From sequence record NC_041994.1: DNA of 64,000 bases. One strand, given 5' to 3'. Numbering within the stretch: the stretch's first letter is position 1; each line of letters starts with the position of its first letter. Position numbers and translations under genes: made by a program. The notes beneath the pieces are model-generated. The model saw only the letters and a list, made by a program, of their open reading frames with translations. It had not been told where the DNA came from and did no database searches. Of this stretch, positions 1 through 64,000 are shown piece after piece.

Positions 1-486
1 ATGACGCAGATTTGCATGATCGTGGCAGCCAACAAACAGGGGATTATCGGTAATCAGAACCGATTGCCGTGGTATATCCCAGAAGACCTTGCTTATTTTA
101 AGCGAGTCACCATGGGGTGCCCTGTAATCATGGGTCGTAAGACCTTTGAGTCCATTGGACGGGTGTTGCCAGGCCGTGCTAACTACGTGTTGACCAGCCG
201 AACCGAACCGATCGTAGGTGTTGCTCTACTGAACGAGCCGATCATTCCACCCAACCTTACTGAAGACCGGGTCTTTATCATCGGGGGCAGTGAAGTCTAT
301 AAGGCTTACGAGTCCCAGATCGAGCGGATTTATTTGACTGTGGTTGATTTGCCGGTAGAAGGCGATGCAAGCCTGCCGTTTCCGATCCAGTCGCCAAAGT
401 GGATGCTGACCACCTCTGAATACATTACGACAAAAGAGGGGGTCCGTCTCTGCTTCCAACAATGGTTCAGGAGCAAACATGAGTAG
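1..486 (+). CDS. folA: Dihydrofolate reductase
   Basis: Canonical DHFR motifs: IVAAN..GIIGNQNRLPWYIPEDLAYFKRVTMG.PVIMGRKTFESIGRVLPGR, and VFIIGGSEVY. Confidence 0.95.
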   Translation: MTQICMIVAANKQGIIGNQNRLPWYIPEDLAYFKRVTMGCPVIMGRKTFESIGRVLPGRANYVLTSRTEPIVGVALLNEPIIPPNLTEDRVFIIGGSEVYKAYESQIERIYLTVVDLPVEGDASLPFPIQSPKWMLTTSEYITTKEGVRLCFQQWFRSKHE

Positions 487-970
487 CTTCACTAAAGCAC
501 ACGCCGCGATTGTCTATGATCTACAGGCCTCGGGGTTACTGGGGCGTGATTACTGGCGTAACGTGGGGGCGTTCCGCTACTACATCGGGGCTGAAGGTTC
601 TGATGAATGGGTAGACGTACCCGCAGGCATTCTGTCGGACGGTGCTACTGTGCCGTTCCCTGTCAACGCCTTGATTCCACCATGGGGCAGCTACGCACAG
701 AACGTCATCTTGCATGACTACCTGTGCAACACGTATCAGAAGTCGGTACTGCGCAATGGTCAGGTGGTGCAGGTGGCTATCACTCGTAAAGAGATCGACT
801 CGATCTTGAACGAATCGATGCAGGTCACCAACGTCCCTGGCTACATCCGTATTGCCATCATGACCGGTGTTACGGGTTATCGCCTCGTGATGCGTCCAAG
901 CCAGCCTAGACGCAATCCTGAGCGTGTTCGTCTGGAAGCCTTGTACGATCCAGCCAAGTTCGCGTTTTAA
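479..970 (+). CDS. DUF1353-like phage protein
   Basis: Motif VPAGILSDGATVP...W..Y....ILHDYLC resembles the DUF1353 signature; overlaps the folA stop. Confidence 0.65.
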   Translation: MSSFTKAHAAIVYDLQASGLLGRDYWRNVGAFRYYIGAEGSDEWVDVPAGILSDGATVPFPVNALIPPWGSYAQNVILHDYLCNTYQKSVLRNGQVVQVAITRKEIDSILNESMQVTNVPGYIRIAIMTGVTGYRLVMRPSQPRRNPERVRLEALYDPAKFAF

Positions 971-971
971 C

Positions 972-1010
972 GGCATAGAGCCCCTCCCGCGGTGGGAGGG
1001 GCCTTATGTC
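972..1010. terminator. Bidirectional hairpin terminator (CCCCTCCC family)
   Basis: ggcata-gag-cccctccc-gcggt-gggagggg-cct-tatgtc between convergent genes. Confidence 0.8.
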
Positions 1011-1014
1011 CTGC

Positions 1015-3195
1015 TTATGCCGCTCGGCGGAAGCTAGAGTACGAAGTTGGGGTGTTGAAGCGTGCCATCCGCGATTGGCGAGCACGTTCATCAGTGGCTT
1101 GTTTGATCATGGCGTCGATACCCACACCGCCAGATTCTTCACCGAAGTCGATTTCCTGAGACAGACGACGCAGTTGCATCTCGATGCGGTTGGTCTGCAT
1201 CATGTCCTTGGTGGTCTTCAGGAGTTCCAAGAGGTTGTCGAAGACTTCACGCAGTTCAGCGTTACGTGCCATACGGCGACGATCGCTAGCGCTGGTGGTC
1301 TCATCGACGACACGGGCACGACACAGTACAGAGCCTGGGGCGATGCCGTAGTGGTTGAGGTTCTGGCCTTTGGTAACGAACCAGTGAGCCAGCAAGTAGG
1401 AGATGACCAAGTCGTCGTGTGCGCCTTTGGCGTGATCCACACGGCCGTCTTTAACCACCAGAGTGAAGAACTCGTTGATGAGCTCTTTGTCACGGACGCA
1501 ATGAGCACCGTAACGTACTGCCGACATCATGGTCTCGCCATAGAGGCTATCACGAGAATGACGACCGGAGCTGGAGGTGTTGAAGCCGAAGTAGCGCTTG
1601 TACGGCGTGTAGAAGCTGATCTGCCGTTGCACCACTGGGACTTGTAGACGACGGTATTCGTCTTGGAACTCGTCACGCTCATCCACGATACGGTTGTAGA
1701 TCCGACGAAACGGATCGATACCCATGGTGTTGAGGATGATGATCAGGCTATCGAGGATCGACAGACCAGTAGACTTACGCTCGAACATGAACGTGATGTT
1801 CGGGTATTTGACCAAGAGGTCTGCGATGAAGTTCGCATACTGCTCGATGTTGGTTTCGTTGACGCGGCAAGCCATCAGGATCTCGGCGGTCTCGACGTCG
1901 TACAGCGTCATACCCATGGCGTCGTTGTCGCCACCCAAGCCTTCCGATGGGTCGAGTGCCAGCACCGTACGACTGTTGGCCATACGCAGTGCCAGATCTT
2001 CTTGCTTGACGTACCAGCGCAGTACGTAGCGGTAGTCGTTGATCTGGGTGTAGAGTGGTTCCCACTCAGAGCGAGCGATCTTCGCACGGGTCTCTTCATC
2101 GAACGGCGAGCCAGTTGAGTCAGCGGTCCAGATGTTGAAGTAATCTCGGTCAGCCAGTTCACCAGAGGATGCGGAGTCACGCAGCTTACTCAACAGCCAC
2201 GCATCGTCCTTACCGAGCTGCCGGTGGTTGAACGCACCGTAGATCAGAGGCTTCAGCCCCGTCGCACCTTTGTCCACCACTTCATGCAAGGCTTCTTCAC
2301 CCGGCAAGTCAAAGTAGTGCTCAGACCACACCGCACCCGAGGTCAGGAACTGGTGAGCCCAACGGCCGTCACGAGTCAGGATCGAACCCGGAGTCGTTGT
2401 GAAGATGTTGCCATATGGCTGGTTGGCTTCTTTAGCCTGATCACGAGCAGCCGATGCCGAGGACAGAGCTACCGGCAAGGACACACCGATCAAGTTGATG
2501 TAAGGTACTTCGTCGAACTGCATGATCGGTACAGTCATACCACGGCCGAGTTTGTCGGCAGCGATCTTGTCGTTTCGACCTACAGCAGTCTTGTACTTGT
2601 TACCCAGACGGATACAGGTCAGCAGGTCGCTGTTGTCAGCATCGTTCGGGTTGTGTGGGTGGATGTAGTCAGGCAGCAGGTTACGAATTTCCTTCAGACG
2701 CTCCACGTTGGAGTTCTTCAGTTTCGTATCTTTCGTAATCAGGTTGATCGTGGTGTTCGATGCCCAGATGTACGTGAGACCTACAGTCAAGGAGTCAGTG
2801 GAACCGGACTTACCCGTCTGACGTGGCTGGATCAGCGCAAAGTCAACGTGGTTAAAGAAGCTCCAGTACAACGCGATGTTACCCCGGTTTGCCTTAAAGC
2901 GAATGGGGACGTCACCGGCGTTAGAAGGAAGCCTTGCGACTTCGCGGAAGTAGTACCATGGGTTGAAACGACACTCCATGGCGATCTTCATTTTGATTTC
3001 AGCTGACAGATCGTCGTCGTAAGGATCAATGCCAGACAGTTCGGGTTGGAGCAACGCCAGCGGGAACTCACAGTTCTCAATCCCCATCCGCTTGTAAAGT
3101 TTTACCAGACGGAGGAAGGATGTATTGCTGGTGTTATAGTCAACTACAGCAGTCGGGAATCGAGCCCAGTCCTGCTTCCAAAGAATCATTTCCAA
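1015..3195 (-). CDS. terL: Terminase large subunit (phiKZ gp25-like)
   Basis: Walker A QPRQTGKS, Walker B IMQFDE, nuclease-domain LALDPSEG and C-terminal HDDLV; 726 aa; TTG start 7 nt after GAGGA. Confidence 0.9.
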   Translation of the reverse strand: MEMILWKQDWARFPTAVVDYNTSNTSFLRLVKLYKRMGIENCEFPLALLQPELSGIDPYDDDLSAEIKMKIAMECRFNPWYYFREVARLPSNAGDVPIRFKANRGNIALYWSFFNHVDFALIQPRQTGKSGSTDSLTVGLTYIWASNTTINLITKDTKLKNSNVERLKEIRNLLPDYIHPHNPNDADNSDLLTCIRLGNKYKTAVGRNDKIAADKLGRGMTVPIMQFDEVPYINLIGVSLPVALSSASAARDQAKEANQPYGNIFTTTPGSILTRDGRWAHQFLTSGAVWSEHYFDLPGEEALHEVVDKGATGLKPLIYGAFNHRQLGKDDAWLLSKLRDSASSGELADRDYFNIWTADSTGSPFDEETRAKIARSEWEPLYTQINDYRYVLRWYVKQEDLALRMANSRTVLALDPSEGLGGDNDAMGMTLYDVETAEILMACRVNETNIEQYANFIADLLVKYPNITFMFERKSTGLSILDSLIIILNTMGIDPFRRIYNRIVDERDEFQDEYRRLQVPVVQRQISFYTPYKRYFGFNTSSSGRHSRDSLYGETMMSAVRYGAHCVRDKELINEFFTLVVKDGRVDHAKGAHDDLVISYLLAHWFVTKGQNLNHYGIAPGSVLCRARVVDETTSASDRRRMARNAELREVFDNLLELLKTTKDMMQTNRIEMQLRRLSQEIDFGEESGGVGIDAMIKQATDERARQSRMARFNTPTSYSSFRRAA

Positions 3196-3302
3196 GTTGT
3201 CATCCTCGGTAAATTACGGATATGCCCTAGACGGAATAAAGAGAAAAAGGGCGGTTATACACCATACCATTGGAAAAACACTCGATTCCACTGTATTTAA
3301 AA

Positions 3303-3322
3303 CCTATATTGTACTTGCGAAT
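3303..3322 (+). promoter_or_regulatory. Putative early promoter, degenerate copy
   Basis: cctatattgt-actt-gcgaat matches the NCTATATCAY-N4-GTGAAT family; heads the accessory cassette. Confidence 0.55.
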
Positions 3323-3366
3323 ATGAAGAATAATCTTCGTAACTTCCCCTTTTAAGGAGAAACACC

Positions 3367-4014
3367 ATGTTGAAGAAATCTGATCTGCTGGCTATGTACA
3401 ACGAAGTACAGGCTATCGTTCCGGATGCCAAGGTTGCACTGGCTGACAACACTGCGCTGTTCTTTCACGGTATCGTGAAGACAGCTAACAGTGCTATCTT
3501 CGAGGTGAGTGCGACGTTGTTCGAGACCGCACGTCAGCGGACTGGCAACTTCGTGTCCACCGATCTGGGTGTTCGTGGGTTGTTCCTGCGTGACGGTCTG
3601 CTGCTGCTTGAAGGCGTGCATGCGGACATCGTTTGGCAGGAGGGTGTGCCGATGTACACGCTGGAAGCGATGCGTGTACGGTACGAGCTGATGGGTCGTG
3701 GTGAAAAGCCGTTTGCATCTTCGCATGCTCGGTTTGCCTACGACATCGGTCAGCTCCAAGCTAAGCTGGCTGAACCTGAGCCAGCGGCACCGGTGGCGCA
3801 ACCTGTGGCCCATGTCGAGCCTGACTTCGGTGAACTCACGGAAGCTGAAGCAGCTTTCCGGGATCGCTGCAAGAAGGCTGACTGGTACTACGGTTACAGC
3901 GATAGCCTCCAGGTCTTTAAGGCCGGTCGGGCTTGCTGTGATGCGCTGAAGGCTGAGTCGGTACAGCACGGTGGCAACTACGCCGCGCTGTATCAGTACT
4001 ACAGCACCCGTTAA
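3367..4014 (+). CDS. Hypothetical protein with C-terminal DWYY-x-YSD domain
   Basis: SD AAGGAG, typical codon usage; C-terminal ADWYYGYSDSLQVFKAG resembles a small domain recurrent in phage proteins. Confidence 0.75.
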   Translation: MLKKSDLLAMYNEVQAIVPDAKVALADNTALFFHGIVKTANSAIFEVSATLFETARQRTGNFVSTDLGVRGLFLRDGLLLLEGVHADIVWQEGVPMYTLEAMRVRYELMGRGEKPFASSHARFAYDIGQLQAKLAEPEPAAPVAQPVAHVEPDFGELTEAEAAFRDRCKKADWYYGYSDSLQVFKAGRACCDALKAESVQHGGNYAALYQYYSTR

Positions 4015-4020
4015 CCGTAC

Positions 4021-4046
4021 ACCCCTCCCTCAATCGGGGGAGGGTT
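4021..4046 (+). terminator. Hairpin (CCCTCCC family)
   Basis: ccctccc-tcaatcg-gggaggg directly after the stop at 4014. Confidence 0.6.
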
Positions 4047-4064
4047 TAACCAAGGAGTAGTGTC

Positions 4065-4142
4065 ATGCAAGGTCTCTTCCGCGTTATCATCCTGGTTGCG
4101 ATTGTGGTGCTCGTTGCAGACATCGCCACCAACAAACAGTAA
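4065..4142 (+). CDS. 25-aa single-pass membrane microprotein (not in ORF track)
   Basis: AAGGAG 7 nt before ATG; MQGLFRVIILVAIVVLVADIATNKQ*; fills the gap exactly. Confidence 0.6.
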   Translation: MQGLFRVIILVAIVVLVADIATNKQ

Positions 4143-4176
4143 CCTGTTTTCAATTATCCCTTTAAGGAATAACGTC

Positions 4177-4515
4177 ATGACGATCAAACACACAATGACC
4201 GCACACCAGTTCAATCAGCAACAACACATGCAGATGCGTGGCGACAGCTTCAAGACGGCCGGCACTCGGGTGTATCTGTTCGAAGGTGCAACGGTGCTGG
4301 TGGATGAAGCCACCAAAACCATCACCGCTGTAAACCGCGTGCCCGGTAAGTCGTTCGAACCCATCATCGCAATCCGTCGTATCGCTTACTACCTCGGTCA
4401 TGTAAACTACCGCGGTGAGCGTCACGAGCTGGAGATCCTACGTGCAGAGACCAGTGCGTACAGTTGGCTCTTCAGCAAAGCGATGCACTTGTTCCCCAAG
4501 TCGTTCTTTAACTAA
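4177..4515 (+). CDS. Hypothetical protein
   Basis: Start moved from 4060 to ATG 4177, which follows AAGGA; 112 aa. Confidence 0.7.
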   Translation: MTIKHTMTAHQFNQQQHMQMRGDSFKTAGTRVYLFEGATVLVDEATKTITAVNRVPGKSFEPIIAIRRIAYYLGHVNYRGERHELEILRAETSAYSWLFSKAMHLFPKSFFN

Positions 4516-4535
4516 TTCCCCTTTAAGGAGAAACC

Positions 4536-4988
4536 ATGAAATTTGCCTCTCTGAAAGACTGCCTCAAGTTCTTCAACATGTCGATGATCGAACACAATCA
4601 TCGGGAGCATGTGGAGTACAACGTGATGCAACGTCACGAGGTGCGCATCGACAAGATCGGTGCTCACCCAAGCTACGTGATCACGGGTCTGGCAGGCGAC
4701 ATCTTCATCTTTACTCCGGTGAAGCGTTCGAACCTTGCTAAGGCCACCGGTTATAAGCTGGCGATCGACGGCAGTGTTGAGGATGGCGTGGGTCCTGAAC
4801 CACTGACCAAACGCACCACAGCCCTGTTTGAACTGGCGGTGTTCAAAGGTTACACACCCGTTGCACTGTTGGCGTGCATCAACGAGCACCGGACCTGTAA
4901 TCTGGCCCCTGAAGAGCTCGATGACTTTGACGAAGCTTATCGTGAAGAACTCGATCATCTTCAGACCATGCTTGAGTTTCTGATCTGA
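4536..4988 (+). CDS. Hypothetical protein
   Basis: SD AAGGAG; 150 aa; codon usage like neighbours. Confidence 0.75.
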   Translation: MKFASLKDCLKFFNMSMIEHNHREHVEYNVMQRHEVRIDKIGAHPSYVITGLAGDIFIFTPVKRSNLAKATGYKLAIDGSVEDGVGPEPLTKRTTALFELAVFKGYTPVALLACINEHRTCNLAPEELDDFDEAYREELDHLQTMLEFLI

Positions 4989-4993
4989 ACACA

Positions 4994-5022
4994 CCGGGGC
5001 TGACAACCCCGGCTTTCTTTTC
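4994..5022 (+). terminator. Intrinsic terminator
   Basis: ccgggg-ctgacaa-ccccgg followed by ctttctttt. Confidence 0.7.
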
Positions 5023-5074
5023 TGTACCTTTTCCTTTCTAACACCCACCATAAGCAATCTCTCGGAGAATAACC

Positions 5075-5716
5075 ATGACTACTATCCACGCTCGCATCGA
5101 CTCCAGCAAACTGTCCAACCTGCGGATGATTAGCAGCAACCGCGCTGAGTACAACGGTCGTCAGATCGACTTCACCACCACATTCACCAACCACCTGGAA
5201 ATCCGGGCAATTCGTGAACTGAATGGCCACACTGTCTCGGCGAGTGAACTGCGTAACTGGCCTGACTACCGTGTGGCTCAAGACGAAGGTATCATGGCGT
5301 TGTTCGCTTCCAACAAGAAGTGGACCTCGCTGAAGTTCGGTATCGATACCCACAAGGTCGATCTGCAAGTGGTGCAAGGCCACAGCGAACCGAAGGAAAC
5401 CGAAGACCTCGCACACCTGCTGTACTGCATCGAACTGATGGCAGATGGGTTTGCTTACGAGTCCGGCGGTGTCTTCAGTGAGATCCGTCAAATCGGTTAC
5501 CACGATGCGATCAATCTGGCGAGCACGGGCAGTGCCAGCAGTCTGCGAGTGAAAACTCGTCTGGGTCAGTTGGAGTTCTGGGCTCCTGTTCTGGATGTAG
5601 TGGCTAACATCCCGCGTCAACGGCGTCCGTCCGTATCGGAATCCAACTACGCTACGGCGGGTGAAACCATTGCCCGCATTGTGGGTATTGGCATGGCTGC
5701 TCTCCTGCGTCGTTAA
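5075..5716 (+). CDS. Hypothetical protein
   Basis: SD GGAG; 213 aa. Confidence 0.75.
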   Translation: MTTIHARIDSSKLSNLRMISSNRAEYNGRQIDFTTTFTNHLEIRAIRELNGHTVSASELRNWPDYRVAQDEGIMALFASNKKWTSLKFGIDTHKVDLQVVQGHSEPKETEDLAHLLYCIELMADGFAYESGGVFSEIRQIGYHDAINLASTGSASSLRVKTRLGQLEFWAPVLDVVANIPRQRRPSVSESNYATAGETIARIVGIGMAALLRR

Positions 5717-5736
5717 GACGTGGGTTTGTAGCTGAC

Positions 5737-5773
5737 GACATACACCCTCCCCGTTATGGGGAGGGCTCTCTTT
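5737..5773 (+). terminator. Hairpin terminator (CCCTCCCC family)
   Basis: gacata-ca-ccctcccc-gttat-ggggaggg-ctctcttt. Confidence 0.7.
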
Positions 5774-5794
5774 ATCCTTTTAAGGAAAATCATT

Positions 5795-6172
5795 ATGCGT
5801 ATTGTAAACCATGCTGCTTTCATGGAACTGCCACAGGGTACCGTTTATGCCCGTCATCACGCGGGTAACTTCGGTGAGTTCGAAATCAAGCTAGAGAACA
5901 CTGGCCCTAAAAGCTGGCAGTTCTTTATCGTGGCTCCGGCCAACTTCGAACTGGATGACACCGAAGACTACTTCGAGACCCTGAAGAACATTACCGAGCC
6001 CAATGTTGCGGCCACCGGTATGGCCTTCAACCAGTACTACAACGAAGACCCTGATAACACAGACTTCGTTGGTAAGGAAAACCACGAGTACGAGTACGCG
6101 GTGTTCTCGGACTGGGATATCCAGAACATGGTTCTGCTGTTCCAGAAGTTCCTCCCTAAAAGTCTGTCCTAA
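5795..6172 (+). CDS. Hypothetical acidic protein
   Basis: Start moved to ATG 5795, after AAGGA; 125 aa. Confidence 0.7.
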   Translation: MRIVNHAAFMELPQGTVYARHHAGNFGEFEIKLENTGPKSWQFFIVAPANFELDDTEDYFETLKNITEPNVAATGMAFNQYYNEDPDNTDFVGKENHEYEYAVFSDWDIQNMVLLFQKFLPKSLS

Positions 6173-6183
6173 GTTTCCTTAGG

Positions 6184-6204
6184 ACTATATCACGTTAGTG
6201 AATT
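6184..6204 (+). promoter_or_regulatory. Putative early promoter
   Basis: actatatcac-gtta-gtgaatt, 46 nt before the next start. Confidence 0.7.
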
Positions 6205-6229
6205 GCTATCCCTTTTAAGGAGTAATACT

Positions 6230-6706
6230 GTGGCGAATGAAAAACCTAAGTTCCTGGGTCTGGATTGGCAGACTGTTGACCTGAATGATCTTCAAGGGTC
6301 GATCAAGGCCTGGTGTGATGACCGGCGTAACCTGCTGACTGGGTTGCGCTACTTCATTCTGATCCAAGACCGTGATGGTGGTGGCTACGAGGTCATCCAG
6401 AACAACAAGGCGTGGCCGCTGCTGCGTAAGGTATCGCTGGGTTACGTGAGTGTGTACCTCAAGCGCAAGTACGGTCAGTCGAAGGTGGCTGCCAACGTCA
6501 ACGTATGGATCTCGACTGACGACCACACCTTCTGGAAACAGGAGTTGGAAAACGCAATGCTCGGGCAGTGGGCTAACAAAGAAGCCGAGGCAGTGCGTGC
6601 ACGTAAAGTCGGCGAATGGCTTTCTGGTAAACCGGATCGTCAGGAACATTGGTTAAAGACAGCGCCAGATGCTTTGGCGTGGCTCAAAGAAAACAACTAC
6701 TGCTAA
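6230..6706 (+). CDS. Hypothetical protein
   Basis: GTG start after AAGGAG; 158 aa. Confidence 0.7.
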   Translation: MANEKPKFLGLDWQTVDLNDLQGSIKAWCDDRRNLLTGLRYFILIQDRDGGGYEVIQNNKAWPLLRKVSLGYVSVYLKRKYGQSKVAANVNVWISTDDHTFWKQELENAMLGQWANKEAEAVRARKVGEWLSGKPDRQEHWLKTAPDALAWLKENNYC

Positions 6707-6737
6707 TCATCGCACCACCCCTATAAGGAGTAAGACT

Positions 6738-7025
6738 ATGAACCTCGGTAAAAACATCATCCAAGACATCCAACCCTTCGTTGACGTCATCATCGCTGAC
6801 GCGGCCGATCACGCGAACTGGCCAAGCTTTGCCAAGTTCAAGATCAGCTTCCGTCTGGACATCGACGGTCGTGGCTTCGGCAAGACCCAGCACCAGTACT
6901 TCTCTTCGGCCAAGGAAGTGAGCTGGTGGGAGTCCGATCGTGCTAACCGCGATCGCGTCAAAGCGGACTACACTGTCTACGAGTGGGACAACGGTCCTCG
7001 CGTCATCAAACACAACTGGTTCTAA
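6738..7025 (+). CDS. Hypothetical protein
   Basis: ATG after AAGGAG; 95 aa. Confidence 0.7.
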   Translation: MNLGKNIIQDIQPFVDVIIADAADHANWPSFAKFKISFRLDIDGRGFGKTQHQYFSSAKEVSWWESDRANRDRVKADYTVYEWDNGPRVIKHNWF

Positions 7026-7035
7026 GGAGTACAAC

Positions 7036-7380
7036 ATGTCCAAAGAACTGGCTGAGTTTGTAACACAGGCCAACATTCAGATTGACAGTGAGGGTCAACT
7101 GTTTGTTTATGTCAGCGATATGCTGGAGGGTACTGACGACTGTAGTACCAAAGCCGTCCAGTGGGCCTGTAACGTCGTTAACGAAGAAGGCGTGAAAGAA
7201 CACAACCTGGCACTGCTGGTTGACCTGCCGATCGCCGTAGACGAGCTGCTAGAGTTTCATAACGAAGGCACCGAGGACGCTAAAGAAATCCCGGTGTCGT
7301 GTAAACCACAGTTCGATGCATTGCGGGCGCAGCTTGTAGAAGCTATCGCCCGTCTGGACCGCGTCGCTTACAAATACTAG
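7036..7380 (+). CDS. Hypothetical acidic protein
   Basis: ATG after AAGGAG that overlaps the previous stop; 114 aa. Confidence 0.7.
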   Translation: MSKELAEFVTQANIQIDSEGQLFVYVSDMLEGTDDCSTKAVQWACNVVNEEGVKEHNLALLVDLPIAVDELLEFHNEGTEDAKEIPVSCKPQFDALRAQLVEAIARLDRVAYKY

Positions 7381-7388
7381 GTGTCTCC

Positions 7389-7655
7389 ATGCAAATTACC
7401 GTCACTGGGCAGCAAGAACACATCGCCCGTCAGCCCGCGTTTATTGAGCTGGTTAGGAAATGCGAAGAAGCTTTGGCCATGGGTATTACCCACAACGACT
7501 GCGTTGCCGGGATGGACAAGTACATCAGTGTGGATACTGATGCTGATGACTACATTCGTCTCGCCGTTATCGAAACCTACCAGGCGGCGGGTTGGAAGTG
7601 GATCTCCGATCGCTACATCGGCGAACTGCGTTTCGTGTTGCCATCTGAAGACTAA
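7389..7655 (+). CDS. Hypothetical protein
   Basis: AGGT SD; 88 aa; tightly packed with neighbours. Confidence 0.65.
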   Translation: MQITVTGQQEHIARQPAFIELVRKCEEALAMGITHNDCVAGMDKYISVDTDADDYIRLAVIETYQAAGWKWISDRYIGELRFVLPSED

Positions 7656-7663
7656 CAAACCTA

Positions 7664-7697
7664 CCCACTCGCCTTATTAGGATAGTGGGCTTTTATT
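7664..7697 (+). terminator. Hairpin with internal loop and U-tract
   Basis: cccact-cg-cct-tatt-agg-at-agtggg-ctttt. Confidence 0.5.
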
Positions 7698-7720
7698 CCG
7701 AATCGTACTGGAGTCATGTA

Positions 7721-8506
7721 ATGACCAAGCAAGATTACTACCGTAAGTGGTTTGAAACCAAGCGTAAATTCATCATGGAAACCCAAGAGTGTCATGCCGA
7801 GGGCATTTCCGCTCTGGAGATTGTTGCCCAGATCTTCGGTATCACCACTTACGACAGCGACATGGAATGCCACTTCGCTCGCATCATTCTGCCTGTGATG
7901 TTGGCCGTGGCCAGGGGTAAGCCGTACGACTACCACGAACAGTCGGAGCAACACTATATCGACTATCTAATGGTCTGCAACTTCACCGCCATCGAACCCC
8001 TGTTGGAATGGGGTACCTCTATCCGGGGTGCTTGGTTCTCGCCACCAAAGGAAGGTTTCAGGCCTGACGATGGTATCGGGGTGTACTCCGACGAAGCCGA
8101 TAAGCCAATGATCATTGCTGATCGTGATGACTTCTTGGCGTTCATGGAAATGCTTGACGCGGTGGTGCAAGAAGAATCGGGTCCTATCGAACTGCCAGTA
8201 TTGGCTGAGTACGATAACGACCCGGCTGCTCTCAAGCAGTTGCAATTGGCGAAGATCGTCACCGACGTCAATAACTCGATTGCTACCGCGATGGAAGACC
8301 AGGTGATCGAGTCGATGGAACAAGCCGAAGACCTCATCACCAAAGCGGTGAATGCGGTATTGAAGCCACTGGTCGAGGGCGGCATGAAAGAAGCCGAGAC
8401 GCACTGGAAGATGCTGCGCCAAGAACCTACCTCGGCACAACCGCGCTGGGGTTGGCTGATCACCCTCACCACACCGTTCGGTGAAGGCACTATCACCCTG
8501 TCGTAA
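7721..8506 (+). CDS. Conserved phage hypothetical protein (LEWGTSIRGAWF motif)
   Basis: ATG after GGAG; the motif is recalled from other phage proteins; 261 aa. Confidence 0.7.
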   Translation: MTKQDYYRKWFETKRKFIMETQECHAEGISALEIVAQIFGITTYDSDMECHFARIILPVMLAVARGKPYDYHEQSEQHYIDYLMVCNFTAIEPLLEWGTSIRGAWFSPPKEGFRPDDGIGVYSDEADKPMIIADRDDFLAFMEMLDAVVQEESGPIELPVLAEYDNDPAALKQLQLAKIVTDVNNSIATAMEDQVIESMEQAEDLITKAVNAVLKPLVEGGMKEAETHWKMLRQEPTSAQPRWGWLITLTTPFGEGTITLS

Positions 8507-8512
8507 CCCAAG

Positions 8513-8538
8513 GCCCCGACTTCGGTCGGGGCTTATTC
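8513..8538 (+). terminator. Intrinsic terminator
   Basis: gccccgac-TTCG-gtcggggc-ttatt (cUUCGg loop). Confidence 0.8.
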
Positions 8539-8563
8539 CCCAACTTACCTTTTGAGGTGAAAC

Positions 8564-9109
8564 ATGACACTGCCTAAACACGCGCTCGATAAACTCGAAA
8601 ACGCACTTTTCTTTCATTACCCCGTACCTACCCACGCTAATCACGAAGATGCGGAGATCGATACGGCTAAGCTTCAAGTGATGCTTACCCAACTCGGCCT
8701 CTCCACCTTGGTAGATTACGACAAGGTAGTGTGCGCTTATTTTTATCCTGGTTTCGATACCACCAAGGTCACCTGTGCTCAGGTCGGTATTGTCACTGAT
8801 ACGTCGTATTTCCACGTCAGTGCTGACCATGAGCTATTCCGTCATGTGTTGGTAGAGCGTTGGCCGTTGGTGATGGATCAAGCGACGTATCACCTATACG
8901 CGTCGCACAGCAAGAACCCCAACCAACTCGTGTCGTGGCCATCGTCTCAGACGAAGTTCTATCTGAGCCACGTCGGCTACAGCAACATGAAGTGGACCAA
9001 CGACGAGGATGACTCGGGTCTGCAAGTAGAGCTGGTTCGCGAGCAAGCCGTACACCTCGCTGAAACCATGATCCTCCTCACCGAACGCGACAAGGAAGAA
9101 GAAGCATGA
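8564..9109 (+). CDS. Hypothetical protein
   Basis: SD GAGGTG; 181 aa. Confidence 0.7.
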   Translation: MTLPKHALDKLENALFFHYPVPTHANHEDAEIDTAKLQVMLTQLGLSTLVDYDKVVCAYFYPGFDTTKVTCAQVGIVTDTSYFHVSADHELFRHVLVERWPLVMDQATYHLYASHSKNPNQLVSWPSSQTKFYLSHVGYSNMKWTNDEDDSGLQVELVREQAVHLAETMILLTERDKEEEA

Positions 9110-10383
9110 GCACCCCATTCGTAAAAGTGGACACCACCACTATCACCACCGTTAAATGCAAGTGCCCACTGTGCGGTAAGCACGAGTGGACAGTCAGCCA
9201 CCTGTTCGAGTCGGCTGCCAAGCAAAAGGAGGGCTTCTACCCGGTTTATTGGAGCTGTGACAAGTGTCGCGCCAAGTTCGACATTCGTGTGTACGCGGAC
9301 CAGCACATCGAGATGTCGCAGACAGGCGTGGAAGAGAATCCTTTCCTCCCTACTGTTGTACTGCTGCGTTCCAACACTGGTGACAACCAAGAGCGTCCTA
9401 TCTACGCTGTAGTGCGTGGCGGGACCCACAAGGATGCGCTGGACAAGGAGAAAGCTGAACGGTTCTCCAGTCACCTCGACTACCACTACAACGAAGGGAC
9501 TTGCCCGACGAACTGGTGGCGTGACACCATCTGCTTGATTCAGGAGCAGGACGAAGATCCACACGGGTGCTTCGAGTTCGTGGGTGTGCTTGACGAAGCT
9601 GAACTGCTGGCTAAGCTGAAGGCGATGCCTGATGCCGATCAGCGTCACGCCGATGATCCTAAGGAATACATCGGTGACAACGTACGGTTGATCTTCCCTC
9701 TGTTGTTCGAGGACGGTGAAACCTTCGATGCTGAATCGGTGATGCGCGACATCCTTGCCGCCCCAGTACCCACCAACGTACAGAAGGTGATTGCTCAGGG
9801 CAGTATGGATCAACAGCAACCTGCTGATGGCGATGTGGTGGTGGACTTCGGTGATACCACCAAGCAAATGAACAACGCTCGGGCTTGGCGTGAGCTGTTC
9901 CTTCGTCTTGAACGTCGTGAGTTGGTTGAACAGTTCAAGATCCACTGTGCACTGACGCAGGACATGGCTGAAGCGCTGGTACAAAGCAAAGTGGCCGAAG
10001 CACACCCAGCACAGTTCGATGCGGTTGAGTGGTTCATGAATCACCACAACATCCCTGGCTTTGACGCTGTTGATCCACTACGGGTGCCGAAACAGTCACT
10101 TGCTTCGGCGATTGGTGAGGCTGAAGTGAAACTCGGTCGGGGTCTTATCGATATCTACGGGAGTTCTTCCGGCTTTCTCTTGATGCCTTCAGTAGACACC
10201 ATTGAAGATGAGATCCCTCCGATGTCTCAAGCGTTCCACGACAAGGTGGCCGCTGAAGGGGGTGTGATTACCGCTAACGGCATCGTTCCGAAGGAATCGC
10301 TGGCTCAGGCTACAGGCGAAGCTGAAGTACGGCAAAGCACCGCTATCACCATCGAGCCATTTAACCACGCCGACCAGGAGTAA
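9106..10383 (+). CDS. Hypothetical protein with N-terminal zinc ribbon
   Basis: CPLCG...CDKC pair; ATGA overlap with the upstream gene; 425 aa. Confidence 0.75.
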   Translation: MSTPFVKVDTTTITTVKCKCPLCGKHEWTVSHLFESAAKQKEGFYPVYWSCDKCRAKFDIRVYADQHIEMSQTGVEENPFLPTVVLLRSNTGDNQERPIYAVVRGGTHKDALDKEKAERFSSHLDYHYNEGTCPTNWWRDTICLIQEQDEDPHGCFEFVGVLDEAELLAKLKAMPDADQRHADDPKEYIGDNVRLIFPLLFEDGETFDAESVMRDILAAPVPTNVQKVIAQGSMDQQQPADGDVVVDFGDTTKQMNNARAWRELFLRLERRELVEQFKIHCALTQDMAEALVQSKVAEAHPAQFDAVEWFMNHHNIPGFDAVDPLRVPKQSLASAIGEAEVKLGRGLIDIYGSSSGFLLMPSVDTIEDEIPPMSQAFHDKVAAEGGVITANGIVPKESLAQATGEAEVRQSTAITIEPFNHADQE

Positions 10384-10391
10384 GTAACATC

Positions 10392-10673
10392 GTGACCAAG
10401 CATAACGCTGAAGGTTATGTCTGGACAGCAGAGCAGCGTGCCAACCTGAGACAAGCCTCCCTGCAAAGGGAGGCAACTATCCGTCAAAAGGTGTCCGTGA
10501 ATGGAGTGGTCTATGCCAACTACACTCGCGCAGCTGCCGCTACCGGTATTAGTGCAAAGAGCATCAAGCGCTATGCACTAGAAGGGGTACCGAAACAAGC
10601 TTCACGCAACAAGCTGTTAACACCTAAGCAATTGGCTTTAGCCAAGACCATCCGACTTGTAGATTCACTCTGA
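10392..10673 (+). CDS. Stand-alone NUMOD3/NUMOD1-like DNA-binding protein
   Basis: WTAEQRANLRQA followed by KVSVNGVVYANYTRAAAATGISAKSIKRY, like homing-endonuclease DNA-binding modules; no nuclease motif. Confidence 0.55.
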   Translation: MTKHNAEGYVWTAEQRANLRQASLQREATIRQKVSVNGVVYANYTRAAAATGISAKSIKRYALEGVPKQASRNKLLTPKQLALAKTIRLVDSL

Positions 10674-10698
10674 CTTTCTTACTGATAAGGACTTTCAC

Positions 10699-11148
10699 AT
10701 GAACCCACTAAACACGGCAGCGATTAACCATTTGGCTGATGCTTATGCCTGGGGTGTTATTAATGAAGAGATGCAGCACCTCAGTGTAGAGAAGGCACTC
10801 ATCCATCTGTTGTTTACGGATCTGATGATCTTCGGTGGGATTCATGAGGCTAAGGGATTCGGTGTCCACACGTCCATGCGCTGCTACAGCGTTAGCAACA
10901 TGACGTACGACCCAGATCCAAAACGCTACACTTGTCTGACACTCACCATCAAACGTGACGATGGCGAGGAGACCCTCACCATTATCTACGGAAGTTTGAT
11001 AGAAGGTATCCATGAGTGGTGGTATGGCGTAGAGCGACCTGATGACCAGCATGTGCAGATGGACGCGCACTGGCACAAGTTCTTCTACGACGTTGTCCAC
11101 TGGTATGAAGCCGCAAAGAAGATTAATCTCCTGACCGGTCGCTGGTGA
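10699..11148 (+). CDS. Hypothetical protein
   Basis: SD AAGGA; 149 aa. Confidence 0.7.
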   Translation: MNPLNTAAINHLADAYAWGVINEEMQHLSVEKALIHLLFTDLMIFGGIHEAKGFGVHTSMRCYSVSNMTYDPDPKRYTCLTLTIKRDDGEETLTIIYGSLIEGIHEWWYGVERPDDQHVQMDAHWHKFFYDVVHWYEAAKKINLLTGRW

Positions 11149-11153
11149 TCTAG

Positions 11154-11200
11154 ACGGACATAAGCCCCTCCCTCGCGGGAGGGGTCTATGCCGTTTTTCT
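11154..11200. terminator. Bidirectional hairpin terminator
   Basis: acggacata-ag-cccctccc-tcgc-gggagggg-tc-tatgccgt-tttt between convergent genes. Confidence 0.85.
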
Positions 11201-11202
11201 TT

Positions 11203-12846
11203 TTAGCTGCGCAGGACAGCCAATGCGGTAGTGGCGAGGTGCAGGTCGGCGTCGTAGGTACGACGAATCCAACGGATGTACAACAGCTCGCCGTTCTTCA
11301 GGTCGTTGTTCACGATCTGATCTACGTTCCAATCCCCGACAGGGATCTCGTAGGCGTTGTTGAGGAATTGGAGGATGAAGTGCGTTGGCTGTGGCGCTTC
11401 TTCTTCGAGTTCGATGTTGAACAGTGGCGCAGCCGAGTGGTACATCTGCTTGAGCCAGTTGTTCATGGTGGTGTTGCCCATGCCGAGGTTCAGACGCCAG
11501 TTGTTGACGCTGAGGTAACGGCAGTTGGCAACCAGACCACGACCGTAGCCATTCGGTTGGTTCGGCGTGAACAGGATTTCCCAGTTCGCCGCTTGGTTAT
11601 CGCCGCTGTTGAGCAGAGCGATACGGAAGGTCTGTACGTGACGGTACTGCGCGAAGCGACCATCGACCTTGTTGATGTCGACTGCCCACGTGCATTCCTG
11701 AACGACACCGTAAGCCTTCGGATCGAAAGCGTTCGAGGCCGAACCGAGTTCCACGTATGGAGTGACGTTGTAGTACGTCTGACGATCCAGGTTGTACATC
11801 CAGAATTCCATCCGGTAACCCAGAGCCGCACTGACCCACACAGGGTAGGCAAACAGCTTGATCTCGTAGGCACCATCCGCCGCTACAGTACGGGCGATGT
11901 AATCCACCGACAGGGTGCGGTTGATCGACGGTACCATGTTGAAACTGACTTCGTCGTCAGCCAAGATGTAGTTCAGCACCATCGGGAATTGCTGGCCGAC
12001 TTCGGTGGCGATATAGTTGCGCAGACCAAACAGGTTGAACTGCGTACCATTGATCGTACGGCGGTCTTGTGTACCGTCGCTGTAGGACACAATCGCGGTC
12101 AGTGGCAAAGACTCTACCGTGACGTTGAGCGGGAACTCCACCACCTGTGGATCGGCTGCCGAGATGAACGGCGAGTCGAGGTGAATACCCTGTACGTACT
12201 TCTTGCTGGCATCAGCACGACGTACTGCTTTCGAGTTAACGATCAGCAGCTGTGCCTTACTGACAGGCGTACCCTGCTCACCGTAGAACACAACGGTCAC
12301 CAGCTCACCGTTTTCGAGTTCATGGTTGGTGTAACCCGGGGCAGGCGCTTTGGCAGGTTTGGACGTCGCCGGATCGTAGCTCTCTTCGATCGGCACTTCC
12401 ACCCCAAGCCACGTACCGGACGGGTCGTACATTTGCGAGATCACAGTACCTGTGGTCTCACTGATGTCTTCACCGAGGAACGCAACCCAGTACTGCATCT
12501 CACGGTGGTAGCTGTGCAGGCGATAGTCAGGCGTCAACGTGTGTGGAGTCACGCTGGTGTCCAGGAAGATACGGAAGGATTCCGAGCTGTAGCCCGGACC
12601 TACCGCTACCAGTTTGGCCGCAGCATCCCCGTCAGTATCAACAGGGAGCTTCCATGGATGCAGAACCGAGTAGCCAGTAGATGGGTCAACGTCGACCACG
12701 ATCTGCCAGCCATTCACTTCATCGACCACACGGTCCTTTTTGTTGGGAACCCATTTGCCGGTGCTTCCTACAGCCACGATTTCATCGCGGTGCCAGATGC
12801 GGAAGCCCCGCTCGGGGTCGCGATATTTGGAGTCATCAAAAGCCAT
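11203..12846 (-). CDS. Virion structural protein (phiKZ gp26-like)
   Basis: 547 aa, beta-rich; synteny with sheath and tube genes. Confidence 0.7.
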   Translation of the reverse strand: MAFDDSKYRDPERGFRIWHRDEIVAVGSTGKWVPNKKDRVVDEVNGWQIVVDVDPSTGYSVLHPWKLPVDTDGDAAAKLVAVGPGYSSESFRIFLDTSVTPHTLTPDYRLHSYHREMQYWVAFLGEDISETTGTVISQMYDPSGTWLGVEVPIEESYDPATSKPAKAPAPGYTNHELENGELVTVVFYGEQGTPVSKAQLLIVNSKAVRRADASKKYVQGIHLDSPFISAADPQVVEFPLNVTVESLPLTAIVSYSDGTQDRRTINGTQFNLFGLRNYIATEVGQQFPMVLNYILADDEVSFNMVPSINRTLSVDYIARTVAADGAYEIKLFAYPVWVSAALGYRMEFWMYNLDRQTYYNVTPYVELGSASNAFDPKAYGVVQECTWAVDINKVDGRFAQYRHVQTFRIALLNSGDNQAANWEILFTPNQPNGYGRGLVANCRYLSVNNWRLNLGMGNTTMNNWLKQMYHSAAPLFNIELEEEAPQPTHFILQFLNNAYEIPVGDWNVDQIVNNDLKNGELLYIRWIRRTYDADLHLATTALAVLRS

Positions 12847-12849
12847 GGT

Positions 12850-15537
12850 TTAGATCCCATTGTCAACGAAGACAAACGCCGAGATATCCGGCGGTGTACG
12901 CAGGTACGTCTTCAGTGCTCGTTTCAGGAAGTTGTAACGTTCGATTGGGAGACCCACCGGCGCGCCGATCCAATGAGGATAGACCTGCACATGAGTTTCG
13001 TTGTAGGAGGTGTTAGCCAGGTCGTAGTCGAGCAACCACTCGTAGCTCTTGAGCCACTTACGGATGTCGTCATCGTTGTAGCGATCCAGCAAACCTGCCG
13101 GAGCCAACAGACCCGAAACCAAGTCATGTACCAGCTTGTTAGCAAAGCACGAGACCACAGCGTACTGGTGAGTGATCGTGTCGATCGGACCACGTGGACG
13201 TTTTGGATACAGGTTGCCCATGTACGTCGCGACCGCAGTGTCACGCGCATTGTCTTCATCACGGGCCACGCGATCGTATTCGTAAACATCACGGAACACC
13301 ATCGGCGGAGTCTGAATGCAATACGGCGCACCGTTGCGTTCGTCAGTCACCACAGCCGTGCCCCAGTCTTCTTCGAAATGAAGGGACTTAGGATCACGGT
13401 AGTGGCCGTCGATCACCATCCGCTGCACTTTGTGCGTATGGATGTTGTAGGTCGTGTCGTTAGAGAGCAAGCCGTACTCAATGAAGCCGAACTCAGTTTG
13501 CACAGGACGGGACAAGTCACCTTCACACATCCCATGGCCACGTACCAAGAACAGCTGAGCTGCCCCGGGGTCGAGGTACTCGATGTTGTGCACCACAACT
13601 TCTGGCCACTTCACGGTGTAGTCCAGACCTTCAATCAAGGCCCGACCGTTCATGAACAGATCCAGTTGAGCGAAAGGCACTTCCAACAGTTTATAGTCGG
13701 TGAGTCCTTGATGGGTCTCATAGCTCGCTACGCTGAAGCGCAGTGTCCCCATTGCTTTACTGATGGTCAGTGGATAGCAGAGGAACGCATTGTCCTGCCG
13801 CACGCAGCCGTACCACTTGGTTTGATCGTAAGTCCATACCCAGCGTGGAGTAGCACCCGAGGTATCGAGGTAACCCCAGTCCGCCCGGTTAGGCAGATCC
13901 GTGATATCCCGCCACCCGCCACGTTGAACCCCAGCGTAGATCTCAACCACGTAGACACGGAAGTTGTATTGCAGATCCAATGGAACCGGTGCCCGATCGT
14001 AAACGGTGTTCAGCGAGTTACCGCCTTTACCGACGATGGCTTCCACACGCACTGTAGCTGCGTTACGGACGGGGTAGCGTCGCCCGGCAGCATGTGGGTG
14101 CCATTCGAGCAACACACCGGCAGCGTCGAACTCAAACACTGTGGCGTTGTACCAGTAAGCGTAGTTGAGCAGTGCCTCACGACGACCATTGACGTTCTTC
14201 ACGTCAGTTGGTGTGGCTGCCAGCAAACTGGCCGCAGCATGGTAACCGAAGACTTGACCAGCAAACTCCTGTGCTGCTTCTTTAGCTTCACTGGTTACGT
14301 CCGGATCATTGAAGCCGATCGGCACAACCATAGAAGTCGGTGCACCCATGAACTTTGGATACGCAGCCTTCTCAAGGTTGGCGGCTTTCCAAATGTCCAG
14401 TGTGGAGTCAACCCCAGTCATGGCGCGCACGACCCGAGTGTCAGACATCCGGTAGAGCTCATGGATGCGCGAGGCTTCAGGTTGCAGTGGACGGTCATAA
14501 CCAGACTGACGGAAATACACCCGCAGCTTGAGTTCAGACAGACTGTTCCATTTGTCTTCGGTAAACTTCACCGAGTCCAGGATGAAGCGTGGGTCCGTAG
14601 GGTGCGCATCTTTGAACGCATTCAAACGTTCGATCGGGACACTGTAGTCTTTGTGGGTCAGCTGACGAATCCAGTTGCCTTCGTTGCGGTGATACGTCGC
14701 ACCGAGGAACCGACCATTGCCACCGCCTTCCTTAATAATGAACACGTCCAAGTCGTCATAGAAACGAATCGACTTTTCAGTCGGGTCGTTATAATGCAGC
14801 ATGAACTTGTTCTCATTATCCAGCGTGGACTGGAACGTCGGCAGCGCCGAGATAGGGAAGTCGATGTAGCGGTCGATGGAGGAGTCAATGACCATCTCCA
14901 TGGCATCACCCGGCGTACAGTTCATCAAGGACAGGGTGTTGCTGAACCGTCCGTTAACGAAGTAGTACGGGACACGCCCGGGTCGGGCTGTCAATTCGGT
15001 GGCCATGCCGATCTGTAGGTTCACCAGCTCTTGACTGGTCTTAGGTGTACCACCCATGACGAACACGGTCTTGCGAGCCGCTTGCGTCGAACGTACCGAA
15101 TCGAAATAGGAGTTGTTGTAGAAACGCATGTACACGTCTTGCTTGTCCAGCGACCCTACCCGCTCATTCATCTTGACGGCGATGATCAGGTTCTTACCAC
15201 CGGTCAACAGAACGTAGACTTCGTGACGTGGGAATTGAATGCCGTTGTTCAGATACAGTTCTGAGTACAGTGCGGTTTCGTTAGCGATCTCCGCCAGACT
15301 CATCCACTTGGCATAGCGCTTGGGCAGACCCAAGAGCTTCGGCTCGACTTTGCCGATTTGGTAGATCATGTAGTAATCGCGCTCAGTCGGCATCTGGTAC
15401 CGCATGTAGTCGACCGTGTAGGACGTATGCACCCCGAACCGAGGTGATACCGGCACGAGTTTGTACACGTGCTGCCGATCCATCGATGGGTTACACCAGA
15501 CCGTACTGATCGCATGGCGCAGAAGGTACTCGTTCAT
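12850..15537 (-). CDS. Virion structural protein (phiKZ gp27-like)
   Basis: 895 aa; size and position match phiKZ-like gene order. Confidence 0.7.
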   Translation of the reverse strand: MNEYLLRHAISTVWCNPSMDRQHVYKLVPVSPRFGVHTSYTVDYMRYQMPTERDYYMIYQIGKVEPKLLGLPKRYAKWMSLAEIANETALYSELYLNNGIQFPRHEVYVLLTGGKNLIIAVKMNERVGSLDKQDVYMRFYNNSYFDSVRSTQAARKTVFVMGGTPKTSQELVNLQIGMATELTARPGRVPYYFVNGRFSNTLSLMNCTPGDAMEMVIDSSIDRYIDFPISALPTFQSTLDNENKFMLHYNDPTEKSIRFYDDLDVFIIKEGGGNGRFLGATYHRNEGNWIRQLTHKDYSVPIERLNAFKDAHPTDPRFILDSVKFTEDKWNSLSELKLRVYFRQSGYDRPLQPEASRIHELYRMSDTRVVRAMTGVDSTLDIWKAANLEKAAYPKFMGAPTSMVVPIGFNDPDVTSEAKEAAQEFAGQVFGYHAAASLLAATPTDVKNVNGRREALLNYAYWYNATVFEFDAAGVLLEWHPHAAGRRYPVRNAATVRVEAIVGKGGNSLNTVYDRAPVPLDLQYNFRVYVVEIYAGVQRGGWRDITDLPNRADWGYLDTSGATPRWVWTYDQTKWYGCVRQDNAFLCYPLTISKAMGTLRFSVASYETHQGLTDYKLLEVPFAQLDLFMNGRALIEGLDYTVKWPEVVVHNIEYLDPGAAQLFLVRGHGMCEGDLSRPVQTEFGFIEYGLLSNDTTYNIHTHKVQRMVIDGHYRDPKSLHFEEDWGTAVVTDERNGAPYCIQTPPMVFRDVYEYDRVARDEDNARDTAVATYMGNLYPKRPRGPIDTITHQYAVVSCFANKLVHDLVSGLLAPAGLLDRYNDDDIRKWLKSYEWLLDYDLANTSYNETHVQVYPHWIGAPVGLPIERYNFLKRALKTYLRTPPDISAFVFVDNGI

Positions 15538-15584
15538 TTAGGCCTACCTGTGAACAGAGGTGACAAATTTTACTGGCATGCTTA

Positions 15585-15605
15585 GTTAAAGCTCATAACA
15601 TCGAG
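15585..15605 (-). promoter_or_regulatory. Putative late promoter (TATG core)
   Basis: Minus strand ctcgatgtTATGagctttaac; near-identical copy at 16676-16696. Confidence 0.55.
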
Positions 15606-15619
15606 CGTTTCCTAACCAA

Positions 15620-15655
15620 GACATAAGGCCCTCCCTAAGCGGGAGGGCTATATGC
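15620..15655 (-). terminator. Hairpin terminator
   Basis: gacata-ag-gccctccc-taagc-gggagggc-ta-tatgc downstream of the 15671 gene. Confidence 0.7.
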
Positions 15656-15670
15656 TGCATTTCAGTAGAA

Positions 15671-16591
15671 TTATTTGAATACACCAGCGACTTGGCGATA
15701 GACCGCATCCACGAAATCTTTCTGTTCCTTCTGGGTACCGGAGCTCAATGCTCGGGTGGCCAGTGTGTAGCGCTTATAGGAACGATCCTGAATGCAGGTG
15801 TAGACCATCGCAATGAACGTCGGCAAGTGTTCAACCGCTACACCCACGTGTTCACGAGCGTAGATGCCGAAGAAACTACCCTGAATCAATGCCAGGATGT
15901 CGGCACCTTTGATATCACCCAGACGGATGGTACCAATGTCGTTGGTGATAGTTTTGGCCAGATCATCAAACGTCTTGAGACTCTTGATTCCATCGGAGAT
16001 CTCAAGAATCGAACGATGGCTCACTTTAGTCAGCCGGTACACCACGTTCACCAACTCAGCACGAGCGTCTTTGTCGGTTGCAATGTCTGGATCGATCATG
16101 CCGTAGTAATAGAAAGCACAAACCACCATGACCTTCAGTTCAGTCGCTTCATCGAGACTGTACTTAGGGACAACCGCTCGGGTAATCCACTTGATGAAAG
16201 TCAATGCCGGGATGTCACCAAAGCGACGAATCTCACCAGGACCGTCCTTCAAGCAACGGGCGGTCAGAGCCAGACGGACGCACTGGAACATCCAGTCGTT
16301 CGAAGCAGTAAGACGGTATGTGTCTGTACGGCGATCCCACTTCGTAAATTGGCGACCGTCGATGACCAACTTGGGTTCCTGATCAGTTCCCATATTCACA
16401 AATTGGGTGAACTGCTTGACATCCTCATACGCATCGTTCGGTGTGATGAGGCAGATGTTTTTGAGGACATTGCCCGCCGGCGTTTCCACCTCAGGGAGAG
16501 GTGCTTCGATTTGGGCGCGTTTGATCTCTGTGACGATTTTGTCCACCTGGTACATGCGCCCTTGGGTGGTGTCGTATGGCATGAGTAGCAT
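15671..16591 (-). CDS. Virion structural protein (phiKZ gp28-like)
   Basis: 306 aa; GGAG 7 nt before ATG; divergent from the sheath gene. Confidence 0.65.
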   Translation of the reverse strand: MLLMPYDTTQGRMYQVDKIVTEIKRAQIEAPLPEVETPAGNVLKNICLITPNDAYEDVKQFTQFVNMGTDQEPKLVIDGRQFTKWDRRTDTYRLTASNDWMFQCVRLALTARCLKDGPGEIRRFGDIPALTFIKWITRAVVPKYSLDEATELKVMVVCAFYYYGMIDPDIATDKDARAELVNVVYRLTKVSHRSILEISDGIKSLKTFDDLAKTITNDIGTIRLGDIKGADILALIQGSFFGIYAREHVGVAVEHLPTFIAMVYTCIQDRSYKRYTLATRALSSGTQKEQKDFVDAVYRQVAGVFK

Positions 16592-16675
16592 GCGGCGACT
16601 CCATTGTGTGTCGATTAAAAATACATTTGTCGCTTAATAGCGCAAATGCTGTTTAATATTTATGGATTGAATTGG

Positions 16676-16696
16676 GTTAATGCTCATAACATCGAG
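16676..16696 (-). promoter_or_regulatory. Putative late promoter (TATG core)
   Basis: Minus strand ctcgatgtTATGagcattaac. Confidence 0.55.
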
Positions 16697-16733
16697 TCAC
16701 CAGTGCACCAAGTCCTCCTAGGAGATAGTAAAG

Positions 16734-18806
16734 ATGTCGAACGTCAACTCGACGCCCCGTATCGTTTACGGTGGCTTCAACGACAAGTCCCGCGGGACTG
16801 CGACTCGGGCACCGGTTACCTACCCGCAGCATGCTCCATTGCTGCGTCTGTGGGGCCAGACCGGTACCGATAAGACCGTTTATCTCGGCAACGAGAACAG
16901 CGACTTCAACAGCATGTTCGGCAGCGAAACCCTCGCTCGCCGTGGCAAGTTCTTCAACCTGCAATCGTTGCTGGCGGAAACCCTCTTGGGTGCTGGTAAC
17001 GGCTTCTTCGTTAAACGTCTGATCCCTGAAGACGCCAAGAAGTCGCGCATGATCATCGGCTTGGAACTGGTCCGTGACCTGATCCCTGCCGTACAAGAGC
17101 GTCTGTCCGGTTTCAACTACAACGGCCAGATCAACCCAGGTCAAACGGCACAACTGCCACCAATCGACGGCTATAAAGGCCGTGTCGTGCTGATGCCTGC
17201 CACTGGCGCCGTCGGCACCGCTGAACCAGTACCGGGTACCTTGCTGTCCGAGGTCGATGGTACCCAGTCCACCATCTACCCACTGTTCGAGCTGCCAGCG
17301 TCGTACTTCGGTGCCGCCGGTAACAACCTCGGCATCCGCATGTGGGCTCCGAACGAAAAGACCAACGAGGTCTGGGACGAGGAAACCGCCACTGCTTTCA
17401 AGACTCGCATGTTCCGCATGCAGTTCATGCAGAAGGTGGCCAACACCAACATCCCGGCGATCGTTTTGACCGCCATGGGCGAAGACTACGTCGACGTCTG
17501 CTTCACCGAAGGCGCTTACAGCGCGTCCACCGATAAAGAGTTCTACATCGGCGACGTTCTGATCAAGGCTTTCGAAGACGACGGTATCAAGTCCGGCCTG
17601 GCTCCATTGACCAGCCCGTTCTCCGAGATCCACGTCTACAGCGATCAGGTCAAAGCAGTTCAGGACATGATCTATGCTCGTGAGCTGGCCGTTAACCCGG
17701 CGATCGAACAGCACATCGAGCAGTCGAGCCAGATCGACTTCCTGACCGGCATGGGTATGGACGGCGACGTTTACCAGTCCCTGTACCTGCTGGGTGCACT
17801 GAACGGCGGCATCGTGCTGAACGATGGCACCACCGTTTACGCCACTGGTGGTGAAGACGGTACCATCAACCACGCCAAGTACGAAGAGCTGGTGACCGTG
17901 GAAAACACCGCGTTCGGTCAGCTGGGCGACCTCTACGAGAACGATGCTCTGTATCCGTTCTCGCACATCTACGACACTGGCTTGTCGATGGATGGCAAGA
18001 TCGCCATGATGAACGTGCTCGGCCAGCGCCGTGACCTGAAGTGCGTGTTCACCACCTACGTGGAAGCCGAGGGCCGTTACCCAACGTTGTCCGAAGAGCT
18101 GTCCCGTGGTCAAGTGATCATGACCCGTCTGAAGGCTTACCCGGAATCGACCCTCTACGGTACCGGCATCTGCCGCGCCGAAGTGGTGTACCAGACCGGC
18201 GAGCTGATGGATGGCGGTTACAGCAAGAAGGTTCCGCAAATCATCGACTACGCGTTCAAGCTGGCGAACTTCGCAGGCTCGGGCGACGGTATCCTGCGTG
18301 ATGGGGCTGACCCAGACCAGGACCCGAACAACGAAGTATCCCTGGTGAAGAACCTGAACGTGCCGTACTTCCCGGCCCGTGCTCAGTCCACTGCCTGGGA
18401 TTCGGGTGGCATCTACTCGCTGACCGCGGACACTCGCGTTCAGTACTACCCATGCGTGCGGTCGGTTTACCAGGACGAGACTTCGGTCCTCCTGTCGCCA
18501 ATCACCACCAGCATCGCGTGCGACATCGTGCGTCTGATCCGTCGGATTCACAAGAAGTTCGCAGGCAATGCGAAGATCTCCCCAGAGCAGCTGATCGAGC
18601 GCTCGAACAAGGAGATCACCAAACTGGTGGAGGGTCGCTACGCCGGCCGGGTGCGGATCATCCCAGAAACCTACCTCACACCGGATGACAAGAACAACGG
18701 CTTCACCTGGCACTGCAAGGTTAAGCTGTACGCGAACAACCCGCGTACCACGATGTTCTTCGAACTCGAAACCTACCGCATGGACGCTCTGGCCGCTGCT
18801 GCGTAA
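16734..18806 (+). CDS. Tail sheath protein (phiKZ gp29-like)
   Basis: 690 aa; N-terminal PRIVYGGFNDKS, C-terminal WHCKVKLYANNPRT typical of phiKZ-type sheath; strong codon bias. Confidence 0.85.
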   Translation: MSNVNSTPRIVYGGFNDKSRGTATRAPVTYPQHAPLLRLWGQTGTDKTVYLGNENSDFNSMFGSETLARRGKFFNLQSLLAETLLGAGNGFFVKRLIPEDAKKSRMIIGLELVRDLIPAVQERLSGFNYNGQINPGQTAQLPPIDGYKGRVVLMPATGAVGTAEPVPGTLLSEVDGTQSTIYPLFELPASYFGAAGNNLGIRMWAPNEKTNEVWDEETATAFKTRMFRMQFMQKVANTNIPAIVLTAMGEDYVDVCFTEGAYSASTDKEFYIGDVLIKAFEDDGIKSGLAPLTSPFSEIHVYSDQVKAVQDMIYARELAVNPAIEQHIEQSSQIDFLTGMGMDGDVYQSLYLLGALNGGIVLNDGTTVYATGGEDGTINHAKYEELVTVENTAFGQLGDLYENDALYPFSHIYDTGLSMDGKIAMMNVLGQRRDLKCVFTTYVEAEGRYPTLSEELSRGQVIMTRLKAYPESTLYGTGICRAEVVYQTGELMDGGYSKKVPQIIDYAFKLANFAGSGDGILRDGADPDQDPNNEVSLVKNLNVPYFPARAQSTAWDSGGIYSLTADTRVQYYPCVRSVYQDETSVLLSPITTSIACDIVRLIRRIHKKFAGNAKISPEQLIERSNKEITKLVEGRYAGRVRIIPETYLTPDDKNNGFTWHCKVKLYANNPRTTMFFELETYRMDALAAAA

Positions 18807-18842
18807 GCAGCGGTTCGTCCGTTCTTCACAAGGGTATAGAAA

Positions 18843-19709
18843 ATGGATCGTTACAGCAGTCCGTTCATCGGTCAGAATGGTTACGGCCGGGGCCAGTCCC
18901 CGGGCACGATCAACCTGGCTCAAGCAGGTACGCACACCTTGGCACCGGACCTGGCGAACATCGCCAGCAACACGCCACTGGTTGCGCGTAACCTGGTTCC
19001 ATTTCTCATCGAAGCGCCTCGCTTCTTTGAGTTCTTGCCGAACCGCGATCTGGCAGTCCGCTGCCTGAAAGCGTTCATCGAGAAGCACACTCGGACCATC
19101 AACGGTCTGAACCAACAGATCTCGGTCGATACCGCGGACAACCAGTACGGTGGTTCCGGTGAAGCGATCAAGGTTGCGACCAACGTGACGCGTGCGGTAT
19201 CCAGCCCAACCTTCGGTGGTTGGGAACTGCAAGGTCGCGCGGTAACCCGCTTCATCAAGTGGTGGATTCAGTACGGTATTGGTGATGAAAACACCAAGAT
19301 CCCGCTGGTCGTATCCGATGGGCAGGTAGCAGCAGCAGACTACGACGCATCGTTCTACGGTGCCACCATTCTGTTCGTTGAACCCGACGCGACTTTCAGC
19401 GAGCCGATCTCGGCTTGGCTGGGCACCAACATGTTCCCTCTGGCTACCCCGCCTTGGGAAGGTCGTAAAGACGCCGGTCAGCTGGGTCAGAACCTGGAGT
19501 TCGATATCGAGTTCTCCATGGTTTCGGACGTGTCGGTTGGTACTCTGATTTTCGCTCGCGAAATGATGCGTTCCCTGAACCTGCGCGGTATGAACCCGAA
19601 CGATCGTCGTCTGTGGTTCACCGGTGTAAGCGCCGACGTAGGTGCCGCTCAGAACGGTCTGCAACAGCAGCTGATCGAAGGCGCCGCCGCTCGTCAGAAC
19701 GTTGGTTAA
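18843..19709 (+). CDS. Tail tube protein (phiKZ gp30-like)
   Basis: 288 aa directly after the sheath; strong codon bias. Confidence 0.8.
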   Translation: MDRYSSPFIGQNGYGRGQSPGTINLAQAGTHTLAPDLANIASNTPLVARNLVPFLIEAPRFFEFLPNRDLAVRCLKAFIEKHTRTINGLNQQISVDTADNQYGGSGEAIKVATNVTRAVSSPTFGGWELQGRAVTRFIKWWIQYGIGDENTKIPLVVSDGQVAAADYDASFYGATILFVEPDATFSEPISAWLGTNMFPLATPPWEGRKDAGQLGQNLEFDIEFSMVSDVSVGTLIFAREMMRSLNLRGMNPNDRRLWFTGVSADVGAAQNGLQQQLIEGAAARQNVG

Positions 19710-19722
19710 GGGGTGACCTGAT

Positions 19723-19896
19723 ATGGCAACCGCGCAGACTCAGTCCACACCTCCTAAAGCCGGGACTCCGGGCCAAGCTCAGGCAACTGAGCGGAAACCT
19801 CAGAGTCAACTGGTGTCCACGGACATCGCGGCTGCCACCAACGGCTTTGCTGGTGACCTGGAGGCGGCTGCTGCTAGCCGCATTCAGTACAGCTAA
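19723..19896 (+). CDS. 57-aa Ala/Gln/Thr-rich small protein (not in ORF track)
   Basis: MATAQTQSTPPKAGTPGQAQATERKPQSQLVSTDIAAATNGFAGDLEAAAASRIQYS*; lies between the tube stop and the terminator. Confidence 0.6.
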   Translation: MATAQTQSTPPKAGTPGQAQATERKPQSQLVSTDIAAATNGFAGDLEAAAASRIQYS

Positions 19897-19902
19897 GTAA
19901 AA

Positions 19903-19939
19903 ACATACGGCCCCTCCCACTATGGGAGGGGTCTATGTC
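19903..19939 (+). terminator. Hairpin terminator
   Basis: acata-cgg-cccctccca-cta-tgggagggg-tc-tatgt. Confidence 0.75.
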
Positions 19940-19962
19940 CGCCTAGTGCAAAAGATCTCACG

Positions 19963-19982
19963 TCTATATCACCTGCTTGATA
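19963..19982 (+). promoter_or_regulatory. Putative early promoter
   Basis: tctatatcac-ctgc-ttgata, 48 nt before ATG 20011. Confidence 0.65.
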
Positions 19983-20010
19983 ACCCAAACATCCCTGTCA
20001 AGGAATAATC

Positions 20011-20277
20011 ATGTTCAAGCTATTTGCTGTTGCAGTAATGGTCGTGCTCTCTGGTTGCGCTAGCGCTAACAACTACGAGGAGATGTATCAACGCAGTTAC
20101 GTGGTGGATTGCCGCGGTTACATCTGCGTTGATCAGGAAACCGGTGAAGTCACGATGCTCGATAAGAAAGGCCCACCACGCAATGGATCTGTTATTAACT
20201 TCACACACCCGTACTCACTGGATGAGATCAAGGCAGCCACGCCTTACATTCTTAAACGATACCGTGGGGAAGAATAA
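20011..20277 (+). CDS. Putative lipoprotein
   Basis: Signal peptide with lipobox LSG-C (MFKLFAVAVMVVLSGCASA). Confidence 0.7.
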   Translation: MFKLFAVAVMVVLSGCASANNYEEMYQRSYVVDCRGYICVDQETGEVTMLDKKGPPRNGSVINFTHPYSLDEIKAATPYILKRYRGEE

Positions 20278-20924
20278 TGAGCAACATCAGCGCCCTGTAT
20301 CCGACGCATGTCGAATGCAACGACAGCCTCGGTAATTACTTCAACATTCACTTGTTAGGGTTCATCCCAACCAAGCTGGACAAGTTGGGGGAACTGCCGA
20401 ACATGCACATCTACGACCCCGAGTCGAAGTTCCAGTTCTTTCTGCGACTAGAGTTCGTGGGTGACATAGAGCTCACCCGTAAGACGCTGTCAATGTACGA
20501 CATTCAAACAGTGGTCGATATGTACACCGACCTGATTGTACTGTTTGTTAAGCGGGCAGGTATCAGTATCCCTGAGCGGGCATTGATCTCAGACGTTGAG
20601 TTCCTGATCCGTAACTTCATCAAGACGGGCGTTACCCACAGCTTCGGCTGGCTGTACCGTGGGTCGTCCAAGAGCTTTATCTTCGAAGTGGGTGTGGTGT
20701 TCTTTCACGTCGTGTTAGATGAACCACAAGACAAGGGCTTCTCGGTAATGGTCAATGGTGTCAGGCACCAATGCTACATCCTGACGACACCCACCAAAGC
20801 GGCCCTCGACCCATGGACACTGTTTGAGATCAAACCCAACATCTTCCAGCAATTAGAAGACTGGTTCAATAACGCTGTTAACTCTTCGCCGTACATGCGG
20901 GCTGAATTCAAGATTCCACGTTAG
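20277..20924 (+). CDS. Hypothetical protein
   Basis: TAATG coupling with the lipoprotein gene; 215 aa. Confidence 0.7.
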   Translation: MSNISALYPTHVECNDSLGNYFNIHLLGFIPTKLDKLGELPNMHIYDPESKFQFFLRLEFVGDIELTRKTLSMYDIQTVVDMYTDLIVLFVKRAGISIPERALISDVEFLIRNFIKTGVTHSFGWLYRGSSKSFIFEVGVVFFHVVLDEPQDKGFSVMVNGVRHQCYILTTPTKAALDPWTLFEIKPNIFQQLEDWFNNAVNSSPYMRAEFKIPR

Positions 20925-20925
20925 A

Positions 20926-20966
20926 CGGCATATGGGAGGGGGTTGACCCCTCCCGCCTTTTTATTT
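20926..20966. terminator. Bidirectional hairpin terminator (inverted stem orientation)
   Basis: acggcata-t-gggagggg-gttga-cccctccc-gccttttt between convergent genes. Confidence 0.75.
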
Positions 20967-22193
20967 TGCGTAGTGGTCTTTTGTCATCGTCCGAAGAACA
21001 ATGTACAACAAGGTACCGGTTCGCACCGCAGCGATCTGTGCTTCATAACGATTCTTGCCCGTAGCCGAGCGAACGAGCTTTTCAGTTTCGTTACGCAGGA
21101 GCATCACGGATGGGTCGGTCGAACGAGACGCCGTCAGCAACGACTTCAACTTCGCGATGTTGGTCGCAAGGTCATTACGTTGTACCGCAGGCAAACGGTT
21201 CACGTACAGGTGATCGAACGAATAGAGGAGAACCTCTTTGACGATCTCTTGTGCGTAGCCATGGTGAGGTGCGAAATAGTTATTCGACAGATAACGGAGC
21301 GTAGTAACGAGCAATGGCTTCGGCATGGTGTTCATAGCCGACGCTACGACGTCTACAAGCTCGTCTCGGATGAATGACCGCTCGTTGGGTATGATGTCAT
21401 TGATGTAGCGCATAAACGACGCGTAGCCGTTCTTACGGTCTTTGAGCACCAACTCCCCATCGGCGTTGATTGCCGTGTCCGAAGCCGTCTTAACCCGAAC
21501 GCCCGTATCACTGAAGTGTTTGTGGATCGCATAGATCTTCTTGATCAGTTCACGGATACGCGACTGGGTATCGGTCACCGTACGGATCAGCATGCCGTCA
21601 GGGGTGAACTCCTGCAACGTGCGGTAGTAGATCGACTTCGAGCTGACGATGTCTTCAGCACGGGCACGAATCAGATCACGCCACGAACCATACTTACGGA
21701 TGTCGAAACGTCCGTTCAGTGCTAGGTATACCGCGGTCGCTACTTCTTTGTCGGCTGGGTATTGGAACCGCTTCACCAACAACGAGGTGATGAAACGATA
21801 GTGGAGGATCATGTACGCATGCACCATTGCTTCGTGCTTCAGTGCTTGGGGTACGCCCGATGCATCCATCAGCCGGTGGACGATGTAAGCCGGGGTATAG
21901 TTGAAGGCGTCTGACATGACGTTGAATTCGTGGTTGATCGAGGTGATCTTCCCGAAGTCGGCGAGGAACAAGTCTTCGTCGATCTCCAGTACTTCCTCGT
22001 ACCACGCATCGCGGTCACTGTCGAAGAATTTAATGGGGTTAACCCCAAGCAGCACACCCCCAAAGAACGCGGAGTGGTCTTCATTGCGATTCATGAAGCG
22101 AATGGAATATTGGATTACTCGCTTACAGAACGCAGCATCGAATTTCACGTGATCGAACTGACGGTCGAACACATCTTTAATCGTGACTGTCAT
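20961..22193 (-). CDS. Conserved virion/head protein (phiKZ gp32-like)
   Basis: 410 aa; FMNRNEDH..FFGGVLLGV recalled from phiKZ-like core protein; synteny. Confidence 0.6.
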   Translation of the reverse strand: MTVTIKDVFDRQFDHVKFDAAFCKRVIQYSIRFMNRNEDHSAFFGGVLLGVNPIKFFDSDRDAWYEEVLEIDEDLFLADFGKITSINHEFNVMSDAFNYTPAYIVHRLMDASGVPQALKHEAMVHAYMILHYRFITSLLVKRFQYPADKEVATAVYLALNGRFDIRKYGSWRDLIRARAEDIVSSKSIYYRTLQEFTPDGMLIRTVTDTQSRIRELIKKIYAIHKHFSDTGVRVKTASDTAINADGELVLKDRKNGYASFMRYINDIIPNERSFIRDELVDVVASAMNTMPKPLLVTTLRYLSNNYFAPHHGYAQEIVKEVLLYSFDHLYVNRLPAVQRNDLATNIAKLKSLLTASRSTDPSVMLLRNETEKLVRSATGKNRYEAQIAAVRTGTLLYIVLRTMTKDHYAK

Positions 22194-22210
22194 GACTCTG
22201 TCCGATATGA

Positions 22211-22230
22211 GTTAAGTTCACAAGATTGAG
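22211..22230 (-). promoter_or_regulatory. Possible late promoter, degenerate copy
   Basis: Minus strand ctcaatctTGTGaacttaac resembles the 15585 and 16676 repeat. Confidence 0.35.
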
Positions 22231-22246
22231 TTAAAAAGACTACAGA

Positions 22247-22266
22247 CCTAGATTATAGTAATGAAT
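22247..22266 (+). promoter_or_regulatory. Putative early promoter, degenerate copy
   Basis: cctagattat-agta-atgaat, 51 nt before ATG 22298. Confidence 0.45.
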
Positions 22267-22297
22267 ACAACCGCAATGACTACCAACAAGGACTTTT

Positions 22298-23278
22298 ATG
22301 TCGCATAAAGAAAAACGGGTTTTGATTCTGTGGTCAGGTGGTGTGGATTCCACCGTACTTGTGGACATGGCCCTTGAGAAAAAGCACAAGGTTTACTGGG
22401 TCAGTCTGGAGTGTGGGCAACCGCATACGCAGATAAGAGCGGAAACGGAGGCCCGCGCTAAACTGGAAAAACGGTTCCTTGAACTCTACCCAGATCATGC
22501 TGCGATCATGGATCAGGTTCGGAGTCTACTGGAAGTCGATACCAGTAAAACGAAGATGCCTGTCAAACAGTTATCGGGTTGGCTCTTCCACTTAGTCAGC
22601 ATGACCCGCATGGGTGAACACGGCTATTACTACGATGAAGTTCAACTGGGTTATCTGCTCAACGATGACGCTGCCGCGTCAGCAGTGCATTTAGCCAAGG
22701 CGTTTGAATACGCGTGCCGCGCTATTAACGGTGATGATTACGATCCACCGAAGATGACGTTCCCATTGATCCGCTACCGTAAGGGTACGTTGATCAAACA
22801 CCTGCGTCAAAAGGGACTGCTCCAGCACGTACATGTCTGCGAACTACCCTCACTGCACGATGATGGTTGGCATCAATGCAACCAGTGCCCGGCTTGCCAT
22901 CGGCACAACAACGCCGAAGCCGAAGTCAAGATGTACGAAGATGCACGCTACCTAGGCAACTTACTCTGCGATTGGGACAAGACGACCGCAACCCAAACCG
23001 CCAACGCCGAACGACTTGATCGACTGAAGGATCTAACGAATGAAACCTCTGAACAAACGCCTCAACATGATGACCACGTTAGCCAGCTTGATGAGCCTGC
23101 GCGGGGAGGACCTGTCGAAGGGGACGTGGGGTTGGCCGGGTCAGAACTTCGACAATCCAGTGGAGAAGAATCCGAATCCAAAGCTCGAACGGAATCGGAT
23201 GAGGAGCAAGGCGTGGCCGAAGTTCTCGGTGCATGGCAGCAACACTCAGATCAACATGAAGATACAGTGCGGGGATAA
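22298..23278 (+). CDS. QueC-like PP-loop ATPase
   Basis: ILWSGGVDST PP-loop, QLGYLLND, FPL and a C-terminal Cys cluster C-x11-CxxCxxC; last ~80 aa overlap the next ORF. Confidence 0.75.
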   Translation: MSHKEKRVLILWSGGVDSTVLVDMALEKKHKVYWVSLECGQPHTQIRAETEARAKLEKRFLELYPDHAAIMDQVRSLLEVDTSKTKMPVKQLSGWLFHLVSMTRMGEHGYYYDEVQLGYLLNDDAAASAVHLAKAFEYACRAINGDDYDPPKMTFPLIRYRKGTLIKHLRQKGLLQHVHVCELPSLHDDGWHQCNQCPACHRHNNAEAEVKMYEDARYLGNLLCDWDKTTATQTANAERLDRLKDLTNETSEQTPQHDDHVSQLDEPARGGPVEGDVGLAGSELRQSSGEESESKARTESDEEQGVAEVLGAWQQHSDQHEDTVRG

Positions 23279-25442
23279 CATCGTCGGTGAGCTCCGCCTG
23301 CTCGATCCACGTAATGATCGTGAGCCTGACAACTTCAACATGTTGCCGGGTGCTGAAGACGCTGAGCTGATGCACGATGATCCGAACTGGGCGCTGGTGA
23401 TCCAGCAGATCCACCATTCGGTTTCGAACAACCCGCTGGACTTCTGGGCTGCGCTAGACACCATCTTCATGATGGCCATGCAGGGCTTCAAGGTACGGGC
23501 CTGGGGTTACAACGACAAGTACGTGTTTGTCAACGGTGAATGCCTTCCTGACTCGAACGACCAGTACGGTCGGTTTATGTTCTACATGGACGTAACCACC
23601 CGTAACCACTGGACGCCTCAAGGCAAGGACAGTCCACCAATGATTCGCCCTGCGTTTGACTTGGGTGGTGTAGACCTGAGTCAGGCTACGGCGCACATCG
23701 ACTACCGGGATGCTCAGGGCAACCCCATGATGTTGGCCCCGGATGAAGAGTTGTTTCACGGCACGGTTATCAAGAAGGAGTGTGATGGGCTTCCACCTAT
23801 CACGATCCCAACCGCTGAAGACATCGAACGCTTCCAGGCCGAGTCACCCCTCAGGAAATGGTCGGACATCAAAGTCGATATCCCAACGGCTGATCAAGTC
23901 ACTGACGCTCTGATGAACCCCACTGGGTACTTCATCCTGATGGATGAGGACGGTAATCCGATCAAGCGTGATAAGAGTCAGTACTACGACAAGATCGTTG
24001 GGGCGGTGGGTACGTCGTCTACCGGCATCAGCTATTCGAAGGAGTCCTTTGCCAACATGGACATCGGTAAGCTCGATGCCGAGATCCGTTCACTGCAAGC
24101 AAAGTTCATGGGGTTACCTAAAGCACTGTTAGAGCCAGAGCCACTGCATATCAGCATTCGTGCTCACACGGCTCCGTTCCTGAAAGACCACTACGACATG
24201 CCCGCGCATCTGGCGGGTAAGATGCCGGGGATTATTGGACCATTGGGTAATAAGCCCGCGGAACCAATCATGTCGGTCAGTGAACTGATGGCTGCTGCTG
24301 AGCGAGCATTGTCTGTTCAACCGTTCATGTTCGAATCAGTGCCTAAACTCACAGTCCATCGTGGTAAACATCGGACACCTCAACAGGGTGACCCGATGCA
24401 TTACAAGATCGACTTCAGCGGTTTGTGGCCGGTCGTTGAACGTGAGGAGCAGGCTGAAGACCTCAACGTGGATTGGGATGTACTGACGGACCCTACCCGG
24501 TTTGTTGAACAACCCAAGACATGGAAAGGAGCTTGTGAAGAAACAGAACTGCCTGACGCCTTGACGTTTGGTACGGCGCTCTACGAACCACCCATGATCA
24601 GCCACATTCCAGTGGTCGATAAAATGGGTAACCCAGTACTCGATGCCACGGTCAGTCCTACAAGACACCATCCGAAGATGGATAACCCAGCCAACATAAC
24701 CAAGGAGATGATTGCTGTACCGGCTGATTGTGATTGCATTCACTGCGCTCAGGAACGGGCAACGGCTAAAGGCATGGTACTGGAAGACCACACGGTCGAC
24801 GCATTGGCTACAGCGTTCCAGGGTATGGTTACACACGACATGGTGGAACGCATCAAGGACCATGGTGCGATCGATGGTGAGTGTGCGCCCGTAGCCGGTA
24901 TATTCATCGGGGCAGATGAGGGGAAGGAGAAGCCACGCGATCCATGCCCGGAAGGTTGCGATTGCATGGATTGTCAAATAACGGACCGTGCGACAGCGCT
25001 TGTTACTAAGGTGGTCAATACTGTCTTAGACGAACAGGCCATTCCGGGTGAGTTGGCAACTCCCGCACTACCACGTGAAATAACACCTGAGGATCGGGAG
25101 TGGGCGGCTAATCGCGTATCGGGTCTGATGCGGCATAATCTTGGTTTGCCACTTAGTGATGCCGAACAAGCGGCGGCACCAGATGCTATCGCACAATCCG
25201 ACGACCGTAAGAAGGATCTGCTCATTAAAGGTCCAAGTGATGTCCCTGGGTACCGACTGGACCATACCGTCGAGATTGGCGGACATGCGGTCGACTACTA
25301 CAAACAAAACCTCGACGCTCCGGAAACGGAGATCCCAACAACCGATCTCGACTTGGAGAACAACCCAGACAACTGGGACAACTTCCTGGATGAGCCGTCG
25401 GCCGGCGTGCCGCGCCACGAAGACGGGGATGACAAACAGTAG
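23040..25442 (+). CDS. 800-aa acidic, Pro-rich hypothetical protein with two CxCxxC motifs
   Basis: GAAGGA 8 nt before ATG 23040; long open frame; true start uncertain. Confidence 0.7.
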   Translation: MKPLNKRLNMMTTLASLMSLRGEDLSKGTWGWPGQNFDNPVEKNPNPKLERNRMRSKAWPKFSVHGSNTQINMKIQCGDNIVGELRLLDPRNDREPDNFNMLPGAEDAELMHDDPNWALVIQQIHHSVSNNPLDFWAALDTIFMMAMQGFKVRAWGYNDKYVFVNGECLPDSNDQYGRFMFYMDVTTRNHWTPQGKDSPPMIRPAFDLGGVDLSQATAHIDYRDAQGNPMMLAPDEELFHGTVIKKECDGLPPITIPTAEDIERFQAESPLRKWSDIKVDIPTADQVTDALMNPTGYFILMDEDGNPIKRDKSQYYDKIVGAVGTSSTGISYSKESFANMDIGKLDAEIRSLQAKFMGLPKALLEPEPLHISIRAHTAPFLKDHYDMPAHLAGKMPGIIGPLGNKPAEPIMSVSELMAAAERALSVQPFMFESVPKLTVHRGKHRTPQQGDPMHYKIDFSGLWPVVEREEQAEDLNVDWDVLTDPTRFVEQPKTWKGACEETELPDALTFGTALYEPPMISHIPVVDKMGNPVLDATVSPTRHHPKMDNPANITKEMIAVPADCDCIHCAQERATAKGMVLEDHTVDALATAFQGMVTHDMVERIKDHGAIDGECAPVAGIFIGADEGKEKPRDPCPEGCDCMDCQITDRATALVTKVVNTVLDEQAIPGELATPALPREITPEDREWAANRVSGLMRHNLGLPLSDAEQAAAPDAIAQSDDRKKDLLIKGPSDVPGYRLDHTVEIGGHAVDYYKQNLDAPETEIPTTDLDLENNPDNWDNFLDEPSAGVPRHEDGDDKQ

Positions 25443-25510
25443 GGCTAGCGCCAGCTAGATTGTTCTAGTATTCAGTCTATCTGGCTTTGCTCTTTCATTA
25501 ACCTTTCGAC

Positions 25511-25556
25511 GACATAGACCGAGGGACTCTGTCCCTCGGATTCTATTCTGTTTTTT
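25511..25556 (+). terminator. Intrinsic terminator
   Basis: gacata-ga-ccgagggac-tct-gtccctcgg-attctatt...tttttt. Confidence 0.7.
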
Positions 25557-25559
25557 AAA

Positions 25560-25690
25560 ATAAATAGAAAAGAAAAACTAGATATAAAGATTTATAGGGG
25601 GAGGGAGTCGGACGACCGACCCCTATAAATATCCTTATTCTTTAGTAAGGGGGTATACCCCCCTCATATGGGGTACCCCCCCCCCAGTAG
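25560..25690. other. AT-rich, palindrome-dense non-coding island (origin or pac candidate)
   Basis: A-rich tract, atttataggg...ccctataaat stem, perfect palindromes gggggtataccccc and ggggtacccc, C10 run. Confidence 0.45.
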
Positions 25691-25800
25691 CAGACGGCAA
25701 AAGAGCCCCTCACAAGGAGGGGCGATAACGCAACGGGTTATGTAACGAAGCCACAACCCAAGTGTTCCCAACCAAAGAAACATAACATAGGACAATCCTA

Positions 25801-26046
25801 ATGCGGACCATCGTCGTAGCACTTCTGAACAAACCGGCTAACTACGATTTCCCTGACTTACCTGTGACGTTTAACCACCCAACTGTTCCGGGCGTACGAT
25901 TCATGCTGCACGCCGATCCTCAGACCGAAACACACTGTGCCAATCAGGTTCATAACTACGACCTGATCATGGACCTCAAAGAACTCAACAGTTCAATTCC
26001 GTTGGTTAAGCAAATAGTCGAGTCAGCCGACCGCCTTTTGAACTGA
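25801..26046 (+). CDS. Hypothetical protein
   Basis: AGGA SD; 81 aa. Confidence 0.6.
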   Translation: MRTIVVALLNKPANYDFPDLPVTFNHPTVPGVRFMLHADPQTETHCANQVHNYDLIMDLKELNSSIPLVKQIVESADRLLN

Positions 26047-26054
26047 AACTAAGA

Positions 26055-26075
26055 ACTATATCACTAAGGTGAATT
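26055..26075 (+). promoter_or_regulatory. Putative early promoter
   Basis: actatatcac-taag-gtgaatt; identical to the 6184 site outside the spacer. Confidence 0.7.
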
Positions 26076-26129
26076 ATCCTACGTTGGGGACACAACGAAA
26101 TCCTTCTTACTGCAATCGGAGCTTTTCTC

Positions 26130-26483
26130 ATGCAGCAAAAAACCGAGATCCCTTTCAGCGACCTGACCATGGAGGACCGTAGCGAGGTCTCCCGTGTACT
26201 CCTGTTCTGGAACCGCCCACACCCGGCTTTCGTCAACGACGAAGTCATCGCCCGTCTGGTCAAACAAACCGACGGTCCTTTCCAGATCAACTTCGTAACC
26301 GAGCCTGATCGTGCACCGGCCATCGACATCGTGTTCGAAGGCGGCTTTGCCTTCAACTTCTCCCTGTACAAATGGGACATCGGTATCGAAGAAGCGACCC
26401 AGCTGTTCAACGAGTTCATCGAACAGAACCTGGACGTCGCCAACGACTATTTCCTAGACCATCCCAAGTGGCTTGGTCTGTAA
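26130..26483 (+). CDS. Hypothetical acidic protein
   Basis: 117 aa; strong codon bias; upstream of phuZ. Confidence 0.7.
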   Translation: MQQKTEIPFSDLTMEDRSEVSRVLLFWNRPHPAFVNDEVIARLVKQTDGPFQINFVTEPDRAPAIDIVFEGGFAFNFSLYKWDIGIEEATQLFNEFIEQNLDVANDYFLDHPKWLGL

Positions 26484-26518
26484 TCCGCAACTAACCTTTC
26501 CTAACCTGGAGCAACACA

Positions 26519-27553
26519 ATGAACGATCTCGTCCACCCAGCCAAACTGCACGCCCCTGTTCAGACTCAGAAGACTGGCGTGCCAAAGCTGGCCATCTACT
26601 GCGCTGGTGCTTTCGGCATCAAGACCGGTACGCGTACGCCGAATGACAATGCGGACACGCGCATCAGCTACATCGACACCAGCGAAGCCAACCTGACCAC
26701 CAGCATCGACGAGAAGAAAGTCTACCGTATCCCGATGCCGGCCGAAGAAGGTCAATCGCAGCGCGGTGGTGCAGGTCAAGACCGTCGTCGTGCGACCAAG
26801 GCAGCACTGCCGCACATCAAGCCGATCCTCGATACCTTCGTACCGGGTGAGTTCAACATCCTGGTTGCGTCGTCGTCGGGTGCATCCGGTTCTTCTGTGA
26901 TGGCACTGCTGGCTCGTGAAATGATTCGTCGCGATCAGTCGTTCATGATCATCACCGTTGGCGAGCTGTCGACTCCGAAATACCTGGTCAACACCAAAGA
27001 CTCCTGGGCGTCGCTGGAAAACATCAGCCTGTCGCTCAAGCGTCCTATCGTCATGGCGTACTTCGAGAACGGCCCGGGCATCCTGCCTTCGGCGGTCGAT
27101 CAAGACGTACAGTTCGTGATCGAAGCGGTGCAAGCACTGACCACCCAGTTCAACGAAGACCTGGACGAGTCCGACATCTACAACTGGTTGAACTACAACA
27201 ACGTGACGTCGGTCGGCCCACAGCTGTCCACCGTGACCATCACCGACAACGCCAAAGCGGCGGGTGCAGTGCTGGAACCGATCGCTACGCTGTCTCTGTT
27301 CTCCGATCGTGATGCTTACCGCGTGGTCGGCACTCCGCACTACATCAAGGCTGGCTACCCACGTGAGCCTTTGATCTGTGCACACGACGAACTGCACTTC
27401 GTGATCAACTCCATCTCGGTGGATGAGATCTCCAAGCGCCTGAAAGAAACCGAAACCACCCAGCGTCAAACGCACGGCAACTACCGCCAGCGTGCAGCCC
27501 TGGTCAACACGCGTGACGACGACACTATCGACGACTGCATCGTCGTAAGCTAA
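26519..27553 (+). CDS. phuZ: Phage tubulin PhuZ
   Basis: IYCAGAFGIKTG, YIDTSEAN, GGAGQDR, variant G-box SSGASGS, T7 loop NEDLDESD and acidic C-terminal knuckle. Confidence 0.9.
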   Translation: MNDLVHPAKLHAPVQTQKTGVPKLAIYCAGAFGIKTGTRTPNDNADTRISYIDTSEANLTTSIDEKKVYRIPMPAEEGQSQRGGAGQDRRRATKAALPHIKPILDTFVPGEFNILVASSSGASGSSVMALLAREMIRRDQSFMIITVGELSTPKYLVNTKDSWASLENISLSLKRPIVMAYFENGPGILPSAVDQDVQFVIEAVQALTTQFNEDLDESDIYNWLNYNNVTSVGPQLSTVTITDNAKAAGAVLEPIATLSLFSDRDAYRVVGTPHYIKAGYPREPLICAHDELHFVINSISVDEISKRLKETETTQRQTHGNYRQRAALVNTRDDDTIDDCIVVS

Positions 27554-27562
27554 GTCGGCAGC

Positions 27563-27596
27563 GACATAAGTGAGGGTGCCTACGGGCACCCTTATC
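27563..27596 (+). terminator. Hairpin terminator
   Basis: gacataag-tg-agggtgcc-tacg-ggcaccct-tat. Confidence 0.7.
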
Positions 27597-27658
27597 TTGT
27601 GGTCCTAAACAAACCATTTTCTTTTTGCGAGGAAGTCACTGTGTAAAGCTCTAAGGAG

Positions 27659-28156
27659 TTGCCAATGGGCAAGTCATCCGCTAACCAAATAGACGAGGTT
27701 ATCGCAAGTCACCTTGAGCTAAATCTATTCCAGTTCCAAATCACGATCAAACACACCCTGACCTTAAATCGGATCTTGCGGGGGTTACTCTTTGCTTACA
27801 GCAAAGACGGCGTTACCTACTACGATACAGTCCCACTCATCACCGAGTGCAATGGGCTTCGTATCCGCTTGCCGAAGTTTGCGATGCATCCCTCGATACG
27901 CAAACGTATTGCAGCACACCAGTATCAACGGTGGTATGTGTACGACTCTGACACACTCTACCCATTACAGATGGCTAAACCCAGCGTGCTAGAAGCAACC
28001 TACCCTTTTAAGGTAAACGACGATGTCCTTTACCGAACACAAATCGCGTATCTAGAGGAGACGATGTTCTTACGCAAAAAATCACTGCTGGCTTTACGAC
28101 CTATCAAACACGGATGGGGTGTTACATTGCGCGTTCCACTGCTCGACACAGCATAG
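27659..28156 (+). CDS. Hypothetical protein
   Basis: AAGGAG before TTG/ATG; about 165 aa. Confidence 0.6.
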   Translation: MPMGKSSANQIDEVIASHLELNLFQFQITIKHTLTLNRILRGLLFAYSKDGVTYYDTVPLITECNGLRIRLPKFAMHPSIRKRIAAHQYQRWYVYDSDTLYPLQMAKPSVLEATYPFKVNDDVLYRTQIAYLEETMFLRKKSLLALRPIKHGWGVTLRVPLLDTA

Positions 28157-28195
28157 ACCCCTCCCTTTACCGGGAGGGGCTTATGTCGTTTTTTA
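28151..28195. terminator. Bidirectional hairpin terminator
   Basis: gcata-ga-cccctccc-tttacc-gggagggg-cttatgtc-gtttttt between convergent genes. Confidence 0.8.
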
Positions 28196-28570
28196 CTTTT
28201 GTACTGGGTCATTGGGCAACAGGTACATGCGGTTGGTCTCACGGATAATACCGACCCGTGAAGGATGCGGATCGTGGATCAGTTCAGCATCCCGCATGAT
28301 GACGCAGTGATTAGTGCCCCGTACGGTTTTACCCGAGGCAATGCACAGTGTCTTTTCCGGATGACCATAGCGCAGCAGATAGTGACGATCTGCCAACCAG
28401 TCCTCCACACGTTCCCAGAAGGTTTCGACGTCACAACCGTCTTCGTGGAAATGTGGAACATCAGCCAGCGGTAGGTTGAGCAGTGAAGCCACACACGCCT
28501 GCATGCAATTACCATAACGGCCTTGCTCAGGTTCATGCATGACGGTCTGGTCCAACCAACGCGAACTCAT
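28193..28570 (-). CDS. Putative papain-like (C39-like) cysteine hydrolase
   Basis: GNCMQACVASLL...NHCVI...IHDP gives a Cys-His-Asp order. Confidence 0.45.
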   Translation of the reverse strand: MSSRWLDQTVMHEPEQGRYGNCMQACVASLLNLPLADVPHFHEDGCDVETFWERVEDWLADRHYLLRYGHPEKTLCIASGKTVRGTNHCVIMRDAELIHDPHPSRVGIIRETNRMYLLPNDPVQK

Positions 28571-29373
28571 GGCGCACCTACCAGAGTACGCAGGTTACGA
28601 CGACGGGCTTCTGGGTCGTTATAGTTCTGCGCAACGTTCTTCCAGGCCTTAAGCTTGATTTTGTACTCTTCCCATTTGCCATCCCACTTACGGATGGTTT
28701 CGGCGAACTCACCAAGCTCTTGACCACCGGACAGATACGCCTGACCGATCTTGATGTTGAACTGGGTGTAGATGTAGGCTTGAGTAGCCAACAAGCACAG
28801 CTCAACGAAATCGAGGATCGACTGATGGCGCACGAACGTCAGCGATTCATCGTTACCCAACCGGCAGCGCAAGAAGGCGGCACTGTACGGCAAGAAGGTG
28901 AACTTCACGATGAACGTGTTGTGGTTGATCATGTTGATGTAAGTGGTAGCCGCTGGAGGTGTACGCAGGGCCGAGTCGAGCACCTTGCGCATTTCACCAC
29001 CCATGGCCGATTCAGCACCACGCAACACACCGGTAGCTACCGAGTAGTTGAGGATACCGAAGTGGACCGAGTAGATCTGACGGATCGGACGGTTTTGGGT
29101 CATCTCTGGCCCGATGTGGTACATCACCGTCATCGGGTCGATGTACTCACGCTGGACGTACGGACCATCCAGTGGAATGTAGGTTTCGGTACCGCCGACC
29201 AAGTCCATATCGACCAGAACACGGCGTTCCAGAATCTCCTCCTGAATACGGGTACGCATGTTCACCGGACTGGAACACATGTAGAAATCCGGTTTACCGA
29301 AGAGCGCACTGAGGATCTGCGGGCCGATCTCCATCTCGATATCATCGAGAGCCTTGACGAGTGGGTTTGACAT
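28567..29373 (-). CDS. Conserved phiKZ-like virion protein
   Basis: 268 aa; GGAGG SD; synteny between phuZ and the DNA polymerase. Confidence 0.6.
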   Translation of the reverse strand: MSNPLVKALDDIEMEIGPQILSALFGKPDFYMCSSPVNMRTRIQEEILERRVLVDMDLVGGTETYIPLDGPYVQREYIDPMTVMYHIGPEMTQNRPIRQIYSVHFGILNYSVATGVLRGAESAMGGEMRKVLDSALRTPPAATTYINMINHNTFIVKFTFLPYSAAFLRCRLGNDESLTFVRHQSILDFVELCLLATQAYIYTQFNIKIGQAYLSGGQELGEFAETIRKWDGKWEEYKIKLKAWKNVAQNYNDPEARRRNLRTLVGAP

Positions 29374-29511
29374 CAGAAGCCTCCTAATTTGCTGCTGGCG
29401 ACGTTTTACGAAAAAAGAAGTACCCTAGTACCAGATAGTATACTAGAGGGGGCATATACGTGATTTGAAGGCGTTTTAGAACTACATCATAGACGTAGCC
29501 AACCTCAGGAA

Positions 29512-29853
29512 ATGATCATGACCAAACTTAGGCAAGCCATGGCGTATAAGTACGACATCGCGGCCGTGCTCAACGAGGTGCGCAATGTTCCACCCACCCT
29601 GCATGGGTATCTGGTGGACGCTGATACGCTAGTTGACATATTCATACTGCGCACACTAAACGCGTTCGAGATCTGCACCATCTTCCCGGTTCCACCGGTG
29701 GTGACAGACCCGATCGTGTTGGCATGGTTCGAAACGATGGACCGAGCAAGGCGATTGCTCTGGGACATTGCCCGTCCACCACCCGAACATTCCGGTACCG
29801 AAGCTTCTTATATACGCCAGGGTGAAAGCATCTGGCTACTCTACATCATTTAA
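29512..29853 (+). CDS. Hypothetical protein
   Basis: AGGA SD; about 113 aa. Confidence 0.6.
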   Translation: MIMTKLRQAMAYKYDIAAVLNEVRNVPPTLHGYLVDADTLVDIFILRTLNAFEICTIFPVPPVVTDPIVLAWFETMDRARRLLWDIARPPPEHSGTEASYIRQGESIWLLYII

Positions 29854-29868
29854 CGGAATAGAAGAGAC

Positions 29869-30966
29869 ATGTCTGGCAAACTGTATTGCTTGAACACCCG
29901 CTGCTACGTCAGCCTGCTGAAAATGATCACCATGAACTACGCGCGTCATCACAACGAACTTGCCCATCAGGGTAAAGGTGAGAAGATGCATGCGGTACTT
30001 GCCCAGACCCCACTCACCCCTTTTGACGATCGTCGTGCACAAGCGTTCGTCCATGCGCTGATCAAATCGAACGTGTCCAGTTATCTGGCGTATTCGGAAG
30101 GTGACACGCAAAGCGACATCATGTGCGAACTGCTGTTCGGTGACGGCGTGGTCATGACCAACCGCCATCTGGCGTTTGTCAATGACTTCCTGACCGTGGA
30201 AGAGATCGACGATCTCAACCTCGAACTGGACATGCATGTCGGGCGTTACCTCGAACGTGAGACTTGGGCTGTGGTCGATATCTTCGACACCGGCAACATG
30301 ATCTCGCTCGTGGTGCAAGAAGACATGCGCATCCGTGAGTGGAAGGAGATGAAGGGCTATACAGTCGGCCGCTTTGCTCCAGCCATGGAACTGGACTTGT
30401 CCGAAATGTTCGCCTACCTGCGGATCAAAACCAACCGCCTCCTGCGTCCGGTCGATGTAGATAACCTGCGCGGTGAGAAGGTTACGGTCAAACATCCGGG
30501 TGACCATATCGACTACCGTTCGTTGGTACTCGACATGCTCGCGGCCAAGTATCCGTTCCTTCGCAAAGAAGGACAAATCGGTGCACACACCGGTGCGATG
30601 GGCACAGGTCGTGATCGTAACCTTGACCTGCTGGTCAGTGGTGGCCTGCGTGCAGAAGGTGAGTACACACTGGAGCTCAATGACGATCGCATTCTGTCGG
30701 TCGATCATTATCTCCAGAAGTTGGTAGAGCCGGCTGTCAATAGCTACTCCGTCAACCGTTACATCAAACGCCTGGACAACCTCAACATCTACACCCTGAC
30801 CATCGGTATCGACAACGTCCTGCGTGTTGTACGTCAGGAAGAAACTACCGTCAAGGTAAATGACAATGCGCGGATCAAGGATCTGGTAGAGTCTTACCTG
30901 CGCAATGACTGGTTGCCGCCGAAAGAGCGTGAAGAAGCTGAACGCTGGATTCAGGAAAACCAATAA
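29869..30966 (+). CDS. Hypothetical protein
   Basis: 365 aa with typical codon bias. Confidence 0.75.
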   Translation: MSGKLYCLNTRCYVSLLKMITMNYARHHNELAHQGKGEKMHAVLAQTPLTPFDDRRAQAFVHALIKSNVSSYLAYSEGDTQSDIMCELLFGDGVVMTNRHLAFVNDFLTVEEIDDLNLELDMHVGRYLERETWAVVDIFDTGNMISLVVQEDMRIREWKEMKGYTVGRFAPAMELDLSEMFAYLRIKTNRLLRPVDVDNLRGEKVTVKHPGDHIDYRSLVLDMLAAKYPFLRKEGQIGAHTGAMGTGRDRNLDLLVSGGLRAEGEYTLELNDDRILSVDHYLQKLVEPAVNSYSVNRYIKRLDNLNIYTLTIGIDNVLRVVRQEETTVKVNDNARIKDLVESYLRNDWLPPKEREEAERWIQENQ

Positions 30967-30973
30967 GTACCCG

Positions 30974-31004
30974 AGCTCTGGGGTTCGTCCCCAGGGCTTA
31001 TGTC
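30974..31004 (+). terminator. Hairpin terminator
   Basis: agctctgggg-ttcgt-ccccagggct-tatgtc. Confidence 0.6.
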
Positions 31005-31016
31005 CGAGTAGACATT

Positions 31017-31397
31017 ATGATGAGTCAGTTAACGCTGGTCACGTTCGACCCCGCTATCATCTTACCCAACTACCCGGGCCAAGCTCGGGAGTTCCACGAC
31101 AACGAGAACTACTACAACGCCATGGGGTTCTTAGCGAACACCATCCGTGACTTGGAGTCTGACCTTAGCATCTATCGCGGCGAAGACATCAGTGACACGA
31201 TCGAGGAATACTTCAGTGATTACTGTTGCATGCACACGCTGGAGTTCTATCAGCGACACACCGATGAGATGATGCGCAAAGCGACCATCATGCACAACCT
31301 CATGCCGGCAGGTATCTTCGAACGTTTTGACTTCTGGGAGGCACATCCCAGAGGAATTTACTTCAGTGGCTTATTGCATGCCATTGATTACCGGTGA
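31017..31397 (+). CDS. Hypothetical protein
   Basis: 126 aa; first of a chain of overlapping small genes. Confidence 0.65.
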   Translation: MMSQLTLVTFDPAIILPNYPGQAREFHDNENYYNAMGFLANTIRDLESDLSIYRGEDISDTIEEYFSDYCCMHTLEFYQRHTDEMMRKATIMHNLMPAGIFERFDFWEAHPRGIYFSGLLHAIDYR

Positions 31398-31813
31398 CCC
31401 TAATGAAGAGCAGAACATTTCTGGTGTGTTTCGAGCCGATGCGCCTGCTCCCTGCCACATGGGAAGCAAAACAACATTGCTTCTTCAAGTTTGACTACTA
31501 TGAAGCACTGGCTCACGTGGCTGAAGCCATGCGGTGGCGTGAGCAACAACTCACTGAATACACACAGCGGTTGGACCGTGCAATAACAGAGCTCGACATA
31601 GAGCATCAAGTCCGCAACATCAAAGCCATCGAGACACACACCGACCGTCTAATCGAGGAAGGGTTGTCCATGCAGTTTTACTATGTCCACGACGACATGG
31701 CGGCCGCCGGTGACTTTATGCAGAAGTTGTTACCACCCGGTGAAATCACTAACTTGAAACTAGCGTTCCTTCATCATCGAGGCGCTTGGTATACGGGGGT
31801 GGCGAGTGAATGA
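31394..31813 (+). CDS. Hypothetical protein
   Basis: GTGA overlap with the upstream stop; 139 aa. Confidence 0.6.
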   Translation: MTLMKSRTFLVCFEPMRLLPATWEAKQHCFFKFDYYEALAHVAEAMRWREQQLTEYTQRLDRAITELDIEHQVRNIKAIETHTDRLIEEGLSMQFYYVHDDMAAAGDFMQKLLPPGEITNLKLAFLHHRGAWYTGVASE

Positions 31814-32180
31814 GGTAATGATCATGCCGATGCAGCAAATGAAGAACATGTACGCGATTCGGCTTGACGCCCTCTTCACTCCTCGGGAGATGGAGATCGC
31901 TCTCAAGCGGTTCAAAACCCGAGAGGGGGTCGTGGAGTTCACGGTGGACTTCTGCGACTACACGTACATCTTCGGACAAAACAACCTGATCCCTCGGGAT
32001 GTAGACATGGAGAAAGAACCCCATGTCTTCGATGTGATCGCGAATGCCTGTAGACGTCTGCGTGACATTATTAGGCTTAGCGACACTCTCCAAATCGACA
32101 ACTTCAAGATGACCCGCACGACGGTGTTCATCTTGGTAAGGCATGAGGTTCCGACCCATGAACGTACTGGTAACCTTTGA
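31806..32180 (+). CDS. Hypothetical protein
   Basis: Overlapping start; 124 aa. Confidence 0.65.
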   Translation: MNEVMIMPMQQMKNMYAIRLDALFTPREMEIALKRFKTREGVVEFTVDFCDYTYIFGQNNLIPRDVDMEKEPHVFDVIANACRRLRDIIRLSDTLQIDNFKMTRTTVFILVRHEVPTHERTGNL

Positions 32181-32682
32181 GGCTGTCTCGTTACAGCACG
32201 GCCTCTCTAAGTTCGACGATCACGAATCGGTTAAGGTTGCCATTGGGTTAGTTCTTCAATGGTTCCTGAACGCCGTGCATCGAAAGCTGACGCCTGACCA
32301 AGTCTTGGATAACATCGGTCAGGTAGTCAGCGATACTTACGTTTATGCCGAGTATATGCTTGGCGACAACAGTCTAATCGACAACGGTACTGGCGCAGTG
32401 GCTAAGCTCAACTACCCACTCGTACACAGTGAACATGAAAACAACTACGCGTTTAAGGAATACAGTACAGTCCACAGCAACCTGTACTGCCGCTACGGCG
32501 AGATCGTTGAGCATGTTGTCATCAACTACGCCCGATCGGTGATGGGCTTCCTTGCCTCCTTAGAGACGGACAAGCACGCCACCAACGTCACCTGCCTTGA
32601 TTACACCGAACGGTATATCGCGGCTCATGTCCACTGCCGGAATCTAATTGAGTACCACCATGAATCAAACAATCACCCGTGA
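32158..32682 (+). CDS. Hypothetical protein
   Basis: Start moved to ATG 32158, after GAGGT. Confidence 0.65.
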   Translation: MNVLVTFEAVSLQHGLSKFDDHESVKVAIGLVLQWFLNAVHRKLTPDQVLDNIGQVVSDTYVYAEYMLGDNSLIDNGTGAVAKLNYPLVHSEHENNYAFKEYSTVHSNLYCRYGEIVEHVVINYARSVMGFLASLETDKHATNVTCLDYTERYIAAHVHCRNLIEYHHESNNHP

Positions 32683-33163
32683 ACATCCATTCCGTGCCTG
32701 CGCAACCGTGGATGTGTCTTTTGTGATGGAACAGTTCCGTCCGATCATTCTCTGGATGGAAGCCTTAATCTCTAACGCAGACTCCACCGCTTACCGTGCC
32801 TTTGACCGTGACGCCATGTTCATGCGTCTGTTTGAAGCAGCCGATCACCATCTCGCGTTTGAGCTGGGGCGTAAGCAAGGCAATGTCGGCTTTGACTTCT
32901 ATATCCAAGAGTACGGCGGACAGTTTGCCAAGTACCTAAACGATGCTGAGTTCCTACGTGCCGGCGGGATCTACTTCGCCAATGCCGTGGGTTACCTCGC
33001 TCGTTGTTTGGACATGGCCCGACAAGAAGCCGAGAACTTAGGCGCAATAGTGACTGAAGTGGATGGCACACCGTACATCGGTATGTCACTGTTCACTTAC
33101 ATCGTCACCGCTTCGTTCGATAACCATCTGTATGACTTCGTTCCAGGGTCAATGACCTACTAA
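32660..33163 (+). CDS. Hypothetical protein
   Basis: Probable ATG 32660; 167 aa. Confidence 0.65.
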   Translation: MNQTITREHPFRACATVDVSFVMEQFRPIILWMEALISNADSTAYRAFDRDAMFMRLFEAADHHLAFELGRKQGNVGFDFYIQEYGGQFAKYLNDAEFLRAGGIYFANAVGYLARCLDMARQEAENLGAIVTEVDGTPYIGMSLFTYIVTASFDNHLYDFVPGSMTY

Positions 33164-33237
33164 TGGTTTGTATCTGCATTAACACACAGGCCAGCACGAG
33201 AATAACAAACGCGTAGCCTTGGTCAGGAGTATCTCAC

Positions 33238-33681
33238 ATGAACGTCGCTATTTGCTTTCATAGCGAGGCGTACAAGCAATACGTTGACGCGTTGACTACG
33301 GCGATGTATGAAGTCCCAGAAGAACACTACGACGTAGAGGCTTGTCGGGAACAAGGGGAAGAAGACGGTTTCGTCTTCGTGGAACCGACCGAGCCTACTT
33401 ACGATCCTGTGCGTCTTTTGCAGGACATCACACGCAGCATGACGCTGCGCTTCTACGATTACTTGGTGCCTAACAGCATCGACCGCGAGGAGTTGCTCAA
33501 CGACGATGACGCAATGCTGCGTCTACTCACCGAGCTTTTAATTCAGGTAGAGAAGATTTACCCCGATGCCCATGTCATAGGCTTCCACCCCGTCAACCTG
33601 AAAGGGCAGATGATGGTCGTGTTGCAAATGCAGAAGCCCGTGGGAGGTCAACTCTCCGACGTAACCATCTATCACTTCTGA
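33238..33681 (+). CDS. Hypothetical acidic protein
   Basis: AGGAG SD; 147 aa. Confidence 0.7.
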   Translation: MNVAICFHSEAYKQYVDALTTAMYEVPEEHYDVEACREQGEEDGFVFVEPTEPTYDPVRLLQDITRSMTLRFYDYLVPNSIDREELLNDDDAMLRLLTELLIQVEKIYPDAHVIGFHPVNLKGQMMVVLQMQKPVGGQLSDVTIYHF

Positions 33682-33689
33682 GGCTTGCC

Positions 33690-34106
33690 ATGAGCACCGC
33701 TATTACCGAGATTCAGATTGGCCAGCGATTTAGCTTTGAGGTTTACCCCTCGGCGATCCTGGGTAACAACTTCAAGGACGTCACACTCGAAGGGTTTATC
33801 AGCCCAAGCATGGCCCAAGCCTTCGGGGAAGACATCTATTCGAAGCACTCCAACTGCTACCGCACGCTACCCACCACCGTGCCGAATGACCCGCTGAAAT
33901 ACAACTGGATGCGAGTTAAGCACCAGAACGGTCAGTTCAGCATCCTGGGCGTCCCCTACGTGCGTCCTGACAGCGTTCAGGTCTCGACGCAGGGCGTACT
34001 GAACCTTCGCTTCGATGGCGTCAACCAGACGGATCAGACGCGCATCCTGGAAGCCCTGTCCGCCAACGGCTATAAACCCACCGTCAACTTGCTGACGCAA
34101 CAATAA
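33690..34106 (+). CDS. Conserved phiKZ-like beta-barrel protein upstream of DNA polymerase
   Basis: 138 aa; FSFEVYPSAILG..FKDV recalled from phiKZ-like core genes; synteny. Confidence 0.65.
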   Translation: MSTAITEIQIGQRFSFEVYPSAILGNNFKDVTLEGFISPSMAQAFGEDIYSKHSNCYRTLPTTVPNDPLKYNWMRVKHQNGQFSILGVPYVRPDSVQVSTQGVLNLRFDGVNQTDQTRILEALSANGYKPTVNLLTQQ

Positions 34107-34161
34107 TACCCGGTCCCCTAATGAAGTGTCGTGGGTGAAAACCCATGGTACACTCCGATTT

Positions 34162-34190
34162 GGCTCCCCGAAAGGGGAGTCTTTTATTTT
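34162..34190 (+). terminator. Intrinsic terminator
   Basis: ggctcccc-GAAA-ggggagtc-ttttatttt. Confidence 0.8.
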
Positions 34191-34203
34191 CACAGGACCG
34201 CTC

Positions 34204-36375
34204 ATGGGTATTCGTAACGCGTTTGTACTCCCGGACCAAGAATACGTCCGAGATCTGAATATCATCGACGGCACTATTGACGATAATGCTCGTTACATTT
34301 CGTTGATGACACAAGACCCGTATGAGGAATGTCGCTCCTTCGTCAAAGAGCAACTCACACCGGGCGGCGAATTCGCACTGCGTAATCCCAAGGCATTGAT
34401 TCTTGACAAAGACACCAATGGGGACCGCAAAGCTGTAACAGGCACAGTCCTGGGTTTCATTCAACGGGTTGAGAAGCAAGGCCTCCTCCTGTCGCCGTCG
34501 ATGACGGCCTATATGCCGGAGTCCGAACGCCAATCCACCCACGCCCTTTACATTGAAGAAGGCGTAAAGAACCGTTCCGTTGTAAAGAAGGAAATGATCG
34601 AGGCAGAGCGTGCAGCTACCGCCACCGAGATCCCCTTCGAGAAGACCAAGTTCAAAGAAATCGCGTTGATGAAAAAGGGTGGTCAAAACAACCTGAAAAT
34701 CAACAACAACTCCTATTCAGGAGCCACCGTTTCTGTTGCAACGATTCTACACTACAAGTCTACACACTCCTCGCTGACTTCGACTTGTCGTAGCGCGACC
34801 TCCTATGCCAACGCCTCGAACGAGAAGTTCATTCAAGGCAACCGCCATTATTACACCCCTGAGGTGGTTAAGGCGAACCTGATCAGCATCATTAACATCG
34901 CGCCGCTTGAAACCATCAAGGCTGCTTGCGAGAAACATGGTCTGGTCTACCCAACAGCTGATCAAGTGATGGACATGGTGGAAGAGTCCAGCCGTCACTA
35001 TTGGCAAGACATTCCAGAGATGCGCCGTCTGCGTATTCTGGTAACCAACATGACGCCGGTTCAACGTGCAGCGGTTATGTACGTCGGTGACATGTATCAC
35101 CTGTACCTGCTGAACAAAGAAGTTATTCGTACCTTCCTGTTACAGATGGCTCAGGTGGGTGACCCAACCAAGACCATGCTCACCGATGAAGAGTATGGCA
35201 AGGTCGATGGCGACACCAAGCTTTTGGCTACCTTTATCTGCTACCAGGAAATCTCTGGACGCAAGATGAACGAGCTCAAAACTGCAAGCAAAGGTGACTA
35301 CGACAAAGTGCTGGCCACCGCCGGTAACGCGTTGCAGACTCTGGAAGAATACGAGCTGATGCTCAAAGCGTTCTTCCTCACCAAGTGCCTGCCGTCTTCG
35401 ATCCATGCATTCCCGTCGATCCGCCGTAAAGCGGTACCGATCTCGGACACAGACTCGACGATGTTCACCCTGATGTGGTGGGTCAACGAACTGTTCCCGA
35501 AAGAACAAGCCTTCACTCCAGAAGCACGCCGTCTTGTGTTCGCCATGGTGTACATGGTGTCCGAAGTGGTGATGCACATTCTGGCAGTGCTGTCTCGCAA
35601 CATGGGTGTAAGCGACGCTAAGCTGCGTTTGCTGGCCATGAAGAACGAGTACTACTTTGAAGTGCTCAGCCTGACCGCACGTTCGAAACACTACTATGCC
35701 TCTCAGGATGCGCTTGAGGGGGTAATGTTCCCGAAAGCCAAGATGGAGGTTAAGGGTGTGGGGCTACGGGACTCTAAGGTTCCCCCTCGTATCCAGGCAC
35801 AAGCCAAGAAGATGATGAAGCGTATCATCGAAACCATTAAAGCCGGCAAGCAGATCCAGTTGATCGAATTGCTGACCGAAGTGGCTGACATCGAACGTTC
35901 CATTATTAAGTCGCTGGAAGACGGTAAGTTTGAATACCTGACCACTGCGCAAGTTAAGCCGGCTGACTCGTACAAGTCTGACGAGAACGCCACGTTCAAA
36001 CAGTACGGCCTATGGCAAGAAGTGTTCGCCCCGTCATTCGGTGATACACAGAAGCCGCCGTATCAAGCCGTTAAGCTGAGTCTGGCGACACACAATCGGA
36101 CTGAGATGGAAGCTTGGTGCGTCAAGATGGGCAACCCTGCGTTGGCTAACCGCCTGCGCACCTGGATGATGCGTGAAGGTAAGCGTGAACTCACCACGTT
36201 GATCATTCCTGCGGCTGTGGTAGAAGGCACTGGTATCCCGAAAGAGATCACCTGTGCAATCGATACCCGTCGTGTGATCAGCAACGTAATGGGTGCTTTC
36301 TACATTATCCTCGAATCGCTCGGTATCATGCTGGTGGAGAAGAACAACATCCGCCTCGTGTCCGACTACTATTAA
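34204..36375 (+). CDS. Family B DNA polymerase, polymerase-domain subunit (phiKZ gp50-like)
   Basis: Motif B QNNLKINNNSYSG, motif C ISDTDST, MKNEY and EVKGV; start moved past the terminator to ATG 34204 (AGGA SD). Confidence 0.85.
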   Translation: MGIRNAFVLPDQEYVRDLNIIDGTIDDNARYISLMTQDPYEECRSFVKEQLTPGGEFALRNPKALILDKDTNGDRKAVTGTVLGFIQRVEKQGLLLSPSMTAYMPESERQSTHALYIEEGVKNRSVVKKEMIEAERAATATEIPFEKTKFKEIALMKKGGQNNLKINNNSYSGATVSVATILHYKSTHSSLTSTCRSATSYANASNEKFIQGNRHYYTPEVVKANLISIINIAPLETIKAACEKHGLVYPTADQVMDMVEESSRHYWQDIPEMRRLRILVTNMTPVQRAAVMYVGDMYHLYLLNKEVIRTFLLQMAQVGDPTKTMLTDEEYGKVDGDTKLLATFICYQEISGRKMNELKTASKGDYDKVLATAGNALQTLEEYELMLKAFFLTKCLPSSIHAFPSIRRKAVPISDTDSTMFTLMWWVNELFPKEQAFTPEARRLVFAMVYMVSEVVMHILAVLSRNMGVSDAKLRLLAMKNEYYFEVLSLTARSKHYYASQDALEGVMFPKAKMEVKGVGLRDSKVPPRIQAQAKKMMKRIIETIKAGKQIQLIELLTEVADIERSIIKSLEDGKFEYLTTAQVKPADSYKSDENATFKQYGLWQEVFAPSFGDTQKPPYQAVKLSLATHNRTEMEAWCVKMGNPALANRLRTWMMREGKRELTTLIIPAAVVEGTGIPKEITCAIDTRRVISNVMGAFYIILESLGIMLVEKNNIRLVSDYY

Positions 36376-36383
36376 CCCAAACC

Positions 36384-36410
36384 GCCCCGGGCAACCGGGG
36401 CACCCTTTTA
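36384..36410 (+). terminator. Intrinsic terminator
   Basis: gccccgg-GCAA-ccggggc-accctttt. Confidence 0.7.
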
Positions 36411-36429
36411 TTCCGTCTAGGACTTAACG

Positions 36430-36825
36430 ATGTTGATTCAAATGCCAGCAGCACAAGAAAATGGATTGATCGAACTGCGTGTTACGGAATTCGAACAACT
36501 GCTGAAACCCCTCTTCGAATACATGGTCTCTCCACTGGACTCTCGTTCGTACCTGATCACTGACCATCCACCGCGGATGGAGATGGGTGAGGAGTGGTTT
36601 GGCCAGGGCGTGTACCGCCGTCGGGGTTGGAACAGCCGCTACGCTGTGATCGAACTCGATGACCACTTCTTAATTGTACCGGAAGGGGAAGTCGATAAGA
36701 TCTGGCGTCAAGAGAAGCTGGGCGTGAAACGCTTTGGTACGTGGATGGCTGGCAGTATGCGTTTCATGGGTCGTGATCTGATTGACGGCCTGACCAAACT
36801 TAACACCAAATACGCACGGAGCTGA
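36430..36825 (+). CDS. Hypothetical protein
   Basis: AGGA SD; 131 aa. Confidence 0.7.
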   Translation: MLIQMPAAQENGLIELRVTEFEQLLKPLFEYMVSPLDSRSYLITDHPPRMEMGEEWFGQGVYRRRGWNSRYAVIELDDHFLIVPEGEVDKIWRQEKLGVKRFGTWMAGSMRFMGRDLIDGLTKLNTKYARS

Positions 36826-36826
36826 T

Positions 36827-37627
36827 ATGTCGTTTAAAGCACCAGCACCTGACGCTGTTTATCAGAGCGATAATCTTTACGAGGTTCGCTTTGAGTCGGC
36901 GATGAAGTATCTCACCGCTCAGTTGGTGACACCCGAATCGGTCCATCTGTTGACCATGGTTGAGGACAAGCCAACGTACACGGTGGAATACAACCTCGGT
37001 AATCGGAATCCACATGCTGTTCCTCTGGCACATGTGGACGATGCAATGGCTGATCGCATTGTCAAGGCCTTTCATGAAGTGGGTTGGGCCAACTGCTACT
37101 GGCGTGAGTTCAATGAGTGCGACCACGTCATTGCCCACATGGGGAACTGGGGTTATCGGTTCTACTTCGAACGTCCGATCGAAACAGTGCCTTACGAAGT
37201 CCTACGCCGGATATCGAAGAAAGTCTTAGGCGACCTACCCTCTATAAGTGAAGTCTCAGACGCGGTCGCAAAAGAACCTCAATCGATGACCGTTACTGAA
37301 CTAACCCAGTGCATCAACGCACAGATGCCGATCCGTGACCAACCGCGTCGCCTTAATGGAGATCTCCTTGCGATTATTCAGTGCCATCTTGCGAAAGACT
37401 ATGGCTATACGGGCACGGGTTACTACACAGGTCAGTCTGGTGAGTTGGCGGTTGTACTGGACTTGGCAGCGTTTCAGATCTATTACTGCCGCCGTACGCG
37501 CATTGTCTATCGACGTGATAAGCTCATCAATTCGCCATGGCATCAGGTAGACAAAGAGATAGTCGTGGCACCTATCGCCATCCTTTCAGCCCTTAAAGAC
37601 CTGGAGGTATTCAATGCATCCGTATGA
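36827..37627 (+). CDS. Hypothetical protein
   Basis: GGAG SD; 266 aa. Confidence 0.7.
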   Translation: MSFKAPAPDAVYQSDNLYEVRFESAMKYLTAQLVTPESVHLLTMVEDKPTYTVEYNLGNRNPHAVPLAHVDDAMADRIVKAFHEVGWANCYWREFNECDHVIAHMGNWGYRFYFERPIETVPYEVLRRISKKVLGDLPSISEVSDAVAKEPQSMTVTELTQCINAQMPIRDQPRRLNGDLLAIIQCHLAKDYGYTGTGYYTGQSGELAVVLDLAAFQIYYCRRTRIVYRRDKLINSPWHQVDKEIVVAPIAILSALKDLEVFNASV

Positions 37628-38411
37628 CCTTAGCCGGCGTAGCCATCAGAAAGAGCTTAAATTCATAGACTCTGAAACCCCTTACATCCTGCGGCCAGCC
37701 CGCATGGCCACCATCTGGGATATACCGACTGGTTCCTTTTTGAATGACCCACATATCGGCCTGCGTCGTGGTGAGCATCACCCTCTGAGCGCGTGGCACC
37801 AACAGGCCGTACGGCACATGAATGGTCCTCAGCAACTCATCAACCTGCGTAAGCAGTACTATGAGGCCTGCTATCGTTGGCGTACTGGCAAAACAGGTGA
37901 TCCCAAGCTCCATTTCCAATCGTCGTTCTCAGGCACCACTTACTCCGACTGGTTGGGTAAAGAATACCAACAGGTGCTGCGTTATGCCAAATGCGAACCG
38001 ATGACGCCACCGCCTTTCGCTATTGAGCTGACGCCGCTGATGTTCCTGCGTGAACTCCAGTCGGAAGAATGGCGTTGGTTTGCTGTACGTCGTTCTGGTA
38101 AGTCTCTTTCGATGGCCAAGCAATTGGAAATCCATCGTGAGAAGATGTTGGATTCGGTGCGCCTCCCAATGCCTGCACTCAACATGCAGCTCCTGCCTGA
38201 ACCAGCCCCCACCTACCGTATCTACGACTACATGGATTCTTATAGTGCTTTCCATACGGTGAGCTTTCATATCCCGGAACACGAGGTCAAAGCGATGAGC
38301 CTCAAGATCCGTGGTGCTTCTCAGTTCGGTCGGGGTAAGCGTCAAGCGCCGGTAGAGCCGTTGTTCACACTGGACATCAAAGGCGACTATCATCGCTGGG
38401 CTAATCGCTAG
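37614..38411 (+). CDS. Hypothetical basic protein
   Basis: GGAGGT SD; 265 aa. Confidence 0.7.
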   Translation: MHPYDLSRRSHQKELKFIDSETPYILRPARMATIWDIPTGSFLNDPHIGLRRGEHHPLSAWHQQAVRHMNGPQQLINLRKQYYEACYRWRTGKTGDPKLHFQSSFSGTTYSDWLGKEYQQVLRYAKCEPMTPPPFAIELTPLMFLRELQSEEWRWFAVRRSGKSLSMAKQLEIHREKMLDSVRLPMPALNMQLLPEPAPTYRIYDYMDSYSAFHTVSFHIPEHEVKAMSLKIRGASQFGRGKRQAPVEPLFTLDIKGDYHRWANR

Positions 38412-38413
38412 GC

Positions 38414-38450
38414 GGCATAAAACCCCTCCCGTCTGGGAGGGGCTTATGTC
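38414..38450. terminator. Bidirectional hairpin terminator
   Basis: ggcataa-aa-cccctccc-gtct-gggagggg-cttatgtc between convergent genes. Confidence 0.8.
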
Positions 38451-39525
38451 AGCTCACCATGGCTAAGACTTGTTCGACTTGTGTCTTGTAGGTCTTAGCC
38501 AGTTCAGGATCACCAATGGTGCCGATGGTGTTATCCCACTTAGCTTCGAGCAGAGCAATCTTCACCTTGCCCAAGGCTGCTCCGTCTATGCCGTGTGGTC
38601 CACTTAAGGCTTGGCTCACCAAATACTTCACGTAAGGCAACCGGGCGAGGATGATCGCCCATTCGTTCTGCCGTGTGACCGGGTCCTTAGGAATACCCGC
38701 CACATGAAACAGGTTATCCGACGCGATCGCTGGTGTACACCACGCCAGTTGTTCGATGTCATCATTGCGCAGCTTCGAGGATTCATTGACAACCCCAATG
38801 ATCCCGTTGATGCGTGGTACCAGATCCGTCAAATAGAACGGGTGTGGTTTAGGGAAGTTCGCCGTACCGATACCTTGGGACGAACGAGCCAGCCTATTAA
38901 AGAAGGCAATGTCCAGATAGCTGTCAGTCGCATTCGGCAGCACGTAGCCACCAATGAACCGCGTCAGGGAATCGATAGCATCGGCCCCGGCGTATTGACG
39001 CAACCAGTAACGATACATCACTGCCAGCATTGGAATGTTGATCGTGGCAATCCCGTAACCTTTACCCGGGGTTGTGTTGTTCATGATCGGCAGGTTGACA
39101 TCGGTCCGACTGTGGTAGAGGTAACGCAATGGAGTCAAGTCACGCCACTTCTGTTTAAGGTCCGACATGTCGAACGATTCAGAGTTGGCCAAGATAACTT
39201 CACTGGTTGCTTCCCCCAGTGTGACACCGCTGGTGAAGCTTTTGCCCCGGCTGATCGAGGAAGTAAAACCGAAAGACTTGATCAACGGATCAGCGACGTC
39301 TTCGACCATTGCTGCAAAGGTGCGATCATCCAAATCCATGCGGATGTGAATGTGACGAAGGATCTGCGCAAACAGGTTCGCACCATCGACGTATTTGGGA
39401 TTACGGCGATAGTAGGATTTGACATCCTCTAGCATGCCTTTATACATGCGCCGGACGTAGATCAGATCAGGGAATACATAAGCGCTCGTCTTGCGGGACG
39501 GGACGCCTTTGAAGAGATCGTACAT
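38449..39525 (-). CDS. Virion structural protein (phiKZ gp52-like)
   Basis: 358 aa on the minus strand just upstream of chmA, as in phiKZ-like synteny. Confidence 0.6.
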   Translation of the reverse strand: MYDLFKGVPSRKTSAYVFPDLIYVRRMYKGMLEDVKSYYRRNPKYVDGANLFAQILRHIHIRMDLDDRTFAAMVEDVADPLIKSFGFTSSISRGKSFTSGVTLGEATSEVILANSESFDMSDLKQKWRDLTPLRYLYHSRTDVNLPIMNNTTPGKGYGIATINIPMLAVMYRYWLRQYAGADAIDSLTRFIGGYVLPNATDSYLDIAFFNRLARSSQGIGTANFPKPHPFYLTDLVPRINGIIGVVNESSKLRNDDIEQLAWCTPAIASDNLFHVAGIPKDPVTRQNEWAIILARLPYVKYLVSQALSGPHGIDGAALGKVKIALLEAKWDNTIGTIGDPELAKTYKTQVEQVLAMVS

Positions 39526-39555
39526 GACTGCATCCCGAATGAAAAATAATTAACC

Positions 39556-39575
39556 ACTATATCATCGTTGTGATA
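39556..39575 (+). promoter_or_regulatory. Putative early promoter
   Basis: actatatcat-cgtt-gtgata, 50 nt before GTG 39606. Confidence 0.65.
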
Positions 39576-39605
39576 TTGAACCAGTATATAGCTAAGGAGC
39601 TAGTC

Positions 39606-39761
39606 GTGGGTACCCCTCTCTCGTTGGACGAACGTGTAGCAATCGCAGCAGACAAAGGCGCCAACATCTCAACTGAAGAATGGACCGAGGAACCCGGTGG
39701 TGCAGAAGAGCTTGGTAGCTTTCTCGACACCCTGGATGTACCTCGCGAAAAAGAAGAATAA
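39606..39761 (+). CDS. 51-aa acidic microprotein upstream of chmA
   Basis: AAGGAG 6 nt before GTG; MGTPLSLDERVAIAADKGANISTEEWTEEPGGAEELGSFLDTLDVPREKEE. Confidence 0.6.
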   Translation: MGTPLSLDERVAIAADKGANISTEEWTEEPGGAEELGSFLDTLDVPREKEE

Positions 39762-39896
39762 AAGTTTTACACGCTGTAGTGTATAGTATGTGAACTAGCA
39801 TTTGGTTCATCGCACCTTTGGTGTATGTCCCTATGCTGCCGACTATTGATGTGTTTTTACATTACCACAGCAAAGTGGAATTAAAAATACTTCGAG

Positions 39897-39914
39897 CCTA
39901 TATCACGTAGTTGA
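39897..39914 (+). promoter_or_regulatory. Putative early promoter of chmA
   Basis: cctatatcac-gtag-ttga, 74 nt before the chmA ATG. Confidence 0.65.
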
Positions 39915-39970
39915 AGATCCGAGCATAACTCGGCGAACACTGATATTCCCAACCAAAAGGAAACACTGCA

Positions 39971-41848
39971 ATGCCAATCGAAGACGAAAGCACCGGCCAG
40001 AACGCTCAGGGCCAAACCCCGCCGAATGCTTCGGCTCCGGGTCAAACCCAGAACCCTTACACCAGCACCACTCAACAGGCGCAGCGCACCATGCATCTGA
40101 GCGACGTAAACAATGTCCTGGCCCGTGGCGGCAAGGCAGAAAACACCGAAGGCCGTTCCGGCGAACTGCTGACTGCACTGACCGCTGCTGGTAAAGCTGC
40201 CGTCGCCAGCCAGAACCTGGACTCCAACTTCGATCTGATCCGTTTCGACCGCGACCAACACCGTGTCGGCGTCGGCGCTATCCTGGTCATGCGTTCCTTC
40301 CGTAAGGGCGCTGATACCTACATCTCGGTTCGCCCTCTGCTGGTCGAGAACAAGCAGGTGACCCTGAAGCCTCGCATCCTGACCATCGGCAACGAGCGCA
40401 TCGAGATCCCGACCTACGTCGCCGACACCCTGTCCGACGAATACTGGGCTCGCGTCGTTCGCCATGTGCAAGAACACGTGTCGAACCCGAACGCCATCGT
40501 GGCCAACGCCGGCTACCTGGAAGTGCCTGCTGACTTCGACGTCAGCGAGAAGAACACCGCCGACGTATCGAAGCTGCTGACCACTTCGGTCAACCGTTGC
40601 GACGACGTGCTGGCCCGCGTCAACGGCGAAACTCCGTTCAACATCGCGCAGTTCAAAGCGGCGAACGAAGTTCTGACCGCCAAGCTGGACTTCTCCGCTA
40701 CCCCGCGCTTCAACCTGTTCGGTGAGCCGGTACGTAACGACATCCAGGTCCTGATGAACCGCTCGATCAAGGGCAACGCCGACGCCGATCCGTTCTACGA
40801 CGCCGACACCCAGTTCAGCTCCGTGGCTTGCTACGTGAACCTGGAATACGCGCCGCCTGTTCAGGCTCAAGGTTACGCTCCGGCCGCCGTGGTCGAAACT
40901 CAGCTGTTCACTCCGACCATCGTCATCACTGACGTGCGTCAAGCCAGCTGGATCGCCGCGAACACTCCTGAGCTGTACTTCCTGGCTCTGTCCAACGCCT
41001 ACCGCGTAACTGCTGGTACTGCGTGGGCCGGTAGCCTGCTGCCAGACGTGGCCAAGAAAGACGATCCTCGCGACATCGGTGCTCTGACCTACCTGACCAA
41101 GGAAGCGAAGAAAACCAAGACCAAGTCCGACACCTTCACGCCGCAGCATTTCGGCGAGCTGATGTTCATGCTGGTCCGTCCGAACCCGACCTTCCTGCTC
41201 GACGTCAACCCAGTGGGTGAAAACGCCGCGATCGAGAACGTCCTGCTCATGGCTGCCAGCGATGGCCCAGCTCGCGAGAAGGCCGTACTGGCTCTGGTGA
41301 ACAGCCTCAACAACCTGACCGGCGGCCACTTCAGCCAGCTGTTCGATCACACCAAGCACCACCTCATCCGCATGTACGGCACCGACGTACACCGTGGTTT
41401 CTACCTGGACGAGCGCGAAGAGCGCCACGACCTGCGTGACCTCGGTACGCTGGAAGCGCTGAACGCCTCGGGTGGCAACATCCAGGAATTCATCGCCTAC
41501 TACCGCACCATGTGCGACGGCAACATCAACCCAGAGATCCGCCTGAAACAGCGCGTCGGTTACGAGCGTCAGTACCTCAGCCAGAATCTGGTCATCCGTG
41601 GCAAGTACCACCGCCTGGTCTGGACTCCTGAGTTCATTCTGGCTCTGGACAATGCTGTCAAGGCTGCCGGTGTATCGGTCGACGTGGAAAACGTCAGCAC
41701 CGTATACGGCACCCAGCGCTTCACCGGCAACACCGCTGTTACCCAGTTCGCTGTTTCGCAACAAGCGACCTACGGCATCGGCGGCCAAGTGAATGGTGGC
41801 GGTTACGGCATCACTCCAGGCGCCGGCGCTGGTACCATGGTCTACTAA
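39971..41848 (+). CDS. chmA: Chimallin, major phage nuclear shell protein
   Basis: Q/T-rich N-tail, RFDRDQH, VRPLL, SVNRCDDVLA..GETPF match chimallin as recalled; 625 aa; upstream of RNAP beta'N; very strong codon bias. Confidence 0.92.
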   Translation: MPIEDESTGQNAQGQTPPNASAPGQTQNPYTSTTQQAQRTMHLSDVNNVLARGGKAENTEGRSGELLTALTAAGKAAVASQNLDSNFDLIRFDRDQHRVGVGAILVMRSFRKGADTYISVRPLLVENKQVTLKPRILTIGNERIEIPTYVADTLSDEYWARVVRHVQEHVSNPNAIVANAGYLEVPADFDVSEKNTADVSKLLTTSVNRCDDVLARVNGETPFNIAQFKAANEVLTAKLDFSATPRFNLFGEPVRNDIQVLMNRSIKGNADADPFYDADTQFSSVACYVNLEYAPPVQAQGYAPAAVVETQLFTPTIVITDVRQASWIAANTPELYFLALSNAYRVTAGTAWAGSLLPDVAKKDDPRDIGALTYLTKEAKKTKTKSDTFTPQHFGELMFMLVRPNPTFLLDVNPVGENAAIENVLLMAASDGPAREKAVLALVNSLNNLTGGHFSQLFDHTKHHLIRMYGTDVHRGFYLDEREERHDLRDLGTLEALNASGGNIQEFIAYYRTMCDGNINPEIRLKQRVGYERQYLSQNLVIRGKYHRLVWTPEFILALDNAVKAAGVSVDVENVSTVYGTQRFTGNTAVTQFAVSQQATYGIGGQVNGGGYGITPGAGAGTMVY

Positions 41849-41872
41849 GACCAAGCGCAACCCTGCGGTAAA

Positions 41873-41906
41873 AGAGGGGGCCTTCGGGTCCCCTCTCTCT
41901 TTTTTT
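41873..41906 (+). terminator. Intrinsic terminator
   Basis: agagggggcc-TTCG-ggtcccctct-ctcttttttt. Confidence 0.8.
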
Positions 41907-41932
41907 GCCCTCCCACACGGAAAGGACAGAGC

Positions 41933-43405
41933 ATGGGTGTTAGCCTTCAGTGTGTCAATCATGACGAGGTCTTTAACAACCTCCCGTACGAACCCTTGAT
42001 GGTGAACTCACTCGACACCAGCACTCCCGAGAAGCTGATCGAGTTCAAGCGTCACATCTACAGCCATTATAACAACAGCGACACCATCGAGGAGTCCGCT
42101 GCCTGTACGTGCAAGAAGATCACCGATGTTGAGAAGATCGGCACCTATTGTCCGGACTGCCACACGAAAGTAGAAGGCAGTAACGAACGTCCAATCGTTC
42201 CGAGCATGTGGATGGATGCGCCGGAAGGTGTAACCAGTCTGATCAGTCCACACTTGTGGATCATTCTCGACAGCAACACCACGACGAAGGAGTTCAACTT
42301 CCTCCGTTACCTCACGGACACCAAATACAAATTCACTTACGAACGTTTGAGTTCCAAGGAAACCAAGCGTAAAGTGGATCGGTTGCTTGAGAAGAACTTC
42401 GAGCGTGGCTTGAACGCGTTCATCCGGGACTTCGACACTATTGTTGAGTTCTTCTTCCAGGCCAACATCATCGACAAGAACAAGGCTGAACTCAGCCAGT
42501 TCATTCGCAACAACAAGCACTGCTTCTTCCCGCAAGTGCTGCCGTTGCCGTCGAGGGTGTGTATGGTGGTTGAATCCACCACCAGCGGTACCTACATCGA
42601 CAAGCCAATTCTGTTGGCTGTGGACGCCGCTCTGTCGATGGCGTCGATCGGGTCTACTAACTTTAAGTTAAAGCCCATCGAAGTTCAGAACATCACCGCT
42701 CAGTCTATCGCAACGCTGAGCATGTTCCACCAGATTTACGACAAAGACCGCCTGGCACGTAAGCCAGGTCTTATTCGTCGTCACGTGCTGGCCAGCAGTC
42801 TGTACTTGACTGGTCGTAACGTGATCACCTCGATCTCCAAGCCGCACAACTACGAGCAGATCGAACTGCCGTGGGGTATGGCGGTACAGCTGTTTAAGTA
42901 CCACATCATCTCGAAGTTGTTCAAACGGGGCTATACGGCTAACAAAGCGTTGGCTGCGGTTTATCAGAACGTACTGAACGATACCCCCAACCCGTTGTTG
43001 GTGGAGATCTTCAACGAGCTGATTGCTGAATCGAACGGTGGTCTGGGTCCTGCGTGCATCTTTGGTCGTAACCCGACCTTGCAGCGCGGCTCGACGCAGA
43101 TGTTCTACATCGGCACGATCAAAACGAACACACGCGACAATACCATCTCGATGTCGGTTCTGTGCCTCAAAGCACCGAACGCTGACTTCGACGGTGACCA
43201 ACTCAACCTTACCTTGCTGGCAGACAACCAGTTGACCCAGGCGGCGTCGCGTCTCGCACCCCACCTGTGGGTGTGGTCGTTGCATGCACCGCATGAAATC
43301 TCTGGTAACTTGGAGATCCAAGGCCCGGTCATTGAGACGGCAGCTAGCTGGATCACCCGAGCACGTCTGAAAGCGAAGGCCAATCGAGAAGGCAGAATGG
43401 CATGA
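41933..43405 (+). CDS. Non-virion RNA polymerase beta' N-terminal subunit (phiKZ gp55-like)
   Basis: Catalytic NADFDGD, GRNPTL and N-terminal Zn finger CTC...CPDC; no intron evident. Confidence 0.9.
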   Translation: MGVSLQCVNHDEVFNNLPYEPLMVNSLDTSTPEKLIEFKRHIYSHYNNSDTIEESAACTCKKITDVEKIGTYCPDCHTKVEGSNERPIVPSMWMDAPEGVTSLISPHLWIILDSNTTTKEFNFLRYLTDTKYKFTYERLSSKETKRKVDRLLEKNFERGLNAFIRDFDTIVEFFFQANIIDKNKAELSQFIRNNKHCFFPQVLPLPSRVCMVVESTTSGTYIDKPILLAVDAALSMASIGSTNFKLKPIEVQNITAQSIATLSMFHQIYDKDRLARKPGLIRRHVLASSLYLTGRNVITSISKPHNYEQIELPWGMAVQLFKYHIISKLFKRGYTANKALAAVYQNVLNDTPNPLLVEIFNELIAESNGGLGPACIFGRNPTLQRGSTQMFYIGTIKTNTRDNTISMSVLCLKAPNADFDGDQLNLTLLADNQLTQAASRLAPHLWVWSLHAPHEISGNLEIQGPVIETAASWITRARLKAKANREGRMA

Positions 43406-44013
43406 GCGGATTTGCGGTATCTGGCGGGGACATTATTGATGTCTTCGCTGGAGGACACCTCAGCAACAACACGGTGAATTGGCTCGGTCAGCGCAACGAG
43501 TCGATCATGTCGACGGTTACCACGGCGGCGCAGAACTTCTTTCAGCAAGCGCAAACGTTATACAGCATGGTCTCATCATCTGATGCAATGATGCTGATGC
43601 GCAACATGAAAGCCAAAGCAGAGAACACCTGGGCGTTCGATATCGTGCCGATTCGAAACGTGGCGGAACTGCAAACAGCTAACCCGTACATGCAGCGCTG
43701 GATCATGGCCCAACCTGATCTGCGTCAGCGGTACCTCAACCAAGAAGTCGAAGGCTACGGCGAGTCGTATGTGAATCACCACGGTGACACGTTCGGTGAA
43801 GCGCATTATGACTACCGTCGCGTGATGGATGGCGTCATGACGTACGACGACACCCAGTACGGCTTCAAGCATTACATGGAAGCAACACCACCGGAAGAAC
43901 GCGAGCTCACCGTGTTCGAGAAGGTGGATGTCCTGCGTACGTGGCAAACGGTACAGCAGGCTCTGGACGATCAGGAAGAAGATCCAACTTCCGTCACCGG
44001 CGCCATGCTCTAA
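43402..44013 (+). CDS. Conserved Chimalliviridae hypothetical protein
   Basis: 203 aa; ATGA overlap; MQRWIMAQP and GYGESY recalled from phiKZ-like core genes. Confidence 0.7.
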   Translation: MSGFAVSGGDIIDVFAGGHLSNNTVNWLGQRNESIMSTVTTAAQNFFQQAQTLYSMVSSSDAMMLMRNMKAKAENTWAFDIVPIRNVAELQTANPYMQRWIMAQPDLRQRYLNQEVEGYGESYVNHHGDTFGEAHYDYRRVMDGVMTYDDTQYGFKHYMEATPPEERELTVFEKVDVLRTWQTVQQALDDQEEDPTSVTGAML

Positions 44014-44023
44014 CCCAACCCAG

Positions 44024-44050
44024 AGCCGCCTGTAAAAAGGCGGCTTTTAT
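44024..44050 (+). terminator. Intrinsic terminator
   Basis: agccgcct-gtaaaa-aggcggct-tttatt. Confidence 0.7.
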
Positions 44051-44065
44051 TCCGAGTCTACGATT

Positions 44066-44404
44066 ATGTCTTATCATCTCTTGCAGAAGAACGACAAAGG
44101 TTTCTATGAAGTTGACGGTCGGGATACCCGACTGGAAGTGATCGCAAATGGCGTCACCATCGGCGCGTTCGATGATGCTCCACTGCATGCCAAGTTCAAG
44201 ATCGGTCACGACACCTACTACATCGACACCGGCGCCCATGAAGGCGGCCGGATCATGGAGGTCAGTCGTCTGGAGCTTGACGAAGAAGGCAACGTCGTCA
44301 AGTACCACCAACTGGATTGCCTGGAAATCATGAAGGGACATCCGATCAACCGTTTCCTCATCGTGTCGGGTGTTTCCCTGCACGACGAATTCTTGGACCG
44401 CTAA
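44066..44404 (+). CDS. Hypothetical protein
   Basis: 112 aa with typical codon usage. Confidence 0.65.
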   Translation: MSYHLLQKNDKGFYEVDGRDTRLEVIANGVTIGAFDDAPLHAKFKIGHDTYYIDTGAHEGGRIMEVSRLELDEEGNVVKYHQLDCLEIMKGHPINRFLIVSGVSLHDEFLDR

Positions 44405-44461
44405 CCATGGTCCTTTCGCTGTAACCAACCCTGTAATACCAACCTGAAGGAATGTAACAAG

Positions 44462-45346
44462 ATGAAAAATGTGTTCCTCGCTGTTCTGATGATGGCATCG
44501 GCTTCGGCCATGGCTGCTCCAACCCTGACTGTCTGCACCGGTGGTCAAGGTGGTGCATACGAAGCCTTGGGTAAAGACATCGGTAAAGCGATTGTCGACA
44601 AGGTCAAGGTCACCAGCCCTACCGAACTGCAAGTGCTCAACACCGGTGGTTCGGTCGAGAACGCCCAGCGTGTAACCAATGGCTCCTGTGCCATGGCCAT
44701 CATGCAGGGTGACGCTGTCGCTAGCCGTGGGCTGCCACGCGACATCAAGGTCACCAACGCACACGAAGAGGTGATCTACTGGATTCACGGCAAAGACGGC
44801 CTGAAGGACTTCGCTGATATCAGCAAGGCCGAAAACAAGAACCTGGGCATCGCCATCGTCAATGGCTCCGGCGCACAGATCACCATCGAGAACTTCGGTG
44901 CTACGGACGAGGACTACAAAGACCTCAACCTGATCTCGTTCGAAGACTGGGAATACGCCGCCGAAGCAACTGCCAACGGCCAAACCCGTTCTGCCGGTAA
45001 AGAAGTGAAGATCGCTGGCATGCTTTACGTCGGTCGCGCTGGCTTCCTGCCGGGTGCAATCACCAACGACTACAGCCAAGACCTGTCTGTAGGTGAAATC
45101 AACGAATCCAACTTCACCAAGGCCAAGGACTACAACGGTACCCAGCTGTACACCAAGTGCGAAATCAACAAAGGTGACACTGGCCCGCTGAAGACCGATA
45201 CCTTCTTCAAGCCTGATACCCTGTGCATGCGTGCTCAAGTCGTGTTCAACAACGACTACGTCAACACCATGGCCGATGCTGATCAGCGTGTAATGCGTAA
45301 AGCAGTCATGCAAGGCACCAGCCAGGTTCTGCGTAACAGCCGCTAA
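44462..45346 (+). CDS. TAXI-family TRAP solute-binding-like secreted protein
   Basis: Signal peptide (AMA-A), TGGQGGAY, NTGGSVEN, AIMQGD, HEE and NGSGAQIT match TAXI receptor motifs. Confidence 0.75.
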   Translation: MKNVFLAVLMMASASAMAAPTLTVCTGGQGGAYEALGKDIGKAIVDKVKVTSPTELQVLNTGGSVENAQRVTNGSCAMAIMQGDAVASRGLPRDIKVTNAHEEVIYWIHGKDGLKDFADISKAENKNLGIAIVNGSGAQITIENFGATDEDYKDLNLISFEDWEYAAEATANGQTRSAGKEVKIAGMLYVGRAGFLPGAITNDYSQDLSVGEINESNFTKAKDYNGTQLYTKCEINKGDTGPLKTDTFFKPDTLCMRAQVVFNNDYVNTMADADQRVMRKAVMQGTSQVLRNSR

Positions 45347-45362
45347 TGCGGCGCCGGTGACG

Positions 45363-45400
45363 GCATAAAGGGGGCCTTCGGGCTCCCTTTATTTTTTTGT
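45363..45400 (+). terminator. Intrinsic terminator
   Basis: gcataaagggggcc-TTCG-ggctccctttat-ttttttg. Confidence 0.85.
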
Positions 45401-45448
45401 TTTTTGGTTTTCGTGAGTAATCGGATGTATTTAACTGGAGGTGCATAA

Positions 45449-45853
45449 ATGCCCACCTACATCCCGACCATGTCCATGATGGGTTGGACTGGTACGCCTC
45501 ATGAAAAAGCCGCTTACATGATCGGCTGTTTTATTGCTGCTAACTACTCCCAATCGACAGCGCTGTATGGAAAAATCACTACGCTCCAATATCTAGTGAA
45601 GAAGTACGCCCAGCGTCTGGATCAATTGGAGAACGAACTGCGTACGTTGTTCGAGGAAAAGGTCAATGCGACTTTCCCCGGCGTAGCAACGTCAACAGTT
45701 TATGTTCGCCAAACTACCGAAGACAACCCCGCTATTTGGTCGATCAGTCTGATCTGTGAGATCACCGAAAATGGCCGGGTCTACACCATCGGTAAGTTGG
45801 TCCAGTTCAACAACTCGGTAATGACCAAAATCTCGGATATCGCAAATGGCTGA
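45449..45853 (+). CDS. Conserved phiKZ-like hypothetical protein
   Basis: GGAGGT SD; 134 aa; YSQS..Y.GKITTLQYL. Confidence 0.7.
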   Translation: MPTYIPTMSMMGWTGTPHEKAAYMIGCFIAANYSQSTALYGKITTLQYLVKKYAQRLDQLENELRTLFEEKVNATFPGVATSTVYVRQTTEDNPAIWSISLICEITENGRVYTIGKLVQFNNSVMTKISDIANG

Positions 45854-46331
45854 TGAAAAGAAACCCATCGAACCACTGGCCCCACCACCGCGCCCTGAGG
45901 CCGGCAATACCCCTGAGCGTCTGCATTACCTGGAGAAGCAGGTAGCCACTCAGGCCAAGCGTATCGAGTTCCTCGAAAACGCAAACCGTGACCTGATCCT
46001 CAACGTGCGCGAAGAAGCGATGCGTTTGCTGGGTACGGCTTTCGGTACTCTGGGCGAACAACTGCTGGTGGGTGCTGTAGCCCGTCACAAGTACAAGGCC
46101 GAAGAATGCAACGCTGAACGTCCGATCAACGAGCAGACCTTCTACGCTCGTCAGATCACGCCGGGTCAGTGGGCTTATCACGTCATGCAGCCAAGCGCTA
46201 ACGGCGATTTGGCAACTGAAGTGGTGCTGGAACGTCTGGCTAGCCCAATGGCTGTGGCCGTGCAAGAGTTCATCAGCAAACTGCCTGCCGACACCCCATC
46301 GGTGGCGTTCAACGTTTACCGCGAGGCTTAA
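45846..46331 (+). CDS. Hypothetical coiled-coil protein
   Basis: 161 aa; overlaps the upstream stop. Confidence 0.7.
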   Translation: MADEKKPIEPLAPPPRPEAGNTPERLHYLEKQVATQAKRIEFLENANRDLILNVREEAMRLLGTAFGTLGEQLLVGAVARHKYKAEECNAERPINEQTFYARQITPGQWAYHVMQPSANGDLATEVVLERLASPMAVAVQEFISKLPADTPSVAFNVYREA

Positions 46332-46334
46332 GCC

Positions 46335-46937
46335 ATGAACGAAGCACAACCCGATGACGATCTGAGCTACGGGGATCTGATCCTTGGTAGCTCCATGACC
46401 GCCATTCTGGAAGCTACTGACGCCGCAACCCCTGTGATCAATGAGTCCCGTTTCTTGGCTCAGGTATTGCCGCTGCTGGAGCGTCCGTTTTACCACCAGA
46501 GCATGGTGGCGTACACCCGCTTTGTGCACGAGCTGACCAATGCCCTGCGCGTGGTGTCTGACTCCGATCCACAAAAGGTGTTGTTCGAAGTTCCACCGTT
46601 CATCCAAACTACCGGTGTTACTCTGCCGGCCAAGGGTGCACCTACTTCTGACACCACCCTGGGTAACATCTACCGTGAAGGCGATCGCGGTGCTGACGTT
46701 AACCGCATGATTGCCAACTTCATGCGTAGCGTTACCGCCAAGCCGGACTTGCAGAAGACCCTGCTCGATCCTCTCAAAGCGATCCTGGCGCGTTATGGTC
46801 GTGTCATGGATATGTCTGATGAGAAGAACCAGATCGAAACCCAAGCGGCTCCAGCAGGCGCTAACGCAGTGCCAGGCGCGCCGGCAGCTGCTCCTACTCC
46901 AGCAGGCGATTCCAGTTTCACCGGCGAGTACGAATAA
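46335..46937 (+). CDS. Conserved phiKZ-like hypothetical protein
   Basis: 200 aa; GAGG SD. Confidence 0.7.
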   Translation: MNEAQPDDDLSYGDLILGSSMTAILEATDAATPVINESRFLAQVLPLLERPFYHQSMVAYTRFVHELTNALRVVSDSDPQKVLFEVPPFIQTTGVTLPAKGAPTSDTTLGNIYREGDRGADVNRMIANFMRSVTAKPDLQKTLLDPLKAILARYGRVMDMSDEKNQIETQAAPAGANAVPGAPAAAPTPAGDSSFTGEYE

Positions 46938-46940
46938 CGC

Positions 46941-48098
46941 ATGAACACGGCCAACTGTAAAAGACCCGGTTGGTTCCGTTGTGCGAGTTTCGGGGATGTC
47001 CATCTCGGGCATCCCAATACTCCCACGGAACACATCGTCCGCAATCTGTTTGACTACATCCACGAGGATCTGATTAAGGACCTCGACATGTTGATCCTGG
47101 AAGGTGACTTGTTGGATCGGTTGCTCAATGCGGGCGATCCCAATGTGTTCCGTTTCCACGCATGGGCAACGTGGTTGATGTACACCTGTGCTAAGCACGG
47201 GACTCTACTGGAGATCCTTGAAGGTACTCCATCGCATGACTGGTTCCAATCGATGTACTTCGTCGAGCAGAAACAGAATGCCAACATCCCGGTTGAAATG
47301 TTTTATGCCCGTGGCCTGACTGTTCGTTATATCGAGAAGTTCGATATGCACATCTTGTATGTGCCAGATCACTGCCTGCCGCATCCTGATGACATTCTAA
47401 AGGAAGCGCGTTTGCAAATGGCCAAGCTTGGCATCACACAAGTCGACTTTGCAATCATGCACGGTGCTTTTAAGTACCAATACCCGCAGGTGGTGGTTGA
47501 GCCCACTCACGACGAGCAGACTTACCTTGACATGGTGAAGTACTACATCTTCATTGGCCATGTTCACCAATCGTCTCAGTACGATCGCATTTTAGCCGCC
47601 GGTTCTTTCGATCGCCTAAACCATGGCGACGAGGGGCATAAGGGGTTTTATGACGTCAGCGTTCGCGAGGACGGGGTCAGTCGAATCACCTTTGTCATCA
47701 ACCACCACGCCAAGCGTTATGATACGCTGGATTGCCGTGGAGCTGACATTAAAGAGATCAACCATATCGTGCAAACGCACCTTACTGGTCTCCGTCGTGG
47801 CAGTAGCATTCGTTTGCGCTGTGCTCAGGGTGATCCTGCGATCGCGTACGTCGATGTGCTCAAGAAAGAGTACGCCGATTACGAATGGACTAACCCGATA
47901 GTAGAAGAAGCCAAGAAGAGCGAGAAGAAGTCTGTCGCTCAAGTACTGGCCGATATCGACATGTCTGAGTTTGTCCCAATCACCGAACATAACTTCCTGA
48001 ACCTGCTACGTCCTGAATTGGAAAAGCATTCGAAGGACCCTGCGCAGATCGAGCGTTGCTTACGTCACGCTGATATGCATCTACTAGAGGCGGCATAA
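46941..48098 (+). CDS. SbcD/Mre11-like metallophosphoesterase nuclease (phiKZ gp65-like)
   Basis: GDVHLG, EGDLLD, EGTPSHD, MHG and GHVH motifs. Confidence 0.88.
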   Translation: MNTANCKRPGWFRCASFGDVHLGHPNTPTEHIVRNLFDYIHEDLIKDLDMLILEGDLLDRLLNAGDPNVFRFHAWATWLMYTCAKHGTLLEILEGTPSHDWFQSMYFVEQKQNANIPVEMFYARGLTVRYIEKFDMHILYVPDHCLPHPDDILKEARLQMAKLGITQVDFAIMHGAFKYQYPQVVVEPTHDEQTYLDMVKYYIFIGHVHQSSQYDRILAAGSFDRLNHGDEGHKGFYDVSVREDGVSRITFVINHHAKRYDTLDCRGADIKEINHIVQTHLTGLRRGSSIRLRCAQGDPAIAYVDVLKKEYADYEWTNPIVEEAKKSEKKSVAQVLADIDMSEFVPITEHNFLNLLRPELEKHSKDPAQIERCLRHADMHLLEAA

Positions 48099-48101
48099 AC
48101 G

Positions 48102-48935
48102 ATGATGACCGTCGATCGTGAGGTAGGGCGTAACTTCCCCCTCAGTATCGGTACGGCGTTAGGCATCGAAGGGTTTGTGGGGATTCACGAGGCGAAGCCC
48201 CACCAGCCTGCTGGACACAAGGGAATCACGACCCTGTGGATCAACATTCGTACATTGGTTCGGAACTACCACGAGGCTGTGAAGACGGCTAACCGGGATC
48301 GAATCAAGTACGACGACGCTGCGCTGAACCTGCTTGCAGAAATGCAGGCAATCCCCGACATTCTGCGCCACTACAACCGCAATGTTGAAGTGGTCTATTA
48401 CCATCAGGCGATTGAGGACATTAAGCAACAGTTCCCGAACGCCAGCTATAAGGCAGTCAAGACTGATGCTCAGTCGGCTGCCAAAGTCTACGAAACCTTT
48501 ACGGTGCGTCTGCTGTTGGCGGAATGCTTAAACGCTAACCTGCCAGTCATGCAGATCCGTAGAACCCCACAGCCAAGCCATCAGGTGGCGGCTATCTTAA
48601 CGCACTATCCCAAGGACCTGTTCTGGAAAGGCTGTTTTGAACGGTTGTTCCTGTTGGAGTCTCACACCGGTAAGTTGAAGACCTATGTGGACTGGTACAC
48701 CAAGCTTACTGGCATCAAGACCGACAACCCGGTACCGATGAACGAGTTCACGATCCAGATGTTTGGCGATAAGCATTTGTTCGAAGGCCAAGACAACAAA
48801 CTCAAGGCCGAAGTCAAGTCGATTGCCAAGGTGAAGAAATGGAATGGCACCACCGCCATGCCTAAAGTAACCGCTGACATCATGGGTAATGGCAGTCCTG
48901 CCTTGAAGGAATCGTACCGGAATTTGATGTCCTGA
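48102..48935 (+). CDS. Conserved Chimalliviridae protein (phiKZ gp66-like)
   Basis: 277 aa; SIGTALG, WINIRTL.RN and LLESHTG recalled from the core gene; synteny. Confidence 0.65.
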   Translation: MMTVDREVGRNFPLSIGTALGIEGFVGIHEAKPHQPAGHKGITTLWINIRTLVRNYHEAVKTANRDRIKYDDAALNLLAEMQAIPDILRHYNRNVEVVYYHQAIEDIKQQFPNASYKAVKTDAQSAAKVYETFTVRLLLAECLNANLPVMQIRRTPQPSHQVAAILTHYPKDLFWKGCFERLFLLESHTGKLKTYVDWYTKLTGIKTDNPVPMNEFTIQMFGDKHLFEGQDNKLKAEVKSIAKVKKWNGTTAMPKVTADIMGNGSPALKESYRNLMS

Positions 48936-49023
48936 AATAAATACTTGAACGCACAATAGTACGTGCACACATACCGCCGACTACGTCTTACCGTATGTCA
49001 TCTCGAAGTAAAAGGATCGATCC

Positions 49024-49776
49024 ATGAGCCAGCAGCAAAACCGCCCTGCCCTTGACCCGAATATCCTCGACGTCATGTCGAACTGGCTGTTCACCGACCC
49101 GGTTCCGGGTGCACAAAAGCGTCCGAACTTCCGCGTGAAGGTGATGGGCAACGTCCCACGCATCTCGGTCAAAACCAACGTCGAGAACGACAAGCAATTC
49201 GGCAAGATCGACTTCCAGACCGATCTGGCGACCTGGGGCGCTATCATTGGCCTGGCCCTCGACATGGCTGAAGGCCGTGACGAAAGCGAAGGTTACAACT
49301 TCGACTACAAAGACGATTTCCTGGCCGGCAAGAAGCTCGACCGCGAAATGGTTATCTCCACCCTGCAAATCGGTCGTGACCGTGAATCGGGCCGCATGTA
49401 CGTCGCCGTGATGTCCAGCGACAAGTCCCGTCCACGCATCCAGTTCTGGTTCGGTCCTACCAAGTACCACGACATTCGCAACCGCGATGGCAGCCCACTG
49501 TCGGCGAAGAAGTTGTCCGAATCGTTCGCTCGTGGCTTCCTGGGCCCAATCAGCAAACTGGTCGAGCACCTGCTGATCACCCAGTTCAACCCTGACGCGA
49601 AGAACGTGGCCAAAGCCATGGCTCCGGGCGGTGGCGGCGGTGGTGGTAACAACTACCAGCAAGGCCGTGGCGGCAATAACTACGGCGGTGGCGGTGGTAA
49701 CAACAACTACGGCAACCAACAGCGTCAATCGGCTCCGGCCAACGATGCTGTCGATTTCGACGACTTCGTGATGTAA
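49024..49776 (+). CDS. chmC: ChmC-like nucleic-acid-binding protein with Gly/Asn-rich tail
   Basis: 250 aa; folded N-domain plus GGGGGGGNNYQQGRGGNNY tail and acidic tip; position just before gp68-like gene. Confidence 0.65.
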   Translation: MSQQQNRPALDPNILDVMSNWLFTDPVPGAQKRPNFRVKVMGNVPRISVKTNVENDKQFGKIDFQTDLATWGAIIGLALDMAEGRDESEGYNFDYKDDFLAGKKLDREMVISTLQIGRDRESGRMYVAVMSSDKSRPRIQFWFGPTKYHDIRNRDGSPLSAKKLSESFARGFLGPISKLVEHLLITQFNPDAKNVAKAMAPGGGGGGGNNYQQGRGGNNYGGGGGNNNYGNQQRQSAPANDAVDFDDFVM

Positions 49777-49778
49777 GC

Positions 49779-49815
49779 GACATAAGGCCCGGGAGCTTCG
49801 GCTCCTGGGCTTTAT
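49779..49815 (+). terminator. Intrinsic terminator
   Basis: gacata-ag-gcccgggagc-TTCG-gctcctgggc-tttat. Confidence 0.8.
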
Positions 49816-49846
49816 AACCTGTCGGCAAATTGGAGTTTGTTTAAGA

Positions 49847-49866
49847 CATATATCATCTTCGTGCAT
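49847..49866 (+). promoter_or_regulatory. Putative early promoter
   Basis: catatatcat-cttc-gtgcat, 48 nt before ATG 49895. Confidence 0.6.
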
Positions 49867-49894
49867 TAAGCCAATAAATAGACCGGGGGTAGTA

Positions 49895-51454
49895 ATGAGA
49901 CTGACTGTCTCGAAGGTCCAGGGTACCGGTTTCGTTGAGGTCACTGCCACGCATAAGGGCTACGATCCTCTGATCTGGGCTGCTGGTGCCTATGGTAAAG
50001 TTCGGTTGGCTGATCCAACCGGTGTCTTCAATGAGATCAACGCATATTGGGAGACCTGTTCAGAAGAGATCCTTGACGCTATCTGGGATTGCTACGTTGG
50101 CATTCACGGTGTGACTCGTTCGGTATCGGACAGTTTCTACGTGGCGCAGTCCATCCGGTTCTACGTGAACAAGATGTACAGCATCATGCCGATGGAAACG
50201 TTCAAGCACTGGCTGCTGCTCAGTGGTCGTCTGCATGTGCCGAACGAAATCCAAGACAGCATCACGGAAGGTAGTCGCTACACCGATGAAGGTCAGACTT
50301 ACCTCAAGTCCGACTACATGAATCTGGCAATCTTCTCATTGGCCATCCGGCCGATGCTGCCGATTTGGGGTGCCTACATCGACCTCATCCAAGACAACCA
50401 GAAAGGTAAAGAGCTGGATGCCTTGGGCTTGATTCTGGATACCGAACTGATCCAATGGCCAACGGGTCTGTCGGTGTTCGATAAGCTGCAACGCTATATC
50501 GACGAACGCATCACTGACAACAGCATCAGCATGGCCAGCACGTGGAAAGGTCTGGGCTCTTCGGAGATTCCGAAGTTGATCATGGCCAAAGTGATCGTCC
50601 GTCGTTTGACGATTGCGGTGATGTGTGACCCTCAGGCCACCAGCATCATCTCCAGCGTGCACTGGTACATCCGCTACTGCTTGAACCCAGCGGATCGCAC
50701 CACAGCTGAACGGGTAAACGATAAGAAGATCGATGCGAAGTCTGGTGAGGACGACGATAAGACCAGCTTCATCGATGCCCACAAGATCAAGAACAAGGTA
50801 GTGATTGGTGATGCTACTACGTTCGAAGAAGATGCCACCCGGCCTGCGCTACTCGCACAAGAAGTAGACCCAACGATTGATCTGGGTTTGCTGGAACAGT
50901 GCTTGGCGTGCATTCCTGATGTCATCGACCATCCGCTTGAAGTACACCAGAAGCGTTTGGCTCAGTGGATCATGGCTAAGGCTTTCAGCCCGAATGCCTA
51001 TCCGCATATCGAAAAGCCGTACATCCATAACCTCGTGGCTACTGCACAGGCGTTGCTGTGGCACTGGGGCTTCATCGACATTGCGCTGATCATGCAGGTC
51101 TCGCGTTTTGTAGAAGAAGGGATTACCGGCACCAGCTTGCCTATTGCTACAAAGAGCTGGCCACGCATCCAACCCAAGTATAAGGAAGAGCTCAATGCTG
51201 CCTACCCGTACTTAAAGCCCATGCGCCCCCGTCCAGGCGATCAGAACCCCAACGAGCGGCATACTAACTACACAATCATCGCGATCACGAATCTCACGAC
51301 CGAGATCCGATCCGCTAACTGGGTGTTTCACGGGCCGAAGGCACTGTGGGATGTCAGTGACCAGCCAAAAGGTCACAACATCATCGCCATGCCTCAACAC
51401 TTCAAGAACTTACTTACGGACATGACCCTGCACCTCGCTAAGGTCAACCAGTAA
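49895..51454 (+). CDS. nvRNAP promoter-specificity subunit (phiKZ gp68-like)
   Basis: 519 aa; Y...DY..L..FSLAIRPM.PIWG recalled; synteny chmC-gp68-picA. Confidence 0.7.
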   Translation: MRLTVSKVQGTGFVEVTATHKGYDPLIWAAGAYGKVRLADPTGVFNEINAYWETCSEEILDAIWDCYVGIHGVTRSVSDSFYVAQSIRFYVNKMYSIMPMETFKHWLLLSGRLHVPNEIQDSITEGSRYTDEGQTYLKSDYMNLAIFSLAIRPMLPIWGAYIDLIQDNQKGKELDALGLILDTELIQWPTGLSVFDKLQRYIDERITDNSISMASTWKGLGSSEIPKLIMAKVIVRRLTIAVMCDPQATSIISSVHWYIRYCLNPADRTTAERVNDKKIDAKSGEDDDKTSFIDAHKIKNKVVIGDATTFEEDATRPALLAQEVDPTIDLGLLEQCLACIPDVIDHPLEVHQKRLAQWIMAKAFSPNAYPHIEKPYIHNLVATAQALLWHWGFIDIALIMQVSRFVEEGITGTSLPIATKSWPRIQPKYKEELNAAYPYLKPMRPRPGDQNPNERHTNYTIIAITNLTTEIRSANWVFHGPKALWDVSDQPKGHNIIAMPQHFKNLLTDMTLHLAKVNQ

Positions 51455-51468
51455 CATCGGAGAATACC

Positions 51469-53061
51469 ATGCAGAGCTATACCTTCGGCGATAATACCCA
51501 GATCCGGGTTGAGCTGTTCATCATGGCCCAGACCGGCTCTTATCAAGAGCAAACAATCCGTCCGTTCAAAACCAACGTATCGCAGCGAGTAATCAACTCG
51601 TTGCAAGAAGCCACCCAGTTGGGCAACCGTCTGGGCGTTGCGGCAGTTAACGCACTGGCCTCGGAAGTCATTCAGCCTTCAGCGAACATCGAAGGCTTTG
51701 TGGGTATTCCAGAAGGCTGGCTGAGCCGTCGCTTCCGTTTCATCATGCGCGTGGTGGAAACCCAACCGTTCATGGCGAACGAGAAAACCATCCGCATTCT
51801 GTTTGGCTACAGCGATCACTCCGATGTATCGCACGGTGGCCTGCTCGATCCGGACAGCCGGATCTACTTCAACTCCGAGACCACGATTCGGGACAAGATC
51901 ACTCAGGGTGTTAATGGTCCGGTGCGCCAAGCATTCGTGCAAGCCGCTAACCAGATCATCACCCCGATGCGTATCCTCAATGCTGGCCGTACTGCCGATG
52001 CATTGAACACGCACATGATCCGTCCTGAGGACGTGTTCAACCTGCGTGAAGCGTCGCTGGTCTCCGACATGGCAGCGCAGAACATTCAGGGTGGTATCGA
52101 CCTGACTTACGATACTCGCGCATTGTCCGGCGTGGGTGCGTTCCAGTTGTCTCGTCGTCGTGATACCTCGCCGACGCGTTACGTCGCCGACACCCTGGGT
52201 TCTTTGCAGCATGCTGTAAAAGAAAACCAGATGATGCAAACCGGCTACATCAGCAATAGCTCGCTGGGTACCAACGTGATGTCTGAGGCTGGCGCACGCG
52301 CAGCCAACAGCACGGTGAACAGCGATGCATTCCTGGCCAAGCTGCGTGACCACGCCTCCTACATGGAACGTGGTTATGTAACGCTCAAGGATCTGATCGG
52401 TCTGTTCCCTGAGGTGGGTGACTTCCAGAACGTTACTCGCTACGCACTGGACGACGGTCGGTCTATCCGTCGTGTAACTCACGCAGGCGACAGTGAGCAC
52501 TGGCGTGGTGCGGACAAGACCAGTATCGCCGCATCCTTGATCGCTCAGGTAGTCCCTGCGATCATGATGGACAACTTCATCCGGAACATCAGTTTCGCGG
52601 TGACGAACTCCATGGTGCCGGGTCAGTACGCCATGACGATCCAACCCGAGCTTACCCGCTCGATCGTGGATGAAGTCGACATGGTCGGCTACATTCAAGA
52701 GTTCGAACGTCGACTGGTGATTGACGCATTGACCTCGATCACCTTCGGCGGTCAGATCCCATTCCACATCGCCGTGATGTCGGACTTGGCGGGTGACTCC
52801 ATTATCAACATCAGCCTTGACGGCGAACCGATGGTCCAGTACGTGGCACCGACGTTTACCGACAGTCTGTTCTCGCCGATGGTATCGACTCACCTCGATG
52901 CAGCCATGAAGGTATCCAACGACATGATCGCTATCGCGACCGAAGTCTTGGACCTTGGCCAGAACGACGTCAACTTCGCGGTGCAAGCACCAGCCCCGAC
53001 CATCATGAACCCATCTCTCGCAGGAGCAGGAAACTATGCAGAAGACTTTGGCCTTCTATAA
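51469..53061 (+). CDS. picA: Phage nucleus protein-import factor PicA/Imp1 (phiKZ gp69-like)
   Basis: 530 aa; QTGSY.EQ.IRPF, GW...RFRF and IRPEDVF recalled from the family; position directly after gp68-like gene. Confidence 0.7.
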   Translation: MQSYTFGDNTQIRVELFIMAQTGSYQEQTIRPFKTNVSQRVINSLQEATQLGNRLGVAAVNALASEVIQPSANIEGFVGIPEGWLSRRFRFIMRVVETQPFMANEKTIRILFGYSDHSDVSHGGLLDPDSRIYFNSETTIRDKITQGVNGPVRQAFVQAANQIITPMRILNAGRTADALNTHMIRPEDVFNLREASLVSDMAAQNIQGGIDLTYDTRALSGVGAFQLSRRRDTSPTRYVADTLGSLQHAVKENQMMQTGYISNSSLGTNVMSEAGARAANSTVNSDAFLAKLRDHASYMERGYVTLKDLIGLFPEVGDFQNVTRYALDDGRSIRRVTHAGDSEHWRGADKTSIAASLIAQVVPAIMMDNFIRNISFAVTNSMVPGQYAMTIQPELTRSIVDEVDMVGYIQEFERRLVIDALTSITFGGQIPFHIAVMSDLAGDSIINISLDGEPMVQYVAPTFTDSLFSPMVSTHLDAAMKVSNDMIAIATEVLDLGQNDVNFAVQAPAPTIMNPSLAGAGNYAEDFGLL

Positions 53062-54400
53062 TCAGGCACTCCCATCGATGCGTTACGGCGTCGATAAGGA
53101 AGGTCTCATCAGCATCACCACCGCCACGGGCCAGTTGTCCCCGGCGGAGGTAGAAGGTAAACGTCTGGTACTGCCTACCAAAGCCCGCTTGAAGGAAGGG
53201 TTCGGTGATGCATTCCAGGCATGGCATCCGTTGTCGGAGACCATGGCGCGTCGTGGGACATCGCCGGTCATGCAACACATGCAGCGCAACGCGCGTGCTC
53301 AACTGAGCTTCACCTACATCTACCTCGCGCAGCAGTTGCTGCGTGTGGCAGCTGATCGTGAACTGCATAAAGAACTGCCACCGACCGAAGACTGCAATGA
53401 GTTCCTGAACAAAATGCAGTTGGCCGATGACAAGCTGGTCAAGATCTTCGATCGTCTGGTGCAAGCGGCCAGCGAGAAGAAGCGCCTGATCACTCTCTAC
53501 CTGAAGAATGGCGGCACGTACGCTGGCAAGAAGGTCAACCGGCTGGCAGTGATCCGCTTCCCGCTGATCGAACTGCTGGAGACCGAGGACAACAAAGTCC
53601 TGGGTATCGAGATCAAGCCGAAGCAGCGTCAGGTGTTGTTGACCTTGCTGCGCACCATCCTGCCGAATGGCGATGACCCTGAGCAGTACAGCGCTGGTTC
53701 CAACAACCGTGTAGCGCCGTACTTCCATGCGTTCATGACTGCCTACCGTAAGGTGATCGTTCAGCTGAACAAGATCATCTCGCGTTACGGTCAGCCGATG
53801 GCATTGCCGGTCAAAGCCTTCCCGATGTTCGACGAAGAATACCTCAGCCAGTTCGCTGAGATCTACGACGAGATCCCGTCGCTGGAAGGTAACGAAGGTG
53901 GCGTGCATGAAGTAGAAGACGAAGCACCGGTCGTGGCAGAACCTGCCAAGATCGAAGTGGCCAAGTCGGCTCCAGCTCAGGGTATTCAGGTCGTGTCACA
54001 ACCGGGCGTAGCGCCTGTGAGTGCAGCACCCCTGCGTACCCAAGCGGCGAAGGTAGTAGAAGAAGACACCATCGACTTCGAAGCCTTGAAGCAAAGCATG
54101 ATGCCACAGCAAGCAGCCTTCGGTATGGGTGCCGGTTATCCAAACACCGTTGTTGGTGGTGGTATCGGTGTGGCGCAACAAGGGCATGTGGTGTTGCCAT
54201 GGCAGCAGCAAGCCGTGGCTAACGTTGCACCGCAGAACCCGTTCGCAGCAGTAGCCGCATCGCGCACCATGGATCAGAACATGCCATTGTCCAACCCGTA
54301 CGGGACTGGCTACGGCATGGGTGCAGGTGTGGGTGTATCAACAACCATCAACGCTGGTGTTAGTTACCAGACCGGTATGGCAGCAAGCTCGCTGTTGTAA
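53036..54400 (+). CDS. Conserved Chimalliviridae protein (phiKZ gp70-like)
   Basis: 454 aa; AGGA SD; low-complexity Q/A/G C-tail. Confidence 0.7.
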   Translation: MQKTLAFYNQALPSMRYGVDKEGLISITTATGQLSPAEVEGKRLVLPTKARLKEGFGDAFQAWHPLSETMARRGTSPVMQHMQRNARAQLSFTYIYLAQQLLRVAADRELHKELPPTEDCNEFLNKMQLADDKLVKIFDRLVQAASEKKRLITLYLKNGGTYAGKKVNRLAVIRFPLIELLETEDNKVLGIEIKPKQRQVLLTLLRTILPNGDDPEQYSAGSNNRVAPYFHAFMTAYRKVIVQLNKIISRYGQPMALPVKAFPMFDEEYLSQFAEIYDEIPSLEGNEGGVHEVEDEAPVVAEPAKIEVAKSAPAQGIQVVSQPGVAPVSAAPLRTQAAKVVEEDTIDFEALKQSMMPQQAAFGMGAGYPNTVVGGGIGVAQQGHVVLPWQQQAVANVAPQNPFAAVAASRTMDQNMPLSNPYGTGYGMGAGVGVSTTINAGVSYQTGMAASSLL

Positions 54401-54403
54401 GCC

Positions 54404-54437
54404 GGCATAAGGTGGGGCTCGTAAGAGCCCCGTCTTA
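54404..54437. terminator. Bidirectional hairpin terminator
   Basis: ggcataag-gt-ggggctc-GTAA-gagcccc-gt-cttacgc between convergent genes. Confidence 0.75.
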
Positions 54438-54803
54438 CGCTTCTTTTTGTTTGTTGAGATAAAGCGTACGGATGGATTCGAGTAACCCACCATCCGGTAA
54501 CAGCAGGGTCATGCCTGCTACAGGAGCTGCCAGTTCAGCCACCTTACGCCCAAACTCATGTGGGTTATGGAACCCGTTCATGCGCATGATGATCCAGTGG
54601 ATGTCATGCGATTCGCCACGAGCAGCCAGATAACCAAATAGGTTCCCTTCAAACTGCCAGAGTTCGTTAGCCTCGACTTGTATCCGCCGGGGGTTGGTGT
54701 TCTTGAGGATGTTCAGGTGGGTTTCCAATTGCTCTCGGAAAGCCGGGGTGTAATAAACGGAGTCCCCCGAATCAGCAAGAGACGCTAAAACCTTAAAGGC
54801 CAT
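54435..54803 (-). CDS. 122-aa protein, possibly baseplate wedge (T4 gp53-like)
   Basis: True gene is the 3' end of the long antisense ORF 54435-56516; MAFKVL...HWIIMRMNGFHNP resembles the gp53/LysM-like WIIL..N motif. Confidence 0.55.
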   Translation of the reverse strand: MAFKVLASLADSGDSVYYTPAFREQLETHLNILKNTNPRRIQVEANELWQFEGNLFGYLAARGESHDIHWIIMRMNGFHNPHEFGRKVAELAAPVAGMTLLLPDGGLLESIRTLYLNKQKEA

Positions 54804-54831
54804 GGGGTATAACCCTCTAAAAGAATTTGAA

Positions 54832-54851
54832 CCTATATCATGTTCGTGGAT
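54832..54851 (+). promoter_or_regulatory. Putative early promoter
   Basis: cctatatcat-gttc-gtggat, 44 nt before ATG 54876. Confidence 0.65.
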
Positions 54852-54875
54852 AGACCAAATAAAGAGGCTGCAACA

Positions 54876-57014
54876 ATGCGTGAAATTGATGCTACCCTGC
54901 TGGGCCAGCTCGCTAACGATCCGTTTTACGGAACGGTGAGTGCTGCCCGTGGTGCGATGTACGCATCTCACCAGGGACAAGGTCCCATCATGGAAGAAAA
55001 CGAGCCTCGGCGTACCATGTCCGGTACCGAGCCTCATTATGCAAAGCATACTTTCGATATCCGCTTCCCGGTAGCGGCCACGATTCTGCACGTGGTTCGT
55101 AAATACCCACCGGGTCTCGGCATGGGCGGTGACAACATCCGTCACAACCCGATCACCACGATCATCTACGAGGACTATTACTGCCCGTTCAAAACCATCG
55201 GGGTTATCCAGGTACCAGACTTCAACAGTCTGCACCAGGACTTTGGTTACAAGTACAAGCGCAACGAAAAGCTGTGGGACCGGATTGTACCCGGTGCTGA
55301 AATCGACGCTGACGAAGTGTTGTGTGCATCCACCGCAGTAAAAGGCAATGGTCTTTACGGTACAGGCATCTCCGCTGAAACCGTCTTTATGTCCGTGCCG
55401 GGGTCTATCGAGGACGGCTTCGACTTTAACGAAGAATTTCTTGAGCGCATGGCTCCAACTGTCTATGGCAAGTACATCGGCAGCTCGGGTCAGAAGTCGA
55501 TCCTGCTGAACCTGTATGGCGATGACAAGATCTACAAGCCGTATCCAGATATCGGTGACCGTGTACGGGCTGACGGCCTGATCATGGCGATGCGTGACAT
55601 CGACGAGAACTTGGCACCGGCACAAATGACCGCACGCGCACTGCGTGAAGTCGACCATGCATTCGACCGCCGTATCTACGGCAAGCCGGGTGCATTGGTT
55701 AAGAATGTCACGGTGTATCGTGACAGTCGGGTGTATCCAAGTAACGTGCCAATCGGCATGGACACACAGCTGAACAAGTATTACCAGGCCGGTTGCCGGT
55801 ACTACCAACAGCTGATGACCATTTACGATGGGCTGAAGAAGCGCCGTGGTAAATCCCTGCGCATCACCGAAGAACTCAACCAACTGCTGGTAGAAGCACA
55901 GATCTATCTGCCAACCCCGGACAACATGCGTAAGCTGACCCGCATGTATCGTCTGGACATCCTTGACGAATACCGCGTTGAAGTTACCACCGAACACAAA
56001 ATGATCCCAGACATGGGGTTCAAAGCCACCGACTGTGTAGGTGGTAAAGGGGTTGTGTGCCGTACACGCCCAGCGCATGAAATGCCACTGACCAAACACG
56101 GTGTGCGCGCTGACGTGGTGATCTACGGTGGCTCGACAATCCGACGCTCTAACTTCGGGCGGTTCTACGAGCAGTTCTATAACGCGGCATCGCGTGACCT
56201 GCTGTTCCGTCTGCGTGAGCAATGCGGTTTCATGGCGCAAGTACGCCCAACCAAACATCAACTTCAAGAACTGGCTAAGAAGCCAGACCTCGTGCGTAGT
56301 GTGTTCGACCAACTGCGTTCTTACTTCTCGCTGTGGGCTCCAATCCATAACGAGCTGTTGGAACCTGACGTTGCTAACCCAACTGAATATGTCTTGGCCG
56401 TTCTGGAAGATGGTCAGCACAAGAACCCTGGCATCACGGTAAACATCCCAGTCGATAACCCAGTGGACATCCTCGACACGGTTCGTAAGATCCAAGCGAG
56501 TGAGTTCGCTCCGCACTACGACACCGTTACGTACACGGACAACGCCGGCAACGTCGTTCCAACCGAGTGCAAAGTGTTGTGTGGTGCGCTCCAGATCTTC
56601 CTGCTGGAGAAGATCGGTGAAGACTGGTCAGGTGTGGCATCAGCGAAGACGCAGCAGTTTGGTCTGCCGGCGAAGATGGGTAGCGGTGACGCTAACCGTA
56701 CGCCTGGTCGCGAGAACCCAATGCGTTCTGCTGGTGAATCGGAGACTCGTTCTTACGTAGCTACTATTGGTGCGTGGGCAACGAACGAACTGTTGGATCA
56801 GACCAATAACCCACAAGCTCACCGCGCGGTTATCCGATCCTTCTTGCAAGCCGATCAACCCACCAACATCGCTGTGGCAGTACCGCGGGACGAAATCCCG
56901 TACGGTGGCTCTCGCCCAGTGGCGTTGATGAACCACCTGCTCGAATGCCGTGGCGTTCGTTTCATCTATACACCAGATAGCGCGTCGGCGAATCTAGTCG
57001 GCGTATTACTTTAA
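54876..57014 (+). CDS. Non-virion RNA polymerase beta C-terminal subunit (phiKZ gp71-73-like)
   Basis: SARGAMY..H, SIEDG, KATDCVGGKGVV (GDK..GRHGNKGVV equivalent) and NPMRSAGESE; uninterrupted; start moved to 54876. Confidence 0.88.
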   Translation: MREIDATLLGQLANDPFYGTVSAARGAMYASHQGQGPIMEENEPRRTMSGTEPHYAKHTFDIRFPVAATILHVVRKYPPGLGMGGDNIRHNPITTIIYEDYYCPFKTIGVIQVPDFNSLHQDFGYKYKRNEKLWDRIVPGAEIDADEVLCASTAVKGNGLYGTGISAETVFMSVPGSIEDGFDFNEEFLERMAPTVYGKYIGSSGQKSILLNLYGDDKIYKPYPDIGDRVRADGLIMAMRDIDENLAPAQMTARALREVDHAFDRRIYGKPGALVKNVTVYRDSRVYPSNVPIGMDTQLNKYYQAGCRYYQQLMTIYDGLKKRRGKSLRITEELNQLLVEAQIYLPTPDNMRKLTRMYRLDILDEYRVEVTTEHKMIPDMGFKATDCVGGKGVVCRTRPAHEMPLTKHGVRADVVIYGGSTIRRSNFGRFYEQFYNAASRDLLFRLREQCGFMAQVRPTKHQLQELAKKPDLVRSVFDQLRSYFSLWAPIHNELLEPDVANPTEYVLAVLEDGQHKNPGITVNIPVDNPVDILDTVRKIQASEFAPHYDTVTYTDNAGNVVPTECKVLCGALQIFLLEKIGEDWSGVASAKTQQFGLPAKMGSGDANRTPGRENPMRSAGESETRSYVATIGAWATNELLDQTNNPQAHRAVIRSFLQADQPTNIAVAVPRDEIPYGGSRPVALMNHLLECRGVRFIYTPDSASANLVGVLL

Positions 57015-57031
57015 CTGGACGGAGTTAAGCC

Positions 57032-59008
57032 ATGGGTTGTTTTGTCGCACGGGATCTTCTGGCCATGCCGGAAGATGATCTTTGGCGTATCCCACACGAC
57101 GAATACCATAAGCTGATCTGCGCAGACGGTGAACTGGAGATTGTTGGGGCCGACCTCATCAACACAGTTTACCTCTGGTACCCGTTGATTGACTACCCGA
57201 ACGCACCAATCGTTCGGGAGTACGTGCATGACTCCGAGATGGAGTTCAAAGGTAACTCAAACCTTAACATCCTGAACAAACTGCTTTGGGGTGTGCACAG
57301 TTATTTCAACGAGAATGTCGATCCGGAGATGTTGGCTCTGGCGGCAATGCGCACGATGAACCGTTGGTACAACGTCATCACAGTACGGTGCGCGTCTTCG
57401 GTGTCGACCATGTCGATCCTGGACGTGCTGGAGGTCATGGACCATCCAGAAATCAAACACGCAAACGCAACGGTGGAGCCCAATCGACATTCCATCGAGG
57501 AGGTCACGTACAAGACCATCGAACGGGTTCTGAAAGACCCGAACGAACTGCCACTCAACCCGATCGCCATGGGCATCCGTTGTGGAACCCAGAAGATCGA
57601 CCAGGTTAAACAATGCTTCGGCCCACGGGGTTATGTTACTGACATCAACTCCGACATCTTTGAGGAACCCATCCTCAAAGGTTACGTGGAAGGTATCTGG
57701 GACCTGTACGGTTCCATGATCGAATCCCGTTCGGGTACCAAGGCGCTGGCCTACAACAAAGAGCTGCTGCGTAACACTGAGTACTTCAACCGTAAGACCC
57801 AGCTCATTGCACAGTACGTGCGTGGCTTGGCACCGGGTGATTGTGGTACACCGCATTTCCAAGAAGTGCCGGTGATCAAAGTCCTGCTGAAACAAATGGC
57901 GGGCAAGTACTACCTGAACGAAACTACCGGGCAGCTGGATTGGCTGCGTGGTAACGAGGAACATCTGATCGGTAAGACGATCAAGATGCGTGGCGTGATG
58001 ACGTGTATCCATCCGGAAACGGGTGTGATCTGCTCGAAGTGCTACGGGCGTTTGTCGTACAGCATTCCTCGCGGTACCAACATCGGTCAGGTATCGGCGG
58101 TGCAAGTGGGTGACATGATCACCTCCAACGTACTGTCGACCAAACACACCGACGTAACGTCGCGTGTGGACCGTCTGCAACTGGCGAAGGTGGAAGGTGA
58201 CTACCTGCGTTACGGCAAGCAGGAAGAGGCGCTGTATCTGCGTCAGGAACTGGCTGGTCGTAATGTGCGGTTGGTGATCGATCGCAGCGAAGCCGCTAAC
58301 CTGGCTGACATCCTGATGCTTCGGGATCTGTCGGGCTACCCAGTGACCAACGCCACAGAACTCTCGCAGGTCCACATCCAAGCGGAAACTGCTGAAGGTA
58401 CTGTGTCGGACATCCTGACGGTATCGCTGTACAACCGTAAGTCCAGCTTGACGGTAGAAGCACTGGAGCACTTGCGTAAGAACAAGTGGGAGTACGATGC
58501 GCGTGGCAACATTATCATCGACCTCGCTAACTTCGATCTGAGCAAGCCGGTGTTGATCCTGCCGAACAAGCACGTCAACATGTACGAAGTGATGAAACGC
58601 ATTCGTTCCTTCCTGCACTCGGGCAGTGACGACGGCGCTAAATCGACTCTCGATCCGCTGGAATACTCGGGCAAGATCTATCTGAAGAACTTCAAGGACC
58701 CGACCACTGGCCTGTTGGTTTTTGCAAACATGCTGAACGAGAAGTTGAAGATCAACATCGTTCACTGTGAGATTCTGGTATACGCTATGATGGTGCGCTC
58801 TGCCGTCAATCGCGATTACCGTCTGCCGAAACCTGGTATCAGTGGCGTATTCGAGAAGTACAACCGTCTGATGTTGAACCGCAGTCTATCGGGTGCGATG
58901 GCATTCGAGAAGCAGCATGAACCGTTCAACAATCCGGCGTGCTATCTGACGCTGGAGCGTGATGATCACCCGTATGACGCAGTGCTGCTGGGTGGCAAGA
59001 TGAACTAA
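57032..59008 (+). CDS. Non-virion RNA polymerase beta' C-terminal subunit (phiKZ gp74-like)
   Basis: GPRGYV, GYVEG, trigger-region EYFNRKTQL, DCGT, C....GVICSKCYG and QVSAVQVGDMIT.NVLSTKH. Confidence 0.88.
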   Translation: MGCFVARDLLAMPEDDLWRIPHDEYHKLICADGELEIVGADLINTVYLWYPLIDYPNAPIVREYVHDSEMEFKGNSNLNILNKLLWGVHSYFNENVDPEMLALAAMRTMNRWYNVITVRCASSVSTMSILDVLEVMDHPEIKHANATVEPNRHSIEEVTYKTIERVLKDPNELPLNPIAMGIRCGTQKIDQVKQCFGPRGYVTDINSDIFEEPILKGYVEGIWDLYGSMIESRSGTKALAYNKELLRNTEYFNRKTQLIAQYVRGLAPGDCGTPHFQEVPVIKVLLKQMAGKYYLNETTGQLDWLRGNEEHLIGKTIKMRGVMTCIHPETGVICSKCYGRLSYSIPRGTNIGQVSAVQVGDMITSNVLSTKHTDVTSRVDRLQLAKVEGDYLRYGKQEEALYLRQELAGRNVRLVIDRSEAANLADILMLRDLSGYPVTNATELSQVHIQAETAEGTVSDILTVSLYNRKSSLTVEALEHLRKNKWEYDARGNIIIDLANFDLSKPVLILPNKHVNMYEVMKRIRSFLHSGSDDGAKSTLDPLEYSGKIYLKNFKDPTTGLLVFANMLNEKLKINIVHCEILVYAMMVRSAVNRDYRLPKPGISGVFEKYNRLMLNRSLSGAMAFEKQHEPFNNPACYLTLERDDHPYDAVLLGGKMN

Positions 59009-59074
59009 CTACCTATAGGCCCGTCCTTAGGTAGTTGCCTACGGACGGAGGTAGTGTGGGGGCTACGGCCCCCA
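59007..59074 (+). other. Structured intergenic RNA with alternative pairings
   Basis: aactaccta can pair with taggtagtt at 59028, or actacct with aggtagt at 59049; plus tgggggc-TACG-gccccca hairpin. Confidence 0.45.
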
Positions 59075-59083
59075 TGCCTTTAC

Positions 59084-60598
59084 ATGTCAGTCAGCCTCAA
59101 GATCGAGAAGTACTCCCATGGCTGCCGCGTGACAGGGTTCGATGTGGATGCCCTCCACAAGACCACGCGGTTTCTGGAAACCCTTTCGCTAAAGGAACCC
59201 CAACGCGTACAAAACCGCATGCAGATGGTGCTGAAGAAAAAGTACTACGGCATGACGGAGAACCGGCGTGAGCTGTTTATCCACCGCAACACGCTGACCG
59301 ACTACGTTAACCACATGAGTGAGTCGGGCTACCCGACCGCCAAGATCGTCTACAACCAAATCCCCGTCCCAGAAGCAGCGAACGCTGACTATTTGATCGA
59401 CGAGAAGTATCAACTTCGGGATTACCAAATTCCTATCGTTACCGAACTGGCTGACGATACCTACTCCCGCCGTCTGGATCTCCAGACAGGTAAGGGTAAG
59501 ACGTTTACCACACTCGCCGCCTTAGCCCGAATGGCTGTGCGCGGTATTGTGATGATCCCACCGAAGTACTTCGGGATCTGGAAGACGGCCTTAGAAGAAA
59601 CCTACAGCGACAGCGCCAAGTACCGGATGTGTTCGGGCTCTGGAGAGCTCAAGCAGCTCATTATCGACGGATTGGATGGTAACATACACGAGGAGGTCGT
59701 TATCGTCTCCTGTGTGTCTTACAGGGGCTACATCGAGGCCTATGAGACCTACGGTGAGAACATCGAGGCTTCGGGCTACATGGTGCCTCCACCGCGCTTC
59801 CACGAAGCGATTGGTGCAGGTTGCCAGATCAACGATGAGTTCCAAGAAGACCCGGGGTTGTACTTCCGGATCGACGTGTACTCCAACGTCAAGAAAATGA
59901 TCTACTTGTCTGCTACACCTTACACGGGGAACCCTTACGTTACCCGGATGATTGATGTGATGACGCCTGCCGAAACCCGGTGCACGTTGCCGGAGTGGGA
60001 TCGTTACATTGACGTGGTGTGGATCTACTACAGTGATCCAACGGTGCAAGCCAAGGATTACCTGACCCCGTTCAAGAACACGTACAACCATGCCCGTTAC
60101 GAAACCAAGATGCTGGAGAAGAAGAAGCGTCTGGACTGCTATCAGGCATACGTGCGTCGGGCAGTAGAAGGACTGTTCGTCCGGGACATGCAACCGGGAC
60201 AGAAAGCATTGATCTTGTGCTCGACCGTGAAGTTCATTCACGCCTTGACCAAGTACTTGCAGAAAGAGTTCCCTGATCTGTCCATCGGCTTCCACGTCGC
60301 AGGTTGCGACTACAAGAAGCTGGTGACCTATGACATCATCGTCTCCACGCCAAAGTCGTGTGGTACCGGTGTTGACATTCCTAACCTGCGGGAAACCTTC
60401 TTGCTGGTGGCCACAGGTTCTGAGAAAGATGCTGTGCAGATCATGGGTCGTACCCGTCCGCTGAAGCTGTACCCAAACCACACCCCGCGCTTGAACGTGC
60501 TGGTGTGCAACAACATCCCACAACACGGCCGCTATATGGCAGCCAACGAAGAAGTCTTTGCGAAGAAAGCGCGCTTCCAACGCAAGGCCCGATTGTAG
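59084..60598 (+). CDS. SF2 (UvsW/RAD-like) helicase (phiKZ gp75-like)
   Basis: LRDYQ, Walker A LQTGKGKT, NDEFQ, LSATP, GTGVDIPNL and QIMGR; start probably ATG 59084. Confidence 0.9.
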   Translation: MSVSLKIEKYSHGCRVTGFDVDALHKTTRFLETLSLKEPQRVQNRMQMVLKKKYYGMTENRRELFIHRNTLTDYVNHMSESGYPTAKIVYNQIPVPEAANADYLIDEKYQLRDYQIPIVTELADDTYSRRLDLQTGKGKTFTTLAALARMAVRGIVMIPPKYFGIWKTALEETYSDSAKYRMCSGSGELKQLIIDGLDGNIHEEVVIVSCVSYRGYIEAYETYGENIEASGYMVPPPRFHEAIGAGCQINDEFQEDPGLYFRIDVYSNVKKMIYLSATPYTGNPYVTRMIDVMTPAETRCTLPEWDRYIDVVWIYYSDPTVQAKDYLTPFKNTYNHARYETKMLEKKKRLDCYQAYVRRAVEGLFVRDMQPGQKALILCSTVKFIHALTKYLQKEFPDLSIGFHVAGCDYKKLVTYDIIVSTPKSCGTGVDIPNLRETFLLVATGSEKDAVQIMGRTRPLKLYPNHTPRLNVLVCNNIPQHGRYMAANEEVFAKKARFQRKARL

Positions 60599-60610
60599 AC
60601 AAACGCAGAG

Positions 60611-60636
60611 CTCCCTGCTTCGGCAGGGAGGTTATG
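60611..60636 (+). terminator. Hairpin terminator
   Basis: ctccctgc-TTCG-gcagggag-gttatg. Confidence 0.7.
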
Positions 60637-60656
60637 CCCGCCTCGGAGTTTAGTAG

Positions 60657-61262
60657 ATGGTTGAGAATTGGATTGAGAACACAGGACTGGCCTACTTCCG
60701 CTACTGGTACGCGGATGGGACTTTTGAACGCCGGATACTGATCGGCCCCTACTGTCTGCTCGACGGTGCGCGTGTAGGTGAACACATTCATACCACCGGC
60801 TTTCGTTTGTCGTTCTATGACCTGATCACCATGACCGGTCCAATTCCGCAGGATGGGATTGAGGAACTCAAGGCGATTAAGTCGTATCCACTGCTGCGTC
60901 TGCTACTGGGTAAACATGTCACCTGTGAAGTGCCCGATGAAGACTCGGCGTACAACACCAAGATCGACGGCAAGTGGTACACCATCACCCGCCATCAACG
61001 CTGGACGTCCTACGCACACTTCAAACGCTGGCTGAAGATCAAAGGGTCGTGGTTGCAATGCTACACGATCACCAGTGATGAAGATGACGACCTACCGCCT
61101 TACAGCTTTGCCCACCGTACGTGGGTAGGGCGCTCGCCATCTCCTGAAGAAGTACTCAAGCAAGCCAAAGAGCTTCAAGTACTCGCTCAGGAACTAGCCG
61201 ACAGCCTACGCGGTATCGGCTACGAAGAACTACCCACTGAAGAAAAGAAGGATGCACCATGA
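60657..61262 (+). CDS. Hypothetical protein
   Basis: GGAG SD; 201 aa. Confidence 0.7.
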   Translation: MVENWIENTGLAYFRYWYADGTFERRILIGPYCLLDGARVGEHIHTTGFRLSFYDLITMTGPIPQDGIEELKAIKSYPLLRLLLGKHVTCEVPDEDSAYNTKIDGKWYTITRHQRWTSYAHFKRWLKIKGSWLQCYTITSDEDDDLPPYSFAHRTWVGRSPSPEEVLKQAKELQVLAQELADSLRGIGYEELPTEEKKDAP

Positions 61263-61741
61263 ACCAGACCATCATTGATCAGTTGAATGACAGCCTCACC
61301 TCCGCGGGCAGTTTTACGGGCCACCAATATGTTTTAGGGTTGCCCAAGAAACCCGATCCAGAAGCACTGGGTGAGTACTACTTCTACGTTGACCGTCGTG
61401 TTGACGCCACCACCCAGCCTTATGTGCGCGACACCTTCGGCGAGTGGATGAACTTCCTTGAGGTCACCCGCAAGCCTGAGATCAAGAACCCAGGCACCAA
61501 GTACGGCACTGACCCACTGGGCAGTCGTATCGCCACCGAGGCGCTGTTGTCGTTGATCTACGAACGTTCTGTGATCAATGACCGTGGTGTGTTGCGCGGA
61601 ATCCTCAAGGTATTTGCTGGTCTCGGTTACGTCCCATTCGGCGTAGAGATCGCCGGGCGTGATGACCACCTGGAGGTTGGCATCAACCTTCGGGGTAACA
61701 ACGATGTCTACCACATCGACCTGACCGTCAACACCAAGTAG
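61259..61741 (+). CDS. Hypothetical protein
   Basis: ATGA overlap; AAGGA SD; 160 aa. Confidence 0.7.
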   Translation: MNQTIIDQLNDSLTSAGSFTGHQYVLGLPKKPDPEALGEYYFYVDRRVDATTQPYVRDTFGEWMNFLEVTRKPEIKNPGTKYGTDPLGSRIATEALLSLIYERSVINDRGVLRGILKVFAGLGYVPFGVEIAGRDDHLEVGINLRGNNDVYHIDLTVNTK

Positions 61742-61749
61742 GGGTCGGT

Positions 61750-62328
61750 ATGGAAATCAATCCAGCTCTCTTGGGTGCGACCAACATGATCCATGGTTGG
61801 CCGTACTCTGATGTAAAAGGTGGCGCTCGTGGCGCCATGTTCACTCAAAGCCAAAAGCAAAAGGAAACCGCTGTGTCCCAACCTCTCGTTAAACGTTTTC
61901 GCAACGACCGTATCTCCTTTCTGATCACCCAAGGCCGCCTGCGTCTGGAATCGAACATCCAGAACTTCTACGAGATCATCGGTGGTGGTAGCGATCCGGA
62001 GAAGCTCGCTCGCGCTAAAGAAGTCTTCAAGCGTGAAGAGCAGCCGGATGGTTCGGTGGCGATGATCTGGGGCGACGGTATCGAGCGTCACACTGCGCAC
62101 ATCGGTCTGGACAGCTTCACCATCGTGACCAGCAATCTGGAAACCGGTGCAGAGACCCAGGTCACCGAGCACATGTACACCCACGAAGACCTGCGTATCG
62201 GCAAGAAGTTCGGCGACTACGTCATCGACGAATACACCGGCCAGATCGTACACCGCAAGAACCGTACCCGTGATCCGATCAAGCCGTTTGCTCTGAGCGA
62301 CTTGTCCTGGGCACCTAAAAGCGTTTAA
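61750..62328 (+). CDS. Hypothetical protein
   Basis: 192 aa with strong codon bias. Confidence 0.75.
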   Translation: MEINPALLGATNMIHGWPYSDVKGGARGAMFTQSQKQKETAVSQPLVKRFRNDRISFLITQGRLRLESNIQNFYEIIGGGSDPEKLARAKEVFKREEQPDGSVAMIWGDGIERHTAHIGLDSFTIVTSNLETGAETQVTEHMYTHEDLRIGKKFGDYVIDEYTGQIVHRKNRTRDPIKPFALSDLSWAPKSV

Positions 62329-62337
62329 GGAGCTGCC

Positions 62338-62463
62338 ATGAACTACCCATTCAAGCTTACCGATCAACATGGTGGCTGCGGTGTTGTCTGCAAGGTAACG
62401 CCACCGCGTACCATCAAGCCGTTCAAGCTGTCCGATATCCCGGGTGCACCTAAACGCACCTAA
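62338..62463 (+). CDS. 41-aa microprotein sharing the upstream gene's C-terminal motif (not in ORF track)
   Basis: AAGGAG SD; MNYPFKLTDQHGGCGVVCKVTPPRTIKPFKLSDIPGAPKRT*. Confidence 0.65.
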   Translation: MNYPFKLTDQHGGCGVVCKVTPPRTIKPFKLSDIPGAPKRT

Positions 62464-62473
62464 GCCGTAAGGC

Positions 62474-62520
62474 GACATAAAACCCCTCCCTTAACGGGGA
62501 GGGGCTTATGCCGTTTTTCT
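62474..62520. terminator. Bidirectional hairpin terminator
   Basis: gacataa-aa-cccctccc-ttaacg-gggagggg-cttatgcc-gtttttc between convergent genes. Confidence 0.8.
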
Positions 62521-62529
62521 TTTGTTCGT

Positions 62530-62985
62530 CTAGTGCTTATCGCCTTGCATTTGTTTGTCGAGTTCACGCTGTGCTTTATCAGCGGCGGTGTCTCTTTGTC
62601 GGATGGCGTCTTCTGCCATCTCGATAACAAACATTGCATGAGGATAAGGGAGTTCGCAGAACACGTCCCAAGAGTAACCTTGTTCGTAGATGCGGTAAGT
62701 ATGATAGCGACGGATCAAACTGAACATCGGCCCACCTTCCCAACTGTTCTCCTTTGGATGGAGTGCCATGATGGCCAACGGTCGGTTAGGGTCTGGGTTA
62801 TGGATGTGGTCGTAGATACCGTAATCGGTTTGATAGGCCATGAGGCTGAGCTGTGCCGCAGCCGTTGGTCTTACGGCCGGGGAGTCTCGCAGCATCTGGT
62901 CAATGATCCCATGACGCTGCGCTTGCTGTAGTCCGAACGTCTTAAACAGAACGTGCCCGTTAGGATCGTCGTCGTCAATAGACAA
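62530..62985 (-). CDS. Hypothetical protein, possibly baseplate-assembly related; start uncertain
   Basis: 3' part of the track ORF 62530-63126; TTG 62985 avoids overlap with the upstream gene. Confidence 0.55.
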   Translation of the reverse strand: MSIDDDDPNGHVLFKTFGLQQAQRHGIIDQMLRDSPAVRPTAAAQLSLMAYQTDYGIYDHIHNPDPNRPLAIMALHPKENSWEGGPMFSLIRRYHTYRIYEQGYSWDVFCELPYPHAMFVIEMAEDAIRQRDTAADKAQRELDKQMQGDKH

Positions 62986-63008
62986 GCGACTGTAACGGGA
63001 GTCGTCGT

Positions 63009-64000
63009 TTACGACAGGATACGGTTGAGCTTCCGGCTTGCCAACATGAAAAACTCTGCCAATGGATCGACCGGTACGATGTTCTCGAATCGCTTCTTGA
63101 ACTCGGTCGCCGCTGGGCTGTTGCACACTGGGCAGTTGTAGGAAGTGATGCCGGTCATCGCAACGAGGTTCTCGTCGATGTAGGCTTCAACCTTCTCGTT
63201 GAATTCAGTGATCAGCTCGTCCGAGGAATACACATCGGAAAGCATGTCGGCGATGAACTCCTTCTCTTTCGAGAGGATCACATAGCCTTCTGGTGTTGAC
63301 TCGTCGATATCGACGATGGCAGTAACCCAGTGAGCGTATTCACGCGCCGCGGTGGATTCGGCCAGCTGTTCGATAAAGGCTGCGCGGTTGCGGCCTTCTG
63401 GTGGTTCGTTGAATGCACCCTGCGACATCTCGATGATGCCGTTGAGCCAGGTGCGACCCAGGTCTTCGTGCTCGTAGACATCCGGGCAACCCAACAGGAA
63501 GCCCATCTGACCTACTTGGATCAGCTTCTCACGACCCAGGACGTGATGACCTTTGTAGGTATCGATGTCGTCTTTGGTGCGTGGTGCACGGGAGTCGATA
63601 CGATGCGACATATGGCGTTTCTGCCATGGCGTCAGCGCGTTGGTGTCAACCCACCAGAAGTTCACCACCTGGAACAGCTCTTTGGTGATGTGGTCGCATT
63701 TGCCGAGATCGGCAACGCACGGGTTGGCGTAGACGTAACCGGCTGGATACAGCGTAGCAGCCAGACCGATAATGATGCCCGGGATGTCACGGGTGTCGAT
63801 CATCGGCTTGAGGTCAGTCGGGGTAGTAAAGGCCACGTTGGCATTGGTGACGTGCTGGAGGGCAAAGTCAACCACGATGGTCTTGATGAAGTGCGAGACG
63901 TTGGAGAACGCCAGACCACGGGTTTCAGAACCCACGTTAACCTTGACGTTAGCCACGTCTTGGTTCATGGACGTCAGTGCGATCAGCGATGGTGCCTTGA
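63009..64000 (-). CDS. Virion/baseplate hub-like protein, 5'-truncated by window edge
   Basis: Frame is open to position 64000; C-terminal SYNCPVC zinc knuckle. Confidence 0.65.
   Translation of the reverse strand, partial: KAPSLIALTSMNQDVANVKVNVGSETRGLAFSNVSHFIKTIVVDFALQHVTNANVAFTTPTDLKPMIDTRDIPGIIIGLAATLYPAGYVYANPCVADLGKCDHITKELFQVVNFWWVDTNALTPWQKRHMSHRIDSRAPRTKDDIDTYKGHHVLGREKLIQVGQMGFLLGCPDVYEHEDLGRTWLNGIIEMSQGAFNEPPEGRNRAAFIEQLAESTAAREYAHWVTAIVDIDESTPEGYVILSKEKEFIADMLSDVYSSDELITEFNEKVEAYIDENLVAMTGITSYNCPVCNSPAATEFKKRFENIVPVDPLAEFFMLASRKLNRILS

Follow-up and report, generated by a model that had tools for sequence, protein, structure and literature searches.

About 20–30 unrelated genes of Pseudomonas phage Noxifer and its uncultured relatives, predicted from their sequences to be early accessory genes, share a small stem-loop at the ribosome-binding site (RBS), in which the Shine-Dalgarno (SD) sequence is predicted to pair with a tract lying upstream of it. 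Approximately 22 sites are well formed in these predicted folds, with covarying outer pairs and with putative promoters 5′ of the arm. Our preferred reading, to which we give a probability of roughly 0.55, is that the element is a conserved, metastable, SD-occluding stem-loop of Noxifer-clade 5′UTRs that would tune or gate translation initiation. The hairpin on the mRNA would compete with 30S binding, so that initiation at very strong RBSs would be lowered or gated, and a mismatch in the stem would keep it weak enough for the ribosome or protein S1, temperature, or a factor to open it.

The window analyzed here comprises nucleotides 1–64000 of Noxifer (NC_041994.1), a jumbo phage. An earlier note on this DNA had drawn six SD-burying hairpins; all six are present just as drawn, in position, arms and loops, and a start codon (ATG or GTG) lies 6–9 nt 3′ of each. 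They are listed below (5′ arm / loop / 3′ arm), together with three variants and one copy of the core only:

3344..3361, + strand: SD hairpin of NOXIFER_4 (ATG 3367), UUC-C-CCU / UUUA / AGG-A-GAA
4154..4172, + strand: SD hairpin before ATG 4177 (NOXIFER_5), UUAU-C-CCU / UUA / AGG-A-AUAA
4516..4532, + strand: SD hairpin of NOXIFER_6 (ATG 4536), UUC-C-CCU / UUA / AGG-A-GAA
5056..5070, + strand: variant SD hairpin of NOXIFER_7 (ATG 5075), UCUC / UCG / GAGA, with an A·A mismatch next and then one A-U pair
5772..5789, + strand: SD hairpin of NOXIFER_8 (ATG 5795), UCCU / UUUA / AGGA, with A·A next and then two U-A pairs
6207..6224, + strand: SD hairpin of NOXIFER_9 (GTG 6230), UAU-C-CCU / UUUA / AGG-A-GUA
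6717..6731, + strand: SD hairpin of NOXIFER_10 (ATG 6738), AC-C-CCU / AUA / AGG-A-GU
8545..8560, + strand: fully paired variant of NOXIFER_14 (ATG 8564), UUACCU / UUUG / AGGUGA, one G·U, −4.8 kcal/mol
16712..16724, + strand: core-only copy at the tail sheath SD, GUCCU / CCU / AGGAG, poor outer pairs
19991..20006, + strand: SD hairpin of NOXIFER_24 (ATG 20011), AU-C-CCU / GUCA / AGG-A-AU

The copies at 5058, 5775 and 8545 had been described as fully paired, which is true of 8545 if its one G·U is counted as a pair; the other two each contain an A·A mismatch. The 5′ arm of the NOXIFER_8 hairpin adjoins the U-tract of the preceding terminator. The hairpin at 4154–4172 favors ATG 4177, probably the true start of NOXIFER_5, over the annotated GTG 4060. 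The fold had also not been seen at the SD of the sheath gene; the CCU-N3/4-AGG core is in fact present there, but the outer pairs are poor, and the copy is probably due to chance for that reason. The same core occurs at the SDs of the major capsid gene and of one virion-protein gene, again with outer pairs about as poor as chance copies would have. A CCCTTTTAAGGT copy at 28004 within gene 32, followed only by a 10-codon open reading frame, was set aside as a chance copy.

The geometry is strongly enriched at SD sites. In the Noxifer genes whose SD is of AGG type, CCT stands 3–4 nt 5′ of the SD AGG at 31 of 219 sites, against an expectation of 6.9 (Poisson P = 1.4e-11), and the 30–31 cases at an offset of 3 or 4 nt compare with about 4 at every other offset. 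The expectation was drawn from 6,913 non-SD AGG sites (rate 1.5–1.65% per offset), at which the geometry is not enriched. Hairpins accompany the strongest SDs, being found at 29% of AAGGA SDs and 7% of other AGG SDs. Generic SD sequestration showed no excess over shuffles: when the SD plus 18 nt upstream was folded with RNAfold for 276 genes and compared with 5′-flank shuffles, the mean energies were −2.69 and −2.86 kcal/mol, and the SD was paired in 57% of cases in both. The enrichment is confined to the tight 3–4 nt loop geometry and is not one of general SD burial. The 31 downstream proteins gave no blastp matches among one another, which rules out paralogy or duplication as the origin of the like leaders.

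These counts exclude chance at P of about 1e-11. A signal in double-stranded DNA, such as a promoter element or a palindrome bound by a dimeric protein, is scarcely credible either. The CCT-N-AGG core and its flanks do form an inverted repeat in DNA, and some sites stand directly 3′ of terminators (5772; 250029 in the genome), a place in which one might look for a new promoter; however, the spacer may be 3 or 4 nt, the half-sites covary and follow no single consensus, the AGG triplets outside SDs lack the enrichment, and a separate promoter motif is found upstream.

That promoter motif also bears on the class of genes involved. Three putative early promoters are linked to hairpins in the window:

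3280..3312, + strand: putative early promoter TCGATT-N17-cTATATt, with the first hairpin about 35 nt further downstream
6185..6206, + strand: putative early promoter CTATATCAC...GTGAAT, directly 5′ of the 6207 hairpin
19964..19972, + strand: putative early promoter CTATATCAC, 5′ of the 19991 hairpin

The position of the first would place its hairpin in the 5′UTR, and the second is 100% conserved in the relative L018 between variable flanks. An early-promoter motif type of this kind has been described (PMC7598289). Well-formed hairpins lie in co-oriented arrays headed by such a putative promoter in 20 of 22 cases, compared with 173 of 319 genes (Fisher P = 1.7e-4), and none of the 22 has an annotated virion gene downstream. 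The hairpins are concentrated in accessory genes that probably form an early class. The earlier note had proposed a cis-element of an early regulon: a selected element at the RBSs of accessory genes stands, and the word early reflects the putative promoter motif that heads the arrays. The distance from promoter motif to hairpin varies (22–44 nt), whereas that from hairpin to start codon is fixed; the hairpin itself was rejected as a promoter, given the separate CTATAT motif at variable distance upstream, and no promoter motif is recognizable inside the 5–7 nt hairpin arms.

The consensus is a YYCCU tract, a mimic of the anti-SD, 3–4 nt 5′ of a strong SD, AAGGAR, and the architecture consists of a 3-bp CCU/AGG core, one mismatch opposite the SD adenine (usually C·A), and two or three further pairs. 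With pair positions counted outward from the core as k1, k2, k3 and so on, k2 is paired at 21 of 31 Noxifer sites (14 in permutations, P = 6e-4) and k3 at 22 of 31 (12 in permutations, P < 1e-4), whereas slid registers gave only 9–13 paired. Covariation scores at k2 and k3 were 0.20 and 0.22, against 0.08–0.09 in shuffles (0/500). The claim that the outer pairs differ in sequence yet stay complementary is thus upheld, beyond both permutations and slid registers. Loops have 3 or 4 nt and vary in sequence, most being UUUA or UUA; such variation in length and sequence is as expected of an RNA hairpin.

Could the tract instead be part of an extended ribosome-binding motif, a pyrimidine- or U-rich landing site for S1 or the ribosome before a strong SD, whose complementarity is incidental? 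U-rich tracts 5′ of an SD boost translation via protein S1; the 5′ flank is rich in C and U and poor in G, which makes up 10% of it in Noxifer and 6% in the relatives, the prevailing loops are U-rich, and the hairpins are very weak. We consider this improbable, since pyrimidine composition does not predict the A-U/U-A covariation at k3 or the C-G/U-A covariation at k2, and the motif predicts neither compensatory double changes in orthologues, nor the sharp loop optimum of 3–4 nt, nor an anticorrelation of k1 with k2.

The C·A mismatch, which had been called constant, proved frequent but not fixed: k1 in Noxifer is C·A at 11 sites, U-A at 8, A·A at 3 and G·A at 2, and in many Noxifer sites and in the relatives the mismatch lies one position further out. 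Sites paired at k1 tend to be unpaired at k2 and vice versa, so that most have a single mismatch (Fisher P = 0.001). Avoidance of the perfect complement is complete: TTCCT or CTCCT occurs at 0 of 39 AGGAR sites, and 26 of the 39 are a single transition away from it, which yields a C·A mismatch. C·A would predominate because, of all single transitions in the 5′ arm, only U-to-C opposite an adenine disrupts a pair while sparing the SD.

Folding energies, computed at 15, 28 and 37 °C, indicate weak hairpins (about −1 to −3.5 kcal/mol at 37 °C and about −2 to −4 at 28 °C), and in four of the six originally listed the minimum free energy fold is the 3-bp core alone. With the mismatch closed in silico, the values are −5.2 to −7.4 kcal/mol versus −1.0 to −2.8. 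Relative to arm-permuted controls, the sense-strand energy gave z = −2.5 in Noxifer and −0.4 in the relatives; under the standard energy model, the sense hairpins are predicted to be barely more stable than these controls.

The complementary strand scores better (z about −3.8 to −3.9), because the sense C·A reads as G·U there. We therefore weighed a structure formed on that strand, in antisense RNA or template DNA, where C·A becomes G·U (G·T), most sites become perfect over 6–7 bp, and the overlap with the SD would be secondary. Positions k1–k4 are paired in 21, 18, 23 and 23 of 30 Noxifer sites on that strand versus 14, 20, 21 and 13 on the sense strand, the stem is perfect in 15 of 22 sites of the relatives versus 1 of 22, covariation reaches k4–k5 once C·A is scored as a pair, and one site in L048 carries two C·A mismatches. 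Several points nonetheless make such a structure hard to credit. The element keeps to the SD and to a set distance from the start codon, with enrichment at SD sites alone, and the pairing is largely compositional, with a C-rich 5′ flank, an A-rich 3′ flank and permuted means that are high too. Sense G·U pairs (the 8545 family, 6207) are mismatches on the opposite strand, the avoidance of a perfect complement at all 39 sites has no rationale on the antisense, and no minus-strand U-tract or promoter-like motif was seen beside the element.

Conservation favors an occluding stem-loop on the mRNA. Uncultured relatives were identified in IMG/VR and metagenomes through their proteins; a blastn search of a phage collection with the region matched only Noxifer itself. 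The hairpin is kept in 16 of 19 orthologous pairs (protein identities 40–90%) and gained at 2 of 49 non-hairpin genes (Fisher P = 9e-11). Covariation in homologues, whose absence the earlier note would have counted against its proposal, was found as compensatory double changes at genes 4, 6, 10 and 14 and at 195896, and the single mismatch relocates among orthologues. For example, the NOXIFER_4 hairpin is kept in L018 and L021 with k3 changed from U-A to A-U, and that of NOXIFER_5 retains its arms in L018 and L019 with the loop UUA replaced by UUUC or GUA. The NOXIFER_6 orthologues (L018, L019, L021) have arms of (C/U)ACUCCU...AGGAAU(G/A), in which the mismatch moves from k1 to k2 and compensatory changes appear at k3 and k4. 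At NOXIFER_7 the relatives show C·A or A·C as the mismatch, plus altered loops; at NOXIFER_8, A·A is replaced by C·A in L018. The NOXIFER_10 hairpin differs by A to G in the loop in L018 and by a compensatory C-G to U-A change at k2 in L021, and k2 of NOXIFER_14 is U·G, U-A or C-G across three genomes.

Rfam gave no matches at or above the gathering threshold in the 64-kb window. A covariance-model scan recovered mainly the training sites (E 0.01–10) and no convincing new members, the model being information-poor (26 positions). A MAFFT alignment of all 52 sites was discarded because its gap for loop length fell at the 5′ end and threw the arms out of register; the loop-4 and loop-3 sets were aligned separately instead.

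Phabio is a related phage that infects the same host and also encodes PhuZ. In its syntenic 50 kb, the core occurs 5 times among 47 AGG-SD genes, never with outer pairing and never in the accessory block next to the terminase. Terminase-flanking loci of the Phabio/201phi2-1-like type hold only a few orthologous copies, core-only, and those of the most distant relatives hold none. These results lend no support to the link with mRNA export from a nucleus that the earlier note had suggested. A host-imposed RBS rule was rejected for now, as the pattern is missing from the syntenic block of Phabio on the same host. This absence suggests a clade-specific partner over a host rule, and it would suit a trans-acting reader of the kind that the earlier note proposed, a clade-specific phage protein or a host protein (repressor, helicase or SD-directed endonuclease of T4 RegB type) to which the mismatched stem-loop would be a translational operator or cleavage determinant, and which would switch an early accessory regulon on or off. 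A single design at some 20–30 unrelated genes, conserved in the clade, and a non-Watson-Crick position kept although its place shifts also speak for a reader. We regard one as unlikely, if less so than the alternatives above, and it overlaps with the gating of initiation proposed here, from which it differs solely in requiring the factor. The free variation of the loops argues against loop-specific recognition, and with the outer arms covarying as well, little sequence besides the SD is left for a protein to read. Searches with ten neighboring gene products found nothing in Pfam and, in PHROGs, just two matches, each to a family whose function is unknown.

Occlusion of the SD by a weak hairpin invites comparison with RNA thermometers. 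In fourU thermometers, four consecutive uridines pair with the SD, as at blyA of the SPbeta prophage (PMC10586365); in ROSE-like thermometers, U(U/C)GCU blocks the SD in the 3′-proximal of two to four hairpins, as at Pseudomonas ibpA (PMC3669281). The Noxifer element resembles both in being a short 5′UTR hairpin in which pyrimidines lying upstream form an imperfect stem with the SD, in having non-canonical pairs that would keep it meltable, and in its conserved stems and variable loops (PMC3669281, PMC10586365). It departs from them in that its anti-SD tract is YYCCU and not UUUU or U(U/C)GCU, its stem is shorter and, at −1 to −3.5 kcal/mol over 6–7 positions, weaker, it consists of one hairpin without a stabilizing first hairpin or G-C clamps, and it stands at about 20–30 unrelated phage genes, whereas a thermometer controls one heat-shock or virulence gene. 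At no site does UUUU lie opposite AGGA, the 5′ arms reading CCCU, UCCU or CCCCU, and the 5′ arms of these single hairpins contain no UYGCU.

In phage T4, the SD and/or start codon of genes e, soc, 49 and I-TevI lie in a helix, which lowers 30S binding and gives temporal control; a late promoter within the 5′ arm bypasses the structure through late transcripts without the inhibitory strand (PMC3014915). The predicted Noxifer fold likewise holds the SD of a phage mRNA in a helix; the T4 hairpins are longer and gene-specific, while that of Noxifer is one small recurring motif at predicted early genes, with no internal promoter apparent. Targets of T4 RegB/S1 carry GG*AGRAYARAA in early-gene SDs with an unpaired GGA, and RNA secondary structure decides attack (PMC3014915). 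Noxifer shares GGAG-type SDs followed by A-rich sequence at its predicted early genes, but it is not known to have a RegB homologue or such cleavage, and its 3′ contexts AGGAGAAAC and AGGAGUAAU match the RegB consensus only loosely. The 3′ contexts read AAACACC, UAAUACU and UAAGACU, several SDs are GGAA, and the GGA is predicted to be paired.

In the coat-protein operators of MS2, Qbeta and PP7, an A is bulged, the loop bases are conserved and the start codon lies inside the hairpin, of which each genome has a single copy. Like these repressor-bound operators, the Noxifer element is a small hairpin that sits where translation starts and has a short loop (3–6 nt in such hairpins) and a single unpaired stem purine; unlike them, it has a C·A mismatch, variable loops, an enclosed SD and many copies. 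CsrA and RsmA bind GGA presented in a hairpin loop. An A(N)GGA overlapping the SD in a small hairpin, as in Pseudomonas mRNAs, recalls their sites, but here GGA falls in the 3′ arm of the predicted stem, so that folding would hide it from CsrA/RsmA-type recognition.

Research on phiKZ-related jumbo phages has so far dealt mainly with RNA polymerases, promoters and terminators, and to our knowledge hardly any work has addressed how translation is controlled in the nucleus-forming and other members of this group. The hairpin offers an annotation signal and, with the promoter motif, helps to delimit a probable early gene class. More speculatively, in a reading that we consider unlikely, the hairpins might mark a post-transcriptional regulon of the clade, with a clade protein or modified ribosome timing the translation of the early accessory genes via the mismatched stem-loop, or C·A might be a protonatable A+·C wobble that makes the whole gene set temperature- or pH-responsive in the infected cell. 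Should the mismatch render the hairpin sensitive to conditions or readable by a protein, the element could be put to use as a small regulatory part in Pseudomonas. As a repeated, covarying RBS motif that is kept at 40–90% protein identity and avoids the perfect stem, it gives a concrete and testable handle on post-transcriptional regulation in phiKZ-related jumbo phages.

The window is identical to nt 1–64000 of the Pseudomonas phage Noxifer genome (MF063068.1, 278,136 bp; host P. fluorescens SBW25). This phiKZ-related jumbo phage has genes for PhuZ and for a multisubunit RNA polymerase. No close relative was found among deposited phages (major capsid identity ≤51%), and blastn with the Noxifer region against them matched only Noxifer itself. 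We called genes on the whole genome using a self-trained codon model combined with a ribosome-binding site (RBS) score, and obtained 319 genes that mostly agree with GenBank. The six hairpins reported in an earlier note, in which a CCU tract pairs with the AGG of the Shine-Dalgarno (SD) sequence, were all found exactly as described, each with a start codon 6–9 nt downstream. Genome-wide, 31 called genes carry CCT 3 or 4 nt upstream of the SD AGG, and the offset profile peaks sharply there (14 and 16 cases vs. about 4 at each other offset). At 6,913 non-SD AGG triplets, the frequency of CCT at the same offsets is flat (1.5–1.65%); from this rate, 6.9 copies would be expected at the 219 SD sites, where 31 were observed (P = 1.4e-11). 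The geometry is thus specific to ribosome-binding sites, and the flat non-SD rate rules out a compositional or DNA-palindrome effect as its source. Core-only copies with poor outer pairs occur at the tail sheath, major capsid, and one virion-protein gene, and match the approximately 7 copies expected by chance. Tested across all genes, SD sequestration in general was not supported.

The sites were chosen by the 3-bp CCU/AGG core alone, which left the flanking positions free for testing. Counting outward from the core, with k1 opposite the SD adenine, k2 is paired at 21 of the 31 Noxifer sites and k3 at 22, compared to 14 (P = 6e-4) and 12 (P < 1e-4), respectively, when the 3′ arms were permuted among sites, and to 9–13 in a slid register. 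Covariation was scored on gap-free alignments that included relatives. The scores for k2 and k3 were 0.20 and 0.22, vs. 0.084–0.088 in shuffles (0/500) and 0.06–0.16 in slid controls. The k3 pairs include A-U, U-A, C-G, and G-C, and the k2 pairs U-A, C-G, U.G, A-U, G-C, and G.U; at k4 and beyond, no clear pairing signal was seen. A pyrimidine-rich enhancer whose complementarity to the SD is merely incidental is, in our judgment, improbable. No similarity could be detected among the 31 downstream proteins, so the common hairpin design does not stem from recent duplication.

The C.A mismatch opposite the SD adenine, previously taken as fixed, is genuinely common but not invariant: k1 in Noxifer includes 11 C.A, 8 U-A, 3 A.A, and 2 G.A. 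When Noxifer and its relatives were pooled, 35 of 52 sites had a k3 pair together with a single unpaired position at either k1 or k2, vs. a continuous stem at only 4, and pairing at k1 and k2 was anticorrelated (P = 0.001). The perfect complement (TTCCT or CTCCT) was found at none of the 39 sites with AGGAA or AGGAG, and 26 of them lie exactly one transition away from it. The SD hairpins are predicted to be weak: at 37°C their energies are −1.7 to −3.5 kcal/mol if the flanks are included and −1.0 to −2.8 kcal/mol for the arms alone, and at 28°C −1.9 to −3.8 kcal/mol; closing the mismatch in silico lowered the range from −1.0 to −2.8 kcal/mol to −5.2 to −7.4 kcal/mol. With the 3′ arm held fixed by its SD role, the only single 5′-arm transition that breaks a pair would be U to C opposite an adenine, and selection for a complementary yet not over-stable stem would thus yield C.A opposite the SD adenine. 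The mismatch may also form a protonated A+.C wobble.

Protein-guided searches of IMG/VR and metagenomes recovered four Noxifer-like contigs (terminase identity 83–92%; nucleotide identity about 79% in the best case), including three from IMG/VR: 3300042013_000067, 3300046542_000227, and 3300011223_000001. In the accessory blocks next to their terminase genes, 22 of 73 AGG-SD genes have the element. Among orthologue pairs sharing an N-terminus, with protein identity down to 40–65%, the hairpin was retained in 16 of 19 pairs of Noxifer hairpin genes, whereas it was present in only 2 of 49 pairs of non-hairpin genes (P = 9e-11). The loops vary freely (UUA to UUUC or GUA; AUA to GUA; UCG to UUG or GUG), and the arm changes are compensated, as follows:
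Gene 4 hairpin: k3 U-A to A-U
Gene 6 hairpin: k3 U-A to A-U and k4 U-A to C-G; mismatch moved from k1 to k2
Gene 10 hairpin: k2 C-G to U-A
Gene 14 hairpin: k2 is U.G, U-A, or C-G
Hairpin at genome position 195896: k4 A-U to U-A; mismatch moved from k2 to k1
That a protein or nuclease reads the hairpin is an unlikely, though not negligible, explanation. The pattern is absent from the accessory block of Phabio, despite the same host and a syntenic genome start; around the terminase of Phabio/201phi2-1-like phages, the only copies are a few orthologous ones limited to the core, and the terminase-flanking loci of the most distant group show no enrichment. These comparisons indicate that the element is a Noxifer-clade trait and neither a host rule nor a general feature of these phages. 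In the relatives' contigs L018, L019, and L021, the tract 5′ of the hairpin contains a recurring C/A-rich string, CCAC(C/T)A(C/T)(C/T)CCT, with 6% G (e.g., L021:9688–9713), which may be an additional leader motif.

Hairpins accompany strong SDs: they are carried by 29% of AAGGA SDs vs. 7% of other AGG SDs, and by 36% of 7-nt anti-SD matches. Genome-wide, 23 intergenic copies of a promoter-like motif were found, all on the plus strand: TTGAyT-N17-cTATAT(T/C), in many cases with GTGAAT(T) after it. The copies in the window are:
3280–3312, plus strand, promoter-like motif
6185–6206, plus strand, promoter-like motif
19964, plus strand, promoter-like motif
26056, plus strand, promoter-like motif
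39557, plus strand, promoter-like motif
39898, plus strand, promoter-like motif
54833, plus strand, promoter-like motif
The motif resembles a sigma70 promoter, and 20 nt of the copy at 6185 are 100% conserved in L018. As a sequence pattern, it agrees with what has been published on early (virion RNAP) promoters of jumbo phages, namely an AT-rich stretch of about 10 nt with its centre near −10 (PMC7598289). Of the 22 well-formed hairpins, 20 lie in co-oriented arrays with this motif at their head, compared to 173 of the 319 genes overall (P = 1.7e-4), in line with a concentration in genes that the motif predicts to be early. Six of 22 first genes after the motif carry a hairpin. The distance from motif to hairpin varies (22–44 nt), whereas that from hairpin to start codon is constant, which links the element with translation and not with the 5′ end of the mRNA.

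Several other features were noted along the genome. GC-rich terminator hairpins share a conserved TTATTCCGT(C) tail on their 3′ side:
7660–7703, terminator motif
8508–8542, terminator motif
36380–36417, terminator motif
44020–44056, terminator motif
near 3239, minus strand, terminator hairpin with the same tail
This arrangement matches the design of the phiKZ terminator motif ...YTTATKYYGT found by ONT-cappable-seq (PMC10914365), which extends this terminator type to the Noxifer clade. The annotated GTG start of NOXIFER_5 (4060–4515) is probably wrong, as judged from sequence: ATG 4177 carries the hairpin SD, and the orthologues in two relatives begin there. An unannotated 25-codon hydrophobic ORF lies between terminator and hairpin (4065–4142), with an AAGGAG SD 7 nt upstream. 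A CCCTTTTAAGGT copy at 28004–28025, out of frame within gene 32, probably arose by chance or has decayed; the next ATG opens only a 10-codon ORF. Upstream of NOXIFER_49 (39575–39605), the SD sits in a small palindrome, UAGCU-AAGG-AGCUA, with AAGG in the loop, and at genome 97118–97156 a stem AUUAC...GUAAU surrounds the SD; other SD-embedded inverted repeats outside the CCU/AGG class may thus exist. At genome 229300–229328 (L005:29300–29328), a CCTTTAAGG hairpin lies immediately 5′ of the next gene's real SD (CCCTAAGGAC) and does not cover it. A 1,276-codon open frame at 11188–15018 (plus strand) opposes the annotated virion genes 18 and 19; the codon model prefers these minus-strand genes, and the frame was therefore treated as a shadow ORF.

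Because a C.A in the sense strand reads as G.U in its complement, the strand of the structure is ambiguous. Pairing counts are higher on the antisense strand, and energies relative to arm-permuted nulls gave z = −3.8 and −3.9 for antisense vs. −2.5 and −0.4 for sense; with C.A counted as a pair, covariation reaches k4–k5 in Noxifer. However, the antisense pairing is in large part a matter of base composition, and the element keeps a fixed position relative to the SD and start codon; we regard a structure acting on the other strand as a poor prospect. We favour the sense mRNA on these two grounds, and also because sense G.U pairs exist and because total avoidance of the perfect complement would have no rationale unless a perfect stem were detrimental in the mRNA.

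The element had no Rfam match in the 64-kb window, and no description of such an element was found within the phiKZ-group literature searched. In mode of action it would be comparable to RNA thermometers (fourU, and short ROSE-like ones in Pseudomonas; PMC3669281), although it has no UUUU or UYGCU tract and no multi-hairpin leader, and to the inhibitory start-region hairpins of T4 e, soc, 49, and I-TevI (PMC3014915), although its 5–7 nt arms contain no recognisable promoter motif. We put a probability of roughly 0.55 on a cis-acting, metastable SD/anti-SD stem-loop, in which the YYCCU tract would pair with the SD and throttle or gate 30S binding at the very strong RBSs of accessory genes predicted to be early.
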